From Clostridiales bacterium (GTDB taxonomy: Bacteria > Bacillota > Clostridia > Oscillospirales > CAG-272): 64,000 bases of DNA. The position numbers and the translations under genes were made by a program. Shown here piece after piece: positions 1-64,000 of the stretch (its first letter is position 1; the number at the start of each line of letters is the position of its first letter). The stretch spans positions 247,918-311,917 of the forward strand of contig JAAYHB010000021.1 of the NCBI GenBank assembly GCA_012727435.1, read 5' to 3'. The notes beneath the pieces were generated by a model. That model was not told the origin of the DNA. It did no database searches and saw nothing but the letters and a program-made list of their open reading frames with translations.

Positions 1-668
1 CTAATCCGCTCAAATTCGCTGCCGCCTCCAACCAGCGTGATTTTCACGTCGGGAAAATCGTCATGAAGCCGCCCCGCAATCCGGCAGAGAAGCTGTGCGC
101 CAAGCGAGCAGTCGTGGTCCAGCCGGCTGACAAAAAGTATGCGCCGGGCCGGGTTTGCGGGGGGACCCTGCGGCGCAAAACGACGGGTGTCTATTCCGTT
201 GGGTATCACGGTAATATGCCCGGGATAGACGTCGCATTCGTCAATAAGAAGCTGCTTTATATCCTCGCTTACCGCAATGGTACGCTCTCCCCAGACAGAC
301 AGGCGGCGCAGCGCCGGGGTCATCTTAAAGAGCGCGTGGGCCGTGACCACAAATCCGCGGCCGAATTTCTTTGCATATTTTTGGCAGATGTATGCCGGCA
401 GCCGGCCGTGGGCATGTATAATGTCAAAACCGCCCTTCCTGAGCAGTCTTCTTATTGCAAAGCTTGACCGGAGCAGGTCCCAAATCCCGCGCGAGAAGCG
501 CGGCAGCATGACATGTTTCACATCCCCGGGCAGAGAGGCTGCCAATGCACCGCCGGGCGAAGCGACCGTTACCCTGTGGCCGAGCGCGACAAGCCCTGTC
601 GCCAGCTCGCACACATGAGTTTCAGCCCCGCCGTACTCAAGCGATGCAGCGCATAACAACACGTTCAT
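1..668 (-). CDS. glycosyltransferase family 4 (N-terminal part; 3' end runs off the window)
   Basis: The minus-strand frame is open from ATG (668..666) to the window edge, so it is absent from the ORF track. My translation starts MNVLLCAASLEYGGAETHVCELATGLVALGHRVTVASPGG, a GT-B/GT4-type N-terminus. The + strand ORFs at 63-802 are antisense shadows. Confidence 0.7.
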   Translation of the reverse strand, partial: MNVLLCAASLEYGGAETHVCELATGLVALGHRVTVASPGGALAASLPGDVKHVMLPRFSRGIWDLLRSSFAIRRLLRKGGFDIIHAHGRLPAYICQKYAKKFGRGFVVTAHALFKMTPALRRLSVWGERTIAVSEDIKQLLIDECDVYPGHITVIPNGIDTRRFAPQGPPANPARRILFVSRLDHDCSLGAQLLCRIAGRLHDDFPDVKITLVGGGSEFERI

Positions 669-761
669 GCCAACCCTCCCGACCGTTTTTTAACTCCCAA
701 TCAATATTATGCCCCGGTTGGATTCCTAATCAGCAGCTTTGGATTGTTTTTCTTTTCTTTG

Positions 762-793
762 GTTCATTTCTTTGTGCGAACAAAGAAATGAAC
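762..793. promoter_or_regulatory. perfect 14-bp inverted repeat (candidate operator or hairpin) upstream of the GT4 gene
   Basis: GTTCATTTCTTTGT-gcga-ACAAAGAAATGAAC read directly, about 95 nt upstream of the ATG at 668. Confidence 0.35.
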
Positions 794-832
794 AAGAATT
801 AGAAGTTAAAAATATCAAAGCTATATAATAAA

Positions 833-862
833 GCAAGAAGCCCCCGTCCGAGGGCTTCTTGC
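833..862 (-). terminator. rho-independent terminator of the 894..2843 gene
   Basis: 11-bp stem GCAAGAAGCCC/GGGCTTCTTGC with an 8-nt loop. It is followed on the minus strand by TTTATTATAT and lies 30 nt past the stop codon. Confidence 0.65.
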
Positions 863-893
863 TTATGTAAACTTAACCTGAGAAGTTGAGGCT

Positions 894-2843
894 TCAAAGC
901 CTCATTTTCCCGCTGTACTCAAGCAGCTTGATAAACAACCCGCCTATGACCGAGCGGTTGCGGAAGCTTTTCTCGATGATTTCACTGCTACCGTATCTGT
1001 CGGGCACTCCCTTTTTGCTGTTATAGGCCTTGTGTAACCCGGTATGTGCCCAGTACCAGTCTGTCATGGGCACGCGGGAGGGGGTGTAGTTATACATATT
1101 CCAGAGCGGGGCAATCATATCCTCAAAGGTCGCGCGGTCATAGGCCAGCGTGGCGGTCCAGACCAGCCAGTCGGCCTTTGTGTAAGCCTCACGGTTGTCG
1201 AGCGGCAGGCCGTAAGGCAGGGTTTTTGCGCGATAGGAGTCAACCTCCGACCGGTAGAATTCTGGGGGCATTATGTTTGTCCCGAAGAGCTTATCCCAGA
1301 CAATGTTATACTTCATCGAAAAGCTGCCCGGTTTATCGAAGGCGAGGCGGTAGCTGCCGTCGCCGTTTGCGGCGCGCTCAAGCCAGCTTTTTGCCATGTC
1401 ACGCGCAATCCTGTCGTAATGCTCAGCGTCCTCCTCCCGCCCGCTCATGCGGCAGAGAATCGCCATGCTTTCAATACCCATAATTGCCTTGAGCGACAGG
1501 TTGCAGTTGTGCGCCAGATGTCCGGCGAAATCGTCGGTGCAGAGCTGGTTTGCGGGGTCGTACCCGTTGTTAATAAGGTGTTTCACCCATTTTTCAAGCA
1601 TATCCATGTGCGAGGCGGCAAAGGAGACGTCCCGCAAGGCAATTGCAACCGCGGCCTCCATTATGAGCATATTGCCGCACTCCTCGACCGGCATCTGCTT
1701 TTCAAGCTTGTTGCCGCCGTATACCTGCCCGTTGACCTTGGGATAGCGGCCGGCATCATGCGGCGCAAAATCATATGGCCACTCGGGCGAGGAGGCATAA
1801 CGGTAAATCGGGCGCATCATGCCGCGCACCAGCTCGGGATTGTAGAGCAGAAAAACCGGGATTGAGGGATAGCTGACGTCGACGGTGGCGGCACAGCCGT
1901 TTGAGTAGCACTCCTTAGAAATAAAGAGCACTTCTCCGTCCTCGCCGGCCACAAGCTTGTGTGCGTTGACCGCTTGCCGAAAGGCAAGCAAAAGCAGCTC
2001 GGCGTATTTTTCACCACCGGCGTAGACCGCATCAATGAACATACGTTCGGAGAAGGCGCGGCAGCGGGAATAAACCGACCTGTACTCGGCGTGTGCGGCT
2101 TCAATTGCCTCCCGGATTGTCATACCCGACCGGCGCCACCAGGCAGGCAGTTGCCGGCCGAAGTATTCAATGCTGCGAATATCGTCATACGCAAAGCTGA
2201 AAAGCGCGGGGGTGTCAAGCGGCGCTTCAGAATAAATATAAGTCATCCCGTCCCGCACTTCGCTGCCGGCACTGGCACCTTCGGCGCTCAGATATACATA
2301 TCCCCAGTCGATGCGGATATCGTCGCCCTGATGTCCGAGCACATTCTGAACCGAATTGCCCATCTTCATTGAGACAATATTGCCGGACTCAAGCCGCTCA
2401 ACCGTGACGGGTGACTGCCCCGCGTGGTCAAGACAAAGCTGCTCCGACACCATAATGCGTGCGCTGACCTTGTGCCTCGAGCCGTCGCTCGACTCTGCCG
2501 ACAGATCAAGGTATGTAACCGGCCGGCTCATCAAATCAAGGTCGTCAAGCAGCAGCGGAGAGGTAAAGACTGCGCGGAGGATAATCCCTGCGCCCTCGAA
2601 GGTATAATAAGTCGAGAGCGCGCCGACATCAAGCGCGGTCTGGGTGAGCGCCGGGCAACGGCAGGAAGCCTCACTGCCCATGAAACGATAGGAAATACCG
2701 TCGACAGTCACAATTCCGAGAATAGCATTGGTATGCCCGGTCCAGTGGACGGTGTCGCGGTCATAAAGTCGGTCGGCATCCGACCAGACAGAAAAATACG
2801 GGTCAATATTGATAAGCGGAACAGCAGGGGGTCTCAACAACAT
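894..2843 (-). CDS. glutaminase-A-like / DUF4965-family protein (glycosidase-like)
   Basis: 649-aa ORF with a GGAGG RBS 7 nt upstream. The N-terminus LLRPPAVPLINIDPYFSVWS and the overall length recall the DUF4965/DUF1793 glutaminase family. Assigned from memory, not searched. Confidence 0.65.
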   Translation of the reverse strand: MLLRPPAVPLINIDPYFSVWSDADRLYDRDTVHWTGHTNAILGIVTVDGISYRFMGSEASCRCPALTQTALDVGALSTYYTFEGAGIILRAVFTSPLLLDDLDLMSRPVTYLDLSAESSDGSRHKVSARIMVSEQLCLDHAGQSPVTVERLESGNIVSMKMGNSVQNVLGHQGDDIRIDWGYVYLSAEGASAGSEVRDGMTYIYSEAPLDTPALFSFAYDDIRSIEYFGRQLPAWWRRSGMTIREAIEAAHAEYRSVYSRCRAFSERMFIDAVYAGGEKYAELLLLAFRQAVNAHKLVAGEDGEVLFISKECYSNGCAATVDVSYPSIPVFLLYNPELVRGMMRPIYRYASSPEWPYDFAPHDAGRYPKVNGQVYGGNKLEKQMPVEECGNMLIMEAAVAIALRDVSFAASHMDMLEKWVKHLINNGYDPANQLCTDDFAGHLAHNCNLSLKAIMGIESMAILCRMSGREEDAEHYDRIARDMAKSWLERAANGDGSYRLAFDKPGSFSMKYNIVWDKLFGTNIMPPEFYRSEVDSYRAKTLPYGLPLDNREAYTKADWLVWTATLAYDRATFEDMIAPLWNMYNYTPSRVPMTDWYWAHTGLHKAYNSKKGVPDRYGSSEIIEKSFRNRSVIGGLFIKLLEYSGKMRL

Positions 2844-2884
2844 TTAAAACCTCCGGTATTTTGTTGACTTTGCTTACAGCAATA

Positions 2885-3505
2885 CTAAACGCCTTCAGCG
2901 GTGGTCTCGGAAGTCAATTTTGCATAGGTTTCGGGGACTTCGTATTTTATTGATTCATAAAAAGCGGTTTGGGCAGCCTGCATATAAGGGCCTACATAAC
3001 AGATATAAAGGATCCCGAAGGTGAGTAGGGAAAGGATCAACCAGCCGATAAAGCTGAGGTGCAGACAGAACAGCTTACCCTTTTTACCACGCATGAGCTT
3101 TTTGCTGGCGTCAAGAGCTGCTTTGCCGTCCATTTCTGGATTGTCGGCAAGGATGTAGGGTGCCATTGAATAAGAATATGACGCAACAATGCCGGGGATG
3201 ACGAAAAGCAGAGACCAGAGAAAAACGAAAATGTTGTAAAGAAGGCCCATGATAAGATGGTTTCCGAAATTGCTGTCAAATGTGCGGAACAGGTCATTGA
3301 ATTCGATTTTGTCGCGGCGGAACAACCCGATAAAAGCGGTCGACACACCGACCATAATCGGGCCCCACAAAATAAGTATACCTACAAAAAATGAGGATGC
3401 GGCGCCGAGAATTATTGAGCTTACAAAGAACACAAGGATCGACATGCCCAGGTTTCCGGTCAGCTTGGCTCTGGCCTCGCTTCGGTATTCGCTTGCAGTC
3501 TTCAT
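2885..3505 (-). CDS. DUF975-like integral membrane protein
   Basis: 206-aa ORF with an AAGGAGG RBS. It has multiple hydrophobic helices, and the N-terminus MKTASEYRSEARAKLTGNLG is typical of DUF975 proteins. Confidence 0.6.
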   Translation of the reverse strand: MKTASEYRSEARAKLTGNLGMSILVFFVSSIILGAASSFFVGILILWGPIMVGVSTAFIGLFRRDKIEFNDLFRTFDSNFGNHLIMGLLYNIFVFLWSLLFVIPGIVASYSYSMAPYILADNPEMDGKAALDASKKLMRGKKGKLFCLHLSFIGWLILSLLTFGILYICYVGPYMQAAQTAFYESIKYEVPETYAKLTSETTAEGV

Positions 3506-3665
3506 AAGAAGTCCTCCTTAAAAAAATATAAATAATTTTAAAGCGGCTCTAGATAGGTGAGTGTGAAAAAATGCAGTTTTGGTTTTTAGGTAAGATATAT
3601 CGGACTCGCTTTACCGGTTCTGGACTAAACGCACCGCTGCCGAGGCAAACATACTCCGGCAAAAA

Positions 3666-4355
3666 TCAGTAGACCTCCGGAGCCGAGAACATCGAGAGAA
3701 AATTGTCGATATACTGAAGCACGTCAGGCAAAAACTTGAAAACCAAAATCACCGAGACTAAAGACAGTACCAGCACCGCAAAAAAAGTCAGCCAGTTGGT
3801 TCCCTTCTTTTCAAATTTTATGTCTGCCATATATTTAAGTTGCTCGGGAATGTAAAAATGAGCGGTGTCGGGCTTGATTTTGTACTCGGTCTCGCGAAAT
3901 TTCGGCTTTTTTCTTTTATTATCATTGCCAGTTGCTTCGTATTCGGCGCGCTTCCGCTCAAGGGCGCTCAAATACTCGTCTTCTTCGACACAGCGGACCA
4001 CTCTGCGGAGGGTAACCCCGTGTCTGAGGCTGCTGCGAACCGCCGGATTTTTTTGATATCCGAGTTCGGAGAGGGTTTTGGCGCTTTCTGCTGAAAAGCA
4101 CTCATTTGATATGAGGGCACGCACGAAATCGCCGAGCACCCTTTTGTAAAAAATCGAAATAAGGGCGGCGATATTGACGCCTACAAAAAAACCGAAAAAA
4201 AGCAAACGAAAGGATGTTGCAGCCTGCGCATCAAAGGTAATATGCTGATACTCTCTGAGCTCGATTGAAAAAAGCTCTTCTTTGATAACTTCAAACAGCA
4301 GCCTGAAAAAAGATATGCCCTCATCATCGGCGGTCATCAGGAAAAGCCGAAGCAT
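3666..4355 (-). CDS. hypothetical membrane protein
   Basis: The ORF track gives 3666..4394. I prefer the ATG at 4355 because it has GGAAAGGAGG 7 nt upstream. There are two hydrophobic segments flanking a charged central region, and no recognisable family. Confidence 0.5.
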   Translation of the reverse strand: MLRLFLMTADDEGISFFRLLFEVIKEELFSIELREYQHITFDAQAATSFRLLFFGFFVGVNIAALISIFYKRVLGDFVRALISNECFSAESAKTLSELGYQKNPAVRSSLRHGVTLRRVVRCVEEDEYLSALERKRAEYEATGNDNKRKKPKFRETEYKIKPDTAHFYIPEQLKYMADIKFEKKGTNWLTFFAVLVLSLVSVILVFKFLPDVLQYIDNFLSMFSAPEVY

Positions 4356-4390
4356 AAAGCGCCTCCTTTCCGACTCTACTGTGAGTAGAG

Positions 4391-5668
4391 TCACCTGATT
4401 ACGTCAAATCCGAGGTGTTTCTGAAGCACCTCCGGTACCCTGACGCTTCCGTCAGCATTTTGGTTCTGCTCTACAATGGCCGGTAAAATACGGCTGGTCG
4501 CCAGCCCCGAGCCGTTCAGAGTATGGACATAATCAATTTTGCCGCTTTCACGCCGCACGCGCATCATGCCCCGCCGCGCCTGGTAGTCGCGCGCATTCGA
4601 GACAGAGCTGACCTCAATATATCCGTTCATGGACGGTATATAGATTTCTATATCATATGTGCGCGCCATCGAGTAACTGCAGTCTCCGGCGGCGAGCTTT
4701 ACTGTGCGGAAATGGAAACCAAGAAGCCTGACAAGATTTTCGGCATTTGAAACCAGTTCTTCAAAAGCCCGGTCGCTGTCCTCAGGCAGGGTGTACTGAA
4801 CCATTTCAACCTTGTTGAATTGGTGCCCGCGCACCATTCCCCGCTCGGTAGCCCGGTAGGAGCCGGCCTCGCGGCGGAAGCAGGGCGTGTAACTAATATA
4901 TTTTTTCGGCAGTTCTGACTCGGGGATTATTTCGTCGTAATGAAGCGAGACAAGCGCGGTCTCAGCGGTCGGCAGCATAAAGCGCCGGCGCTCGTCACCT
5001 TCGGCTTCCAGCCAGAAAACCTCATTCTTAAATTTTGGGAACTGCCCTGCTGTAAGACCGCATTCATAACCCAGCATATGAGGCACAAGGACGAGCTCAT
5101 AGCCGTTTTTCAGGTGAGTGTCGATAAAGAAGTTCAAAAGCGCCCACTCAAGACGGGCCCCTAACCCGCGATAAATCCAAAAACCGCTCCCGGAGAGCTT
5201 GGCGCCGCGCTTGTAATCAATAAGTCCGAGATCGGTGCAGAGGTCGACATGATTTTTTGGTTCAAAGTCGAATTTTGGCACCTCACCGAAGTAGCGCAGC
5301 GGCTGGTTGTTTTCCTTGCCGCCCGGCAACAGGTCGGGATCCGGTAGGTTAGGTAAAACTAACATACTGGAGCTAAAACGTTCTTCAACGTAGCGGAGCT
5401 TCTCCTCGTTTTTCTTTATTGAGTCGGACAGCTCCTTCATTTTCCTCAGTACCGGGGAAATGTCAATGCCTTCCTTTTTGTATTGAGGGATTAATTTTGT
5501 CATGCGGTTTTGCTCGGCCTTGAATGCATCGGTCTCGCTTATCAGGGTGCGACGCTCGCGGTCGAGGCTTAAAATGTTCTCAACATCTGCTGTGGCATCA
5601 TAGCCCTTTGCTGCAAGTCTTTTTACAACTTCGTCGGGGTTTTCTCTGATGTACTTGATATCAATCAT
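4391..5668 (-). CDS. serS: serine--tRNA ligase
   Basis: Start trimmed to MIDIKYIRENPDEV, the canonical SerRS N-terminus. Coiled-coil arm plus class II core (GSGFWIYRGLGARLEWALLNF, TLNGSGLA). Confidence 0.95.
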   Translation of the reverse strand: MIDIKYIRENPDEVVKRLAAKGYDATADVENILSLDRERRTLISETDAFKAEQNRMTKLIPQYKKEGIDISPVLRKMKELSDSIKKNEEKLRYVEERFSSSMLVLPNLPDPDLLPGGKENNQPLRYFGEVPKFDFEPKNHVDLCTDLGLIDYKRGAKLSGSGFWIYRGLGARLEWALLNFFIDTHLKNGYELVLVPHMLGYECGLTAGQFPKFKNEVFWLEAEGDERRRFMLPTAETALVSLHYDEIIPESELPKKYISYTPCFRREAGSYRATERGMVRGHQFNKVEMVQYTLPEDSDRAFEELVSNAENLVRLLGFHFRTVKLAAGDCSYSMARTYDIEIYIPSMNGYIEVSSVSNARDYQARRGMMRVRRESGKIDYVHTLNGSGLATSRILPAIVEQNQNADGSVRVPEVLQKHLGFDVIR

Positions 5669-5695
5669 TTTTTTTGGAGTCCTTTCAAGATACAA

Positions 5696-6613
5696 TTATA
5701 TGGAATTATTGGAAAATAATGATTCGCCGCATAGACGGGTGAGCAGAATTTCAAGATCTTCATCGCTGTCATATGAAAGCTCGAGCACCTTTTTCTTAGG
5801 GGAGCAGGAAATTTTTACCCGGCGCCCGAGTGTCTGCATGACCCGCCGCTCAAGTTCTTTCATATAGATTTTGCGTTGATTAACACCTTCAAGTAACAGT
5901 TTTTCGTCCTCGTCGCCCTCATCCGGCGAGGACGAGAGCGCATTCATTCTTTTAATAAGCAATTCGACCTCGCGGACAGACATCTGCTTTGCGATAATCT
6001 TTTTTGCAAGACTTATGAGGGATTGTTTGTCATTAAGACCTAAAAGCGCACGTGCATGCCCCGCAGAAAGCTCACCTGAACGAAGAAGATCTAGTACTTC
6101 TTCAGGAAGGTCGAGCAGCCGCAGAGTGTTGGTAATGGCAGAGCGGCTCTTCCCTACCTTGCTTGCTACCTGCTCCTGTGTCAGACCAAACCTTTCGATA
6201 AGGTCCATATATGCACAGGCTTCTTCAACAGGGTTGAGGTCCTCGCGCTGAAGATTCTCTATAAGCGAAATCTGAGCCATCAGAAGTTCGTCGCCTGTGA
6301 GCACGATTGCAGGGATTTCGGTAAGACCTGCCATCCTGGCGGCTCTCCAGCGCCGCTCACCTGCAATTATCTCGTATGTTCCGGGGAAAGAAAGATTCTC
6401 ATGCACAATAATTGGCTGAAGTACGCCGCAACTTGCAATAGAAGCTGCAAGTGACTCAAGCGACTCGCGGTCAAAATTTTTGCGCGGCTGGTTTTTGCGC
6501 GGCTCGATGTCAGAGATTTTAAGCATTATCCCGGCACTTTTTTTGTTTTCGATGAAATTATCATCAAATAAGGAATATAAATCACGGCCGAGCCCAGATT
6601 GCTTTTTTGACAT
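5696..6613 (-). CDS. parB: chromosome partitioning protein ParB/Spo0J
   Basis: ParB box motifs PRKNQPRKNFD, GVLQPIIV and YEIIAGERRWRAARMAGL, plus an HTH. AAGGAGG RBS. Confidence 0.9.
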   Translation of the reverse strand: MSKKQSGLGRDLYSLFDDNFIENKKSAGIMLKISDIEPRKNQPRKNFDRESLESLAASIASCGVLQPIIVHENLSFPGTYEIIAGERRWRAARMAGLTEIPAIVLTGDELLMAQISLIENLQREDLNPVEEACAYMDLIERFGLTQEQVASKVGKSRSAITNTLRLLDLPEEVLDLLRSGELSAGHARALLGLNDKQSLISLAKKIIAKQMSVREVELLIKRMNALSSSPDEGDEDEKLLLEGVNQRKIYMKELERRVMQTLGRRVKISCSPKKKVLELSYDSDEDLEILLTRLCGESLFSNNSI

Positions 6614-6774
6614 ATCAACCTCCTTTTAAAGCCAGAGGGCAAATTAAATATCATTTGCACCGATAAAACGGGAAATATTACAAAATAATAAGAAATCAGG
6701 CGAGTAGCAGGGCAACTAAAAAACAATCAGCATAGCATTTGGTTGAAGCTCATAAGAATGAAACACTTCCCTAT

Positions 6775-7536
6775 TTATATCCGTGCTGCCAGCTCCTTTG
6801 CAACTTCAAGATATTCGGCCGCACCCTTGCTGCTTTTATCATGATAATAAACAGGCATGCCAAACCCAGGGGCCTCGGATAGCTTTACATTTCGAGAGAT
6901 GGTTGTTTTGAAAAGCTTGTCCTGATAATGCTTGTTGAGCTCAGCTAAAACCTGCATAGAAAGGAGCAGGCGCTTATTGTACATGGTGACAAGTATTCCG
7001 ATGACAGTAAGCTTGCTGTTATATAAATTTTTTATCCGGCTTACGGTTATCATAAGCTGAGAAAGTCCTTCAAGGGCGTAGAATTCACACTGCATGGGGA
7101 TGATTACGCCGTCGCTTGCAGATAGAGCATTTATTGTAAGCATGCCCAAAGACGGCGGGCAATCTATAATTATGTAGTCATAATAGTCTTTAACATTCAG
7201 AAGGGCTTTTTTTAGTTCAATATGGCTGTCCTCTTCATCAAAAAGTTGGAATTCAACGCCGGCAAGAGAAATAATTGAAGGGACGACATAGAGATTTTGA
7301 AATCTGGTTTTAATAATGACATCTTGTATATCAGAGCCTCCGACAAGAAGGTCCTGGACAGAATATTTAAGGCTCTTTTTTGATATGCCGACACCGCTGG
7401 TTGAGTTGCCTTGGGGATCAAGATCGACAAGGAGGACATTATAACCAAGAATTCCAAGAGAGGCAGCAATATTTACGGCAGAAGTGGTTTTTCCGACGCC
7501 GCCCTTCTGGTTTGCAAAAGATATTATTTTGCCCAT
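6775..7536 (-). CDS. parA: chromosome partitioning ATPase ParA/Soj
   Basis: Start trimmed to MGKIISFANQKGGVGKTT (deviant Walker A). Sits immediately upstream of parB. Confidence 0.9.
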   Translation of the reverse strand: MGKIISFANQKGGVGKTTSAVNIAASLGILGYNVLLVDLDPQGNSTSGVGISKKSLKYSVQDLLVGGSDIQDVIIKTRFQNLYVVPSIISLAGVEFQLFDEEDSHIELKKALLNVKDYYDYIIIDCPPSLGMLTINALSASDGVIIPMQCEFYALEGLSQLMITVSRIKNLYNSKLTVIGILVTMYNKRLLLSMQVLAELNKHYQDKLFKTTISRNVKLSEAPGFGMPVYYHDKSSKGAAEYLEVAKELAARI

Positions 7537-7570
7537 GACACGCCCCCAAAACAAAAATTAATTTATAAAT

Positions 7571-7599
7571 ATTATACCACATTTACATTGACTTAGCAA
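7571..7599 (-). promoter_or_regulatory. sigma-A type promoter for parA-parB
   Basis: On the minus strand: TTGCTA (7599..7594), a 17-nt spacer, then TATAAT (7576..7571) preceded by TGG (extended -10). Confidence 0.5.
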
Positions 7600-7616
7600 T
7601 AAGAATTTAAAAAATA

Positions 7617-7632
7617 TGTTTCACGTGAAACG
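7617..7632. promoter_or_regulatory. parS: parS site 1
   Basis: TGTTTCACGTGAAACG matches the Firmicute parS consensus TGTTNCACGTGAAACA at 15/16 positions. Confidence 0.8.
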
Positions 7633-7662
7633 CAGAAAAATGTACGAAACTTGCATGTATAA

Positions 7663-7678
7663 TGTTTCGCGTGAAACA
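7663..7678. promoter_or_regulatory. parS: parS site 2
   Basis: TGTTTCGCGTGAAACA matches the parS consensus at 15/16 positions. Confidence 0.8.
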
Positions 7679-7699
7679 TGAAAACGCGGCCTGCAAAAA

Positions 7700-7715
7700 C
7701 GTTTCACGTGAATCA
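7700..7715. promoter_or_regulatory. parS: parS-like site 3
   Basis: CGTTTCACGTGAATCA matches the parS consensus at 14/16 positions. Confidence 0.6.
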
Positions 7716-7721
7716 AGAAAC

Positions 7722-8618
7722 TCATTTCTTATAAACAGATATCGTGACAATATATGCATCTTGGGTTTCCTCTGATTTGGTATCGACAGAAATTCCGGAT
7801 TTTCGAAGCAAAGCAGCGGCATTCTCAATTGTGTTTGTCAAAACACGAAGGTCTTTTACGATACCGGTTTGTTTTTTTGTTGTGTTTGGGCTGTTGCTCG
7901 CTTTATCGGAGTGGGTTGCATTATCGGATAAATATTGAAGAAAGTTGTCAACAAGCGTTTCGGTTGATGCTACATTAAGCTTGTCCTTAGCAATTAATTT
8001 AATAAACCGAATTCTTGAGGTAGCATCATGAATTCTGAGCAGGCTTCTTGCGTGACGTTCTGTCAACCCGTTGTCAAGTATTAGCTTTCGTTCTTCTGGT
8101 GTGAAGCGCAGCAATCTGAGTTTATTTGCGACTGCGGATTGGCTAAGTAAAACACGCGAAGCAACTTCCTCTTGAGTCAGATTGAATGTAGTTATCAGCA
8201 AATGAAAAGATTCGGCCTGTTCAAACATATTTAAATCATCGCGAAGCAGGTTTTCTATTATTGATAATTCAGCCGAATCGATATCGGTGGAGTTTATAAT
8301 ATTGCAAGGGACCGATGTAAGCCCGGCTATTATGGCAGCCCTAAGACGTCGCTCGCCGCAGATTATTTCATAGCTTGTATTTCCGTCGTTGTTGACGGCT
8401 CGGACAGTAATCGGCTGAAGGATTCCATAACGTTTAATAGAGTCTGCCAAACGGAGCAGAGAGACAGAGTCGAAATTTCTTCTGGGCTGATATCGGTTTG
8501 GAGATATTAAATCCACAGAAATCATGTTAATTTTTGCATCACGATATTCATATGAAGGTGTATTAGTAACAACCGAAGCATCAGCGCCTCGCCTTTTTGT
8601 AAGTATTGGCAGTTGCAT
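7722..8618 (-). CDS. ParB/Noc-like paralogue
   Basis: ParB motifs ISPNRYQPRRNFD, GILQPITV and YEIICGERRLRAAIIAGL. It occupies the position upstream of parA that noc holds in Bacilli. GGAGGAAG RBS. Confidence 0.8.
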   Translation of the reverse strand: MQLPILTKRRGADASVVTNTPSYEYRDAKINMISVDLISPNRYQPRRNFDSVSLLRLADSIKRYGILQPITVRAVNNDGNTSYEIICGERRLRAAIIAGLTSVPCNIINSTDIDSAELSIIENLLRDDLNMFEQAESFHLLITTFNLTQEEVASRVLLSQSAVANKLRLLRFTPEERKLILDNGLTERHARSLLRIHDATSRIRFIKLIAKDKLNVASTETLVDNFLQYLSDNATHSDKASNSPNTTKKQTGIVKDLRVLTNTIENAAALLRKSGISVDTKSEETQDAYIVTISVYKK

Positions 8619-8799
8619 AAAGCTTCCTCCGTCTATTTCTTTTTATGGCGCAAGACATGGACAAGCTTTTGGAAAGCTCTAATATAATAGCATTAACAAA
8701 CAAAAAAAGCCGTCGAAGAGTCTGCGGTAAAAAAGGGTTGGTATGATAAAAAAATATTTGTAAATGCGTTTAACAGGCGGGAAATCCCAATAAAGGCTC

Positions 8800-8829
8800 A
8801 AAAAAACCGCTCATGAGAGCGGTTTTTTT
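8800..8829 (-). terminator. terminator overlapping the rsmG stop codon
   Basis: The stem ACCGCTC/GAGCGGT is extended by A6/T6 runs, giving AAAAAAACCGCTCatgaGAGCGGTTTTTTT. Confidence 0.55.
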
Positions 8830-9539
8830 GATATCTGAGAAAATTTCCTCGGAAAATTTTCGGGTGTTTTTCCGTGCTTTCCGGTTATGATAAGTGTTCT
8901 GCCAATTTGTTGCGCAGCAAAATGCAAATTATATGTCAATATTTCAGGTATATCGGCGCCAAGTTTCGCGAACAAGTGCAATCCTTCAAGCTCAGCTGTT
9001 CCTTCCGGGCCTTTCATGGCTAAAAATGTCCCGCCAGGGCGCACAAAAGGAATACAGAGCTCAGCCAATATCGGGAAAGGGGCAAGCGCGCGGGAAATTG
9101 CCACATCAAAGCTGTCGCGCAAATGGGTACGCGCGGCAGCTTCTGCGCGGGCACAAACAGGGATGACATTTATTAATTCAAGCATAGAGATGCATTTATT
9201 AATAAAACTGATTTTCTTTGAAACGCTGTCAAGTGCAGTTACTTTAAGGTCGGGTCGACAAATTGCCAGCGGCAGTGAAGGGAATCCGGCTCCGCAGCCA
9301 ATGTCTATCAGATTTGAACCATCTGGTATTTGTTCGGCAACAAGCAGGGAATCAACAAAATGCTTGTAAATAATGCCCTCTGTATCTTTTATTGCAGTGA
9401 GGTTGCATTTATTGTTCTCCTGCTGTAATATGTTGGCAAACAAGAACAAATGTTCTCGGATTTGATTGTTTAATAGATGAGACAGGCGGTTTTCAGCAAA
9501 AGCAACTTCAAGAACCGGCATAAATACATTTTTATACAT
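8811..9539 (-). CDS. rsmG: 16S rRNA (guanine527-N7)-methyltransferase RsmG/GidB
   Basis: SAM motif LIDIGCGAGFPSLPLAI. Position directly downstream of mnmG. No clear RBS, so the start is uncertain. Confidence 0.85.
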   Translation of the reverse strand: MYKNVFMPVLEVAFAENRLSHLLNNQIREHLFLFANILQQENNKCNLTAIKDTEGIIYKHFVDSLLVAEQIPDGSNLIDIGCGAGFPSLPLAICRPDLKVTALDSVSKKISFINKCISMLELINVIPVCARAEAAARTHLRDSFDVAISRALAPFPILAELCIPFVRPGGTFLAMKGPEGTAELEGLHLFAKLGADIPEILTYNLHFAAQQIGRTLIITGKHGKTPENFPRKFSQISKKPLS

Positions 9540-9650
9540 AACAAATATTACTTATTATAACAAACAACGTATGACATACAATATAATGGATTTCCTTTGC
9601 ATATTAAAACAGGAATTCAAGAAAAAAGCAGTTAAGAGAACGAATACAGC

Positions 9651-11522
9651 TTATTTTTTCCCGAAATAAATCAGCAAAACCGAAATATCGGCTGGATTGA
9701 CGCCGCTGATTCGCGAGGCTTGACCTATTGTGCGGGGCTTGAAATAATTGAGTTTTTGCGCCGCCTCAATGCGCAACCCCCGGATAGCCGAATAATCTGT
9801 ATCGGGCGGAAGATAAAAATCCTCGAGCTTGGCCAGCCTTGCCGCCTCTGCCAGACAGCGCTTGATGTATCCTTCATATTTCATGTTGATTTCGGTGGTG
9901 ATTTTTACCGATCGGGGGAGAGCCGGCCGATCAGGGTCAACCGCGGCGATTTCGTCATAACCCAGCGAAGGATGTCGAATAAGATCAGAAAGCGAGATCC
10001 CGGTGTTAACCGGCGATTCTCCGAGGCTTTCAAGAAAAGGATTCACCTCAGCAGGAGAGAGGTATGTTTTCTCAAGCCGCTCGGTCTCAAGCTCAATTAA
10101 GTGCTTCCGCTCAAGAAAACGGCGGTACCTGTCGTCGGAGATAAGCCCGACGCGGCGTCCAAGCTCGGTCAGACGAAGGTCGGCGTTGTCCTGGCGGAGA
10201 AGCAGGCGGTATTCAGAGCGCGAGGTCATAATCCTGTAGGGTTCATTTGTACCTTTTGTGACCAGGTCGTCAATCAGGGTTCCGATGTATGAACTTGAGC
10301 GTTCAAGTATCAGCGGCTCCTCACCTTTGAGTTTGAGTGCGGCATTGATGCCGGCTATGAGCCCCTGAGCGGCTGCTTCTTCGTATCCTGAAGTCCCGTT
10401 AAACTGCCCGGCGCCGTACAGCCCCGAGATTTCCTTGAACTCAAGCGTGGCATAGAGCTGTGTCGGGTCGCAGCAGTCATATTCAATGGCATAGGCGTAG
10501 CGCATTATCTCGGCGTGCGAGAAACCCGGCAGAGAGCGCAGCATTTTATGCTGCACGTCAACCGGCATCGAGGTTGAAAAGCCCTGAAGGTATATTTCTT
10601 CGGTGTCGCCCATCGGCTCGACAAAAAGCTGGTGGCGCTCCTTGTCGGCAAAGCGGACGATTTTGTCCTCAATTGACGGACAATAGCGCGTTCCGGTGGC
10701 GTGAATTTTACCCGAATACATCGCCGAGCGGCTGAGGTTCTCGCGGATTATGCGATGTGTTTCGGGAGTCGTGTATACAATGTAGCATTTTAGCTGCTGC
10801 ACGCCGAGAAAGGCATCTTCGGGGGTGTCGGCAGAGAAGGGAAGCGGATACTCCTCGCCGGGCTGCTCTTCAAGGACCGAAAAGTCAATCGTGCAGCGCC
10901 TCACGCGCGGCGGGGTGCCGGTTTTAAAGCGCATCAGCTTTATCCCTTCGCGCAAAAGTGCTGAGGAGAGACTGTTTGCCGCCCGGAGATTATCTGGCCC
11001 GCTCTGGTAGCTCACATCTCCGACAAAAATTTTGCCTAAAAGATATGTCCCGGGACATAAAATTGCGCAGTCGCAATACCAGACCTCGCCAAGCTGCGTC
11101 TTCACTCCGGAAACCTTCCTTCCGGAAGGTGTCGGCTCAATGATAATATCGGTTATTTCGGCCTGAATAAGCCGGAGGTTCGGCGTGCTCTCGAGCGTCT
11201 TCTTCATTAAATGGTGGTAGCGCTGGCGGTCGGCCTGAATGCGCTTTGAGTGGACTGCTGCCCCCTTGCCGAGGTTTAGAGTTCTCGACTGTAGGGTTAC
11301 CTTGTCTGCCGCGCGCCCCATCTCTCCGCCCAACGCGTCGATTTCATATACAAGATGTCCCTTGCCGGTGCCGCCGATTGAAGGGTTGCAGGGCATGTTG
11401 GCAAGCGAATCAAGAGAGAGGGTAAAAAGTACGGTGTCAATACCGAGTCTGGCGCAGGCAAGCGCTGCCTCAACTCCGGCATGGCCCGCGCCGACCACGG
11501 CAACCTGGGTTCTGTTGTGCAT
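9651..11522 (-). CDS. mnmG: tRNA uridine 5-carboxymethylaminomethyl modification enzyme MnmG/GidA
   Basis: Start trimmed to MHNRTQVAVVGAGHAGVEAALACARLG (FAD fold). Conserved GidA core (QINGTSGYEEAAAQG-like: GQFNGTSGYEEAAAQG). Confidence 0.95.
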   Translation of the reverse strand: MHNRTQVAVVGAGHAGVEAALACARLGIDTVLFTLSLDSLANMPCNPSIGGTGKGHLVYEIDALGGEMGRAADKVTLQSRTLNLGKGAAVHSKRIQADRQRYHHLMKKTLESTPNLRLIQAEITDIIIEPTPSGRKVSGVKTQLGEVWYCDCAILCPGTYLLGKIFVGDVSYQSGPDNLRAANSLSSALLREGIKLMRFKTGTPPRVRRCTIDFSVLEEQPGEEYPLPFSADTPEDAFLGVQQLKCYIVYTTPETHRIIRENLSRSAMYSGKIHATGTRYCPSIEDKIVRFADKERHQLFVEPMGDTEEIYLQGFSTSMPVDVQHKMLRSLPGFSHAEIMRYAYAIEYDCCDPTQLYATLEFKEISGLYGAGQFNGTSGYEEAAAQGLIAGINAALKLKGEEPLILERSSSYIGTLIDDLVTKGTNEPYRIMTSRSEYRLLLRQDNADLRLTELGRRVGLISDDRYRRFLERKHLIELETERLEKTYLSPAEVNPFLESLGESPVNTGISLSDLIRHPSLGYDEIAAVDPDRPALPRSVKITTEINMKYEGYIKRCLAEAARLAKLEDFYLPPDTDYSAIRGLRIEAAQKLNYFKPRTIGQASRISGVNPADISVLLIYFGKK

Positions 11523-11615
11523 ATAACCACCCCAAAAGGCGGGGATCCTTTCAAAAAGCATTGACAAATAAAGAAATTCTACTCACAGTAGAGTTAAATT
11601 GCCCGGGAAATCAGA

Positions 11616-12857
11616 TTACTCAAACATCGAAAGATACCTTTCCTGCTCGGGAGAGAGCCTGTCAATGCTCGCTCCGAGCGAGGAGAGCTTTAGCCAGGCG
11701 ACTTCTTTATCTATTTCCTCGGGGACCGGGTGGAGCCGGGGCTCAAGACTGCCCTTGTTTTTGACAAGATATTCAAGGCACTTGGCCTGAAGCGAAAATG
11801 ACATATCCATAATCTCTGCCGGGTGACCGTTTCCGGCGGCAAGATTTACCAGCCGGCCTTCGGCGAGCAGGTTGAGTGTCCTGCCGTCGGGCAGCTTGTA
11901 GCCGACAATATTGGGTTTTCGTTCTACAATTTCAACCGCCATGTCGGCCAGCGCAAGTTTATCTATTTCGACGTCAAAATGACCGCTGTTGGCAAGCAGC
12001 ACGCCGTCCTTCATGACCGAAAAATGCTCGCGCCGTATGACATCTCGGCAGCCGGTTAGAGTGACGAACAAATCCCCGAGCGGAGCGGCTTCTTCCATAG
12101 GCATCACCCGAAAGCCGTCCATTATCGCCTCAAGCGCGCGCACCGGATTTATCTCGGTGACAATGACGTTCGCACCCATGCCCCGTGCCCGCAGGGCAAA
12201 GCCTTTCCCGCACCAGCCGTAGCCGGCGATAACTACGGTTTTGCCGGCGATTATCAGGTTGGTGGTGTTCATGATGGCGTCAATTGTCGACTGGCCGGTT
12301 CCGTAGCGGTTGTCAAAGAGGTGTTTGCACTCGGCGTCGTTGACATTTATCATGGGGTAGTCAAGCCGCCCGGCGCGCTCACGCTCGCGCAGCCTCCGGA
12401 TTCCGGTGGTTGTCTCCTCGCAGCCGCCGATGAGGTTTTTGCCATACTCCCGGCACTCTCCGTGTAAAAGCGAGACAAGGTCGCCGCCGTCGTCGATTAT
12501 CAGGTGCGGCCGGCAGGCAAGCGCCGCTTTGAGGTGTTCGGTATATTCGGTTTCGGTGACGCCGCGCCTGGCGTATACCTCGATTCCCGCCTGAGCCAGC
12601 GCGGCGGCGACATCGTCCTGGGTTGAAAGCGGATTGCAGCCGGTCGCATATACCTCGGCGCCCCCGGCGCGCAGGGTCTCGGCAAGGTATGCGGTCTTGG
12701 CTTCAAGGTGGATTGAGACGGTAATCCGCTTGCCCAGAAAAGGCTTTGATGCCTCGAACCCCGCGCGTATGCCCGAGAGAACCGGCATGTACGAGGCCAC
12801 CCAGTTTATTTTGTCGCGGCCCGACGGGGCGAGAGTGATGTCTTTTATATCGCTCAT
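11616..12857 (-). CDS. ahcY: adenosylhomocysteinase
   Basis: 413 aa. NAD site VVIAGYGWCGKG, and MSDIKDITLAPSGRDKINW at the N-terminus. Confidence 0.9.
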   Translation of the reverse strand: MSDIKDITLAPSGRDKINWVASYMPVLSGIRAGFEASKPFLGKRITVSIHLEAKTAYLAETLRAGGAEVYATGCNPLSTQDDVAAALAQAGIEVYARRGVTETEYTEHLKAALACRPHLIIDDGGDLVSLLHGECREYGKNLIGGCEETTTGIRRLRERERAGRLDYPMINVNDAECKHLFDNRYGTGQSTIDAIMNTTNLIIAGKTVVIAGYGWCGKGFALRARGMGANVIVTEINPVRALEAIMDGFRVMPMEEAAPLGDLFVTLTGCRDVIRREHFSVMKDGVLLANSGHFDVEIDKLALADMAVEIVERKPNIVGYKLPDGRTLNLLAEGRLVNLAAGNGHPAEIMDMSFSLQAKCLEYLVKNKGSLEPRLHPVPEEIDKEVAWLKLSSLGASIDRLSPEQERYLSMFE

Positions 12858-12892
12858 GGGTTTTGTCCTTTCGTGATGGAATGGCGCAAGGG

Positions 12893-13726
12893 TTACACCG
12901 GCAAAGATACCGCGTATGTATCGGAGCCGCTGTTCTTCCTGTAGGCGCTGGGCGTCTGTTTCATGTGTTTGATAAAGGCGCGGTTGAAGGTGCGCAGGGT
13001 TCCGAAGCCGACCAGCTCGCTGATTTCGATAATGCTCTTATCGGTCTGGCGCAGGTAGCGGCAGGCCTGCGAGACGCGCAGCGAATTGATATAGTCGTTG
13101 AACCTGATGTTCAGCCTGTCGCCGAAAAGATGAGAGATATAATACCTGTTTATGTGCAGCTTGTCTTCAAGCACGGTAAGCGAGAGCGGGCTGGTGTAAT
13201 TCTTTGAGCAATAATCGACCACCGCCTTGAGCGCCTGCGTCTCGCCCGAGCGGAGCTTGGTCAGGGGTACGTAGCGCAAGAGCTTGCCGAAAAAAGCAAG
13301 CAGGTACCCGCGCAGGATTATGTCCCGGTGCCTGCTGTCGCTCTCGTTGCAAACCCCGGCCAGTTTGTAGAGCAGCCCGACAAGCTCGGGATAACGGTCG
13401 GCGTTTTTTAATAAATTGGTCTCGGGAAGGCTTGAGCCGATAAGCGAATCAATCTCGGGGATTATATCCGGGCCGACAATGAACAGCATGTACTTTTCGG
13501 GCTCGGTGGTGACAAACCTGTGAATCTGATTGGGGAAGGCGATGAATATATCGCCCGGGCAGATCTGATATGCCGCCGAGTCGGCATATCCGGTCGAGTG
13601 CCCCTCAATCATGTAGACAAACTCGATATGGTGATGCAGATGAGGGTGGCAGCCGAGCTTGACGCTGAAATTCTTATCTGTCCGGTAATAAAAATCGGTT
13701 TTTCGCTTTTCGTACAGCGGTCCCAT
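12893..13726 (-). CDS. AraC-family transcriptional regulator (cupin + HTH)
   Basis: N-terminal cupin (HPHLHHHIEFVYMIEG) and a C-terminal AraC HTH (GFGTLRTFNRAFIKHMKQTPSAYR). GGAGGA RBS. Confidence 0.8.
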   Translation of the reverse strand: MGPLYEKRKTDFYYRTDKNFSVKLGCHPHLHHHIEFVYMIEGHSTGYADSAAYQICPGDIFIAFPNQIHRFVTTEPEKYMLFIVGPDIIPEIDSLIGSSLPETNLLKNADRYPELVGLLYKLAGVCNESDSRHRDIILRGYLLAFFGKLLRYVPLTKLRSGETQALKAVVDYCSKNYTSPLSLTVLEDKLHINRYYISHLFGDRLNIRFNDYINSLRVSQACRYLRQTDKSIIEISELVGFGTLRTFNRAFIKHMKQTPSAYRKNSGSDTYAVSLPV

Positions 13727-13755
13727 CGCATCCTCCGTTTATTGTTCGGGTATGC

Positions 13756-16083
13756 TTATGCATCATCGCGGTTGGCAAGCGCAGTATTTGGCTGGCTGCG
13801 TTTTTTGCGTGCGCGGCGCCTGCGGATTTTGTGATAGAGCCGGGAGAAAAGCGCCAGAAGCAGCAGCAGGACAAAGAAGACAAGCAGGAACAGAACTACT
13901 GTCCAGAGAATTGAAGCGGCGGTGCTCCGGTTGTTCGCGGTGCTTATTGAGGAGATAGTGAGTTCAAAGGGCGCCTCTTTGTCGGTCGGGCTTATCCATA
14001 GCGAGAGGTTTATGTCCTCGCGGTCAATCGCGCCGGCAAACTCCGAGATATCAAAGCAGACAGTCTGGCTTCCCGGCAGGTAAGAGCCGGTCGCTTCATA
14101 TGTTATATGCCGGTTCTTGCTGATTTGCGAGAGCCGCAGGGTAAGTTTCCCCTCGCCGCTGCTCTCCGGGATGTCAACCAAAAGATATCCTGCGTCCGAC
14201 AAAAGCAGGCTGCTGACACTCTCTCTGATAATGCCGGTGTCACCGAGACCCAAAATCCGCAGTGCCGGCCTGCCGCTCACAGGTTGAAGGTCGATGCCGG
14301 CGCCGGTCGATACCGGCTCAAAACCCGAGAGTTCACCCTGCGAAAAGTCGATAATTGTCGAGAACTTTAGCTTTTTTGTATCGACGGCAGCAGTCGCCTT
14401 TGCGTCAAATCTGTTTTTTACCTTGACTGCCTCCGAGAGGTTGCCGTACATATAGTCAAACTCGCTGCCTGCCGGCGCCGCCGCGGCGACAACCGGACCG
14501 TCGTCCTTGGTGTCAATTAAGGCAAACACCTCCCATACCGGCTTTTTTGCACCGTTCTCTGCGGCAAGCCCGCGTTTATCTTCGCCGCTGTCATAGAGCG
14601 GGGAGTAAATGAGGGCGTCGATGTCGCTGTCGGCGGCAGCCTTGTAGTAGGCATAGGCGTAAGAGGCCGCCTGATTGCCGAGCGTTGAGTCGTCGGCCGG
14701 ATCACCGCTCACCCCGAAGGCGCATATGACGCTGCGCCGACCGCCCGCAAAGGTATAGTTCTTTGAGAGGGCATAGGTCAGGACATTTATGTTTGCCGGG
14801 GAAAGGTACTGCGAGGAGGCGCCGGTAGCCAGTGCGTCGTCCCAGATGCTGCTGTCGGTCGGGTCAAGGGCCTCTGCCGAGACCGCAACCCCCCAGTTGT
14901 AGTCGCCCGAGGCGGTGTTTGTTGCATTGAAGCTTGCCAGAAAGGCGCTTGAGCTCATGCCGCCAGGCGAGTCGGCCGGGGTGTTCCAGTTTCTGCCCAG
15001 CGAGATGTAAACCCGACCGTGGGCATAATTTGACACCAACGCAATTCTGGCAAGCCTGACCAGCCGCGCATAGGAGGCGACATATGCCTGCGGGTCAATA
15101 TCCCCGCCGGCGGCGTTTGAGACCGACCAGTCATTTACGTCATGACCGATAATAAAGGCACCGCAAAAGCCAAACGCCCTGTCGGAGCGGGTGTAGCGCT
15201 TTGCCAGAAACTCGAAAAGCGCCGCCATGTAACCGGCACAGTCTTCATTATTTATATTTACGGCATAGTGACGGGCCCCTTCCGGGGCGTCGGCAAACCC
15301 GAGGCAGCTCAGCTTGTCCGCAAGCGAGGCGGGATGAGTATTCAGTATAAAGCGGAGATAGACTATCACAGACTCGGCCGAGAGAGTCTTGACCTTCCGG
15401 TCGAGCTCCCTGAGCGAGGCGTCATTGAAATGATAGGTAATTCCGTTGAAGACATAATCGATGGTATTGAGCGAGGCCGGTTCGGCAGGTCTCGGGATGG
15501 CGATAAAATCCTCGATTGCAACATCAAGCAGAGCATGCGAGGTGCCGAGCGAAAGGATGTCGGCAACAGAATCTGCCGCAAGCCCCTTAATCGACATCGC
15601 CTCGGGGAAAGCCTGACCGCCCGGAGCAAGCACCTCGGGGTTGAGCACCGGGACCGGCGCGCCTATCGGGGTATAGCTGCCGTCGTCGCCTTTTGTCGCC
15701 AGCACATACGAGCAGTAAAGCCGGGTGAGCGAGCCTTCGGCAAGCGGTGCCGACCAGGTGCTTTTAGTCGAGGCTCTGAAGGAATAAACCGGTTCAAGCC
15801 CGGGGAGCGAGTCGGCGCCGACTCCCGGGGGAAGCTCGAACAGGTATACCGTTGTCCGGGAGTTGTTCTCGACAAACCCGGAACTGAGGGTCGAGCGGAC
15901 CGTCAGCTTTGTCCCCCGGCTGTTCAGTGTGACCGAGCGCACACCGTCGGCCTGCGCCACCTCGGTGAGGCTGATGGTTCCGGTTTCTGACGGTTTGCCG
16001 GCAGAGCTGCAGGAGGCAAGCAAAAGTAAGCAGAGCAGCAAAAGGGCCATTACCGCCGTTATATTTCGGAGCCTGTTCTTCAT
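13756..16083 (-). CDS. large surface lipoprotein with a C-terminal membrane anchor (possibly DUF5722/glycosidase-like)
   Basis: 775 aa with lipobox LLASCSS. C-terminal TM ILWTVVLFLLVFFVLLLLLALF followed by RRRRARKKR. GGAGGT RBS. The family call is weak. Confidence 0.55.
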   Translation of the reverse strand: MKNRLRNITAVMALLLLCLLLLASCSSAGKPSETGTISLTEVAQADGVRSVTLNSRGTKLTVRSTLSSGFVENNSRTTVYLFELPPGVGADSLPGLEPVYSFRASTKSTWSAPLAEGSLTRLYCSYVLATKGDDGSYTPIGAPVPVLNPEVLAPGGQAFPEAMSIKGLAADSVADILSLGTSHALLDVAIEDFIAIPRPAEPASLNTIDYVFNGITYHFNDASLRELDRKVKTLSAESVIVYLRFILNTHPASLADKLSCLGFADAPEGARHYAVNINNEDCAGYMAALFEFLAKRYTRSDRAFGFCGAFIIGHDVNDWSVSNAAGGDIDPQAYVASYARLVRLARIALVSNYAHGRVYISLGRNWNTPADSPGGMSSSAFLASFNATNTASGDYNWGVAVSAEALDPTDSSIWDDALATGASSQYLSPANINVLTYALSKNYTFAGGRRSVICAFGVSGDPADDSTLGNQAASYAYAYYKAAADSDIDALIYSPLYDSGEDKRGLAAENGAKKPVWEVFALIDTKDDGPVVAAAAPAGSEFDYMYGNLSEAVKVKNRFDAKATAAVDTKKLKFSTIIDFSQGELSGFEPVSTGAGIDLQPVSGRPALRILGLGDTGIIRESVSSLLLSDAGYLLVDIPESSGEGKLTLRLSQISKNRHITYEATGSYLPGSQTVCFDISEFAGAIDREDINLSLWISPTDKEAPFELTISSISTANNRSTAASILWTVVLFLLVFFVLLLLLALFSRLYHKIRRRRARKKRSQPNTALANRDDA

Positions 16084-16141
16084 ATCTACCTCCGTGCCGC
16101 CGCAGGCGGCTGAAATTTAAATCCGGGTGTCGGGGCCGGCA

Positions 16142-17350
16142 CTAAACATAATACCGCGGCACGCGGGAGCTGATAAGACAAAGCGATTCATAGCCGATAG
16201 TCCCGGCGCGGTGCGCGAGTTCCTCAAGATCGCCGGGTTCCTCGCCGAAAAGCACGGCGGTATCTCCGGTTGTGCAGGGAGTTCCGGTGATATCGGCGGT
16301 CAGCTGGTCCATGCAGACCCGTCCGACGACAGTTGCAGGATATGCAATATTGTCATGATATATTTTTATGGTGCCGCCGGTATAAGCCCTCAAAAACCCG
16401 TCGGCATAGCCGACCGGAATTACCGCAATTTTCCTTGGCATATCCGACACAAAACAGCCCCCGTAGCCCACGGTTGCCCCGGGGGGCAGGTCGTAGACAT
16501 GCGAGACAACAGAGCGGAGCCTCATCACCGGCAGAAGCCCGGGGAAGCTTACCTCGTCCGAGGGGAGAAGGCCGTAGAGCATTATGCCGAGCCGCACCAT
16601 CTCCAGCCGGTACTCGGGGTAGCGCAGGGCGGCGGCGCTGTTGCAGACATGCCTATGCGGAATATTGATACCCCGTTCCCGGAGCAGTGAGTCAACCGCC
16701 ATAAAGCGGCGAAACTGGTTTGCGGTATATTCTTCGCCGCTCATGCCCGCCGGCGGGTTCTCCCGGCAGGTCCCCTCATCTGCCCTTGCGAAATGCGTGA
16801 ACATCCCCTCAAGGCGCAGGTGCGGGGAGGCGGCAAGCTCTGCCGCAACCTCTGCCGCTCTCGCGATTGCTTTATCGGTCTGGGCCGGCAGGCCGAGCCG
16901 GTTCATTCCGGTGTCAAGCTTAAGATGCACCCGCAGCACGACCCCGGCGGCTTCGGCTGCGCAAGCCAGCCTTCTCATGTATTCCTCAGAGATAACAGCC
17001 TGTATGATATTGTTCGCCGCAAGCTCGGCGGCACAGTCGGGATCGGTATAGCCTAAAATCAGAATATCGGGACCCGGGCCGAGCAGACTCCGCAGGGCAG
17101 TTGCCTCGTCAAGGCAGGCCACTGCAAAGAAATCACAGCCGGCCTCCATCAGCGCGCGCGACACCACTTCGGCACCGTGCCCGTAGGCGTCGGCCTTGAC
17201 CACGCATACAGGCCTGACATCCGGGGTGGTGCGGCGGATAGCCTGCAGCAGCAGATCATAATTGCGGTGCAGCGCCCCGAGGCTGATTTCGGCTACTGTT
17301 TCGTGTTTTGTCTGGCGGGGGAGAGATGAATAAAGTCTGTATGCCTCCAT
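16142..17350 (-). CDS. alr: alanine racemase
   Basis: PLP-lysine motif VCVVKADAYGHG, and a C-terminal beta domain with the YGG motif. Confidence 0.9.
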   Translation of the reverse strand: MEAYRLYSSLPRQTKHETVAEISLGALHRNYDLLLQAIRRTTPDVRPVCVVKADAYGHGAEVVSRALMEAGCDFFAVACLDEATALRSLLGPGPDILILGYTDPDCAAELAANNIIQAVISEEYMRRLACAAEAAGVVLRVHLKLDTGMNRLGLPAQTDKAIARAAEVAAELAASPHLRLEGMFTHFARADEGTCRENPPAGMSGEEYTANQFRRFMAVDSLLRERGINIPHRHVCNSAAALRYPEYRLEMVRLGIMLYGLLPSDEVSFPGLLPVMRLRSVVSHVYDLPPGATVGYGGCFVSDMPRKIAVIPVGYADGFLRAYTGGTIKIYHDNIAYPATVVGRVCMDQLTADITGTPCTTGDTAVLFGEEPGDLEELAHRAGTIGYESLCLISSRVPRYYV

Positions 17351-17509
17351 TTGCCGCCTTTCGTCGGATAAAAATCATGGGTCGGTCAACGAATGACAAT
17401 ATTTGTCCACAACATTATATCATATGCCGCCCCGGATTGCAATATTTTAATCGCTTCCAACATAAGATGTAAATGCTCCGGAGTGTTAAGTATCGGTTTT
17501 GAGGGCGAC

Positions 17510-18046
17510 ATGAAAAGACTGCTGACAACTCTTTTGTTTCTGCTGCTGCTCTCGGGCTGCATGGCAGACGACGGCAGATATCTTGAATATTCACGCGGCG
17601 CATTTGCGGCAATAATCGAGGGCAGGGCGGGGGAGTTTGATTTCACCGCCGAGGTGAGGGTTGGCCCTCCTCTTGATACCGGGGACAGAAATCCCCCGCC
17701 GCGCGATATAGAGCTGACATTTTTAAGCCCCGCGACGCTTGCGGGGATAAGGATTGCGCGCCGTGACGGCCGGGTGAGCGTATACTCGGGCGAGCTTACT
17801 GCCGACGGCAGTTATGCGGCCGGCTGGCTGGCGGCGGCCGAGCTCCTCATACCCGAGGGCAGCGTAACCGCAGCCAGACATATCACCGAGGACGGCGTGA
17901 AAATGACAAAACTTGAGATGAGGCTGCGTGATTCGAGCCTTCTGACAATCTGGATTGACCGCTCGGGTTATCCGCTGCGGGTTGTATCAGATTCGGGCAG
18001 GCAAAAAACAGACCTGCGCATCAGGGCCTTCACCCCCAGACAATGA
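17510..18046 (+). CDS. small lipoprotein, unknown function
   Basis: Start trimmed to MKRLLTTLLFLLLLSGC (lipobox LSGC), with GAGGG upstream. Confidence 0.55.
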   Translation: MKRLLTTLLFLLLLSGCMADDGRYLEYSRGAFAAIIEGRAGEFDFTAEVRVGPPLDTGDRNPPPRDIELTFLSPATLAGIRIARRDGRVSVYSGELTADGSYAAGWLAAAELLIPEGSVTAARHITEDGVKMTKLEMRLRDSSLLTIWIDRSGYPLRVVSDSGRQKTDLRIRAFTPRQ

Positions 18047-18069
18047 GCGATAGAGGCGTATAAAATAAT

Positions 18070-18099
18070 AAGGGAAGCTCTCACCCGAGATCTTCCCTT
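18070..18099. terminator. bidirectional hairpin between convergent genes
   Basis: AAGGGAAG-14 nt-CTTCCCTT. It is followed by TATGATTTT on + and ATTATTTTA on -. Confidence 0.45.
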
Positions 18100-18137
18100 T
18101 ATGATTTTCTTGTGTGTTGCGGTCTGCCGGAGATTGC

Positions 18138-18494
18138 TCAGGGCCTTTTCTTCGGAAGCAGCGCGACAACCACAATGATTATAATTACGATAATGATTAT
18201 CGCGATTATAATCCCCCACATTGTTTTGTTGTCCCGCTCGTCGTTTGTGCCGGGGGCGGTTGTGGACCCGCCTGCGGCGGTTGTGGTTCCGCCTGCGGCA
18301 GTGGTTGTCCCGCCTGCGGCGGTGGTCGTCCTGCCGGTTGTCGTGTTGTCATCGGTTGTGGTCACTTCGGCAGTCGTCGTATTGTCGTCTGTCGTGGTGT
18401 CGTCGCCGTTTGCCGCCGCACAGGGCAAGAGAGCATTACCGAGCGACAACAGAACCAGCACTGCCAGCAGCGCTATAATGGCTGTTTTTTTCAC
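18138..18494 (-). CDS. small Thr-rich repeat surface protein with a C-terminal TM anchor
   Basis: GTG start at 18494 with GGAGGAAT 6 nt upstream. Signal peptide VKKTAIIALLAVLVLLSLG, TTTAAGG x3 repeats, and a terminal IIIAIIIIVIIIIVVVALLPKKRP. Confidence 0.5.
   Translation of the reverse strand: MKKTAIIALLAVLVLLSLGNALLPCAAANGDDTTTDDNTTTAEVTTTDDNTTTGRTTTAAGGTTTAAGGTTTAAGGSTTAPGTNDERDNKTMWGIIIAIIIIVIIIIVVVALLPKKRP
18268..18330. repeat. 3 x 21-bp tandem repeat (encodes TTTAAGG)
   Basis: CCGCCTGCGGCGGTTGTGGTT / CCGCCTGCGGCAGTGGTTGTC / CCGCCTGCGGCGGTGGTCGTC, read directly. Confidence 0.8.
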
Positions 18495-18730
18495 GGTGCA
18501 ATTCCTCCAGTGGATTTTTGAAGTATTTCTCGGGGTGAGGCGCGGCAGAATTCCTGCTGGGAATAATACCGTGCGGTATGAAGAATCGTGTGGCACACAG
18601 GACTTATTATTACCATGCGTAAAGGATATTATGTAAACCCGGATAAAAATAAGGAAAACCAAAAAATCTGCCGAATCGCTTGATGAAGGCTGATAAAATA
18701 CGAAAAAAGCGTCTCGTTTAAAAAAATATA

Positions 18731-18759
18731 TTGACAAGCCGGCTGTGCGGTGATATAAT
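18731..18759 (+). promoter_or_regulatory. consensus sigma-A promoter for rpmG-secE-nusG
   Basis: TTGACA (18731-36), a 17-nt spacer, then TATAAT (18754-59) with TGa (extended -10). Confidence 0.65.
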
Positions 18760-18897
18760 GACTCTACCTCTGCGCGCAGAGTTCTTTTGTTGCGCAAAAC
18801 TTACCGGGCGCCAGGGTGAGGGGCGCAGCGCCGCGCTGAGGGAGGTACACCGACCGCCGCCGGCGGTCAAATTCAAAGTATCGGAGGTGCCGAAAAA

Positions 18898-19059
18898 ATG
18901 GCTAATGACGCGCGTGTCAAAATTACGCTTGCCTGCACCGAATGCAAGCAGCGCAATTATGACACAACAAAGAACAAGAAGAAGAACCCTGACCGGCTTG
19001 AGGGGAGGAAGTACTGCAAGTTCTGCCGCAAGCACACGCTTCACAGAGAGACGAAGTAG
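18898..19059 (+). CDS. rpmG: 50S ribosomal protein L33
   Basis: Too short for the ORF track. My translation is [53 protein letters not shown], with the two Cys pairs typical of L33. Confidence 0.9.
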
Positions 19060-19072
19060 GACGGTGATTGAA

Positions 19073-19600
19073 ATGATGAAAAGAAAAAGCCTTCCCGTTT
19101 TGCTCGTCGTGCTGATGCTGGGGCTTGTGCTGTCGGTTACCATGCTGATGATTTCGGCACAGGCAGGCGACACGCATCCGGCAGACAATCAGGCAGAAGA
19201 AACTGTCGGGGAAACCGACGGAGCCGAGACCACGGGAACAGACGCCGAAACCGAGGCCGGCGGGGAAGAGGAGACCACAACCGAAGACGGCGAGGACGAA
19301 GGCGAGGACGAAGAAGAGAAGAAAGGTCTCGGGCTCGGTTTCTGGATCAGTATGGGCGTGCTCGGGGTTCTGATTATTATTGCGGTTGTCCTCGGAATCA
19401 GAAAGAGAGAGAGCCTTGCAAGATGGTTGCGCAGCTACAAGAGCGAGCTGCACAAAATTGTTTGGATGCCCTGGAAAGATGTCCGCAAGAGCACATTGGT
19501 GGTCATCGTTGTGGTTGTGTCTATCGGAGTGCTGATAGGGCTGCTTGACTACCTGTTCTCAAGGGGAATCATCGAGCTGGGCAACTTAGTACGGCTATGA
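19073..19600 (+). CDS. secE: preprotein translocase subunit SecE with a long N-terminal extension
   Basis: The C-terminal 60 aa (RWLRSYKSELHKIVWMPWKDVRKSTLVVIVVVVSIGVLIGLLDYLF) is canonical SecE. The frame is open back to ATGATG at 19073, adding two TM helices and an acidic loop. The start is uncertain, with an alternative ATG at 19352. Confidence 0.75.
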   Translation: MMKRKSLPVLLVVLMLGLVLSVTMLMISAQAGDTHPADNQAEETVGETDGAETTGTDAETEAGGEEETTTEDGEDEGEDEEEKKGLGLGFWISMGVLGVLIIIAVVLGIRKRESLARWLRSYKSELHKIVWMPWKDVRKSTLVVIVVVVSIGVLIGLLDYLFSRGIIELGNLVRL

Positions 19601-20136
19601 GCGACATAAATGAAATGAATGTCGGCCCGAGATGGTATGTGGCGCACACCTATTCGGGGTACGAAAACAGGGTCAAGGCCAATCTCGAGAGGATAATCCA
19701 GAACCGCAACCTGCAGCACTTGATTTTCGACATCCGCGTTCCGGTCAAGAAGGTAATCGAAAAAAACGGAGACGTCGAAAAAGTCGAGACAAAGATATTC
19801 CCCGGATACGTCCTTATCAAGATGATAATGAACGACGAGAGCTGGCATGCGGTGCGCAACATATCGGGCGTCATCGGTTTTGTCGGCCTGGGTTCACGCC
19901 CCACTCCGCTGACCGAAGAGGAGGTTGAAGCGCTTAATATCGAGGAAAAGAAGATTCAGCTTTCCTACAAGGTCGGCGACAACGTAAAGATCTGCAGCGG
20001 ATTGTTCGAAGGGTACACCGGGGTCGTGCAGAGAATATCAGATGACCTCAAAACCGTCACGGTGCTCATCAAGAGGGGGCGCCGCGACATGCCTGTCGAG
20101 CTCGACACCAGTGCGGTGAGGGCCGACACCGACTGA
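19597..20136 (+). CDS. nusG: transcription termination/antitermination factor NusG
   Basis: RWYVAHTYSGYENRVKANLE NGN domain plus a KOW domain. ATGA overlap with secE. Confidence 0.95.
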   Translation: MSDINEMNVGPRWYVAHTYSGYENRVKANLERIIQNRNLQHLIFDIRVPVKKVIEKNGDVEKVETKIFPGYVLIKMIMNDESWHAVRNISGVIGFVGLGSRPTPLTEEEVEALNIEEKKIQLSYKVGDNVKICSGLFEGYTGVVQRISDDLKTVTVLIKRGRRDMPVELDTSAVRADTD

Positions 20137-20217
20137 CGGGATACCGTCACAATAAGTGGGAGGGAGAAAATTCTTTGATTCTCCCGCCGGAAACCACAAA
20201 CGGAGGATTAAAACACT

Positions 20218-20643
20218 ATGGCAAAGAAAGTAATTGGGTATATCAAGCTACAGCTTCCCGCCGGCAAAGCCACGCCCCAGCCCCCCGTAGGGCCGGCGCT
20301 CGGCCAGTACGGCGTTGCAATACCCGCTTTTACCAAGGAATTCAACGAGCGGACAAAGAACGACATCGGGCTGGTTATCCCGGTGGTAATAACGGTGTAT
20401 GCCGACCGTTCGTTCACTTTTGTCACCAAAACCCCGCCTGCCGCTGTCCTGATTAAGAAGGCCTGCGGGATTGAGTCCGGCTCGGCCAAGCCGAACAAGG
20501 ACAAGGTGGCCAAGATAACCAAAGAACAGATAAGAAAAATTGCAGAGACCAAAATGCCCGACCTCAATGCCGCCTCGATTGAGGCTGCCATGAGCATGGT
20601 AGCAGGGACCGCCCGCAGCATGGGCGTTGAAGTCGTTGACTGA
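20218..20643 (+). CDS. rplK: 50S ribosomal protein L11
   Basis: [30 protein letters not shown] is the L11 signature. Confidence 0.95.
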
Positions 20644-20656
20644 GGAGGGCTGGGAC

Positions 20657-21352
20657 ATGGCTAAGTACGGAAAGAAATATCTTGAGAGCGCAAAGCTTAT
20701 TGACAAAACAAAGCTTTACGACCCGCAGGAGGCCTTTGAGCTGGTCTGCAAGACTGCCAAGGCAAAGTTTGACGAGACCGTAGAGGTGCACATCCGGCTG
20801 GGCGTCGACTCGCGCCATGCAGACCAGCAGGTAAGGGGCGCCGTGGTGCTCCCCAACGGAACCGGCAAGGATGTCCGGGTACTGGTGTTTGCCAAGGGCG
20901 AAAAAGCCGAACAGGCAAAAGAAGCCGGCGCCGACTATGTCGGCGAGGCCGATCTGGTCGAGAAGATTACAAAGGAAAACTGGTTTGACTTCGACGTCGT
21001 TATCGCAAGCCCGGATATGATGGGTATCGTTGGCCGGCTCGGGCGTCTGCTCGGCCCGAAAGGGCTCATGCCCAACCCCAAGGCCGGTACAGTCACGCCT
21101 GATGTCGCCCGTGCGGTCAAAGAGGCAAAAGCCGGAAAAATTGAATACAGGCTGGACAAAACCAATATTATCCACTGCCCGATAGGAAAGGTTTCTTTCG
21201 GGACCGAGAAGCTCAGGGAAAACTTTGAAACCCTGCTCAGCGCGGTTATCAAGGCAAAACCTGCCGCCGCGAAGGGGCAGTATATCAAGAGCTGTGTTAT
21301 TGCCAGCACGATGGGGCCGGGGATAAAGATTAATTATTCTAAGATTAGCTAA
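20657..21352 (+). CDS. rplA: 50S ribosomal protein L1
   Basis: Start trimmed to [13 protein letters not shown], with a GAGGAGGG RBS at 20642-49. Confidence 0.95.
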
Positions 21353-21373
21353 GTTGGCGAATAAAGAGATTGA

Positions 21374-21420
21374 GGCTGCCGCAAATTTACGGATTTGCGG
21401 CAGCCTTGCGGTTTTTTATT
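21374..21420 (+). terminator. rho-independent terminator after rplA
   Basis: 13-bp stem GGCTGCCGCAAAT/ATTTGCGGCAGCC with loop ttacgg, then TTGCGGTTTTTTATT. Confidence 0.8.
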
Positions 21421-21486
21421 ACAGGTGAATTGACGGCAGCAAGCATGCGCTGTTTTACCGGCACAACTTTTTTTGCGTATAGGGTT

Positions 21487-21559
21487 AGAAAGTTTTCAAA
21501 AAGTGTCTTGAGCGGGGTGCGGGGCGGAGCCCCGCAAGTAAATCGGGCGCAGAGCCCCC
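21487..21559 (+). repeat. structured intergenic repeat, copy A (left hairpin arm missing, two GC modules)
   Basis: AGAAAGTTTTCAAAAAGTGTCTTGAGCGGGGTGCGGGGCGGAGCCCCGC...GGGCGCAGAGCCCCC aligns to copies B-H. It accounts for the listed 77-aa ORF 21370..21603. Confidence 0.7.
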
Positions 21560-21563
21560 GACA

Positions 21564-22118
21564 TCAGCGGCTCACGGTTGTTATAATTGTTGACGGATTA
21601 TAATATTTGCATAGTTTAAGCGCTTTTTCGGTTGCTTCGAAGAGAAAGGCGCATCTTTCGTTTTTGTCATTTACATAAGTAATGAAGTAGGCGTCTTTTG
21701 CCGAGGAGGAGGACAGGGCAGAAAAGACATGTTCGGCGCCCCAGGCTTCAAGCCGGCTTTTCTGCAGCCGGTCGTCGAGCGGGGCGATGGCAGAGGCGTC
21801 CTTGAGCCTTATTTCGGTGATTTTTTTGCGCGAGCGGTTTCCGTATATTTTTGTGAAAGTCAGAATTCCTGAGATTATAGAGTATTCGTATTCCACACTC
21901 ACATAACGCCAGGTAAAGAAGACCAGCACCCAGACGCTCAGCGGTACGAAGGCAAGCAGCGGGACTACAATCCGGGCAAAGGCCCCGATTAGAAAAGCGG
22001 CTATGACATAAAAAACATAAGCTGCAATAAGGGCGACACGTCTCCAGAAATATTTGCCTTCATACTTTTGGGAGACGGTGAACTCATATGAGGTAAACTC
22101 GTTCATGCTTTTATTCAC
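21564..22118 (-). CDS. hypothetical membrane protein
   Basis: 184-aa ORF with two adjacent TM helices (RRVALIAAYVFYVIAAFLIGAF, VPLLAFVPLSVWVLVFF). No family recognised. Confidence 0.5.
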   Translation of the reverse strand: MNKSMNEFTSYEFTVSQKYEGKYFWRRVALIAAYVFYVIAAFLIGAFARIVVPLLAFVPLSVWVLVFFTWRYVSVEYEYSIISGILTFTKIYGNRSRKKITEIRLKDASAIAPLDDRLQKSRLEAWGAEHVFSALSSSSAKDAYFITYVNDKNERCAFLFEATEKALKLCKYYNPSTIITTVSR

Positions 22119-22240
22119 CTTTATAGAAGGATTTTCCCGGACTGCCGGCGGGGCGTCGTTATTTCTACATTATTATACAATATTCCTGCCTGCAAAACAA
22201 CCCGAGGCGCTCATTTTTTATTTTGCTGTCGCTCCGATAC

Positions 22241-22269
22241 TTGAAAAGAATGAAGATATGCTGTATAAT
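22241..22269 (+). promoter_or_regulatory. sigma-A promoter for the ACT/UPF0210 operon
   Basis: TTGAAA (22241-46), a 17-nt spacer, then TATAAT (22264-69). Confidence 0.55.
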
Positions 22270-22300
22270 ACTGGCACAGTCTATTTCGGAAGGAACCGCC

Positions 22301-22570
22301 ATGAAAGCAGTAATCACAGTAACAGGCAAGGATACCGTGGGAATTATCGCACTTGTCAGCACCGAGTGTGCCGCAAACGACGTGAACATACTCGACATAT
22401 CGCAGACCGTGCTCGGCGAGTATTTTGCCATGATCATGCTTGCCGATGTTGAAAAACTGAAAATCCCCTTTGTGGAATTTGCCGACAGGCTCGCAGAGCT
22501 GGGGCGCGCCAAAAACCTCGACATACACGTTATGCACGAGGACATTTTCAATTCGATGCACCGTATATAA
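22301..22570 (+). CDS. ACT-domain protein (UPF0237 family)
   Basis: Start trimmed to [20 protein letters not shown]. At 89 aa it is typical of the small ACT protein that precedes UPF0210 genes. Confidence 0.75.
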
Positions 22571-22589
22571 GAAAGCCGGGAACTTTTGT

Positions 22590-23948
22590 ATGCTAAACAC
22601 GTCTGATATTCTCGAAACAATAAATATGATACGTCAGGAAAACCTGGATATCCGGACCATCACGATGGGTATATCCCTGTTTGACTGCGTATCTGAGGAC
22701 ACAGGCCGTTTGTGCCAGAATATTTACGATAAAATTACCCGCACCGCCCGCCGGCTGGTCCCGGTCGGCGAGGAAATTGAAAAGCAGTACGGAATCCCGA
22801 TTGTAAATAAGCGGGTGTCGGTAACCCCGATATCGCTTATCGGCGGCAACATATCTCCCGAAGGCTACCTCAAGGTCGCGCATACGCTCGACCGCGCGGC
22901 CGGGGCTATAGGCATCAATTTTATCGGCGGTTTCTCGGCGCTGGTACATAAGGGATTTACGGTTAGCGCCGAAAACCTGATCTCGGTCATACCCGAGGCA
23001 CTGTCCGAGACCAAGCTGGTCTGCTCGTCGGTAAACGTCGCCACCACCAGGTCCGGTATCAACATGGACGCCATCTCCCGCATGGGGGAGATAATCAAGC
23101 GTGCGGCATATCTCAGCCGCGACTCTGGCTCGATAGCCTGCGCCAAGCTTGTGGTTTTCGCCAACGTGCCGGAGGACAACCCCTTCATGGCCGGCGCGTT
23201 TCACGGCCTCGGGGAGCCCGAGGTCGCCATAAATGTCGGGGTGTCCGGCCCGGGGGTTATTGCTTCGGCGGTAAGGCGTGCCGGAGACTGCGACCTCTCG
23301 CGGGTAGCCGAAGTAATCAAGAGGACAGCCTTCAAGATAACCCGAGTCGGTCAGCTTGTGGCTGCCGAGGCCGCGGCCCGACTGGGAGTATCTTTCGGAA
23401 TTGTCGACCTTTCACTCGCCCCGACGCCGGCTATCGGCGATTCGGTGGCGCACATACTTGAGGAAATCGGGCTTGAGTCCTGCGGCGCTCACGGTACTAC
23501 CGCCGCGCTTGCCATGCTCAACGACGCGGTCAAAAAGGGCGGGGTTATGGCCTCCTCGCATGTCGGCGGGCTGTCGGGGGCCTTTATACCGGTGTCGGAG
23601 GACGCCGGCATGATAGCCGCAGTCGAGCGCGGCTCGCTCTCTATTGAAAAGCTTGAAGCGATGACCGCGGTCTGCTCGGTGGGGCTTGACATGATAGCCA
23701 TCCCCGGGGACACAGACCCGGCTATTATCTGCGGCATTATCGCCGACGAAATCTCAATCGGGGTGGTGAACAGCAAGACCACCGCCGTGCGGATTATTCC
23801 CGCATACGGCAAGATGGTTGGCGAGTCGGTCAGCTTCGGCGGACTTCTGGGCAGCGCCCCGGTAATGCCGGTCAACAAATGGTCGCCGGCCCGCTTCATC
23901 TCGCGGGGCGGCAGGATTCCGGCGCCGATACAGAGCCTGAAGAACTGA
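22590..23948 (+). CDS. UPF0210 / DUF711 (PFL-like fold) protein
   Basis: Start trimmed to [30 protein letters not shown]. 452 aa, with GGFSALV and IPVSED motifs as I recall them for UPF0210. Confidence 0.75.
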
Positions 23949-24095
23949 ACCGGGAAAACTTACCAATATCAGGCCATATTATTAACAATTTATACATAAT
24001 TTGGTGATTAGGTGCCCGAAAACCTGCCTAAAATAATTTCAGGCACATACATATATTGGTACATGCGCCTACAACAATAAAACAGAAAGGACGTT

Positions 24096-27000
24096 TTGAA
24101 CATGAAAAAGCTACTTACCCGCAGGACGCTTGGCATTATTGTGGCGACCCTGATTTTTGTGACCGCGGCTGCGGGAGCCGCGCTCGTCCATGCCGGGGCC
24201 GATACCGGCGACGAGGCAGTATGGGGACCAAGCACCAGTTATGGTAATAGCGGAACCTTTGCGCAGGCCATAAGCTATGCGAACGGGCTTACCTCAGGGA
24301 CGGCGTACATTAAGCTGCTTCGTGATGTGAACACCACAACGGCGGTCACCATCAACAGCGGCAAGACAGTCGTGCTCGACCTTGACGGGCACAGGATCGA
24401 CCGGGGGCTTACCTCGGCGACGGCGAACGGCAACGTGTTCAACGTACTTGGCTCTCTTACGGTTAACGACTCTGCCGGCGGCGGCATGATTACCGGCGGC
24501 TACAACTCGGGATACGGCGGCGGCATATACGTCACGGGTACCTTTACGCTCAAAGCCGGTTCTGTCCTGCTCAACAGGAGCTCCTCAAACGGCGGCGGCA
24601 TATACGCGACCTCGGCCGGTGTTGTCAATATCGAAGGCGGCGAGGTCAGGCTAAATGCCAGCATGTCAAAGGGCGGCGGGATATATGCCGAGGGTGCCTG
24701 CGTGATAAAAGGCGGAGAAATAAAAGAGAACACCGCAGCGACAGCCCCCGGAGGGGTATACTTCGGTACAAGCCTGACGGTGTCGGGCTCTCCCAAAATT
24801 ATAGACAACGTTGTGGGGGGCACCATCAGCGGCGCCGTGCTCAGCGGGGGAACAAGCAGTAATATTTATATTACCAGCAGGAGCATTACTATAACCAGCC
24901 CGGGACTGGGCGGTGACGCCAAGATCGGAGTTTCGTCCTCAACAGCTCCGACCGCGACAACCGCATATCCCATCACCAACGTAAACAGCGCCGACTACAG
25001 CGCCTACTTTGTGTCCGACAACATAAGACACATTATAATAAATTCTGGCAGCGGGAGCGCGCAGGTTGTGGCAATTGCGCTTCAGGAGGTAATCTGGGGC
25101 TCAACCTCGTCATATAGCGAAGGCGGGGGCACTGTTGCCGAGGCGATAGCCTATGTGGCAGGCCTTCCCGACAACACCACAACCTACATTTTGCTGCAGA
25201 AAAACGTCACAATAAGCACCGCTATTGAAATTCCGGCAAACAAGACCGTGCGGCTTGACCTCAACGGATATACCCTCTCAAGAGGGCTTTCCTCGCCGAC
25301 CAGCGGCGGGTATGTCATAGGGGTGACCGGAAACCTGATAATTGACAATACCGCCGACACCACCGGCAAAATCACCGGCGGCTACAACGACGGCAACGGC
25401 GGCGGCATCTGCGTTTACGACACCGGAAAGCTGACCATCAACGGAGGCAGCATTACCGGCAATAAGGCGGCAAACGGCGCCGGTATATTCCTGCATAATT
25501 TTGCCGAGCTTACGGTCAATACCGCAAGTATCACCAACAACACCGCCACCTCGAGCGGCGGCGGCATATATACCAGCTCGACCGATATAACCATAAACCA
25601 GTCGGCGACGATTTCAGGCAACAAAGCGGTTGACGGCGGCGGAATATACATTGTCGGCAGCGGCGAAGTCGATTTGAGAGGAAGGGTTACCGGCAACTCG
25701 GCAACCGGCAACGGCGGGGGCGTTTATGCAAGCGGGACACTTATAGTATCAAATGCAGCTTATGTTTACGGAAACACCAAATCCGGCGCCCCGAATAACG
25801 TTTATCTGCCGGCTGGCAGGCTGATTGTCGTCGATATGACAAACGGGCTTTCGGGTACTGCGAGAATCGGCATTACCACAGAGAACGCGCCGGGTGCCGG
25901 GTCCCCGATTGACATAATAGCCCCGGTAAATGCCAACCTGAGCGGCTATTTCTCCTCGGATAACCCGAATTTCGGCCTGAAGAACGAGGGAACCGGGTCA
26001 AATCAGGTGCTCAAGCTCTGCAACCAGTCGGTTTCGGTAGGCGAGCTGACCGGGGGAACCCTTGAGAGAAGAAAGGCGGTCTCGGGGCTGACGATAACCG
26101 TCACTACCACGAATATGTCAAACGGTATGCCGGCAACCATCACATGGTACAACAATGCCAGCAAATCTGCTTCGGGTTCGGCATACAAGCCCGCGGGCGT
26201 CACCATCACTGCCGGGACGGTCAACGACAATAAGGTAATCCTCACGGTATCGGCAACCTCAAGCACAAATGCCGGGGACTACTACTTCACGGTAACCGTG
26301 GGAGGCATCGAATCGGACATCAAAATCCTGACTATCGGACGGACCAAGCTTAACCTCCCGTCGATAACAACCTCCTGTTATTATACCGGTTACGAGCAGT
26401 CGCCTACAATCAATGGCTTTGACAGTAATACCATGACGATTGTCAGCGGCAACAAACAGACCAACGTCGGGCGGAACTACCCGATTGTAATTGCAATTAA
26501 GGACAAGACCCAATACGAGTGGATTAACGGCAGTACCGACAATATAACACTTTACTGGGACATCGAAAAAGCGCTGCTGAAAATGCCGACCGTGGCGGGT
26601 CCCTGCACCTACAAGGGTACAGAGCAGAGCCCGGTTCTCAATAATTTCAACGCCTCGCTGATGGATATCACCGGCAACAAGGCAAAGGAAATCGGGACCT
26701 ATACCCTGACAATTACCATCAAGAATACAGCTAATTATCAGTGGGAAAACTATACTTCAATGCCGATAACGCTGGAGTGGAGCATAGTAAAAGCGCCGCT
26801 GACAGTAAAAGCGAACGACATCACCGTTGTCTACGGCGATCCCGTGCCGACCTACACCGTGACCTACTCCGGGCTTGTCGGCGGCGAGAATCACACCGTT
26901 CTCAAGGGGACCCTCAAGCTGACCTGCTCCTACACGCAGGGCTCGAATGCCGGTAACTATACGATAGTGCCGAGCGGGCTTTCCTCCGACAATTACGATA

Positions 27001-28175
27001 TAACCTTTGTCCCCGGAACCCTCACGGTAGCCAAAAAGCCTGTGAATGTTATCTGGACCGAAACCGAATTCACCTATGATGGCAAGACGCACCAGCCGAA
27101 AGCGGTACTATCCGGCTATTCGGGGAGCGCTGCCATAACCGTAACCGGAGCTGCGGTGAACGCCGGGACATGGACAGCCGAAGCCGTGGGATTCAACGAC
27201 ATCAACCATTATCTGGTGAATCCTACCGTCAGCTTCACCATTAAAAAAGTCCCGCTTAGGATAACCGCAAATAACCACACCATCACATACGGCGAGGAAC
27301 CTGACGACAACGGCGTAATCTACGAAGGTTTTGTAAGTGGAGAGGGCAGCGCCGTGTTGTCGGGTGTGTTGACCTATACCTTTGACTACGAAAAGTACGG
27401 CGACGTCGGAAACTACACCATAACCCCCGGCGGCCTGAGCTCAATTAACTACGACATCACATATGTTCCGGGCAAACTGACCGTCGTGAAAGCCCCGGTT
27501 ACAATAAAAATCAATGACGTATCGGCGGCCGACGGCAATGCCGAGCTCACCTGGGAGGTTGTCGAGGGGGCGTTTGTAAACAATGACGAGAAGTATCTTA
27601 CCCTCACGCGCCAGCCGGGCGATACTCCGGGCAGGTACGAAATCACGGGTACACTTGACAGCGGCAACTACGACTGCACTATCATAAACGGGACCTACAC
27701 CATCCTTCAGACCGAGATTCAGACCTCCGGCAACACCTACGGGATAGACATGACCTCAGAGAAAGGGCTCGACCCCGACTACAGGCTTGTGGTCGAGTTG
27801 CTCGACAAGAAGGAGATCTCAAAGAAGATCGACGCAAAGGTGATTGCGGCATATGACATTTCGCTGGTGAAGGATAATTCGGAGGTCCAGCCCGACGGCC
27901 GGATTACCATACGAATTCCCGACACCTTCGAGAAATATGAGCTTTTATCGCTGGCCCACGTTGGTGATTCGGGCAAGGTCGAGTACCTGTTTACAGTTAG
28001 AAAGGACGGCTACCTGACAGTGACTGTCGACAGCCTGTCAACCTTTGCGGTGGTCGACCTTGAGACAGATTACACCTGGGCGTGGATTGTTGCGGTGATC
28101 GTGATCGTGGTGCTGGGCGGCGGGCTCTGCATCTACCTCTTCGGTTTCAGAAAGAAGCACGAAGATACTGAATAA
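24096..28175 (+). CDS. giant surface protein: duplicated beta-helix (GGGIY/PMP-like) modules, MBG-type repeats, C-terminal TM anchor
   Basis: 1359 aa. N-terminal signal/TM. Two roughly 300-aa paralogous modules (VWGPSTSYGNSGTFAQAISYANGL... / VIWGSTSSYSEGGGTVAEAIAYVAGL...) rich in GGGIY turns. Repeated ITVVYGDPVPTYTVTY...GNYTIVPSGLSSDNYDITFVPGTLTV units. Terminal WAWIVAVIVIVVLGGGLCIYLFGFRKK. Confidence 0.8.
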   Translation: MNMKKLLTRRTLGIIVATLIFVTAAAGAALVHAGADTGDEAVWGPSTSYGNSGTFAQAISYANGLTSGTAYIKLLRDVNTTTAVTINSGKTVVLDLDGHRIDRGLTSATANGNVFNVLGSLTVNDSAGGGMITGGYNSGYGGGIYVTGTFTLKAGSVLLNRSSSNGGGIYATSAGVVNIEGGEVRLNASMSKGGGIYAEGACVIKGGEIKENTAATAPGGVYFGTSLTVSGSPKIIDNVVGGTISGAVLSGGTSSNIYITSRSITITSPGLGGDAKIGVSSSTAPTATTAYPITNVNSADYSAYFVSDNIRHIIINSGSGSAQVVAIALQEVIWGSTSSYSEGGGTVAEAIAYVAGLPDNTTTYILLQKNVTISTAIEIPANKTVRLDLNGYTLSRGLSSPTSGGYVIGVTGNLIIDNTADTTGKITGGYNDGNGGGICVYDTGKLTINGGSITGNKAANGAGIFLHNFAELTVNTASITNNTATSSGGGIYTSSTDITINQSATISGNKAVDGGGIYIVGSGEVDLRGRVTGNSATGNGGGVYASGTLIVSNAAYVYGNTKSGAPNNVYLPAGRLIVVDMTNGLSGTARIGITTENAPGAGSPIDIIAPVNANLSGYFSSDNPNFGLKNEGTGSNQVLKLCNQSVSVGELTGGTLERRKAVSGLTITVTTTNMSNGMPATITWYNNASKSASGSAYKPAGVTITAGTVNDNKVILTVSATSSTNAGDYYFTVTVGGIESDIKILTIGRTKLNLPSITTSCYYTGYEQSPTINGFDSNTMTIVSGNKQTNVGRNYPIVIAIKDKTQYEWINGSTDNITLYWDIEKALLKMPTVAGPCTYKGTEQSPVLNNFNASLMDITGNKAKEIGTYTLTITIKNTANYQWENYTSMPITLEWSIVKAPLTVKANDITVVYGDPVPTYTVTYSGLVGGENHTVLKGTLKLTCSYTQGSNAGNYTIVPSGLSSDNYDITFVPGTLTVAKKPVNVIWTETEFTYDGKTHQPKAVLSGYSGSAAITVTGAAVNAGTWTAEAVGFNDINHYLVNPTVSFTIKKVPLRITANNHTITYGEEPDDNGVIYEGFVSGEGSAVLSGVLTYTFDYEKYGDVGNYTITPGGLSSINYDITYVPGKLTVVKAPVTIKINDVSAADGNAELTWEVVEGAFVNNDEKYLTLTRQPGDTPGRYEITGTLDSGNYDCTIINGTYTILQTEIQTSGNTYGIDMTSEKGLDPDYRLVVELLDKKEISKKIDAKVIAAYDISLVKDNSEVQPDGRITIRIPDTFEKYELLSLAHVGDSGKVEYLFTVRKDGYLTVTVDSLSTFAVVDLETDYTWAWIVAVIVIVVLGGGLCIYLFGFRKKHEDTE

Positions 28176-28186
28176 AATAACAGCCC

Positions 28187-28220
28187 GGGGGAGCTTAACA
28201 AAGCTCCCCCGTAAGTTTTT
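28187..28220 (+). terminator. rho-independent terminator
   Basis: GGGGGAGCTT-aaca-AAGCTCCCCC followed by GTAAGTTTTT. Confidence 0.75.
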
Positions 28221-28234
28221 GCATCCCCGGCTTC

Positions 28235-28306
28235 GGAGCTCTGCCCCGCACCCCGCTTAAGACCCTTTTGAAAAAAGGTCTTGAGAATCACCAAAACTTT
28301 TAAAAC
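28235..28306 (-). repeat. structured intergenic repeat, copy B
   Basis: The reverse complement reads GTTTTAAAAGTTTTGGTGATTCTCAAGACCTTTTTTCAAAAGGGTCTTAAGCGGGGTGCGGGGCAGAGCTCC. Confidence 0.8.
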
Positions 28307-28436
28307 TAAAAGACAGCGCGGGTCTCAAATCCCGCGCTTTGTTGCAATAAGTCGGCCGGTTGACCAAAAAGGCCGTGCGGGCGACCGCAGGTCACCCGTT
28401 ACAGGACATATCCAAGCAGTGTGAACTGCCGGCAAC

Positions 28437-29984
28437 TCATAGCAGCGGCGCAAGCAGCCGGAGCAGGCTCTGGAAGAGCCTTGTGATAAGGCTCACCCGG
28501 CAGCCCTCCTCGGTTATCTCCTCGCAGAGCTCGAGCGTCGCGAGGAAATCCTCCTTGATTTTCTTCACCGTGTCGCAGCCGTAGAGCATGACGCCGCACT
28601 CAAAGTGCAAATAAAGGCTGCGGTAATCAAGGTTGGTGGTGCCGACCGCCGCTGTAATATCGTCCGACACAAAGATTTTGGAATGCATGAACCCCTTTGA
28701 ATATTCATAAATCCGCACCCCTGCCTTTATAAGATCCCGGTAGTATGAGCGGGTCGCGACATGCACCAGCTTTTTGTCGGGGTGGCGGGGGGTCACAATT
28801 CTGACATCCACGCCGCTTTTGGCGGCAAGCGTGAGTGCCGAGAACATACTGTCGTCGATTACCAGATAAGGGGTGTTTATGTAGACATATTTTTTGGCGT
28901 CTGCGAGTATCCGCAGGTATACGTTTTCACCGACGTTGTCGGTGTCCATCGGGCTGTCGGCATAGGGTTGCACATATCCGCTGCCCTGAATTTCGCAATC
29001 CCGGTCGCTCCAGGGGTAATAGGCGGCATAGTCCTCGGTAGTGTTATTGACTATAGCCCACATTTTAAGGAACATGAGAGTAAAGCTCCAGGCCGCGCGC
29101 CCCCGCACCATGACCGAGGCGTCCTTCCAGTGGCCGAAGCGCTCAATAAGGTTGATATACTCGTCCGCAAGGTTGATTCCGCCGGTAAAGGCGACCTTGC
29201 CGTCGATTACAAAGATTTTCCGGTGGTCGCGGTTGTTCTGTATTACCGAGAGCACCGGGCGGAAGGGGTTGAATACCGTGCACTTGATGCCAAGGCTATT
29301 CAGATATGCGGGGTAATCTTTCGGCAGGGTGAGGAAACAGCCGAGGTCGTCGTACATCACTCTCACCTCGACGCCGGCGGCAGCCTTCTCGGTGAGGATT
29401 TTCAGCACGCTGTCCCACATCACGCCTTCGTGAATTATGAAATATTCAAGGAATATGTATTTCTCGGCCTTCTTCAGCTCCTCAATTAAGCGGTTGAATT
29501 TTTCCTCGCCGGGCGAGAGGTATTCGGTTTCGGTGCCGTCATACACCGGAAATCCGGCAAACTGTTCAAGATACCTCATCTCGTTGGCATAATCGGGATA
29601 GCCTGCTGCCGCCCGGTCAAGAATACTGCCCTCGGGCGGGCAGGTTTCGCACATCCCGCGCAGGACGCGCTCAAGCCGGCGGGAATACCTGCGGGTTGAG
29701 GTCTGGAGCTTTACAAGCAGGTAAAAGAGTCCCCCGAAGACCGGGAACAGCATGATTATTGCAATCCAGAGCAGCTTGTATCCGCCCTTGGTGTTCTGGG
29801 CAAGGATATGCAGCGACACCCCGGCGCTGACGATCGTGAGCAGAATTGTGACTATCGAGTAATATTTGCTCCCGAGGGATACCAGAAATATCAGAAAGCA
29901 TATCTGAAGGAAAAGGAGCAGGGCAACAAACAGCCGGCGCCTGAGGAATATCCCGAACCATTTTCTGCGCGTCGTTGCCTTCAC
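28437..29984 (-). CDS. cls: cardiolipin synthase
   Basis: Two PLD HKD motifs (NRDHRKIFVIDG, FMHSKIFVSDD) and N-terminal TM helices. I prefer the GTG at 29984 (AAAGGAG 9 nt upstream) over the ORF-track ATG at 30035, which has no RBS. Confidence 0.85.
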   Translation of the reverse strand: MKATTRRKWFGIFLRRRLFVALLLFLQICFLIFLVSLGSKYYSIVTILLTIVSAGVSLHILAQNTKGGYKLLWIAIIMLFPVFGGLFYLLVKLQTSTRRYSRRLERVLRGMCETCPPEGSILDRAAAGYPDYANEMRYLEQFAGFPVYDGTETEYLSPGEEKFNRLIEELKKAEKYIFLEYFIIHEGVMWDSVLKILTEKAAAGVEVRVMYDDLGCFLTLPKDYPAYLNSLGIKCTVFNPFRPVLSVIQNNRDHRKIFVIDGKVAFTGGINLADEYINLIERFGHWKDASVMVRGRAAWSFTLMFLKMWAIVNNTTEDYAAYYPWSDRDCEIQGSGYVQPYADSPMDTDNVGENVYLRILADAKKYVYINTPYLVIDDSMFSALTLAAKSGVDVRIVTPRHPDKKLVHVATRSYYRDLIKAGVRIYEYSKGFMHSKIFVSDDITAAVGTTNLDYRSLYLHFECGVMLYGCDTVKKIKEDFLATLELCEEITEEGCRVSLITRLFQSLLRLLAPLL

Positions 29985-30192
29985 CTTTGTCCGCTCCTTT
30001 CCGTATATACTACACTTTGATTTATTGTACCACATTAAATATAATAATTCAACATTGTGACGGTTTTTGGCATGATTAGGGAAAGAGCAGTGCCGGTAAA
30101 AATCAGATAGACAAAAACCGCATGTTATGGTATACTCAATATATGCCGTTCCGCGGCATTCGGCATTACGATAAAAAAGGACCAGTCACCGT

Positions 30193-31908
30193 ATGATAAA
30201 ACGATTTATCCGGTATTACAAGCCTCACCTTGCGCTTTTTGTCGCCGATATGCTGGCTGCGCTTGCGCTGGCGGCCTGTGATCTGTTTTACCCTATGATA
30301 ACAAGGCAGATGATTGGTCTACATACCCGGGCAGATGCTAAAAGAACTCATAACTTGGGCGGCTGTGCTGCTCGGGCTGTATCTTGTCAAGATGGGGCTG
30401 AACTACTTTGTCTCATATTACGGGCACGTCATGGGCGTGAAAATGCAGGCGAATATGCGCCGGGATGTCTTTTCTCACCTGCAGACCCTGCCCCTCTCCT
30501 ATTTCGACAACAACAAGACCGGAACGATAATGTCGAGAATCATAAATGACCTGATGGATGTTTCGAAGCTGGCTCATCACGGCCCCGAGGATGTCTTTAT
30601 TTCGGTTGTGCTGCTGGTCGGCTCCTTTGTGATAATGGCGACCATTTACCTGCCACTGACCCTCATTGTTTTCGCCTCGCTGCCGATAATGATTGTCTTT
30701 GCGATATTCAAGCGCAAGAAGATGAGCGAGGCCTTTACCGAGGCGCGGGTGCAGATAGGCGAGGTGAAGCCGGCCTTGAGAACAGCATATCGGGAATCCG
30801 TGTCTCGCGGGCATATACCAACGAGAAATACGAGGGCAGGCAGTTTGAGGAGGGAAACAGCCGCTTTGTCAAGGCGCGGAGAAAGGCATATCAGGCGATG
30901 GGCGAATTTCACGCCGGGACCACCTTCATCAGCGATTTTCTGCAGGTGGTCATGTATGTGGCCGGCGGGCTGTTTGTCTTTTGCGGCAAAATCGACCTCG
31001 CCGATTTCACCGCCTTTGTCCTGTATATCGGCGTTTTCCTCAACCCGGTGAGGCGCATTATCTCGTTTGTCGAGCAGTACCAGAACGGCATGACCGGCTT
31101 CAAGCGCTTCTGCGAGATTATGGACGCCTCCCCCGAGGCCGACACGCCGGGAACGGTCGACATCAAAAATGTCAGGGGCGACATAGAGTTTGACAGAGTC
31201 AGTTTTTCATATGACGACGGCAAGCAGGTGCTGCACGACATCAGCTTTTCGGTTGGCGCCGGGAAGACGCTGGCGCTTGTCGGGCCGTCGGGAGGCGGCA
31301 AGACCACGATATGCCACCTGATTCCCCGGTTTTATGAAGTAAGCAGCGGGGCGGTGAGGATTGACGGGCGGGACATCCGCGAGTTTACCCGCGCGTCGCT
31401 CAGACGAAACATCGGGATAGTCGCGCAGGACGTCTTTCTTTTCAACTCCACGATATATGACAACATAGCCTACGGCAGGCCGGACGCCACCCGTGAGGAG
31501 GTCGAGAGGGCGGCAAAGCTCGCCAATATCGACGAGTTTATAAAATCCCTGCCTGATGGTTATGATACTATCGTAGGCGAGCGCGGAGTCAAGCTCTCGG
31601 GCGGACAGAAACAGCGCGTCTCGATTGCCCGGGTCTTCCTCAAAAACCCACCCATACTAATTCTTGACGAGGCTACCTCGGCGCTGGATACCGCCACCGA
31701 GACGGCAATTCAAAAGAGCCTTGAACAGCTCGCCCGGGGGAGAACTACAATAGTCGTCGCCCACCGCCTGACCACCGTCCGCCGGGCCGACGAAATTCTG
31801 GTCATCACCGACGAGGGGATAGTCGAGCGCGGTACGCATGACGAGCTGATTGAACGTGGCGGGCTGTATGCCTCGCTCTGGAGCGTCGGAAATAAAGAGG
31901 CAGAGTAA
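30193..31908 (+). pseudogene. ABC exporter (fused permease-ATPase, MsbA/LmrA type) interrupted by two compensating frameshifts
   Basis: The protein is readable only by joining frame 1 (30193 to about 30315), frame 2 (about 30317-30768) and frame 1 again (about 30769-31908). Junctions are at ATTGGTC and GTGAAGCC. The C-terminal part has Walker A GPSGGGKTT, the signature LSGGQKQR and Walker B ILILDE. Confidence 0.7.
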
Positions 31909-31915
31909 TTTTTTA

Positions 31916-31997
31916 CGGGGGCTCCGCCCCCGCTTTTCTTCCGGGGGCTCCCGAACCCCCGCTTAAGACCCTTTTTGAAAAACAAAATCGCTAATAC
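31916..31997 (-). repeat. structured intergenic repeat, copy C (half hairpin, two GC modules)
   Basis: The reverse complement reads ...TTTTTCAAAAAGGGTCTTAAGCGGGGGTTCGGGAGCCCCCGGAAGAAAAGCGGGGGCGGAGCCCCCG. Confidence 0.65.
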
Positions 31998-32080
31998 AAA
32001 AGCGCGGGCCCCTATTAGTTATAAGATACTAGACATTAGACATTAGTAGAGACTGAAGATTCGGGGGCGTATGCCTTAAC

Positions 32081-32120
32081 GTAAAAAAGACGCCTCGTCA
32101 GATATGTGACGGGGCGTCTT
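32081..32120 (-). terminator. terminator of pflA (bidirectional shape)
   Basis: AAGACGCCTCGTCA-gatatg-TGACGGGGCGTCTT is flanked by A6 on + (T6 on the minus strand) and abuts the pflA stop. Confidence 0.7.
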
Positions 32121-32864
32121 TTACAGAATTGCCGGGCTCGGGGTTTTCAGCCGGTCGTTGACGTAGCCTTGCAGATCAGAGAGACGCTCTGCAGGCAGCG
32201 CCGGGGTGTTTTCAAGCCGGTTTTTTATCCCGAGTTTTTCATATTTGAAAAATCCCATCGTATGGAAGCCGAGCAGCTGGTATTTTTCAACCGCTCCGGA
32301 GTCGACATAGGGGCGCAGGACCTCGATATATCGGTCGAGCTCCTCCTCCTTATCATTTATGCCCGGGACAATCACGGTTCGCGCCCAGGTCCTGATTTTC
32401 TCGGCGGCAAGGAAATCGAGAAATTTCAAAACCCGCGAAAAGTCACCGCCGGTATACTCTTTGAAAGTCCCTGCATCCGGGAATTTCAGGTCGCATATGA
32501 CAAGCTCTGCGCCGCGTACGGCGGCCTTGACGTCTTCGTCAAGTTCCACGCAGCCGCTCGTGTCTATGGTGTAGGATATATTCTCGTCTGCAAGCAGCCT
32601 GCCGAGCCTGACAATTTCACCGGCCTGCAGGAGCGGCTCGCCGCCGCTGAAGGTGACCCCGCCGCCGGCGGCCCGGAAGTAGGGTTCATATCTTTTGATT
32701 TTGCGGAAGAGATCTTCGGGAGTGTACTCTCTGCCGGCGCGGGGGTCCCATGTGTCGGGGTTGTGGCAATAGGCGCAGCGCATCGGGCAGCCGGCGAGAA
32801 ATATCGCGCAGCGCAGCCCTTCGCCTTCAAGCGCCGCCAGGGATTCTATCGAATGTACAATCAT
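32121..32864 (-). CDS. pflA: pyruvate formate-lyase activating enzyme (radical SAM)
   Basis: Start trimmed to MIVHSIESLAALEGEGLR, with GGAGGG 8 nt upstream. Radical-SAM cluster motif CPMRCAYCHN. Confidence 0.9.
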   Translation of the reverse strand: MIVHSIESLAALEGEGLRCAIFLAGCPMRCAYCHNPDTWDPRAGREYTPEDLFRKIKRYEPYFRAAGGGVTFSGGEPLLQAGEIVRLGRLLADENISYTIDTSGCVELDEDVKAAVRGAELVICDLKFPDAGTFKEYTGGDFSRVLKFLDFLAAEKIRTWARTVIVPGINDKEEELDRYIEVLRPYVDSGAVEKYQLLGFHTMGFFKYEKLGIKNRLENTPALPAERLSDLQGYVNDRLKTPSPAIL

Positions 32865-32949
32865 GGGCTTACCCTCCGTATGGGTAACAGTTGAAATACT
32901 CTTTGTTGCACTCAATAAATCATGTTACTTAATATGTCCTATTTTGTTT

Positions 32950-33022
32950 GAAAGTTTTTGAAGATTCCAAAGGAACTTTTTTCAAAAAGTTCCTTTGGCG
33001 GGGGGAGGGGGGCAGCGCCCCC
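32950..33022 (+). repeat. structured intergenic repeat, copy D (inside the pflB-pflA spacer)
   Basis: GAAAGTTTTTGAAGATT-CCAAAGGAACTTTTT-tc-AAAAAGTTCCTTTGG-CGGGGGGAGGGGGGCAGCGCCCCC, with a perfect 15-bp stem. Confidence 0.8.
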
Positions 33023-33032
33023 AATTAGGCAG

Positions 33033-35261
33033 TTACATTCTGTCGTGGAAGGTACGGGAGATGACCTCGAGCTGTTTGTCGCGCGTGAGCTTGTTGAAAT
33101 TCACCGCGTAGCCCGAGACTCGGATGGTGAGATTGGGGTAAAGCGTCGGGTCGTTCATGGCGTCGATCAGCATCTGCCGGTTGAGCACGTTGACGTTGAG
33201 GTGGTGCGCATTCTGCGCGAAGTACCCGTCAAGAATTGCCGCCAGCTTTTCGGCACGCTCGGCGGTGTTGGAGCCGAGCGTCCCGGGGGTTACCGAGAAG
33301 GTGTTTGAAATCCCGTCGCGGCAGAAGTTGTAGTCAATTTTAGCCACCGAGTTGAGCGAGGCGAGCGCGCCTTCAAGCTCGCGCCCGTGCATCGGATTGG
33401 CGCCCGGCGCAAAGGGCTCGCCGGCGCGCCGGCCGTCGGGCGTGTTGCCGGTCTTTTTTCCGTAGACCACATTTGAGGTGATGGTAAGGACAGAGAGGGT
33501 ATGCTTGGCTCCGCGGTATGCCGGTGTTTTTTTAAGTTCGTTGTAAAAATATTCGGTTATCCATGCGGCGATGCTGTCAACTCTGTCATCGTCGTTGCCG
33601 AATTTCGGGAAATCTCCCTCGGTTATAAAGTCGGTTATAAGCCCGCGCTCGTCCTTTATCGGGGTGACTTTGGCATATTTTATCGCGCTGAGCGAGTCGG
33701 CCAGCACCGACAGTCCGCTGACGCCGAAGGCCATCAGGCGGTTCGGCTCGGTGTCGTGAAAGCTCATGATCAGCCGCTCGTAGGCATACTTGTCGTGCAT
33801 GTAATGGATGACGTTCATTGTGTTGACATAAAGCCTTGCCATCCACGACAGGTAGAACTTAAGTCTTTCTACAACCTTGTCATAGTCAAGCGGCACACCT
33901 TCGGGGAAGACCTCGCCGACCGGGCCTATCTGCAAACCTTCGGTTTCGTCCCGCCCGCCGTTGAGCGCCATGAGCAGCACCTTCGGCAGGTTGCAGCGCG
34001 CACCGAAGAACTGCATCTCCCTGCCCTCGCGGAGCGCCGAGACGCAGCAGGATATCGCGTAGTCGTCTCCGAATATCGAGCACATCAAATCGTCGTTTTC
34101 GTATTGTATAGCATTGGTGTCAAGCGTGACCTTCGCGCAGAACTCCTTGAAGGGGCGGGGCAGGTTTTTTGACCACAGCACGGTAATGTTGGGCTCGGCC
34201 GAGGGACCTAAGTTGTAGAGCGTGTTGAGCATACGGTAGCTGGTCTTGGTGACAAGGGTTCTGCCGTCGGTTCCGGTGCCGCCTTCGGATACAGTCACCC
34301 AGACCGGGTCGCCGGCAAAGAGCTCGTTGTACTCGGGGGTACGCAGGTGGCGTATCAGCCGCAGTTTGATTACCAGGTCGTCGATCAGCTCCTGCGCGTG
34401 GGCTTCGTCGAGCGTACCCTCCTTCATGTCGCGCTCGAAATAGATGTCAAGAAAGGCTGTAATTCTGCCGATGCTGTTTGCGGCGCCGTTTTGCTCCTTC
34501 TGGCCGCCGAGATATGCAAAGTAGAGCCACTGAACCGCCTCATAGGCACACTCTGCCGGCCGCCTGATGTCGCGGCCGTACTGGGCGGCCATTTCAATCA
34601 GGGCGTTCATGAACTCAAGCTGCCGCGCGATGTCCTCGAGCAGGCGAATGTTCTCGTCGGTCATGTCGCGCTCGCCGATAATCCGGCGGTCGCGCTGCTT
34701 TTCGGCAATCAGGCGGTCCATGCCGTAGAGCGGCAGCCGGCGGTAGTCGCCGATAAGCCGCCCGCGGGCGTATGCATCGGGCAGACCGGTGAGGATTCCC
34801 GCGTGCCGCGCCTTTCTCATGGTGTCGGTATAGACCCGGAAAACACCCTGGTTGTGGGTCGTCCGGTATGAGAACTCCTGCCGCACCCTCTCGTCGATTT
34901 CGTAGCCGTAAGCGCGGCAGGCCTGCTCGGCGTTGCGGAAACCCGCAAAGGGGTTGAGAGCGCGGACCAGTGGCTTTTCGGTCTGCAGCCCCAGGATAAT
35001 ATCGGTGCCTTTAATGATATAGCCCGGCCCGTAGCTTAATATCGAGGAGGCACGGGTAGTGTCGACGTCAAAGACGCCGCCCCGCTCCTGTTCGATTTTC
35101 AGCAGCATTTTGACATGCTCCCAGAGCCGTGTGGTCCGTTCGGTCGGGCCCGAAAGGAAGGATGCGTCGCCGTAGTAGGGGGTGTAATTTCTTCGTATGA
35201 AATCCGAAACGTCGATTTTCTCGCACCAGTCGCCCCGGATAAAATCTCTCCATGCGTCCAT
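33033..35261 (-). CDS. pflB: formate C-acetyltransferase (pyruvate formate-lyase)
   Basis: Start trimmed to [32 protein letters not shown] (AAGGAGGAG RBS). Glycyl-radical C-terminus RVSGYAVNF and catalytic CC in ISCCVSA. Confidence 0.95.
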
Positions 35262-35345
35262 CTTTTTCTCCTCCTTATATAAAATAGGGAACATAATCCG
35301 AATAATTGCGACAGTATTTCAATGATATTTTGCCGCCGCAGGGGT

Positions 35346-35395
35346 AAAAAATACGCCCGGGCAGATTATCGGAGTGATAAAATCTGCCCAGGCGT
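35346..35395 (-). terminator. leader terminator (expression platform of the ZTP riboswitch)
   Basis: On the minus strand: ACGCCTGGGCAGAT-17 nt-ATCTGCCCGGGCGT (14 bp with one G-U pair) followed by ATTTTTTA. The left arm reuses the aptamer CGCCUGGGCA element. Confidence 0.75.
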
Positions 35396-35457
35396 CCGGC
35401 ACTTTCCTTATCCGTTCCACCACAGTTATTTCTGTGCTACGCCAGTCGCGGATAAGG
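35385..35457 (-). promoter_or_regulatory. ZTP riboswitch (pfl RNA motif) aptamer
   Basis: The minus strand reads CCUUAUCCG-CGACUGGCG-UAG-CACAGaaauaaCUGUG-GUGGAA-CGGAUAAGG-aaagug-CCGGACGCCUGGGCA. This gives P1, the conserved GACUGGCG, the P2 hairpin and the 3' CCGnCGCCUGGGCA element of the pfl motif, located in the pflB 5' leader. Confidence 0.8.
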
Positions 35458-35482
35458 GTATTTTTTCACTTTTTTCACCATA

Positions 35483-35511
35483 ATTATAGCAGTAAACGAA
35501 GAAGTTGTCAA
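35483..35511 (-). promoter_or_regulatory. consensus sigma-A promoter for the riboswitch-pflB-pflA transcript
   Basis: On the minus strand: TTGACA (35511..35506), a 17-nt spacer, then TATAAT (35488..35483). Confidence 0.65.
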
Positions 35512-35597
35512 GGGGAGGCAGGGTATAATAATACCTAAAATTGGACTTGTGCTATAAGATATGTTGCAACCTGATTCACAAATAATACGGAGCGTTA

Positions 35598-35626
35598 TTG
35601 ACTACAAAAAATTGCCGTGCTATAAT
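35598..35626 (+). promoter_or_regulatory. sigma-A promoter for hppA
   Basis: TTGACT (35598-603), a 17-nt spacer, then TATAAT (35621-26) with TGc (extended -10). Confidence 0.6.
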
Positions 35627-35749
35627 ACTACAATGAGCGGTCCCGGCAGACCGCTGTAAATGTGACCGAAATCAACCAGGGCAGGCGCAGGTCTTATGCG
35701 GGAGCCCGGCCGTTTTCGGTACACTTCAGAAAGGCAGGGATTGTTTTTT

Positions 35750-37834
35750 ATGCAGCCGGCTATGACACTGATTTACGCAATTTCCTATTTTGCGGTTGTC
35801 ATCGCGCTAGCGTTTGCAGCCTGGCTTTTTCTATGGGTGAAGCGGCAGAAGTGCACAAACCAGAAGATTGTTGAGGTTTCCGCGCTTATCAAAGCGGGGG
35901 CAAATGCCTTCATCCGCAAGGAATATAAGGTGCTTGCCGTCTTTGCGGGGGTTGCCGCGGCTCTGATTTTTGTCTTTCTCCCGACCCCCCTCTGGCGGGG
36001 CGATGTATTAAAGAACCTCTCCATGACGATAGCCTATATCGCCGGCACGGTTTTCTCGGCTATCGCCGGGAAAATCGGAATTATTGTGGCGACCTCTGCC
36101 AACTCGCGCGCCGCAACCGCCGCCGAGAGCGGCATCAAGCCGGCCTTTCTGGTCGGATTCAGGGGCGGCGCGGTGATGGGGCTTGCCGTGGTGGGCTTCA
36201 GCCTTCTGGGCGTGACCTCGGCACTTTTGATTTTTGGGGACTCGTCGATTCTGCTCGGCTTCTCGTTCGGCGCAAGCTCGCTAGCCCTCTTTGCCAAGGC
36301 CGGCGGCGGCATATTTACAAAGACCGCCGACGTCTCTGCCGACCTGACCGGCAAGGTTGAGCTCGGAATCCCCGAGGACGACCCGCGCAACCCGGCGGTT
36401 ATCGCCGACAATGTCGGAGACAACGTCGGCGACGTGGCGGGCATGGGAGCCGACCTTTTCGACTCGAACGTCGCGGCAATGGCGGCCGCGCTGGTCGTGG
36501 CGCAGTCGCTGACCAACCCCGAGGTCAACACCGCGATGGTGTTCTGCTACGCGGCGCTCGGCCTTATCTCCTCGATTATCGGAATTGCCTGCGCGCGCAT
36601 CGGAAAGAGGGGCAACCCCACCCGGGCGCTCAACTCCTCAACCTATGTTACGACCGGAATATTCATTGCGCTGACCGCCGGGGCGACCGCGCTCTTTGAG
36701 GGTTTTGAATGGCGTATTTTCCTCGCCTCGACCGTGGGGCTTCTGGTCGGCGTTATAATCGGAATCACAACAAACTACTTTACCGACGACACAAAGCCGA
36801 TAGTCCGCCGCGTGGCGCGGGCGTCGCGCTCGGGCTCGGCATTTACGATTCTCTCGGGAATCTCCTACGGATTCATCTCGGCGCTGCCGGCCATGGTCGG
36901 GATTGCCCTCTCGGCGCTCTGCGCGTATAAAATCTGCGAGCCGCTCGGCGAGGGGTATGCAATGTTCGGGATTTCGATGGCTGCGGTCGGAATGCTCTCG
37001 ATCGTCGGCATGATAATCAGCAACGACGCATACGGCCCGATAGTCGACAACGCGCGCGGGCTGGCCGAGATGGGCAATCTCGGCGAGGAGACAGTCCGGG
37101 TTGCCGACGAGCTTGACAGCGCCGGGAACACGGTCAAGGCGGTCACAAAGGGCTTTGCTATCGGCGCCGCGGGGCTGACTGTCATCTCTCTGCTCGGCGC
37201 CTATATGTCAGAGGTCAACGTGGCGCTCGCCGAGGCCGGCCGCGAGCTTATCAGCGGGTTTGACGTAACCGACCCGACGGTCTTCTTCGGGGTTCTGGTG
37301 GGTGCCGCCATTCCGGCGGTTTTCTCGGCAATGCTCATGCTCGGGGTTGACCGCAACGCCCAGCGCATGGTGGCCGAAATTCACCGCCAGTTCACCGAAA
37401 TCGCCGGTTTGCGCGAAGGACGCGAGGGGGCTGCACCCGAATACGACAAGTGCATACAAATCGCCACCACGGGCGCGCTTCGCGAGCTTATTCCGGCGGG
37501 CCTTATGGCAATTGGCGCTACTGTCGCCGTCGGCTTTATCGGCGGGGTGAAGGCGGTCGGAGGATTTCTGCTCGGCAATATCGTATCGGGACTTTTACTT
37601 GCCCTCTTTATGTCAAATGCCGGAGGGCTGTGGGATAACGCCAAGAAATACGTCGAGGCAGGCAACGAGGGCGGAAAGGGCTCAGAGGCCCACAAGGCGG
37701 CGGTGGTCGGCGACACGGTCGGCGACCCCTTCAAGGATACTGCCGGTCCTTCGCTGAACACGCAGATAACCGTCGTGTCGCTGGTCGCCTCTATCATGCC
37801 GGCGCTGTTCGCTGCTTTCTCGCTTTTCGGTTAA
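35750..37834 (+). CDS. hppA: membrane-bound proton-translocating pyrophosphatase (probably the K+-independent type)
   Basis: Start trimmed to MQPAMTLIY (uncertain). About 16 TM helices with motifs DNVGDNVGDVAGMGADLF and GDTVGDPFKDTAGPSLN. GNTVKAVTKG has Lys at the position that marks K+-independent enzymes. Confidence 0.9.
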   Translation: MQPAMTLIYAISYFAVVIALAFAAWLFLWVKRQKCTNQKIVEVSALIKAGANAFIRKEYKVLAVFAGVAAALIFVFLPTPLWRGDVLKNLSMTIAYIAGTVFSAIAGKIGIIVATSANSRAATAAESGIKPAFLVGFRGGAVMGLAVVGFSLLGVTSALLIFGDSSILLGFSFGASSLALFAKAGGGIFTKTADVSADLTGKVELGIPEDDPRNPAVIADNVGDNVGDVAGMGADLFDSNVAAMAAALVVAQSLTNPEVNTAMVFCYAALGLISSIIGIACARIGKRGNPTRALNSSTYVTTGIFIALTAGATALFEGFEWRIFLASTVGLLVGVIIGITTNYFTDDTKPIVRRVARASRSGSAFTILSGISYGFISALPAMVGIALSALCAYKICEPLGEGYAMFGISMAAVGMLSIVGMIISNDAYGPIVDNARGLAEMGNLGEETVRVADELDSAGNTVKAVTKGFAIGAAGLTVISLLGAYMSEVNVALAEAGRELISGFDVTDPTVFFGVLVGAAIPAVFSAMLMLGVDRNAQRMVAEIHRQFTEIAGLREGREGAAPEYDKCIQIATTGALRELIPAGLMAIGATVAVGFIGGVKAVGGFLLGNIVSGLLLALFMSNAGGLWDNAKKYVEAGNEGGKGSEAHKAAVVGDTVGDPFKDTAGPSLNTQITVVSLVASIMPALFAAFSLFG

Positions 37835-37862
37835 TATAATATGGAAGACATAACGTAAATAT

Positions 37863-37897
37863 CCGGCCTCCGAAAAAACGGAGGCCGGAGTTTTTTT
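37863..37897 (+). terminator. rho-independent terminator after hppA
   Basis: CCGGCCTCCG-aaaaaa-CGGAGGCCGG followed by AGTTTTTTT. Confidence 0.85.
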
Positions 37898-37919
37898 AGC
37901 AAATTATTTAAAAAATGTA

Positions 37920-37948
37920 TTTACAACCGGTCCGAAACATGATAATAT
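37920..37948 (+). promoter_or_regulatory. sigma-A type promoter for the LTD gene
   Basis: TTTACA (37920-25), a 17-nt spacer, then TAATAT (37943-48) with TGa upstream. Confidence 0.45.
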
Positions 37949-38012
37949 TAACACAAACCTCTCATGCTGAGCACAAGCATACCCGAAATAATCATTAATT
38001 GGAGGATTAGAC

Positions 38013-39014
38013 ATGAAAAAAGCACTTCGGATAATGTGGGCACTTATGGTTTTTTCAATTGCGTTGACCCTTCTTGGCGCGATACCGGCAAGCGCTACTG
38101 TCATTGAGGTTCCGCCTTTGCTCATGACAGAGTTCGCCATGAACCCCAGCGGCACGGATTACAGAAGCGAGTATGTTGAAATATACAACTGCACCTCGGA
38201 GCCCATAAATCTCAAGGACTATAAGCTGGCTTATCAGAACACCTCAGCCAGAAACTCCGGAATAATACTGTTTAACGAAATCACCAAATACGCCAAGTCC
38301 GACATTCAGAAGAACGGCAAGGTCGAGCCCGAGCAGGCCATGATTGAGCCGGGCAAGTGCGCCGTTATCTGGATTAAGGGCAATAGCGGCGACAGTAACG
38401 CCTCGGAGTGGACGACCGAAGATTTTCTTGCTTACTATGAGAATCCCGCCGATGTCAACATGTTCATTGCCGAGCATGACATAACCTCATCAAGCCAATT
38501 TGTAAACGGCGGCAATTTCTATATGGTTAACAATTCGGGAGATACATGGATTTACCTGTATCTTGTCCGGAAGGAAGCTACCGTTGACGACTGGCAAAAC
38601 CACATTATAACCGGTTTTGAGTCAGTGGTCGCGGACTTTGCAACCGATTCGTATGTCCACCTGCAGTTCGACCCGACAAATGGCCTGACCAAAGTTTATT
38701 CAATAGTATCGGGTGGTCGGAGTCTGGCCAATCCATATCTCGGAATTATAATGGAAGAGCAGGACCCCTTCTTTGGCCCCGTCACCACTACCACGCCTGA
38801 AGAAACCACGACATCAGCACCCGAAACTTCGGAAAAGGAAGAAGGAACCACCACCGCACCTCCGTCCGCTGTTGATACTACGACCGTTGGCAACACAACC
38901 ACAGCGCCCGGCAAAAAAGACGACGGCAAAAAAAGCTGTAAGAGCACAATAGGGCTCGGAGCAATGGCGCTGCTTTTGCCGGTGGCTTTTGCGGTCAAGA
39001 AAAGAAAGAGATAA
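38013..39014 (+). CDS. lamin-tail-domain (LTD) surface protein with a Thr-rich stalk and C-terminal TM anchor
   Basis: Signal peptide. LMTEFAMNPSGTDYRSEYVEIYNCTSEPINLKDYKL is the LTD signature. TTT-rich linker, and a terminal GLGAMALLLPVAFAVKKRKR. Confidence 0.75.
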   Translation: MKKALRIMWALMVFSIALTLLGAIPASATVIEVPPLLMTEFAMNPSGTDYRSEYVEIYNCTSEPINLKDYKLAYQNTSARNSGIILFNEITKYAKSDIQKNGKVEPEQAMIEPGKCAVIWIKGNSGDSNASEWTTEDFLAYYENPADVNMFIAEHDITSSSQFVNGGNFYMVNNSGDTWIYLYLVRKEATVDDWQNHIITGFESVVADFATDSYVHLQFDPTNGLTKVYSIVSGGRSLANPYLGIIMEEQDPFFGPVTTTTPEETTTSAPETSEKEEGTTTAPPSAVDTTTVGNTTTAPGKKDDGKKSCKSTIGLGAMALLLPVAFAVKKRKR

Positions 39015-39061
39015 AAGCAACAGGTACATAGTTACCGGCAGGAAGGCTGTCGGAGAAGCGG

Positions 39062-39104
39062 GCTGCCGCAAATCAGACTGATTTGCGGCAGCTCCATTTT
39101 TATT
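39062..39104 (+). terminator. rho-independent terminator
   Basis: GCTGCCGCAAATC-agact-GATTTGCGGCAGC followed by TCCATTTTTATT. Confidence 0.8.
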
Positions 39105-39242
39105 ATGCTCATTTCCGTATGTTTTAAATTTTCATAATTTTTCCGGAACTTTTTTTGTCCTGCTTCGTCCTTGTGTTATAGACGTCATTTATCAGGGCCG
39201 CAAAATATATGGCTGCCAGTATAAAACAGGGAGGGGATATAT

Positions 39243-40763
39243 TTGAACGTTTTCAAAAGAGGCCTTATCAGCATTGTACGCAGGCCGGGGAAATCGGCCA
39301 TTCTGTTTATACTAATTCTGGTACTGAGCAACATAATCGCCGGCGCGATATCGGTCAAGAACGCGCTGGTCAACACCGAGAACGCCATACTTGAGAAAAT
39401 GGGCGTTGAGGTTACAATCGAGTACAACTGGTTGGACATAACCGATGCCACGCCGTCAATCACCCCCGAGATGGTGGAGACAATAGGGCAGTCGGAATAT
39501 GTCAAAGAATATGACTATTCAACGACGTATTATATGGAAGCCCGGGGGGTGAAGAATTATTATTCCGATTACTACTATGATGGAAACGGCTCGTTCACGA
39601 TTACCGGCGGCCGGAATACCACGCTTCAGGATGTCAGAAGCGGGGACATAACAATTAAGGAAGGCCGGACATATACCCGGGAGGAAATTGAGAGCGGGGC
39701 GCCTGTTTTGCTGATTTCCGACAAGGTGGCGCAGCTAAACGACCTGAGCGTGGGCTCGAGCGTCACATTCCTCTATACCCTTTATGACTACTCGGACATT
39801 GTCTACAGGAAGTATGCGGCAGAAGGCGACTTCGATATACCGGTTTTGCCGATCGAACCATGGGAGCCGAAGGTTATAAAGACTTTTGAGTTTGAATTCA
39901 AAATCATTGGTATCTTTTCAGCCAAACCCATGCGCTATACCGACTGGAACGGCAATATCGTAGAGACCGACAGCCCGCTCCTCAACACGTTCTACACCGT
40001 CAACAAGGCGATAAACGCCTGCATAAATGAAATACGGAAGGAAGCGCAGGCTGCCGGTGTACCCGACAACATATACATCAACACCGCGGCGGTTTTCATC
40101 TTAAAACACCCCGACTATGTTGAGCTGTTCGAGTCCCAGAACAAGCAGCATCTTCCCAAAGGACTGGTGTTCAAGAACAACGCCAAGTCATTCGAAAGCA
40201 TCCGCACCCCGATGGCAAACGTTGAATGGATAGCCGAAATAGTCATGTGGGTTGCAGTCGGCGCGACGGTTCTGATTATCAGCCTTCTTGTCACCCTGTT
40301 TTTGCGTGACCGCAGGCACGAGATGGGCATATATCTGGCGCTCGGAGCTCGCAAGGGTGCGATAGTCACCCAGATTCTGACCGAGGTGCTGGTAGTTGCC
40401 CTGATTGCCGTCACGCTGTCGGTATTCACCGGCAACCTGTTGGCCTCCAACATGTCGGCCACAATGCTTGAAAATCAACTGACCGAGGAGCAGAAAAACG
40501 AGACAGACGGAGGACGTGACGTAATACCTTTCAGCGACATCGGCATATCTTCCTCCAAGAGCATCGGAATTTTACCAGTTCCCATTGAGGAAGAAGATAC
40601 CGGCCGGATTACTACCGAGGATGTCATGGAAATGTACAAGGTCAGACTTGATCTGAAGACCGTGCTCTTCATATACCTTATCGGGATGGGCAGCGTGCTG
40701 ATCTCGACGCTGGTTCCGATTATATACACGCTGCGGCTGAAGCCCCGGCAGATACTGATGTAA
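39243..40763 (+). CDS. FtsX/MacB-type ABC transporter permease with a large extracytoplasmic domain
   Basis: TTG start with GGGAGGGG upstream. TM1 (SAILFILILVLSNIIAGAI), about 270 aa of periplasmic-type domain, then a C-terminal FtsX 3-TM bundle (RRHEMGIYLALGARKG). Confidence 0.8.
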   Translation: MNVFKRGLISIVRRPGKSAILFILILVLSNIIAGAISVKNALVNTENAILEKMGVEVTIEYNWLDITDATPSITPEMVETIGQSEYVKEYDYSTTYYMEARGVKNYYSDYYYDGNGSFTITGGRNTTLQDVRSGDITIKEGRTYTREEIESGAPVLLISDKVAQLNDLSVGSSVTFLYTLYDYSDIVYRKYAAEGDFDIPVLPIEPWEPKVIKTFEFEFKIIGIFSAKPMRYTDWNGNIVETDSPLLNTFYTVNKAINACINEIRKEAQAAGVPDNIYINTAAVFILKHPDYVELFESQNKQHLPKGLVFKNNAKSFESIRTPMANVEWIAEIVMWVAVGATVLIISLLVTLFLRDRRHEMGIYLALGARKGAIVTQILTEVLVVALIAVTLSVFTGNLLASNMSATMLENQLTEEQKNETDGGRDVIPFSDIGISSSKSIGILPVPIEEEDTGRITTEDVMEMYKVRLDLKTVLFIYLIGMGSVLISTLVPIIYTLRLKPRQILM

Positions 40764-40776
40764 GGGGGAGTGTGTC

Positions 40777-41466
40777 GTGCCTAACATATTATCTGTAAGA
40801 AACCTTAACTATTATTATCAGGACGGCGACACCCGTCGCTTTATCCTCCGGGACGTATCCTATGATTTTGAGCGCGGCAGATTTTATGTAATCCTCGGCG
40901 AGTCGGGCAGCGGCAAGACTACCTTCCTTTCGATGATTGCAGCGCTTGACACGCCGAAGAGCGGCGAAATTCTCTTCGAGGGCGTGGATATCAGACGCAT
41001 CGGGTATGAGAATTACCGCCGAAACAAGGCGGGTATGGTTTTCCAGAGCTACAACCTGATTCCCTACATGACGGCGGTTGAGAATGTTCTTGTCGCCATG
41101 AGCATAACCCAGAACAAACTGCCAGCGGACAAGAAGGAGACTGCCTATAACCTGCTTCAGTATGTCGGCATCGACAAGGCAAAGGCCAACAGGACGGTCA
41201 ACAAGCTTTCGGGCGGCGAGCAGCAGCGTGTGGCAATAGCCCGCGCGGTTGCAACAGATGTTGATCTGATTTTGGCCGACGAGCCGACGGGTAACCTCGA
41301 TGAGGAAACCGAAGCCGGAATAGTCGAGATATTCAAATCACTGGCGCACGATTACAACAAATGCGTGATAGTCGTAACTCACTCGTCTGAGATTGCGGCA
41401 CAGGCAGATGAAGTAATCCGTCTTAAAAAAGGAGTGTTTCTGAACGATGGCCAATTTTCTGGATAA
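40777..41466 (+). CDS. ABC transporter ATP-binding protein (MacB/LolD-like)
   Basis: GTG start with AAGGGGGAG upstream. Walker [10 protein letters not shown], signature [14 protein letters not shown], Walker [13 protein letters not shown]. Confidence 0.9.
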
Positions 41467-43345
41467 GCTGAACCAGCAGGCGGCAGAGGGTTCGATAACC
41501 TCGCCGGCCGATTCTGTTAAAAAGCCGGCAGGCACAGCCGGCGCCACGCCTGTCAAAAATACCGGGGTGACAGGGGAGGAGGCCGGAGTGCCCCAAAAGC
41601 CGATTACCAAGCCGGCAGGTGAGACTTCAAAGCCGGCAGGGACAGTCCCCGCACCAAGTTCTGCGCCGGCTTCAAGGCCGACCGTCCGGCAGGAGGAACC
41701 GAAGTTTGCCGGAATGCCGGGGGGCGGGATCAAGACAATCGAGCATGAAATCGAAATTGACAGAAACTACGGCAGCAAGCGCTTTCTGCGCATAATGCTG
41801 ACCATTATATTGCTGCTCGCGGTTGCCGCGGGGCTTGTGTTCGCCGTGAGGTACTTCATGATGGTGGAGCTCCCCGACTTTGAGGGCAAGACAATCGCCG
41901 AGATGAGGAAGTGGTGCCTCGACAACAAGCTGTACCTCACCGAAAAAACGGTCTACAGCATGGAGATCGAGGAGGACTATATCATTTCACAGTCAATACC
42001 CGGAGGCACAAAAGTGGCCCCGAAAAAGACGATCGAAGTCACATACAGCCTCGGTGCCGACCCGAACGAAAAGATACCGGTGCCCGACCTTATGAACATG
42101 ACGCCGCCGCAAATCCGGGAATGGATTGACGAGAACAAACTCAGCAATGTCTATATATACGAAGAGTACAGCAATGAATATCCTGTGGGGGCGGTCACCC
42201 GCTACCAGTTCGGAAATCTGACTGTTGACGAGACCAATTTCAGGCGCAGCGATAGCCTCACTATTTACGTCTCAAGGGGCAAACAGGCGTCATACACAGA
42301 ACGGAAGCTCAAGAATTTTGTCGGTCTGCTCCGCAGCGAGGCCGAGTCATGGTGCTCACAGAACGGAATGACTGCAGTCTTTACCACGATACTCTCGGAG
42401 GAGGTGGCAGAAGGCCGTATTATCTCCCAGAGCATTGAGCCCGACACCGGAATCGAGCCCGGCACAGTAATTGAGTTCGTCGTGTCGGAGGGTCCGGGAC
42501 TGATTGTCCCCGACTATTCCAGGGTTTACAAAGAGGACGTCATGTCGGCGGCTCAGGGATTCAATGTCAACGTGGTGCTGAAGTACAGCGCGACGGTCCC
42601 CTACGGCGGGTTTATCTCGCAGTCTGTGGCGGCCGGCACCCGGGTACATCCGAAAGACAACAATATAACGGTTGAATACTCGCTGGGCAAACCCTACCTG
42701 CCCAATTTTGTGGGGATGAGCGAAGCCTCGCTTCCCGAGCTGTTTTATGATTTCAACCGCAAGGGCGCCTCTCTTGTCTATTCTATAACCTATGTAACCT
42801 CAACCGCTCAAAAAGGCACCATAGTCAAGGCTTCCAAAAACTCCGAGGCGGTTGATTTGAATGCCGTAATCGAGTTTGAGGTCAGCAACGGCCTTGGCGT
42901 CGAGCCTCCTCCGAAGCAGGAAGACCCGGTGGTACTTATTCGGGTTCCGGATTATTCGGGTGTGCTCAGGGAAAATGCGGCCGAGCTTGAGCCGAGAATT
43001 TACCTTGTTATTGAGACGAAATACAGTGATACGGTACCCTACGGCGCGCTGATATCCCAGTCGGTGCAGCCGGGCGGCTATGTGACACAGGAGAAAAACA
43101 AGGTCACGCTGGTTTATTCGGCCGGCAAGCCCTATATCGGCAATCTGGTCGGCAGGACCGAGAACGATCTCCCTGCAATATTCTATGAGTTTACCAAGAT
43201 GGGTGCTTCGATTACCTACGAGATAACATATGTCGATGTAGCCGATCCCTCGCAATACCCCAAGGGCACGGTAGTGGCGGTATCAAAGAGCAATGAATAC
43301 ATTTCAACGAATGAAGTTATTCAGATACAGGTGAGCAAGGGGTAA
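41447..43345 (+). CDS. membrane protein with about 7 PASTA repeats and no catalytic domain
   Basis: Overlaps the ATPase gene by 20 nt. Pro/Ala/Thr-rich N-terminus with KPAGT repeats, a single TM (FLRIMLTIILLLAVAAGLVFAV), then seven roughly 65-aa units with the PASTA pattern (vPDf.G....a......gl......yS..vp.G.viSQS...G..v.....i...yS.G). Confidence 0.75.
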   Translation: MANFLDKLNQQAAEGSITSPADSVKKPAGTAGATPVKNTGVTGEEAGVPQKPITKPAGETSKPAGTVPAPSSAPASRPTVRQEEPKFAGMPGGGIKTIEHEIEIDRNYGSKRFLRIMLTIILLLAVAAGLVFAVRYFMMVELPDFEGKTIAEMRKWCLDNKLYLTEKTVYSMEIEEDYIISQSIPGGTKVAPKKTIEVTYSLGADPNEKIPVPDLMNMTPPQIREWIDENKLSNVYIYEEYSNEYPVGAVTRYQFGNLTVDETNFRRSDSLTIYVSRGKQASYTERKLKNFVGLLRSEAESWCSQNGMTAVFTTILSEEVAEGRIISQSIEPDTGIEPGTVIEFVVSEGPGLIVPDYSRVYKEDVMSAAQGFNVNVVLKYSATVPYGGFISQSVAAGTRVHPKDNNITVEYSLGKPYLPNFVGMSEASLPELFYDFNRKGASLVYSITYVTSTAQKGTIVKASKNSEAVDLNAVIEFEVSNGLGVEPPPKQEDPVVLIRVPDYSGVLRENAAELEPRIYLVIETKYSDTVPYGALISQSVQPGGYVTQEKNKVTLVYSAGKPYIGNLVGRTENDLPAIFYEFTKMGASITYEITYVDVADPSQYPKGTVVAVSKSNEYISTNEVIQIQVSKG

Positions 43346-43351
43346 AATTTT

Positions 43352-43393
43352 GGGGCTGCGCAGATTAAATGATTTGCGCAGCCCCTTTTTTTT
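43352..43393 (+). terminator. rho-independent terminator
   Basis: GGGGCTGCGCAGAT-taaatg-ATTTGCGCAGCCCC followed by T8. Confidence 0.85.
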
Positions 43394-43628
43394 GATGCGA
43401 TACCCTGCGTGGTTCTTGCATGAAGGATACACACGCTGTTGTCGTTGTAACTTTTAATTCCCGTTCATTTCTGGGTTTGCTTTTCTTTTTTTGATTTGGT
43501 CTGTTAGGGGCGATCTGTGATCACCGCGCACCTTTTATAAATATCCGGCGCGCCACGCGTTTCCCCCTTTACATTCCCGCGTCCGCTAATGTCTAACGAG
43601 ATGTGCGGGATGTGGGCCGTGCTTACAT

Positions 43629-43738
43629 GGCTTTAAAGTTTTTGGGTATTCTTCAACCCCTTTTTACAAAAAGGGGTTGAAGAGGGGTCCGGGGGCAGCG
43701 CCCCCGGAGAGAAAAAACGGGATGTGGGGCAGAGCCCC
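43629..43738 (+). repeat. structured intergenic repeat, copy E (two GC modules)
   Basis: GGCTTTAAAGTTTTTGGGTATT-CTTCAACCCCTTTTT-aca-AAAAAGGGGTTGAAG-AGGGGTCCGGGGGCAGCGCCCCC...CGGGATGTGGGGCAGAGCCCC, with a perfect 15-bp stem. Confidence 0.8.
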
Positions 43739-43752
43739 TGCTTGTTTGTTCC

Positions 43753-45090
43753 TTACGAGAATTCTTCGGCTCGGTAGACCTGAAATTCGGCAACTCTGAA
43801 ATAGGTAGCCGAGGTGGAAGCTATGCTGTGGCCGTATTTCTCGGCACCGGCCACGTCCTGCGTGCGCCCGCAGGTCAGCGCAAACATTATATAGGAGGCT
43901 TCAATCGGACCGGTGATAAAGTAGTCGTAGACGTAGTGAGTCATGATAACACCCTGGGGGCTCAGGTTCCTCTCGTCGGTTATATATGACCACTTATCCT
44001 CGGCTGAGGCCCTTTCTATTGAGTAGACTACCGTCCAGTTCTGCCCGTCGGTCGAGACAAGTATGTCGAAGCCGTCAATGTCGCCTATGCGCGTGCCTGA
44101 CGTCGCGCCGACGTTTTGAGTGTAGAGCGCAAAGCTGTCCACTATGCAGGTTTGGTCAAGCTGCGTCCAGAAGCCGCAGAGATACTTGTGGTTTTCGTCT
44201 TTGACGTCTGACCTGTTGCCGTTGGCGTCAAACCAGCAGGTGGGGTTCAGGGCATAATCGTTGCCGCCGCTAAACTGGATATCGGTATAGGTCAGCGTGG
44301 TGTTGTCGTAGTAAATTTGACCGTCGTTGATATTGCCTGCGGGGCTGAATTTCTTCAGATTAAATCCATTTGATAAATCGAAAAAGGCACCGGCAAGAAT
44401 GTTGTCGCGTCCATTGGTATCATAGCAAAGATATTCCGAAGGTTTAAAGACAGGCGAGGTCGCGGGGTCGTACATAGGGTTTTCGACAAGTTTACCTTCA
44501 GCGTTACGGTAGTGCTGAGGAATGAAATCGTCTTTTAATCTTATCACATAGCTGATTTTGTAAGTGTAGTTTTTGTTGGTGGCCATCGGAACAATCCATT
44601 CGTCAAACACAGCCTTTTGAGGGTCTTCGGTCTGTGCGGTAGGGTCTGAGTGCCATATTGAGTCATGGCCCGTAGCGTAAAAGGTCTGGTCGCCGCGGTA
44701 AATAAAGGTGTGCTGCGGGTTTGCAAGGAAAATGTCACCGGGTTTTACCTTGCCGGCCTCATATAAATCCTTGAAAGTTACATTTTCGGCTCTCAAGTCG
44801 GTAATTTCGCAGACCGGTTCAAGAAACCTGATAACCGTGTTGTAACCCGCAAAGTTGCCGTCCTTGTCGCAGTAGAATTTCAGAGACGGAGGCATGACTC
44901 CCATGTCGCGAAGTGACCAGTTGGCCGGGAAGGTGCAGTTTGCGCCTACTTTGCCCGACTTTACCATATCGTCGAAGTAGCCTGTTTGCGGAACATATAC
45001 ACTGCTGTTAGAGTAAACCCACTTCTTGCCCTCTGCTGTGCTTTTCTTCATGGTATACACATAGTATTCGCAGTAGCTGAGCAGCGCCAT
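43753..45090 (-). CDS. secreted-type protein body lacking its own signal peptide and RBS (probable 3' part of a split lipoprotein gene)
   Basis: 445-aa ORF with no SD before either candidate ATG. The C-terminal third (GFDILVSTDGQNWTVVYS...YFRVAEFQVY) looks like a discoidin/carbohydrate-binding beta-sandwich, which is a weak call. Confidence 0.5.
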   Translation of the reverse strand: MALLSYCEYYVYTMKKSTAEGKKWVYSNSSVYVPQTGYFDDMVKSGKVGANCTFPANWSLRDMGVMPPSLKFYCDKDGNFAGYNTVIRFLEPVCEITDLRAENVTFKDLYEAGKVKPGDIFLANPQHTFIYRGDQTFYATGHDSIWHSDPTAQTEDPQKAVFDEWIVPMATNKNYTYKISYVIRLKDDFIPQHYRNAEGKLVENPMYDPATSPVFKPSEYLCYDTNGRDNILAGAFFDLSNGFNLKKFSPAGNINDGQIYYDNTTLTYTDIQFSGGNDYALNPTCWFDANGNRSDVKDENHKYLCGFWTQLDQTCIVDSFALYTQNVGATSGTRIGDIDGFDILVSTDGQNWTVVYSIERASAEDKWSYITDERNLSPQGVIMTHYVYDYFITGPIEASYIMFALTCGRTQDVAGAEKYGHSIASTSATYFRVAEFQVYRAEEFS

Positions 45091-45113
45091 GACTGCCGGG
45101 CTGACCGATTCAC

Positions 45114-45377
45114 TTATTGCACTTTGGCATAGTTGTCGTTGTAGAAAAGCTCGCGGGCAGCCGGGCCTGTTTGATTGACAGGTTCCATAGTAGTGGTTTG
45201 ATCTCCTTGCTCGGTGGTTTGAGAGAGGGGCGTCGTTTCCTCGGCACCCGGTGCCGTTGTGGCGGCTGCCGTTGTGGTTTCATCGGGCGTCATTGGCGGA
45301 TTTTGGGAACAGGATACGAGCGAGGTAACTAACATGACTAAAACCAGGCAAAACGTTGAGATTTTGATAGGTTTCAT
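45114..45377 (-). CDS. lipoprotein signal peptide plus Thr-rich linker fragment (probable 5' part of the same split gene)
   Basis: MKPIKISTFCLVLVMLVTSLVSC lipobox, then a TTTAAATTAPGAEETT linker. It stops 23 nt before the next ORF, whose frame is open across the junction. Confidence 0.5.
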   Translation of the reverse strand: MKPIKISTFCLVLVMLVTSLVSCSQNPPMTPDETTTAAATTAPGAEETTPLSQTTEQGDQTTTMEPVNQTGPAARELFYNDNYAKVQ

Positions 45378-45571
45378 GGCTTTTCTCCTCGTATACTAAA
45401 TATTTCGGGCCGGACCCCAATCTGATTATACAGTTTTTTCCGTGTGACGTCAATAAACTTTGTGACATCACTTTTTTCAAACCGTACTGCCGCTCGAAAA
45501 AGCCGGACGGCTTCAGCTGCCCGACTAAGTGAACTTACGGTGCGGGGTACGCACTGTAATAATCGCAATTT

Positions 45572-45647
45572 GGTTTAAAAGTTTCTTGGGAATTCTCAAG
45601 ACCTTTTTTCAAAAAAGTCTTAAGCGGGGAATCGGGGGCAGAGCCCC
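45572..45647 (+). repeat. structured intergenic repeat, copy F
   Basis: GGTTTAAAAGTTTCTTGGGAATTCTCAAGACCTTTTTTCAAAAAAGTCTTAAGCGGGGAATCGGGGGCAGAGCCCC. Confidence 0.8.
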
Positions 45648-45650
45648 TCA

Positions 45651-46199
45651 TTAGTTATCCGGCTTTAGCCCTGCGCGGCGGAGGGCGACGACCAGCGGGG
45701 GAATGAGAAGTATCTGAATGACAATGCCGGGGATTGCCACCACGATAGTGCCGCTCCAGAAGGCTGAGAAGCTGAACTCTGTGTTGCCCAGCCCGGCGAT
45801 AATGAACAGAGCCGCTCCCGAGACCAGCCGCCCGGCAATCATTGAAAGTATAAGATTTATGTATATATACGGGATTTTTTTCGGCAGAAATTTGATAAGC
45901 AGGCCGGTCAGTGCACCGTACGCAGCAAGCTCGAAGATCATTGCAACCCCGACAGGGAAGAGCGGAGGCATTCCGAACAAGGCCGAGCTGATAATCGGGG
46001 AGACAAGGCCGACTGCCAGCCCCCACGGCCAGCCGCAGACAAAGCCGCAGAGGAGAACCGGCAGGTGCATCGGCAGGAGTACTCTGCCCAAATCCCCGAA
46101 CTGGTGGAAAACCTGGGGCAGGAGCAGGGCGATGGCAAGGAACATTGCCGAATAGGTGAGTTTTTTCAGGCGAAGGCGAAGAAATTCAGACGCTTTCAT
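45651..46199 (-). CDS. ECF-transporter S (substrate-capture) component, substrate unknown
   Basis: 182 aa with about 6 TM helices. The overall pattern is that of ECF S components (LPMHLPVLLCGFVCGWPWG...). AAAGGAG RBS. Confidence 0.55.
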   Translation of the reverse strand: MKASEFLRLRLKKLTYSAMFLAIALLLPQVFHQFGDLGRVLLPMHLPVLLCGFVCGWPWGLAVGLVSPIISSALFGMPPLFPVGVAMIFELAAYGALTGLLIKFLPKKIPYIYINLILSMIAGRLVSGAALFIIAGLGNTEFSFSAFWSGTIVVAIPGIVIQILLIPPLVVALRRAGLKPDN

Positions 46200-46285
46200 A
46201 AAAAACTCCTTTAAGGTTTGTTTGGACTAAGAAGCCTGCAGACCGGCAGCCGCTTTGTGATATAATACCTCTGCTACCAAATATG

Positions 46286-46314
46286 TTGACAGGGCGGGCG
46301 GGAAAATATATAAT
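46286..46314 (+). promoter_or_regulatory. consensus sigma-A promoter for the cyclase gene
   Basis: TTGACA (46286-91), a 17-nt spacer, then TATAAT (46309-14). Confidence 0.6.
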
Positions 46315-46346
46315 TAACAGGAAAAGCCAACTAAGAGGAAAAATCA

Positions 46347-46994
46347 ATGAAAATAATAGATCTGACGCACACGATAGCCCCCGGTATGCCGGTATATCCC
46401 GGCGACGGCAGGCCGCAGGTTTTCCCGGTCCGCACCTGCGAGGCAGACGGCCACCGTGAAACCGCGATTCAGCTCTACTCGCACACCGGCACCCATGTCG
46501 ATACGCCGGGTCATGTATTTCCCCGGGGAAGGTTGCTTGATGCGTTTGACATCTCGTCTTTTGTCGGTACCGGCCTTGTGATAGACGCCTCGGACGTCGG
46601 GGCCGGGGGGCGTGTCGGTATTTCATATATTGAAAAGAACAAAAAGAAGGCCGAGAGCGCCGATTTCCTGCTCTTTTACACAGGATGGGACAGATACTGG
46701 GGCTCAGATGGGTATATGCGTAATTATCCGGTAATTACCATTGAGGTCGCCGACTATCTGATAGAGACCCGAAAGCGCGGAGTTGGGCTTGACACGCCAA
46801 GTCTTGACCCGGCTGGCGGCCCGACCCCGCTTGTGCTTCACTACCGGCTGCTCGGGCAGGAACGCGGGTTTCTTATGTTTGAAAACCTCTGCAACTTAGG
46901 GCTGGTCGGCGACAATCTCTTTACATTTGCCGCGCTTCCGGTAAAATGTGCGGGGGCCGACGGTTCGCCGGTCCGTGCGGTTGCCATATTGTAA
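46347..46994 (+). CDS. putative cyclase / kynurenine-formamidase-like metal hydrolase
   Basis: MKIIDLTHTIAPGMPVYPGD and HTGTHVDTPGH motifs of the cyclase (PF04199-type) family. Confidence 0.75.
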   Translation: MKIIDLTHTIAPGMPVYPGDGRPQVFPVRTCEADGHRETAIQLYSHTGTHVDTPGHVFPRGRLLDAFDISSFVGTGLVIDASDVGAGGRVGISYIEKNKKKAESADFLLFYTGWDRYWGSDGYMRNYPVITIEVADYLIETRKRGVGLDTPSLDPAGGPTPLVLHYRLLGQERGFLMFENLCNLGLVGDNLFTFAALPVKCAGADGSPVRAVAIL

Positions 46995-47102
46995 CACCAC
47001 GAAAGCCCCCGACCGGCGAGGGGTGACACTGATAATGGCCGGCGAATACACCCTCGGGGCTGGTTTAATGGTGAATTTGCTTTGTTAGCCCGGGGCGGGC
47101 TA

Positions 47103-49409
47103 TTATATGACGATATGCTTTGCCCTGTTGCCCGCAAGCTCCGACTCGCGCCGGTGGCAGGTGAATATCAGGCACTGGCCGCCCTGCTCCTCGCACCACG
47201 ACAGGAGCATTGATATCAGGTTTGCCGCACGGACGTCGTCAAGCTGCGACAGCCCTTCGTCGATGAGCAGCGGCGCCCCGTCCGGGCAGAGGAGGGATGT
47301 CAGGGCAAGGCGCAACGATATGTATGCCGTGTCCTTCGTCCCCCCGCTCATTACAGCGAGCGGGCGGGTAAAGCCGCCGGCATTTATCGTGACCGACAAA
47401 TCCTCTCCGACGCCAATATCTTTGTATTTGCCGCCGGTGAGCTTTCCCAAAAGCTCGCCGGCTTTGCTTTTGAGCTTCGGCGTGACCCAGCGGCGGAGCT
47501 GTCCGGTCGCTTCGGCCAGCGCTTCCTCGGCGAGCCTGATTGCATCGTATTGCAGCTCGGCCTCCGAGAGCCTGTTTGTAAGCTGCTCAAGCTGCAGCGT
47601 GAGCCGGCGGGGGTTCTCGGTAGTGTGTTCGAGCGCAATGAGCTGGCGCTCAATTTCGTTCTTTTTGTCCTCGGCCGCCTTTTGCGCCAGCATCAGCTCG
47701 GCGCGCCTGCGCTTGTATTCCTCGGAGGTCATGGGCTCGACCTCGGGCAGAGTTTCGGCGCGCCGGCGCAGCGCCGCCTCGTCGAATTTCATGAGGTACT
47801 CGCGACTTGAGATTATTTCGGATTTGAGATTTTCAATTTTTATTTCAAGGCTCTCTCGTGCGGCGCAGAATTTCGATACCAGCCCGGCGGCCTCCGAGAG
47901 CGCGCTCGTCAGGTTTTCGCCGTCTTCAAAGCCGAGTTTTGTCAGCTCGGCTCGGCAGTCCTCGCGCAGTTCAGTAAGCTTCTTTTGGCAGACCTCGACC
48001 ACGCCCCGCCGTGCCTCAAGCGCAATGCCGTACTGCCGCGCGGACTCGGCGGCCTCAAAACAGCCTTTGAGATGCTCGGTCAGTTTGTCCTCGCCGGGAT
48101 CGGTGCTCATGCCGAGCAGGGCGAGATAATCAGAGAGCGCCCGGCGCCTTTTGGTACTCAGCGTAAGTGCGAAAATTCCTCCCGCAAGCGCCGCGGAACC
48201 GGCAGCAGCGGCGATAATGCCTGCCGTCACAAGCGAGGCGAAAATTGCCGGCAATGCTGCGGCGGCCGCCACGCCGCCGAGTATGAGAAGGAGCAGCCCG
48301 GCGGTTTTCGGCGACGCAGCAGATTTTTTCAGCATCCGGTAGCTGCAGAGCGCCCCCTCGACGCCGCCGGCGGCGTTTTTCGTCAGATATTCGGCGATTT
48401 TCAGTTTTTCTTCATCATACGGGACGGCCGCTTCGAGCTTTAACAGCTCGGCTTCAGCGCGCATGAGTGAACCTTCAGCTGCCGTAAGTTCGCGGGATAG
48501 GGTCTCAAGCCTTGCGGCATACTGTCTGTCGGGGCAAAGGCCGCCGGGAAATGAGTCGGCCTCAAGCTCCCGGCGGGTCTGCTCGAGTTCGTCGACCCTG
48601 CCCTCAAGCCGGCGCAGCGCGTCGAACTTATCGAGGACATGTACAACCTCGCTGTTCTCCCATGCGGCCTCAAGCTCCTCGAGCTCTTTTTTTATCTCTT
48701 CGGCTTGGCGCTGGTATTCGCCGGCCAGCGCTTCTTTTCTTACGATGTCCCGTGCTGCGGCGGCAGCCTGCGTCAGCCGGTTGTGAAGCGAGTTGCGCTC
48801 GGCGCGCAGGTCGAAAATGAGGCCCCCGCGCTCGTTTTTGTAGAGCAGGCTGCGGCGGGCTCTTTCAAGAATGTCTGCGGCCCGCTCGGCGTTAATCTTC
48901 TCATCGGCCGAGAACAGCAGGTTCTCAATGCTTGAGCCTACCTTCTCGGAGTCTATCCCGCCGAGATTTGACTGCGCGACATGGCAGGTGCTTGAGAAGA
49001 CCGCAGCCGGGATACCGAGCAGAAATTCGCCGGGGCAGAGGTCGGTTTTTTCCTCGGCGCCGGTTTCGGCATCGATTATTTTTACCGTGTTCTCGACATA
49101 GCTTTCCCGCCCTCCGCGGGTGGTCTGCATGATACCTTCGCGCTCGACCCGCCAGAGCTTTCCGCGCGCCGACACCGTGATGCTTCCGGCCGCCCGCCGC
49201 CCGGTCCAGCTCAAATAGCGCTCGCGCTCGTCCAGTTCCTCGCCCGGCGCGCGGCGCGAGAAGCCGTAGAGCACGAACTTGATGAAGCCCAGAATAGTCG
49301 ATTTCCCCGATTCGTTGAGCCCTTCGATTATGTTCATGCCCTCGCCGAGCGTAAAGGATTTGTTTTTCAGCCCGGCAAATTCGACAATATCGTTGACAAG
49401 GATTTTCAT
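47103..49409 (-). CDS. SbcC/Rad50-like AAA ATPase with a central two-helix membrane hairpin (YhaN-like)
   Basis: Walker A GLNESGKST at the N-terminus. Long coiled coils. Residues about 369-418 (DNA 48156-48305) form two hydrophobic helices where a zinc hook would be. C-terminal signature MSGGTKDTAYISLRLAL and Walker B LLIDEG. Confidence 0.75.
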   Translation of the reverse strand: MKILVNDIVEFAGLKNKSFTLGEGMNIIEGLNESGKSTILGFIKFVLYGFSRRAPGEELDERERYLSWTGRRAAGSITVSARGKLWRVEREGIMQTTRGGRESYVENTVKIIDAETGAEEKTDLCPGEFLLGIPAAVFSSTCHVAQSNLGGIDSEKVGSSIENLLFSADEKINAERAADILERARRSLLYKNERGGLIFDLRAERNSLHNRLTQAAAAARDIVRKEALAGEYQRQAEEIKKELEELEAAWENSEVVHVLDKFDALRRLEGRVDELEQTRRELEADSFPGGLCPDRQYAARLETLSRELTAAEGSLMRAEAELLKLEAAVPYDEEKLKIAEYLTKNAAGGVEGALCSYRMLKKSAASPKTAGLLLLILGGVAAAAALPAIFASLVTAGIIAAAAGSAALAGGIFALTLSTKRRRALSDYLALLGMSTDPGEDKLTEHLKGCFEAAESARQYGIALEARRGVVEVCQKKLTELREDCRAELTKLGFEDGENLTSALSEAAGLVSKFCAARESLEIKIENLKSEIISSREYLMKFDEAALRRRAETLPEVEPMTSEEYKRRRAELMLAQKAAEDKKNEIERQLIALEHTTENPRRLTLQLEQLTNRLSEAELQYDAIRLAEEALAEATGQLRRWVTPKLKSKAGELLGKLTGGKYKDIGVGEDLSVTINAGGFTRPLAVMSGGTKDTAYISLRLALTSLLCPDGAPLLIDEGLSQLDDVRAANLISMLLSWCEEQGGQCLIFTCHRRESELAGNRAKHIVI

Positions 49410-49421
49410 ATCAAGACCCCA

Positions 49422-50534
49422 CTAAATGACCGGCCGTCCGTCAAGCGCGGCAAGCCCGTAGCGCAGCGCGGCGGCCGCCACCTGCCGCTCATACTCGCTG
49501 CCCTCTTGTATTTTTTCGGCAAGCACACGGTAGAATACCCCGCGCAGCGAGAAATCCTCCGCAAGATAACCGACGTCAAAACAAGGGAGGGTGCGCTCCC
49601 TGACTTCGAGCAGGTCAAGCTCCCCGGCGCAGTTGGCGGCAAGTGTCTCGGTGTTTGGTTTGTACCCCAGTGCGACCTCGCCGACAAGGATTATACGCAG
49701 CGCGGTCTCAGGGCCGTATCCCCTTGACTTTATCAGCTCCCTGATTTTCCCGGCTACAAGCGAATCGTCCCCGGCGCCGGTGATGTCGAGCTGTTCGACC
49801 ATGTACCTTCGCTCGGCAAACCTGATGTTTTCAATCTTAACCTTTTTGCCTTCAATGTTGACAAGCAGTGCCCCGCCGAATCCCGGCTCGTCAAAGCTGC
49901 GCCCCTCGGGGCAGCCGGGATAGGCGATTGTGGTGTCCCCGAGTGTCACCGGCTCGGGGGGGACGTGGATATGTCCAAGTGCGGCGTAGGTAAAGCCCTT
50001 GTAGGCTATGTCGCGCGGCGAGAGCGGGGCGTATTGCGAGAGCATCGTACGCGTGTCGCCGTGCTGGCAGAGGATGTTTATCCTGTCATCTGGCAGGCCG
50101 GGTATCGCCGCGAGCACGCTGCCGTCATATCTCTCGCGCGTGAAGGCCGCCCCCCAGACCGTGATACCGAGTTCCGGAAAGTCGAATTTGAAGGGGCTTT
50201 CGGTTTTGAATATGTATACGTTTTCGGGAAGAATTCCCGATGCGTAGATGCTCCCGGGCGTGTACGGGTCATGGTTCCCGGGGCTTATTACCACCGGGCA
50301 GCTTACCGCCCCGAAGCACTCGCGAAGGATCTGCGAGGTATCCCGGCTGATATAGGAGCAGTCGAAAAGGTCGCCCGAAATGAGGATCAGGTCGACGGCC
50401 TCGCGCGCGGCGTATTCCATCATTCGCTTAAAGGTCCGGCGCAGACCAACCCGGCGTTCCTCGCTCTTTGCTATCGGGAAAGACGAGAAGGGGCTGTCAA
50501 GATGCAGGTCTGCGGTGTGGAATATTTTTATCAT
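49422..50534 (-). CDS. SbcD/Mre11-like metallophosphoesterase (YhaO-like)
   Basis: MIKIFHTADLHLDSPF, ISGDLFD, GNHDP and HGD motifs. Lies 12 nt upstream of the ATPase gene. Confidence 0.8.
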   Translation of the reverse strand: MIKIFHTADLHLDSPFSSFPIAKSEERRVGLRRTFKRMMEYAAREAVDLILISGDLFDCSYISRDTSQILRECFGAVSCPVVISPGNHDPYTPGSIYASGILPENVYIFKTESPFKFDFPELGITVWGAAFTRERYDGSVLAAIPGLPDDRINILCQHGDTRTMLSQYAPLSPRDIAYKGFTYAALGHIHVPPEPVTLGDTTIAYPGCPEGRSFDEPGFGGALLVNIEGKKVKIENIRFAERRYMVEQLDITGAGDDSLVAGKIRELIKSRGYGPETALRIILVGEVALGYKPNTETLAANCAGELDLLEVRERTLPCFDVGYLAEDFSLRGVFYRVLAEKIQEGSEYERQVAAAALRYGLAALDGRPVI

Positions 50535-50721
50535 ACCTCTGACCGCTCCTTTTTCGAAGTTCTATATCATAATTCTAACATATTTACCGGCCCGGGGCAA
50601 CTGTTTTAGGCTGATTTTCAACCGCTTTTGCGGAATTATCGGGACCTGCCGGGCCGGGGCGTAATAATGCGGGGGCGCGCGGCATATACTGAACCGAAGA
50701 TACTATTCGGAGGAAATATAC

Positions 50722-52257
50722 ATGGAAAGGTACAATAAAGGCGAATCCGCTCCGGTGAGCTTTAAGATTCCGGTCTGCGACAAGGCAATTACGACAGAGC
50801 TCTCCGAGGATTTCACTCTGCCCGATTACCAGCCCGAGATCAGGCGGCTTCTGCGTGTCAATATAACCCTGCCTCCCCCTGCGCGCTATATCTCGGATTC
50901 GGGAGCCGAGTTTTCGGGTAACGCCCATTTTGACGTGCTGTATGCCGGCGCCGACGGCCAGCTTTATACCACAAGGCTGTCGTCGGAATACGAGTTTGAG
51001 GCGCCCTTTGAGGCCGGGTACGATGCCGAAGGGTTGGTTGTGCTGGCCGACGTTGTCCCCGACACGGTTGTCAGCAGGGTCATGGCGCCGCGCAGGATAG
51101 GGATAAGGGCAAGGCTGCGCGCCTATGTGCGCTGCTATGCCGATTACCGGCACGAGGAAAGGTTAAGGGGCATCGATAATCCCGAAACCCTCCGCCGGCT
51201 CACCGATACCGGCGTGTATGCCCTGGTTCTGCGCGGCACCGATGAGGCCGTGCCCATGAGCGATGAGGTGATTCCCGAGCAGGGCGAGGGAGAAATCCGG
51301 GTTGTCGGGGCTTCGGGCAATGTGTTTGTCAGCGAGGCGATGGCCACGGGCGGCGGGGTGGTCTGCCGCGGAGACCTGATACTGAAACTTATGCTCTGCC
51401 GCGACGAGCGCGAGACAGTGCCCGAGATTATCACAAGAAAGCTGCCTTTCACCCACGAAGTTGAGATAAACGGCGTCAACCCGGGGTGGGATTGCCGCGC
51501 GTGGGGTTCCTGTACCGACATAACCGTAACGGTCGGCGAGGGCAGGCTCATGTGCGAAGCGCTCATGGCGCTGACCGCCGAAGCCCAGAAAAACGAGAGC
51601 TTTGAGTACACAAAGGACATTTATTCGACCGCAGCCGACGGGGAGGTCGCCTTCAGGGAAGTGGCGCTCCCGGTATGCCTGCGCTGCATGAACGGCAACT
51701 TCACCCAAAGCGGGGTTTTCGACGCCAAGGAAAACAACCTGCCGGCGGGGGCGCGCATTGTCGACGCGGAGGGCAGCGCCTCGATGGGCAACATGACAAA
51801 TGAGAAGGGCAGGTGCGTCATGACCGGCGAGGTCAGGTACAGCGTCATATTCCTTGACGGCAGTGAGTGGGGCTCACGTGAGCTGACACAGCCCTTTAAA
51901 TACGAGTTCGACGCCCCGCAGGGCACACCCGACGGGTCGGCGATCCTGAACGTCACCGGCTGCCGGGCAAGGATGGACGGCGAGAGGGTTGCGGTCGACT
52001 CGGAGGTTTCGGCGGCGGTAAGGGTCCTGAGCCCGCGGGCATACAGAATGGTGAGCGAGGCGAATTTTTCCGGCGCTGTTAAGAGAGGCCGCGGGGAGTG
52101 GATTATCTGTTACCCCGATGAGGGCGACACGCTCTGGAGCATATCTAAGAAATATCACGCCGACGCCGACAGGGTGGCCGCGGCGAACTCGATAAAGCCG
52201 ACAGGCTCGCCCGATCGGGCCGACAGCCTTGCCGGCGCAAGGTACATAATATTGTAA
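50722..52257 (+). CDS. DUF3794-like protein with a C-terminal LysM domain
   Basis: 511 aa with a GGAGGA RBS. LPDYQPEIRRLLRV-type repeats. The C-terminus YPDEGDTLWSISKKYHADADRVAAANSI is a LysM. Confidence 0.6.
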   Translation: MERYNKGESAPVSFKIPVCDKAITTELSEDFTLPDYQPEIRRLLRVNITLPPPARYISDSGAEFSGNAHFDVLYAGADGQLYTTRLSSEYEFEAPFEAGYDAEGLVVLADVVPDTVVSRVMAPRRIGIRARLRAYVRCYADYRHEERLRGIDNPETLRRLTDTGVYALVLRGTDEAVPMSDEVIPEQGEGEIRVVGASGNVFVSEAMATGGGVVCRGDLILKLMLCRDERETVPEIITRKLPFTHEVEINGVNPGWDCRAWGSCTDITVTVGEGRLMCEALMALTAEAQKNESFEYTKDIYSTAADGEVAFREVALPVCLRCMNGNFTQSGVFDAKENNLPAGARIVDAEGSASMGNMTNEKGRCVMTGEVRYSVIFLDGSEWGSRELTQPFKYEFDAPQGTPDGSAILNVTGCRARMDGERVAVDSEVSAAVRVLSPRAYRMVSEANFSGAVKRGRGEWIICYPDEGDTLWSISKKYHADADRVAAANSIKPTGSPDRADSLAGARYIIL

Positions 52258-52287
52258 TACTTGCGTTTTAATAAGTTATCGGACGAA

Positions 52288-52317
52288 AAGGCGCGCGGGG
52301 CATGTCCCGCGCGCCTT
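52288..52317. terminator. bidirectional hairpin between convergent genes
   Basis: AAGGCGCGCGGG-gcatgt-CCCGCGCGCCTT, flanked by AAA on the left and ATATT on the right. Confidence 0.6.
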
Positions 52318-52325
52318 ATATTCAG

Positions 52326-53717
52326 CTATTTGCCCACGCAGAAGTTAGCGAAAATTTCCTCCACGACATCCGAGGTAACCTCGCGCCGGTCGATTTCGGC
52401 GAGCGCCCCCATTGCAAGCTCAAGGTCGGAACAGCAGATATCCTCCGGCAGCCCGGCGAGCAGCGCCGAGAGCGACTGCCCGATATACTCTCCTGCCCGG
52501 CTGAGGGCAGCATATTGCCGGGCGCTGGCAATAACCGCATCCTGTGATATGTCGATGCTGCCGTCGATAAACAGGTTTCTCACAACCCCGGCAAGCTCGT
52601 CTATTCCCTCGCCGGTGAGCGCCGAGACCCGCACGGTCGCCGTGCATTTGATTTCGGTAAGAGCACCCGGAGCCTCCGGCAGGTCGATTTTATTGAGCAC
52701 CGTGACAACCGGCGCGGTGAGCGAGGAAAGATACTCTGCAAAGCGAAAGTCCTCTTCATCTGCCGGGCGCGAAACATCAAAGACCGCAAGCACCAGCTCG
52801 GCGCGCTCCGTCTCCCTGCGGGCGCGCTCAATTCCTATAAGCTCAACCCTGTCATGACTCTCTCTCAGCCCTGCGGTGTCAAGCAGGTGCAGAGTTACCC
52901 CGCCGAAGGAAACTATATTCTCAAGCACGTCCCTGGTCGTCCCGGCAATGTCTGTGACAATGGCGGCCTCATAACCTAAAATCCTGTTGTAAAGCGAGCT
53001 CTTTCCGCTGTTGGTCCGCCCGCAGATAACCGTCCGCACGCCCTCCGATATTGCCTTTCCGGTCCGGTAGGTCGCCGCAAGCCTGCGGAGGCGGTCATTT
53101 ATGGCACTTACCCGGTCGCAGAGCTCCTGCCGGCTGATGCCCGACAGATCTTCATCTGGAAAGTCAATTCTGGCAAATAAACCTGCAACCAGCCGGCGCA
53201 GCTCCTCATACATCTGCCGCACTTCTGAGGAGAGCGCTCCGTCCATGCCCGAGCGTGCGAGGAGAATCTGCCCGTGGGTTTTTGCGTCAAGCAAAAGGCC
53301 GAGCGCCTCGGCTTCAGACAGCCCGAGCCTTCCTGCGACAAAGGCGCGGCGGGTGAACTCTCCCGGCCCGGCCGCTCTGGCTCCCGCGCAGAGTACCGCC
53401 TCAAGCACAGTTTGGGTGATCAGCACCCCGCCGTGGCAGGAAATCTCAACCGTGTCCTCCCCCGTAAATGAAGCGGGGGCACGGAAAATCACCGCTATAC
53501 CGTCGTCGACGCGGCGCTGCGAGCCGTCAGGCTCTTTTATATAGATGTCGCCGTACACCGCCTGCCTTGACGCGATGTCACGAAGTGACCTGCCGCTCTT
53601 CGGCCTGAAGACCTTCGCGGCAATTTCAACCGCGTTGTGGCCGGATACGCGGATAAGCGCAATTCCGCCCTTGCCCCGCGGCGTCGATACCGCCGCAATA
53701 GTGTCGGTTATGTTCAT
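52326..53717 (-). CDS. mnmE: tRNA modification GTPase MnmE/TrmE
   Basis: MNITDTIAAVSTPRGKGGIALIRVSG N-terminus, G domain GRTNSGKSSL/DTAGLR/NKID, and the C-terminal CVGK motif. Confidence 0.95.
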   Translation of the reverse strand: MNITDTIAAVSTPRGKGGIALIRVSGHNAVEIAAKVFRPKSGRSLRDIASRQAVYGDIYIKEPDGSQRRVDDGIAVIFRAPASFTGEDTVEISCHGGVLITQTVLEAVLCAGARAAGPGEFTRRAFVAGRLGLSEAEALGLLLDAKTHGQILLARSGMDGALSSEVRQMYEELRRLVAGLFARIDFPDEDLSGISRQELCDRVSAINDRLRRLAATYRTGKAISEGVRTVICGRTNSGKSSLYNRILGYEAAIVTDIAGTTRDVLENIVSFGGVTLHLLDTAGLRESHDRVELIGIERARRETERAELVLAVFDVSRPADEEDFRFAEYLSSLTAPVVTVLNKIDLPEAPGALTEIKCTATVRVSALTGEGIDELAGVVRNLFIDGSIDISQDAVIASARQYAALSRAGEYIGQSLSALLAGLPEDICCSDLELAMGALAEIDRREVTSDVVEEIFANFCVGK

Positions 53718-53931
53718 GGCTTTTACCGGGAGCTTTCAAGTTCCCGGACCCCCTTGAGTTTTTTACAAAAATGATTAAAACCCGCAGTTCTGCGCAGGAT
53801 AATAACGGAGGAGTTTCTTATCTTGTTCGCAAAATCCCGGAACTGCGGCAATACATATTTTATCATTCCGCAGGTATACTGTCAATATCCGCGCGCCAGA
53901 GGGCCCGGCGGCCCTAAATTTCGCAAATCCC

Positions 53932-53960
53932 TTGACAAATGGTACTTTTTATGCGATAAT
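53932..53960 (+). promoter_or_regulatory. sigma-A promoter for rpmH-rnpA
   Basis: TTGACA (53932-37), a 17-nt spacer, then GATAAT (53955-60) with TGc (extended -10). Confidence 0.6.
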
Positions 53961-54030
53961 GTATGCTGTCATTGTGTAAAGGCGTTAAATCAACCGGAAA
54001 TTATCGCTTCCATCAATCCGAAAGGGGTGC

Positions 54031-54171
54031 ATCAAATTACTCAGGACCTACCAGCCCAAAAAGCGCCAGAGAAAAAAGGAGCATGGCTTCAGAAAAAGAA
54101 TGAGAACGGCTGACGGCAGAAAAGTCCTCAAGAGAAGACGCGCAAAAGGCAGAGAAAGACTAACCTATTGA
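54031..54171 (+). CDS. rpmH: 50S ribosomal protein L34 (apparent ATC start)
   Basis: Not in the ORF track. The frame reads (I)[45 protein letters not shown]. This is an unmistakable L34 core, but there is no in-frame ATG/GTG/TTG after the upstream TAA at 53986-88. An AAAGGGG SD lies at 54021-27. Confidence 0.8.
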
Positions 54172-54329
54172 TTGATAAGTAAAGCCACCGATTGCCGGGG
54201 AACGCTGCAGTGTTTTTTGGCATCGGGGTTTTTAGAATATGGGGTTTTGGCCGTCAAACCGGTATCAATACAGAGAGGCTGCCCGGACAGCCCGCCCCGC
54301 ATCACCGGCCCGCGGAGGGATGTTCTGGA

Positions 54330-54710
54330 ATGAAACACATATCGCTCAAGGAAAATCATCTTTTCAGCAAGGCATATGCCGGCGGGCAGAAATACTACGG
54401 CAGATATACCTCGGTTTATGTTTTGCAGGACCGCGCGGCATACCGGCTGATGAAGGCAAATCCCCAGAAGGAATATATAAACCGGCTCGGTATCACCGTT
54501 TCAAAAAAACTCGGAAGCGCGGTTGTCCGCAGCCGCCTGCGCAGGATTCTCAGGGAAGGATTTCGCGCTGTTGAAAAAGAGGGCAATCTCAAAACCGGTT
54601 ATATTATAGTAATAAGCGCAAAGGCCGCCGCTATCGGCAAAAAAAGCACCGATATCTATCATGAGCTGAAGATTGCCTTCGGCAAGCTCGGACTTATCAG
54701 TGCCGGATAA
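54330..54710 (+). CDS. rnpA: ribonuclease P protein component
   Basis: Start trimmed to MKHISLKENHLFSKAY, with GGAGGGA 10 nt upstream. RNR-type motif VRSRLRRILRE. Follows rpmH. Confidence 0.9.
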   Translation: MKHISLKENHLFSKAYAGGQKYYGRYTSVYVLQDRAAYRLMKANPQKEYINRLGITVSKKLGSAVVRSRLRRILREGFRAVEKEGNLKTGYIIVISAKAAAIGKKSTDIYHELKIAFGKLGLISAG

Positions 54711-54713
54711 AAC

Positions 54714-54947
54714 ATGAAACACTTTTTTATATGGTTGATACGTCTTTGCCAAAAATATCTGTCTCCCCTCAAACGCTATCCGACCTGCCGGTTCACGCCG
54801 ACATGTTCAAGCTACGCCATAGAGGCGTTTTCAGAATGGGGCTTCTTTGCGGGGCTGGGGCTGACAATCTGGAGAATAATAAGGTGTAATCCCTTCTGCG
54901 CCGGCGGGTATGACCCGGTCCCGGTGCGCCGCAAAAAAAAGGAATGA
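54714..54947 (+). CDS. yidD: membrane protein insertion efficiency factor YidD
   Basis: [24 protein letters not shown] motif. Confidence 0.9.
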
Positions 54948-55056
54948 ATGACTGAGGCAGACGATATTTGCAATGACAGGGCTCCAAATAAAGACAGAGG
55001 ACCCGGGCTTCGGCCCCGGTAGAATCCGGGACATATGCCGGACGGGAGAAAAAACA

Positions 55057-56805
55057 ATGCCACAAGTAAAAAAATCACATTTTGTCTTCGCGTTGCTGGC
55101 CGCCTTTCTTTTATGCAGTTTTCTTGTGACGCCGGCAGCGGCCGGTGAGACGGCCGAAACAAGCGATGCGGCAGGGGTTACGCTCAGCCCAGGAGAGCTT
55201 AAGAACTTAGGCGACATCATCGCGGCAGCAAAGGCCGATGCCAAGGCGGAGGATACCAGAACGCCGCGCGACATGCTGACTGCCGCTTTCCTTGCAGGTG
55301 ACCTGCCGGAGGCAGTAGATGTTATAAAAAAGGTAAATACGGCACAGAGCACGCCGGTTGATATTGATTATGACGCGCTGACACTCGCGGATATCGAGGC
55401 GCTTGTCGAGATTATGAAAACCGAGGTCAGCATGGAAAAGCCGGGCGGCTTTTTTGCGGTTATCCAGCTTGCCGCCGGGAGCTTGCTCAACTGGCTTACC
55501 CAGGTGCTGGGCGGCGGCAACTATATCATCGGGCTGGCGGTCTTTGCACTGCTGATTGAGGCTTTAATGCTGCCGCTGACAGTAAAGCAGCAGAAAAACT
55601 CAATCAAGTTCGCCTCGCTCAAACCCAAGGAAGCGGCTATCCGTAAAAAATATGCCGGGCGCGAGGATAAGGTCACCAAAAACAAGATGGCAGTCGAAAT
55701 ACAGGAGATGTACCAGAAAGAAGGCTACAACCCTTTTTCCGGCTGCCTGCCTATGTTTATCCAATTGCCGATTATTTTTATACTTTACTATGTCGTTGTC
55801 AACCCCATAGTATATGTAATGAAGCTCTCGGCCGGGATTTCCGAAGCGCTGACCATCTTTGTCAATACTTCGGCCGAGGCCGGAGGGCTCGGTGCCGGGC
55901 TGACCACGTCGCGCGGAACCATTCAGATAGCCTCGCTGATAAAGGACAACCCCGAATTTATCGAAAAGCTCAGCAAATTTCAGTATTTTTCAAACAGCGC
56001 CGAGGTCGCCGAAGCGGTTGCCGGCGCGCAATTTCCGAATTTTAATTTCTTCGGCCTCAATTTCGGGCTGGTGCCCGACATAACAAACCCCGACTGGCTG
56101 CTTATCATCCCGGTCCTGACTTTTCTTGTCTCTTTTTTGAGTATGAAGCTGACCAGAAAGCTGACCCCGCAGCCCGCCGAAAACGACCAGGCCACCGGCT
56201 GTTCAAATAATATCATGGACATCGGGATGCCGGCCTTCAGCGCATATATCTGCTTTATTGTTCCCGCCGCGCTGGGATTTTACTGGATGGTAAAGAACCT
56301 GCTCGGCACGGCAAGCCGGTTGGTGCTGGCCAAGGTCATGCCCCTGCCGGTATTCACCGAGGAGGACTATAAGGCCGCCGAGCGCGAGATACTCAAGGGG
56401 AAGACTGCAAGGCCAAGCAGACCAGGTCCCACAGGGAAGCCGGTCAGGTCGCTGCACCACATCGACGATGAGGATTTTGAGGACACCCGCGCCAAAGCGC
56501 TCGAGCGCAAAGCACGGCTTGAAGCATATGAGAGGGAGCTGGCCGAACAGCAGGCGGCCAAGAAAAGGCCTGCGGGGATGAAAAACGAGGACGACCGCCC
56601 CATGCGCTCGCTTTTTGACATTCTGAAAGGAAAAAAGAAGACCAGCGAGTCGGCAGGAGAGGCAGAGAAACCCGAAACCCCGGCACAGGAAGAAACCGCA
56701 AAGCCCGATACAGAAGGACAGGAGAGCTGCGAAAGCAACCCGCCTGCCGACAATACACCGAAAAATCCCGATAAGCCCGAAAAGAAAAAGCAGAAGGGGA
56801 AATAA
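55057..56805 (+). CDS. yidC: membrane insertase YidC/Oxa1 family, unusually long
   Basis: Start trimmed to MPQVKKSHFVFALLAAFLLCSF (signal). The YidC core is at about aa 170-400 (LPLTVKQQKNSIKFASLKPK..., GCLPMFIQLPIIF). About 170 aa of Lys/Glu-rich C-terminal tail. Confidence 0.85.
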   Translation: MPQVKKSHFVFALLAAFLLCSFLVTPAAAGETAETSDAAGVTLSPGELKNLGDIIAAAKADAKAEDTRTPRDMLTAAFLAGDLPEAVDVIKKVNTAQSTPVDIDYDALTLADIEALVEIMKTEVSMEKPGGFFAVIQLAAGSLLNWLTQVLGGGNYIIGLAVFALLIEALMLPLTVKQQKNSIKFASLKPKEAAIRKKYAGREDKVTKNKMAVEIQEMYQKEGYNPFSGCLPMFIQLPIIFILYYVVVNPIVYVMKLSAGISEALTIFVNTSAEAGGLGAGLTTSRGTIQIASLIKDNPEFIEKLSKFQYFSNSAEVAEAVAGAQFPNFNFFGLNFGLVPDITNPDWLLIIPVLTFLVSFLSMKLTRKLTPQPAENDQATGCSNNIMDIGMPAFSAYICFIVPAALGFYWMVKNLLGTASRLVLAKVMPLPVFTEEDYKAAEREILKGKTARPSRPGPTGKPVRSLHHIDDEDFEDTRAKALERKARLEAYERELAEQQAAKKRPAGMKNEDDRPMRSLFDILKGKKKTSESAGEAEKPETPAQEETAKPDTEGQESCESNPPADNTPKNPDKPEKKKQKGK

Positions 56806-56868
56806 TGCCGTCGGGATACCGATACAACATTTTAGTTTGCCGCCTCTGGCGGCCTGGAGGATATTTCT

Positions 56869-57561
56869 GTGAAAAGGGAAGTTATCACAACCGGAAAAAC
56901 TGTTGAGGAAGCCGTAGAGGCCGCTGTCAAGGAGCTCGGAGCCCCTTCGGCCGATAAAATAAGTTATACGATTCTTGAGGAGCCCCGGCGCGGGTTGTTC
57001 GGAATAGGTGCCACCCCGGCCAAAATCAATGCGACCTATTCGGCCGGCGGTGCCGAGATTGCCCTTGAATTCGTCGAGAAAGTCATTGCCGACATGAGGA
57101 TTGACGCCAAATCCCGACTTGAGGACAAGGGAGAAGGCAACTGGTGGATAAATATCGAGGGCAGCGGAGCAGGGGTGCTGATAGGCCACCACGGAGAGAC
57201 GCTTGACGCCCTTCAGTACCTTGCAAACCTTACCGCAAACAGGAAAGGTGACCGCGAGAAGCACGAGCATGTAAGGATTATACTTGACGTCGAAGGTTAC
57301 CGCGCCAAGCGCGAGGAAGCGCTCCGCGCGCTTGCCCGCCGCATGGCCGAGAGGGTCCAGAAGTACAAGAAAAGCGTGATGCTCGAGCCTATGAACCCCT
57401 ATGAGCGGAGGATTATCCACTCCGAGGTACAGCTTATTGAGGGAGTATCGACAAACTCGATTGGCTCTGAAAACAACCGCAAGGTAGTTTTGTATCTTGA
57501 CGAGAAGGGAATTAAGAAGACTGCGGCAAAAAAACAGGACAACCCGGGCGACGATAAATAG
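56869..57561 (+). CDS. jag: Jag/KhpB RNA-binding protein (KH + R3H)
   Basis: GTG start with a GGAGGA RBS. Jag_N VKREVITTGKTVEEAVEAAVKELG, and R3H LEPMNPYERRIIH. Confidence 0.9.
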   Translation: MKREVITTGKTVEEAVEAAVKELGAPSADKISYTILEEPRRGLFGIGATPAKINATYSAGGAEIALEFVEKVIADMRIDAKSRLEDKGEGNWWINIEGSGAGVLIGHHGETLDALQYLANLTANRKGDREKHEHVRIILDVEGYRAKREEALRALARRMAERVQKYKKSVMLEPMNPYERRIIHSEVQLIEGVSTNSIGSENNRKVVLYLDEKGIKKTAAKKQDNPGDDK

Positions 57562-57594
57562 TCCCGCGGAAATAATCTTCGGGAGGGGCCGGCC

Positions 57595-58626
57595 GTGACA
57601 ATAATTAAGGGTGCCGATTTCGAGCGGCAGATAAAGAAAAAACATGCGGCGGGATACCTCTTTTTCGGCGAGGAGGATTATCTCAAGGCCCATTCCGCAA
57701 GGATATTGCGCCAGCTGATTTGCGGCGAGGGTGAGATGGCCGGGTTCAATCACATCCGCCTGTGTGCCGACGAATATTCGCCCGAAAAACTGAAAAAGCT
57801 CCTCTTGCCGCTGCCCATGTTCGGCGAGCGGAAGCTGATTGAGCTGGCGGGGCTTGATTTTTGCTCGATGAAATCCGAGGAGCTTGGGGCGCTTTGCAAT
57901 GTGCTCGCAGCGCTTCGCGAATATGACTACAACACTATTCTGATATATGTCGCCGCCGGAGGAATTGAAGAGGGAAAGCTGCCCTCCCGCCCCTCTCCAA
58001 CCCTGGTAAAGCTCGGCAAATATCTTGACCTGGTAAAGTTTGAAAAATGCCCGCCGGCAAAGCTCGTCAGTTGGGCCGGCAGGCATTTTTTGCATAACGG
58101 GGTAGGAGCATCGCCTGAAATCTGCCGAAAAATCATAAACTACTGCGGCAGGAACATGTACATCCTTGCCGGCGAGATAGACAAGGTAAGCTTCTACGCC
58201 CTCTCAAAAGGTCGGAATGAGGTGCAGGAGAGCGACATACATGAGGTCGCGGTCCCCGACAGCGATTATGATGCCTTTGCCTTTGCAAACGCGCTCATGG
58301 CCGGTGACAGGCCACGGGCGCTTTCGGTTCTTATGCTCATGAAGCAGCAGAGGATTGAGCCGGTTAAAATCATGGCCGAGGTTTCCAGCGTTTTCTGCGA
58401 CCTCTTGATCGTGCGCGCGCTGTCAGACGAAGGGCTCGGGGCGGTTGATATTGCCAGAGAACTGAATATCCATGAATACCGCGCAAAACTATACTGCACT
58501 GCGGTGGCGGGCACCACGACAGATAAAATATCCCGCATGCTCGGTCTCTGCGCCGAGGCCGACGCAGCGCTCAAGCTGTCGCCTACGGGATATGCCCCGA
58601 TAGAATTATTGGTTTGCTCGCTATAG
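57595..58626 (+). CDS. holA: DNA polymerase III delta subunit
   Basis: GTG start with GGGAGGGG upstream. 343 aa with YLFFGEEDYLK, the typical HolA N-terminus. Confidence 0.8.
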   Translation: MTIIKGADFERQIKKKHAAGYLFFGEEDYLKAHSARILRQLICGEGEMAGFNHIRLCADEYSPEKLKKLLLPLPMFGERKLIELAGLDFCSMKSEELGALCNVLAALREYDYNTILIYVAAGGIEEGKLPSRPSPTLVKLGKYLDLVKFEKCPPAKLVSWAGRHFLHNGVGASPEICRKIINYCGRNMYILAGEIDKVSFYALSKGRNEVQESDIHEVAVPDSDYDAFAFANALMAGDRPRALSVLMLMKQQRIEPVKIMAEVSSVFCDLLIVRALSDEGLGAVDIARELNIHEYRAKLYCTAVAGTTTDKISRMLGLCAEADAALKLSPTGYAPIELLVCSL

Positions 58627-58700
58627 CTCGCGGTGGTAATAAAACTTTTCAATGGCACGGAAAACGGGTATTCGCGCCACTTTATTTGCGATATAGGTAT

Positions 58701-58773
58701 AGAAGTTTTGGGGATTCTTAAGACTTTTTTACAAAGGGTCTTCAGCGGGGGTCCTGGGGCCGCGGCTCCCGCG
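58701..58773 (+). repeat. structured intergenic repeat, copy G
   Basis: AGAAGTTTTGGGGATTCTTAAGACTTTTTTACAAAGGGTCTTCAGCGGGGGTCCTGGGGCCGCGGCTCCCGCG. Confidence 0.75.
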
Positions 58774-58783
58774 ATTTATTTTC

Positions 58784-58812
58784 TTGACACATCAGGAAAT
58801 CACGGGTATAAT
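58784..58812 (+). promoter_or_regulatory. consensus sigma-A promoter for the ymdB-like gene
   Basis: TTGACA (58784-89), a 17-nt spacer, then TATAAT (58807-12). Confidence 0.6.
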
Positions 58813-58844
58813 AGTGTTAAAACAACTTAAAGATTGGATAAAAC

Positions 58845-59615
58845 ATGAAAATTTTGGCGCTCGGTGACATCACCGGGACAGTCACGATAAGGCACCTGCG
58901 TGAAAATCTCTGGCGGCATAGAAGGGCGCTCGGTGTGGATTTTGTTGTCGCAAACGGCGAGAACGCAAGCGAAATCCACGGCATCACAGCCGGGGATGCT
59001 CAGGCGCTGCTCGACTGCGGCGTCGACCTTATTACCACAGGAAACCATGTTTTCAGGAAAAGGGATATAGGGGAGCTGCTTGATATCTCTTGCAGCATAA
59101 TCCGGCCGGCAAACTATCCGGCCGCCTGTCCCGGCACCGGCAGCGTAATCAGGCAGGTCGGCGGCTGGCGGCTTTTGTGCATGAATGTCATGGGGGTGGT
59201 TTATCTGGAGCCTCTCGCCTGCCCGTTTGAGACAGTCGAGAAGATTCTTGAGCGGGAGCGGGGCAACTATGACATTTCGCTGCTCGACATACATGCAGAG
59301 GCTACCTCGGAGAAGCTGGCGCTGGCCCGGTATTTCGACGGCCGTATAAATATTATTTTCGGCACGCACACACACGTCCAGACCGCCGACGAGCAGATAC
59401 TCCCGGGGGGCACCGGATATATAACCGACCTCGGCATGTCGGGTCCTGTAGGCGGTATACTCGGCACCGCGACAGAGCCGGTGGTAGCCCGCTTTACCAC
59501 CAAGATGCCGCAGAGATTTTCGGTCGCCGGCGGGAATATTGAAATCCGGGGAGCGCTTTTTGAGCTTGACCCGGACACGGGTAGGGTTATCTCGGTCAGC
59601 AGGGTGTGGTTTTAA
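58845..59615 (+). CDS. ymdB: YmdB-like metallophosphoesterase (TIGR00282-type)
   Basis: MKILALGDITG, ANGENAS, GNHVF and GTHTHVQTADE motifs. Confidence 0.8.
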   Translation: MKILALGDITGTVTIRHLRENLWRHRRALGVDFVVANGENASEIHGITAGDAQALLDCGVDLITTGNHVFRKRDIGELLDISCSIIRPANYPAACPGTGSVIRQVGGWRLLCMNVMGVVYLEPLACPFETVEKILERERGNYDISLLDIHAEATSEKLALARYFDGRINIIFGTHTHVQTADEQILPGGTGYITDLGMSGPVGGILGTATEPVVARFTTKMPQRFSVAGGNIEIRGALFELDPDTGRVISVSRVWF

Positions 59616-59717
59616 GACAAGTTCGCCGGTTTGTTGGAAAAACAACCGATCCGCCCGCCATATTCAGGTATACTATAACTGCATTATGCTACACAATACA
59701 GAAGGAGCGGCAGGAAA

Positions 59718-60041
59718 ATGGTTGAAAAGGTCTACAGGCTGGCACGCGGCGACTCGAAGACTATCGAGAAGGTATTGCTCGATGAGAACATTCACTATAT
59801 TCACATGATTCTGAACAAAACCGAGGGTCCGCCGGTTCATTATTCAAACTCAAACGTTTATATGACGGTTGTCCGGGGAATTCTTTCAATCGGGCTCGAC
59901 GATGCCGCGCCGGGCGAGTACCCGGCGGGAACTCTCCTCAAAATACCGCAGGGAACAAAGATGGATATAAAAAATCAACACGATATGACGCTGGAGCTGA
60001 TTATCGTCAAAGCACCCGCACCGGGAAAACCTAAAGTTTAA
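59718..60041 (+). CDS. small cupin-domain protein
   Basis: 107 aa with a GGAGCGG RBS. Two-motif cupin pattern (HYIHMIL...GPPVHYSNSNVYMTVV...G). Confidence 0.6.
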   Translation: MVEKVYRLARGDSKTIEKVLLDENIHYIHMILNKTEGPPVHYSNSNVYMTVVRGILSIGLDDAAPGEYPAGTLLKIPQGTKMDIKNQHDMTLELIIVKAPAPGKPKV

Positions 60042-60059
60042 TAAACTGGAGGGCCACTT

Positions 60060-61694
60060 ATGAGCATGTTTTGCTATCAGTGTCAGGAAACCGCCGGCGG
60101 CAAGGGCTGCACGGTGCGCGGCGTATGCGGGAAAACCGAGGAGGTCGCAAAGCTTCAGGATCTTTTGATTTACACCGTCAAGGGTATATCAGATATTGTC
60201 GTCAAAGGCGGGCTTGACGCCGGCAGCCTCGGGGAGCTCAACCGCGAGGTGCTGACCAGCCTGTTTATGACGATTACAAACGCCAATTTCGACCCCGATG
60301 CCATAGAGCGCCAGATAAGGAAAATGCTTGAGGCAAGGGATAAGCTGAGATGGTCGGCAGGAGACCTTTCGGGTCTTCATGACGCCGCCACATATACGGC
60401 GGGCACGCGCGACGAGATGCTTGAAACTGCATCCTCGGTTGGGGTGTTCGCCACCGAGAACGAGGATATCCGCTCGCTGTGCCAGATGATTACATATGGC
60501 ATCAAGGGCATGGCGGCATATGCCGAGCACGCCGCAAATATCGGCAGGGAGGACGCCGATATCTACGCCTTTATTTATGAAGCGCTGGCAAAGACGCTCG
60601 ATGACACATGCGCTGTTGACGACCTCGTAACCCTGACACTCAGGACCGGCGAGTACGGGGTCAGGACAATGGCCCTGCTTGATGCGGCCAACACCTCAAG
60701 GTTCGGCGACCCCGAGATTACCGAGGTCAACATCGGCGTTCGCAAAAATCCCGCCATTCTTATCTCGGGACATGATCTGACCGACCTTGAGCAGCTGCTG
60801 GAGCAGACTCAGGGAACCGGCGTAGACGTCTATACGCACGGCGAGATGCTGCCCGCGCATTACTACCCGGCGTTTAAAAAATATGAGAATTTTGTCGGGA
60901 ACTACGGCAATGCGTGGTGGCGGCAGCTTGAGGAGTTTGTGTCCTTCCGCGGCCCGATAATATTTACCACAAACTGCATTGTGCCGCCAAGGAGCGAGGA
61001 GGTCAGGGGCAGAATCTTCACCACCGGCTCCGCGGGGTATCCGGGCTGCAAACACATAGCCGCCGACAAGAACGGCAAAAAGGACTTTTCGGAGGTCATC
61101 GCGCTGGCAAAGACCCTGCCCGCCCCCGAGGCTATCGAGAGCGGCAGCATCACCGGCGGGTTTGCCCACCGGCAGGTTGTGGCGCTGGCCGATAAGGTGG
61201 TTAAGGCCGTTAAATCAGGCGCAATCAAGAAGTTCATTGTCATGGCGGGCTGCGACGGGCGGATGAAGTCGAGGGAGTATTATACCGAATTTGCAAAAAA
61301 ACTGCCGCAGAACACAGTGATTCTCACAGCGGGTTGCGCAAAATACCGCTACAACAAGCTCCCGCTGGGGGATATCGGAGGAATTCCGCGGGTGCTCGAT
61401 GCCGGCCAGTGCAACGATTCGTATTCGCTTGTGGTTATCGCGCAGAAATTAAAGGAGGCTTTCGGTCTGGACGACATAAACAAGCTGCCGATAGCCTACA
61501 ACATCGCTTGGTATGAGCAGAAGGCGGTTATTGTTCTGCTTGCGCTGCTCTACCTGGGAGTGAAGAACATCCATTTAGGGCCGACGCATCCGGGCTTTCT
61601 GTCACCCGCGGTCAGCAGGTTGCTGGTTGAGAAATTCGGCCTTGCTAAAATCGGCACGGCAGACGCCGATATCGAGCTTTTCATGGCCGACTGA
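60060..61694 (+). CDS. hcp: hydroxylamine reductase / hybrid-cluster protein
   Basis: N-terminal Cys cluster [23 protein letters not shown], 544 aa. Confidence 0.95.
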
Positions 61695-61703
61695 TACATA
61701 AAG

Positions 61704-61738
61704 CAGAATCCCGCCGTTGACATAACGGCGGGATTCTG
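61704..61738. terminator. bidirectional terminator between hcp and the AraC gene
   Basis: 15-bp stem CAGAATCCCGCCGTT-gacat-AACGGCGGGATTCTG followed by TTTCAAT. Confidence 0.75.
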
Positions 61739-61858
61739 TTTCAATACCCCCATGCACCGGGCATACCCTTTTCCAAAGTCAACCGTAAGATGATGGTAGC
61801 AGTGCGCAGGATATGATACCCGTGCTGCTTTATTAGTGTTGCGGAGCCCCACAAATCT

Positions 61859-62743
61859 TTACTCTCTGTTTTCGATTATATCCTGTCCGGTCGCGCGGTA
61901 TTTGGCCGGGGTGACTCCGGTGGCCTTGGTGAACACGCGGATGAAATACGAGGTGCTGTTAAACCCGCAGGCAAAGGCGGTCTCGGTCACGCCCCTGCCT
62001 TCTTTGAGCATCATTTTGCTCCTGCTTATCCGCACGCTGCGGATATAGTCATGCACTGTAAAGCCGGTATACCGTCGGAAGACCCGGGTCAGGTAGTCCT
62101 TGTTGATGTAAAAATGGCTGGCAATCTCATCAAGACCTGAGAGCGTCCGGTAATTCTTGCGGACATATCTGATAACATCATATATTATATTAGGCATATC
62201 TGGCGGGCCGAACAGCTCGGAATTGTTGTCCGGGTGTCCGGCCTCGTTGTTGATAAATATCAAAAGTTCGGCAAGCCGACCGAGCACGGTAAGCGGCGGC
62301 AGCTCTGAGCCGGGGTCGGTGCATTGCTTGATATCCTCAAGCAGCTCCTTCAGTTTATCCCTGCTCTCCGGCGGGATTCTGAGCAGGTTTATCTCCGCAA
62401 ACCGCTCGTCCATAAATATGCCGAGCGTCGACTTGTTTCCCCCTTCAATCCACGAAAAAGCGTCCTGGGGAATCCAGACTGCGTATCTCTCATATACCGA
62501 GTCTTCGGCAGCCAGCGCATAGTGCGGCTCCCCGGCGCGGCAGAAAAAGATGTCCCCGAAGCCGAGCTTATATGTCTTCCGGCCGGCAAAGTGCAGCATG
62601 CGTCCCGACAGGATAATGCAGATCTCCATGAAGGCATGCTCGTGCATGTGGTCGTAATAGGTCTCGGGCGACACCTTTTCCTTTGCATACCTGATTTTTA
62701 TAGGATAGTTGCCGGTGAGATTTAGCACCACATGCTGCCTCAT
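61859..62743 (-). CDS. AraC-family transcriptional regulator (cupin + HTH)
   Basis: The ORF track extends to 62947, but the first 68 codons are translated from repeat copy H. The ATG at 62743 (MRQHVVLNLTGNY) has GCAGGAGGGG 7 nt upstream. C-terminal HTH GFNSTSYFIRVFTKATGVTPAKYR. Confidence 0.8.
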   Translation of the reverse strand: MRQHVVLNLTGNYPIKIRYAKEKVSPETYYDHMHEHAFMEICIILSGRMLHFAGRKTYKLGFGDIFFCRAGEPHYALAAEDSVYERYAVWIPQDAFSWIEGGNKSTLGIFMDERFAEINLLRIPPESRDKLKELLEDIKQCTDPGSELPPLTVLGRLAELLIFINNEAGHPDNNSELFGPPDMPNIIYDVIRYVRKNYRTLSGLDEIASHFYINKDYLTRVFRRYTGFTVHDYIRSVRISRSKMMLKEGRGVTETAFACGFNSTSYFIRVFTKATGVTPAKYRATGQDIIENRE

Positions 62744-62852
62744 ATCCCGCCCCTCCTGCGCAATGTTCTCTGATTTATCATACCACTCCCGCGCTGCCCT
62801 GTCAATTGTCCGGCTGACTTTTCGGGATCCACCACCCGACCCCAAAGAAGGC

Positions 62853-62922
62853 GGCGGGGCTCTGCCCCGCACCCTGCTCAAGCCCCTTTTGGAAAAGGGT
62901 TTTAAAAATCTCCAAAACTTTC
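62853..62922 (-). repeat. structured intergenic repeat, copy H
   Basis: The reverse complement reads GAGAAAGTTTTGGAGATTTTTAAAACCCTTTTCCAAAAGGGGCTTGAGCAGGGTGCGGGGCAGAGCCCCGCC. Confidence 0.75.
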
Positions 62923-63057
62923 TCATCCGAAAGCCAGGGTAGCCCAATTCTTGTGCGGAAAGTCGTAAAAGTTAAATTTTTGGTAGTAAATTTTATATAT
63001 TGCGGGGCATGAAGCATTGTATAAGAAAAATAAAATCAAACTTGTTTGGAGAATGGC

Positions 63058-64000
63058 ATGTCAAAGGTAATGTATTCAAAAACCCTCAATTCCCTTGGCG
63101 AATATGATGTTGCGGTGCTCGGCGGCGGTCCGGCGGGCGTGTGCGCGGCAATTGAAGCGGCCCGATGCGGGCGGCGGGTGCTGCTTGTAGAGGCGACAGG
63201 CATGCTCGGCGGAATGGCAACCGCCGGACTGGTAGGCCCCTTTATGACCTGCTATGACCGCGACGGGGACGAGCAGGTAATAAAGGGGCTTTTTGATGAA
63301 ATTGTCGACCGGGTGGTGGAGATGTCGGGCGCGGTCAGCCCCGATAAAACCGACTCTCCCAGCCGCTGGACCTCATATATAAAAAAATATCACCGGCGTG
63401 TGACCCCGTTTGATTCCTTCATCCTTCAGCTTGTGCTTGACAGGATGGTAAAAGAGGCCGGCGTACATACGTTTTTGTATACAAGGTATGTCGACAGCAT
63501 TTGTACTGACGGCAAGATCGACAGCATTGTATTGGCGGCCCCGCAGGGGCTTGTCGCGGCGCGCGCCGGAGTTTATATCGACTGCACGGGGAATGCCGAC
63601 GTGGCGGCGGCCTCGGGGGTGCCGACCTGGAAGGGGAGCGAGAAAGGCTATCCCCCGCAGCCCGCCACATTGTTCTTTGAGGTCGACAATGTCAACGACC
63701 GGAACTACATCGCAAGGCCTCCGCGGCCGGTCAAGGCCTACCAAAAGCCGCTTGCCGGCAGCTATAAAGTCAACCATGACCGCGTGTACGGGGTCGATGC
63801 CACAGACGCCCTGAGCATGACCGAGGCGCACATGAAGGGACGCGAGCAGGTGCTTGAATCATATGAGAAGCTGCTCGCGACCCCCGGCTTTGGTAACTGC
63901 CGGATAACCCAGATTGCCCCGGTCATAGGAGTCCGCGAGAGCAGGCATATTCAGGGGCTGTATATGCTGACTGTCAAAGATCTTGGCGAAGGCCGGATAT
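63058..64000 (+). CDS. FAD-dependent oxidoreductase (5' part; continues beyond the window)
   Basis: The frame is open from ATG 63058 to the window edge, so it is not in the ORF track. MSKVMYSKTLNSLGEYDVAVLGGGPAGVCAAIEAARCGRRVLLVE contains a GxGxxG FAD fold. Confidence 0.75.
   Translation, partial: MSKVMYSKTLNSLGEYDVAVLGGGPAGVCAAIEAARCGRRVLLVEATGMLGGMATAGLVGPFMTCYDRDGDEQVIKGLFDEIVDRVVEMSGAVSPDKTDSPSRWTSYIKKYHRRVTPFDSFILQLVLDRMVKEAGVHTFLYTRYVDSICTDGKIDSIVLAAPQGLVAARAGVYIDCTGNADVAAASGVPTWKGSEKGYPPQPATLFFEVDNVNDRNYIARPPRPVKAYQKPLAGSYKVNHDRVYGVDATDALSMTEAHMKGREQVLESYEKLLATPGFGNCRITQIAPVIGVRESRHIQGLYMLTVKDLGEGRI

Follow-up and report, generated by a model that had tools for sequence, protein, structure and literature searches.

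Eight copies of a structured intergenic repeat lie in the 64-kb stretch of clostridial DNA that was analysed (the window), and they very probably belong to a real and large family of REP/BIME-like elements. This double-hairpin repeat family of Clostridia is apparently undescribed, no description of it having been found in the literature searched. A structured REP-like repeat unexplained by any gene had been proposed in a first-pass annotation of the window, and the analysis supported it: the copies, A to H, were all located where that annotation had placed them, six being full-length (B, D, E, F, G and H) and two truncated (A and C).

A repeat search of the 64-kb window paired the eight copies with one another in direct and inverted sense. 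A covariance model trained on the six full window copies gave these copies 73–95 bits, A 27 bits and C 17 bits, and found no ninth copy in the window; a 16-bit match at 8789–8853 was an ordinary terminator and was rejected. As this model is circular as a test of the copies on which it was trained, an independent nhmmer profile was made from 150 copies, all from other genomes and none from the window. It recovered all eight window copies (E 1.2e-19 to 9.5e-07); nothing else in the window had E < 0.01 except reverse-strand palindrome echoes. A degenerate core pattern matched six window copies as compared with 0.00 expected from 100 dinucleotide shuffles, every perfect GGGGCNGNGCCCC hairpin of the window fell inside the eight copies, and 80 unrelated control loci (∼240 kb) gave 0 matches. 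Identity among the copies inside the window was only 71%; the family held together under formal alignment and significance testing. The T/A runs and GC hairpins of the unit are of low complexity, and some GC hairpins followed by T-rich sequence were flagged as terminator-like, but a chance likeness of ordinary GC-rich terminators and low-complexity AT runs, with no family behind it, has a negligible probability: it is already refuted by the pattern, the independent profile (E down to 1e-19) and the control loci, and the ordinary terminator reached only 16 bits.

The unit is non-coding, ∼75–110 nt long (typically ∼80 nt), and has the modular layout described earlier, with a left arm, an AT-centred hairpin and one or two GC palindromes. 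Its 5' end consists of a T-rich edge followed by the purine-rich arm AAAGTTTTTGRRGATTC; this single-stranded arm of ∼17 nt is conserved although it was left out of the search pattern. Hairpin 1 is near-perfect and 14–16 bp long; its apex (T5-nC-A5) does not vary, while the outer stem differs from copy to copy by compensatory changes. A conserved GCGGGG separates it from the 3' end of the unit, which is made of one or more GC mini-hairpins (GGGGC-RGM-GCCCC) whose stem extension co-varies. Canonical pairs filled 98.2% of 2509 pair cells, as compared with 52–75% when the partners were slid, and double changes occurred in 15 of 17 pairs (381 cells). There were 88 distinct perfect arms among 141 copies, and the stem was uninterrupted over at least 11 bp in 72%. 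Column frequencies over 150 copies showed that hairpin 1 is preceded by GATTC and the GC hairpin by GCGGGG(T), while a GTAG, GTGG or CGTC hairpin foot was absent from either strand. Neither hairpin of the core is followed by a T-run on either strand, so the core is not itself a canonical intrinsic terminator. Only some distal GC modules (those of C, E and G) are followed by T-rich sequence; in C and E, a U-rich linker comes after the distal GC hairpin in the reading direction of the gene.

Five window copies are forward and three reverse, and all lie between genes, in convergent (A, B, C and E), tandem (D, F and G) and divergent (H) contexts, as had been noted; the neighbouring genes are housekeeping genes. 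In copy A (21481–21559, plus strand; 27.4 bits with the covariance model and 35.4 bits with nhmmer over profile positions 36–78), the distal left arm is fused to the 3' half of hairpin 1 with nothing in between, the rest of the arm (its 3' part) and the 5' stem being absent. GCGGGG and two GC mini-hairpins (21521–21533 and 21546–21558) remain; the copy is downstream of the rplA terminator (21371–21408), and on its GC side the minus-strand gene 21564–22118 stops 5 nt away. The open reading frame 21370–21603, which had been called spurious, exists and reads through this copy. Copy B (28227–28308, minus strand; 87.6 and 64.0 bits, respectively) lies between convergent genes for a 1359-aa surface protein (stop 28175) and cardiolipin synthase (stop 28437), and is flanked by the terminators of both neighbours, lying outside both. 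Copy C (31916–31999, minus strand; 17.2 and 24.7 bits) lacks its left arm and, in hairpin 1, the 5' stem; of its two GC hairpins, the distal one (31916–31932), followed by CTTTTCTT, begins 8 nt past the stop of an ABC ATPase gene (31908).

Copy D (32944–33029, plus strand; 81.7 bits with the covariance model and 66.0 bits with nhmmer) sits within the pflB-pflA operon. It runs antisense to the two genes, and 8 nt separate its GC end from the PFL stop (33033). Copies E to H were also recovered by nhmmer. Copy E (43628–43742, plus strand; 91.2 bits with the covariance model) carries a fully compensated stem variant, CTTCAACCCC/GGGGTTGAAG, and two GC hairpins (43692–43704 and 43726–43738), with the stop of the minus-strand gene 43753–45090 lying ∼11 nt from its GC end. 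Copy F (45571–45655, plus strand; 94.7 bits) is antisense to both flanking minus-strand genes, and its GC end abuts the stop of an ECF S-component gene (45651). Copy G (58694–58776, plus strand; 73.4 bits), full-length with a diverged GC hairpin, is downstream of holA (stop 58626), and a perfect TTGACA-17-TATAAT promoter (58784–58812) for ymdB begins 8 nt beyond its GC end. Copy H (62848–62929, minus strand; 76.0 bits) occupies the divergent region between an AraC-family gene (start 62743) and an FAD-oxidoreductase gene (start 63046). The 68-codon N-terminal extension of the AraC frame (61859–62947) is false, as previously suggested, and is due to copy H; the real start, ATG 62743, has a GGAGG ribosome-binding site and a TTGACA-17-TATGAT promoter at 62805–62777.

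Further copies outside the window had been set beforehand as a test of the family, and ∼190 more were found in at least 43 genomes. The carriers are at least 107 stretches in at least 43 assemblies of species-level Clostridia genomes, many from gut and digesters; among the matches listed, there were 180 with the covariance model and 198 with nhmmer. The hosts are Eubacteriales/Acutalibacteraceae-like MAGs, Oscillospiraceae and Christensenellales, the copies being chromosomal, and the family was absent from phage and plasmid collections. Extra copies occurred at 1.12 per 10 kb elsewhere as compared with 1.25 per 10 kb in the window, a spacing of about one copy per 8–9 kb. Many matches were at contig ends, and the family often breaks assemblies. 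All window copies are singletons, and dimers and arrays were seen only in other genomes: inverted, head-to-head doublets at loci L085 (alternating), L030 and L014, and tandem arrays at L040 and, with a period of 124–125 bp, in L044 and L038 of Acutalibacter caecimuris. The 50-nt stretches between the array cores are themselves repeated, indicating simple tandem duplications; a CRISPR array was rejected, there being no unique spacers. With Rfam 15 at gathering thresholds, the window gave a ZTP riboswitch only and no match to the repeats, and five copies searched at E up to 10 gave only chance miRNA-like matches.

Placement of the copies is shown to be non-random, their orientation following transcription and not replication. 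Genes in the other loci were called by a simple ORF scorer, whose mistakes make the orientation counts noisy (22 'in-gene' calls were artefacts); with these calls, 83 of the 123 copies that could be classified had their GC end facing a gene 3' end (p = 1.3e-4). A stop codon lay within 15 nt of the GC end in 29 of 80 cases, as compared with two of 49 for the left arm (p = 1.3e-5), the GC end typically being 0–15 nt from the stop of the gene reading into the copy. In tandem contexts the copies were antisense to genes by 50:18, a bias that, with strands assigned by GC skew, was seen for leading-strand (25:11) and lagging-strand (7:2) genes alike; there was no overall replication-strand bias (69:74). 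Copies were modestly enriched between convergent genes, a context that accounts for 27% of copies as compared with 16% of intergenic regions.

Comparison between genomes shows that the copies are old residents that have been inherited vertically, rather than recent insertions. This bears on the possibility that the family is a still active, purely selfish non-autonomous transposon, REPIN- or MITE-like, which would be moved in trans by a single-copy transposase encoded elsewhere in the genome, lack a host function and owe its placement to tolerated insertions. We consider this unlikely. Among nine same-species contigs 99.8% identical to the window there was no presence/absence polymorphism, and the first-pass annotation's check for insertion polymorphism came out negative. 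No empty site was found either: every informative cross-species pair was occupied at the same site (four independent orthologous sites), down to 78% flank identity. The latter value comes from L068 and L021, whose 58-nt core is 100% identical; L007 and L058 are occupied at a shared site by copies whose stems differ in a compensated way. The window and L091, which are 91–93% identical, have both C and D in common. D is kept at the same site, with flanks 93% identical and a nearly identical core. In the L091 ortholog of C the missing part is hairpin 1. This copy is decaying, each of the two species having its own deletion, which means that selection does not act on all copies. Paralogous window copies (71% identity) were less alike than orthologous copies, the opposite of what recent bursts would give.

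The high copy number, the dispersal and the broken assemblies do favour an active transposon, as do the dimers, which are REPIN-like when head-to-head, and the BIME-like clusters. Single units had no terminal inverted repeats, the T-rich arm and the GC hairpin ends being unrelated, and in the suggested search for target-site duplications, flanking direct repeats were no commoner than by chance: the longest shared flank substring averaged 4.49, as compared with 4.37 in shuffled left/right pairings, 2–3 bp duplications being below the resolution of this test. Such absence would fit single-strand transposition, and the conserved single-stranded flanks at the foot of the variable hairpin would suit HUH/Y1 enzymes (IS200/IS605, RAYT), which recognise flanks of this kind (PMC6006769). 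However, no conserved insertion target was seen, the GT[AG]G foot is missing, the phage and plasmid collections are without the family, and the replication-strand bias expected of Y1 elements that target the lagging strand was not observed. No window gene has a Pfam transposase domain or is a homologue of E. coli RayT, in agreement with the earlier reading of the window. With E. coli RayT as a single, insensitive query, phmmer found no match in six-frame ORFs of the window and 189 loci (∼1.1 Mb), and across this sample no neighbouring gene recurred; the genes bracketed by two copies are housekeeping genes.

We favour, at about an even chance, the view that the repeat is an old, vertically inherited REP/BIME-like module that acts at mRNA 3' ends or between cistrons and was spread by a hairpin-recognising enzyme. 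Transcripts would contain most copies as their reverse complement, placed where a 3' UTR begins or in the gap between two cistrons (e.g. pflB and pflA). Both kinds of hairpin, GC and AT-centred, would serve as 3'-exonuclease barriers, partial terminators or insulators, so that the upstream message would be stabilised or uncoupled, as with E. coli REPs in malEFG or close to stops. Judged from geometry alone, such a transcript-level role is a tentative proposal, with somewhat less than an even chance. As B is outside both terminators and G and H are upstream of promoters, at least three of the eight copies cannot be 3'-UTR modules. The original spread may have relied on a single-strand hairpin-recognising enzyme, now encoded elsewhere or lost; this step is unproven, and the conserved single-stranded flanks at the foot of the variable stem, without terminal inverted repeats or target-site duplications, fit it. 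In a more speculative extension, which we regard as rather doubtful, the repeat, rather than being a selfish element in decay, would be half of a conserved two-partner system confined to a large, mostly uncultured clostridial clade, with a dedicated trans-acting protein reading the invariant arm, apex and GCGGGG around a stem free to vary. The partner would be a domesticated HUH/RAYT-like enzyme or an RNA- or ssDNA-binding factor. If so, purifying selection would explain identical cores across 78% identical genes, and with a HUH/RAYT-like partner this would be the first REPIN-RAYT-type system in Firmicutes.

A DNA structural site, either a cruciform or a site for a nucleoid or topology protein organising supercoiling domains between transcription units, is improbable. 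E. coli BIMEs behave in such ways, BIME-2 being cut by gyrase and others binding IHF. Palindromes that are perfect and centred on T5/A5 should extrude easily, the flanks conserved in sequence could be a protein site, the density equals that of E. coli REPs, and the modest convergent enrichment and lack of replication-strand bias are compatible with such a site. Yet it leaves unexplained why orientation tracks gene direction and why only the GC end contacts stop codons; a duplex-binding protein would need no compensatory stem changes, and no candidate protein is known.

Quite improbable, too, are multicopy small or antisense RNAs made from the forward strand of the element and running antisense into the 3' ends of neighbours. 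Covariation is strong, and two thirds of the copies have the forward strand aimed into a gene 3' end, which is often no more than 15 nt away. Stem mismatches on the forward strand were G.T in 55 cases and A.C in 20, an excess found in every genomic context, including copies whose reverse complement is co-transcribed with genes (21 as compared with 8). This points to the forward strand as the folded one and is a poor fit to the 3'-UTR model; the argument is weakened because the model to which the copies were aligned favours G-U pairs and because array copies are not independent. Against small RNAs, no conserved -35/-10 lies at a fixed distance upstream of the arm, conservation ends ∼8 nt 5' of AAAG, the GC hairpin is without a U-tract terminator, and Rfam gave no match up to E = 10. 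It would also be unusual for sRNA genes to form tandem arrays and dimers, and truncated copies persist.

Known repeat systems resemble the family in part. The earlier label 'REP/MITE-like' held for REP likeness but not for MITEs: terminal inverted repeats, an excess of flanking repeats, polymorphism and empty sites were not found. bcr1 of B. cereus and BOX, RUP and SPRITE of S. pneumoniae are short, structured, intergenic, multicopy and modular, some being co-transcribed with neighbours; RUP and bcr1 have terminal inverted repeats and target-site duplications and behave as MITEs. The clostridial family has neither, has to our knowledge no sequence relationship to these elements, differs from BOX in how its modules are built, and crosses many genera or families with a conserved core. 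PATEs, derived from IS200/IS605, likewise have hairpins with conserved flanks and no terminal inverted repeats or target-site duplications, compatible with single-strand HUH chemistry. Their two subterminal hairpins are alike, and they insert on the 3' side of a conserved tetra- or pentanucleotide, whereas here the hairpins are unrelated, with no target seen, no replication-strand bias and no TnpA nearby.

REPIN-RAYT systems of Pseudomonas and Enterobacteria share head-to-head doublets able to form one long hairpin (as in L085, L030 and L014), long vertical persistence and a lack of terminal inverted repeats and target-site duplications. The window copies differ in being all singletons, and the defining single-copy RAYT flanked by repeats was not found in the ∼1.1 Mb sampled. 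In the surveys consulted, class 2 (REP-associated) Y1 transposases are assigned to Cyanobacteria, Bacteroidetes and several proteobacterial classes, Clostridia being named only for IS200-type subclass 1.1 enzymes (PMC6006769). The family is a high-copy extragenic palindrome but not a canonical REP, having neither a GT[AG]G (or CGTC) foot nor a RAYT in the sampled sequence; unlike E. coli REPs, it is hosted by Clostridia, is bipartite (an AT-centred hairpin and separate GC mini-hairpins, with a conserved arm of ∼17 nt), and its stem is highly variable inside one genome, where E. coli REPs are near-identical. E. coli REPs near stops or in operons stabilise upstream mRNA or affect translation termination. 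Like E. coli REP/BIMEs, the clostridial repeats are extragenic and imperfectly to perfectly palindromic, occur about once per 8–10 kb in both orientations, often just past stop codons and within operons, form singletons, alternating clusters and tandem arrays, and persist vertically. With no known mobilising enzyme, the family is REP/BIME-like in organisation and has an architecture of its own.

The eight intergenic repeats described in the first-pass annotation lie at 21481-21559 (+, copy A), 28227-28308 (-, B), 31916-31999 (-, C), 32944-33029 (+, D), 43628-43742 (+, E), 45571-45655 (+, F), 58694-58776 (+, G) and 62848-62929 (-, H). Direct reading of the sequence confirmed an identical layout in all eight; from 5' to 3', a left arm, an AT-centred hairpin (hairpin 1), GCGGGG and a GC end made of one or more mini-hairpins. 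A repeat search of the window linked the copies to one another as direct and inverted repeats. All eight could be aligned with MAFFT, with a mean column identity of 71% for the six full copies, and the alignments bore out the claim that A and C are truncated. A covariance model made from the six full copies was used to search the 64 kb window with filters off. Full copies scored 73-95 bits, truncated A 27 bits and truncated C 17 bits, and there was no ninth copy; the next-best match, at 8789-8853, was an ordinary terminator, and a match at 743-823 was an unrelated AT-rich palindrome. Because this test is circular, an independent profile was built on 150 copies, all from other genomes. It recovered precisely the eight window copies (E 1.2e-19 to 9.5e-07) and no additional one. 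A degenerate core pattern matched six copies in the window as compared with 0.00 expected in shuffles, and every perfect GGGGCNGNGCCCC hairpin in the window was inside a repeat copy. The repeat accounts for annotation artefacts, both spurious ORFs and false N-terminal extensions. As had been claimed, ORF 21370-21603 passes through copy A, and the AraC ORF carries 68 false codons across copy H; the real AraC start is the ATG at 62743, with a GGAGG site and a TTGACA-17-TATGAT promoter ahead of it.

The consensus of the 150 other-genome copies was TTTTTT-(G/T)AAAGTTTTTGRRGATTC-[stem]-TTTTT-nC-AAAAA-[stem']-(A/G)GCGGGG-2 to 6 nt-[ext]GGGGC-RGM-GCCCC[ext']. The search pattern did not include the left arm, which makes its conservation an independent line of support. 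Pairing in hairpin 1 was canonical in 98.2% of 2509 cells, as compared with 52-75% when partners were slid by 1-3 columns, and both-side changes were found at 15 of the 17 pairs (381 cells), statistics that come from an alignment fitted to the covariance model and somewhat favour structure. By a model-free count, 72% of copies had an uninterrupted perfect stem of at least 11 bp, mostly 14-16 bp, and the stem arms comprised 88 distinct sequences among 141 copies. In the window, the stems of D (CCAAAGGAAC/GTTCCTTTGG) and E (CTTCAACCCC/GGGGTTGAAG) are fully compensated as compared with those of B and F (CTCAAGACC...). The outer extension of the GC hairpin also co-varies (TGC...GCA, CCA...TGG, TTT...AAA), and GC hairpins, one in most copies and two or more in some, are gained and lost as ~24-nt modules. 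The repeat unit is non-coding; the T- and A-run lengths vary, so that reading frame is not preserved. Selection need not account for all of this near-perfect pairing; template-switch correction of quasi-palindromes could have contributed.

JGI metagenome contigs and an NCBI MAG (GCA_029551775.1) match the window at 99.8% identity, which marks the organism as uncultured. An exact-pattern scan of one genome per GTDB species returned at least 107 stretches from at least 43 assemblies. Among the matches listed, nearly all carriers were titled Eubacteriales, Clostridia, Oscillospiraceae or Christensenellales MAGs, their sources were animal and human guts and digesters, and the one cultured species was Acutalibacter caecimuris (Acutalibacteraceae), the obvious experimental host. 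The covariance model gave 180 matches in 100 matched loci, many not seeded by the pattern, and nhmmer gave 198 non-overlapping matches overall. The density of extra copies in matched loci was 1.12 per 10 kb as compared with 1.25 per 10 kb in the window, which would extrapolate to a few hundred copies per genome at an assumed size of 2.5-3 Mb. Many matches were at contig ends, indicating that the repeat breaks assemblies; the many contigs ending in a copy explain the fragmentation of MAG assemblies.

No copy was found in 80 unrelated metagenome PFL-activase loci (~240 kb), drawn from a PFL-AE metagenome scan whose listed matches were at most 52% identical, so that this control does not consist of orthologues. 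IMG/VR viral contigs contained no copy, and PLSDB plasmids and INPHARED phages gave no match. Rfam 15 held no matching family at gathering thresholds or at E=10, and a literature search by keyword or hairpin sequence found no description of this repeat family. Judged by its motifs, the repeat is probably not a CodY box, integron attC, dif/Xer site, parS or S. thermophilus CRISPR1 repeat. One full copy (71 bits) was present at 177-259 of a locus (L045) on a 17.8 kb contig (NODE_70) of Pseudodesulfovibrio karagichevae 9FUS, a deltaproteobacterial isolate assembly, beside a MatE gene 24-27% identical to clostridial ones. The copy reached this assembly through contamination by a clostridial contig or through horizontal transfer, and the MatE identity favours neither.

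By manual annotation, copies A, B, C and E of the window are between convergent genes, D (located between pflB and pflA) and F are in tandem contexts and each antisense to the genes on either side, G is in a tandem context co-oriented with its neighbours, and H is in a divergent region. Genes in the other loci were called with a simple coding-potential ORF caller, which reproduces the manual window map and is imperfect elsewhere; 22 'in-gene' copies were antisense-ORF or start-codon artefacts. With the element, E, drawn forward and arrows giving the flanking-gene directions, the 123 classifiable copies were distributed as <E< (50 copies), >E< (33), <E> (22) and >E> (18). A gene 3' end faced the GC end in 83 of the 123 (p=1.3e-4), and in tandem contexts the repeat was antisense to the genes by 50:18 (p=1.3e-4). 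The GC hairpin end is pressed against the stop codons of genes reading into the repeat: it was within 15 nt of the facing stop codon in 29/80 cases, as compared with 2/49 for the left arm (Fisher p=1.3e-5), and in the window the distances are 8 nt for D, 0 nt for F, 5 nt for A, 8 nt for C and ~11 nt for E.

When the sign of the GC skew at each locus was taken to indicate the leading strand, there was no replication-strand bias (forward copies 69:74 between strands). The antisense-to-gene bias was present for both leading-strand (25:11) and lagging-strand (7:2) genes. Orientation therefore follows transcription, not replication, which argues against IS200/RAYT-type lagging-strand targeting as the cause. 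No positional signal for a promoter of the repeat's own was found upstream of the left arm.

Several other features of the window were recorded. GC skew stays close to zero for the first ~6 kb and is mainly positive beyond, so that the window appears to lie on one replichore. Origin-proximal markers form two blocks, at 5696-11567 (parB, parA, a noc-like parB, rsmG and mnmG, minus strand) and 52326-57561 (mnmE on the minus and rnpA-yidC-jag on the plus strand); dnaA was not found in the window. Two copies of a 19-nt palindrome, ACTCTACT-GTG-AGTAGAGT, are present, one at the serS stop boundary (4373-4391) and one between mnmG (gidA) and ahcY (11576-11594). A two-copy similarity of ~35 nt (TAACTTYTAATTCYYGTTCATTTCT..GTTYGC) is found at 776-811, within the palindrome GTTCATTTCTTTGT...ACAAAGAAATGAAC, and at 43445-43480, ~150 nt upstream of copy E; both sites are intergenic, their orientations are opposite, and the pair could represent a further small repeat or an operator common to both regions. 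A 1359-aa protein with MBG_2 domains, probably a surface protein, is encoded at 24096-28175 (+) with internal repeats of ~75-80 nt encoding GGGIY-type motifs, and an ORF without a Pfam match at 18138-18797 (-) contains a 21-nt tandem repeat (18249-18332). A ZMP/ZTP riboswitch (pfl motif; 56 bits as compared with a gathering score of 39) at 35379-35459 (-) immediately precedes the pyruvate formate-lyase gene (33033-35294, -); the pflB-pflA operon thus combines a riboswitch at the 5' end with copy D in the gap between the genes. The ymdB promoter (58784-58812, +) has a perfect sigma-70 consensus, TTGACA-17 nt-TATAAT (12/12), and starts 8 nt past the GC hairpin of copy G.

There was no sign of recent mobility. 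As first noted, none of the window genes has a transposase domain. Single units have no terminal inverted repeats (TIR), and no conserved target motif was found 3' of the GC hairpin. Insertion polymorphism and target-site duplication (TSD), both raised in the first-pass annotation, were not seen; C, D, E and F were unchanged in nine same-species contigs (99.8% identical), and the longest flank match averaged 4.49 as compared with 4.37 in random pairings. Look-ups by exact protein yielded no relatives beyond the 99.8%-identical strains. In every informative cross-species comparison the repeat was at the same site, and pairing of flanks across all loci revealed no empty sites. Copies C and D are present in both the window and a related locus, L091, with flanks 91-93% identical; the core of D is nearly identical in the two, with one extra GC module in L091, while the adjacent non-coding DNA is unalignable, and C has different internal deletions. 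In a second pair (L068 and L021) the coding flanks were 78% identical and 58 nt of core 100% identical, and in a third (L007 and L058) the copy was at the same site with a stem differing at several positions on both arms, mostly compensated. The window copies (71% identity) are more diverged from one another than are orthologous copies between species, the reverse of what recent transposition bursts produce. We conclude that the repeat is a structurally constrained, sequence-conserved and vertically retained module.

Head-to-head doublets were frequent in other genomes (loci L085, L030 and L014), with left arms facing across a 17-35 nt AT-rich spacer and GC ends outward; in L085 the doublets are themselves repeated in tandem. 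Arrays were found in Acutalibacter caecimuris M00118 at L044 6340-6798 (four units, 125 bp), L038 3909-4239 (three units, ~124 bp) and L016 6448-6624 (two units), and also at L040 (four units, ~133 bp). Since the inter-core stretches are repeated too, the arrays are duplications and not CRISPR-like. All eight window copies are singletons. A second, diverged subfamily (AAAAGTTTTGTCCACTTTTTCAAAAGTGG...GGGGTGAAACCCC) was observed near the A. caecimuris arrays. In one MAG group, a palindromic composite of ~220 bp has the repeat unit as its right half and a diverged variant (hairpin GAGGAACTTCTTTCAAGAAGTTCCTC) as its left, its outer ends forming the inverted pair CAAATTGGGGKTT...AAACCCAAATTTG; it is found at L030 5760-5990 and L014 340-550, and similar composites at L093, L099, L036, L077, L031, L046 and L042.

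All-against-all clustering of 1859 ORFs identified no protein family recurring beside the repeat. Genes bracketed by two copies have housekeeping functions (spoIIR, def, parA, argR, purH, U32 peptidase), and recurrent neighbours are transporters and synthetases, all by Pfam. Given the conserved foot and apex bases on a variable stem, the lack of TIR and TSD, and the REPIN-like doublets, the simplest account of how the family arose is through a hairpin-recognising single-strand enzyme; none was found in the window and sampled loci. Cross-species conservation of the sequence hints at a partner protein.

In E. coli, REPs act as barriers to 3'-to-5' exonucleases and make the segments of an operon differ in stability, and those within ~15 nt of a stop codon interfere with translation termination. 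From their placement, it is the reverse complement of most copies of the repeat that would be transcribed, either right where the 3' UTR begins or between cistrons. Immediately behind the stop codon, the mRNA would then form one or more very stable GC hairpins, next the AT-centred hairpin and finally an A/U-rich single-stranded tail complementary to the left arm. By analogy, this would be the geometry of the exonuclease-blocking E. coli REPs, and copy D, between the abundant PFL and its activase, would agree with the differential-stability logic. The distal GC modules of C, E and G may also look like terminators because U/T-rich sequence follows them: a U-rich linker after the distal GC hairpin of C and E, in the gene direction, and a T-rich run after that of G, which together with the hairpin looks like a holA terminator before the ymdB promoter. 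The repeat core itself has no U-tract, which counts against the fit. The 3'-UTR model also does not fit copy B, which is outside both neighbouring terminators, or G and H, which are just upstream of strong promoters. Nor does it fit the stem mismatches, in which G.T exceeds A.C by 55:20 on the forward strand, and by 21:8 even in copies whose reverse complement is co-transcribed.

REP/BIME/REPIN biology has so far come almost wholly from Proteobacteria. With a dense, structurally constrained counterpart in Clostridia of guts and digesters, it would come to include a major section of the microbiome that has been poorly studied. The stop-codon apposition and transcription-linked orientation make control of mRNA 3' ends or operon polarity (for instance pflB versus pflA) by repeats a testable proposal in Clostridia, and the repeat is readily usable as a strain-typing marker. 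The REP surveys consulted leave REPs of Clostridia uncovered: they describe REP-associated (class 2) Y1 transposases from Cyanobacteria, Bacteroidetes and several proteobacterial classes, with Clostridia named only for IS200-type subclass 1.1 (PMC6006769), and in one of them Firmicutes go unmentioned (PMC3733652).

The initial description of the family as REP/MITE-like holds in its first half. MITEs are recognized by TIR, TSD and polymorphism, and the repeat had none of the three in our tests. By contrast, its doublets and tandem arrays in other genomes are the same organization as that of BIMEs and REPINs, and by analogy it may function like REP/BIME/REPIN elements as well. Canonical REPs have a GT[AG]G foot, which the repeat lacks, and a RAYT partner, of which a weak search (phmmer, six-frame, a single E. 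coli RayT query) found no homologue in the window and 189 loci, ~1.1 Mb sampled. The repeat further differs from REPs in its bipartite unit with a long conserved single-stranded arm, its high stem diversity within one genome, its core conserved across genera or families and its clostridial host. REP-like repeats as such are not surprising; the breadth, selective retention and transcription-linked placement of this family in a poorly studied clade are worth following up.
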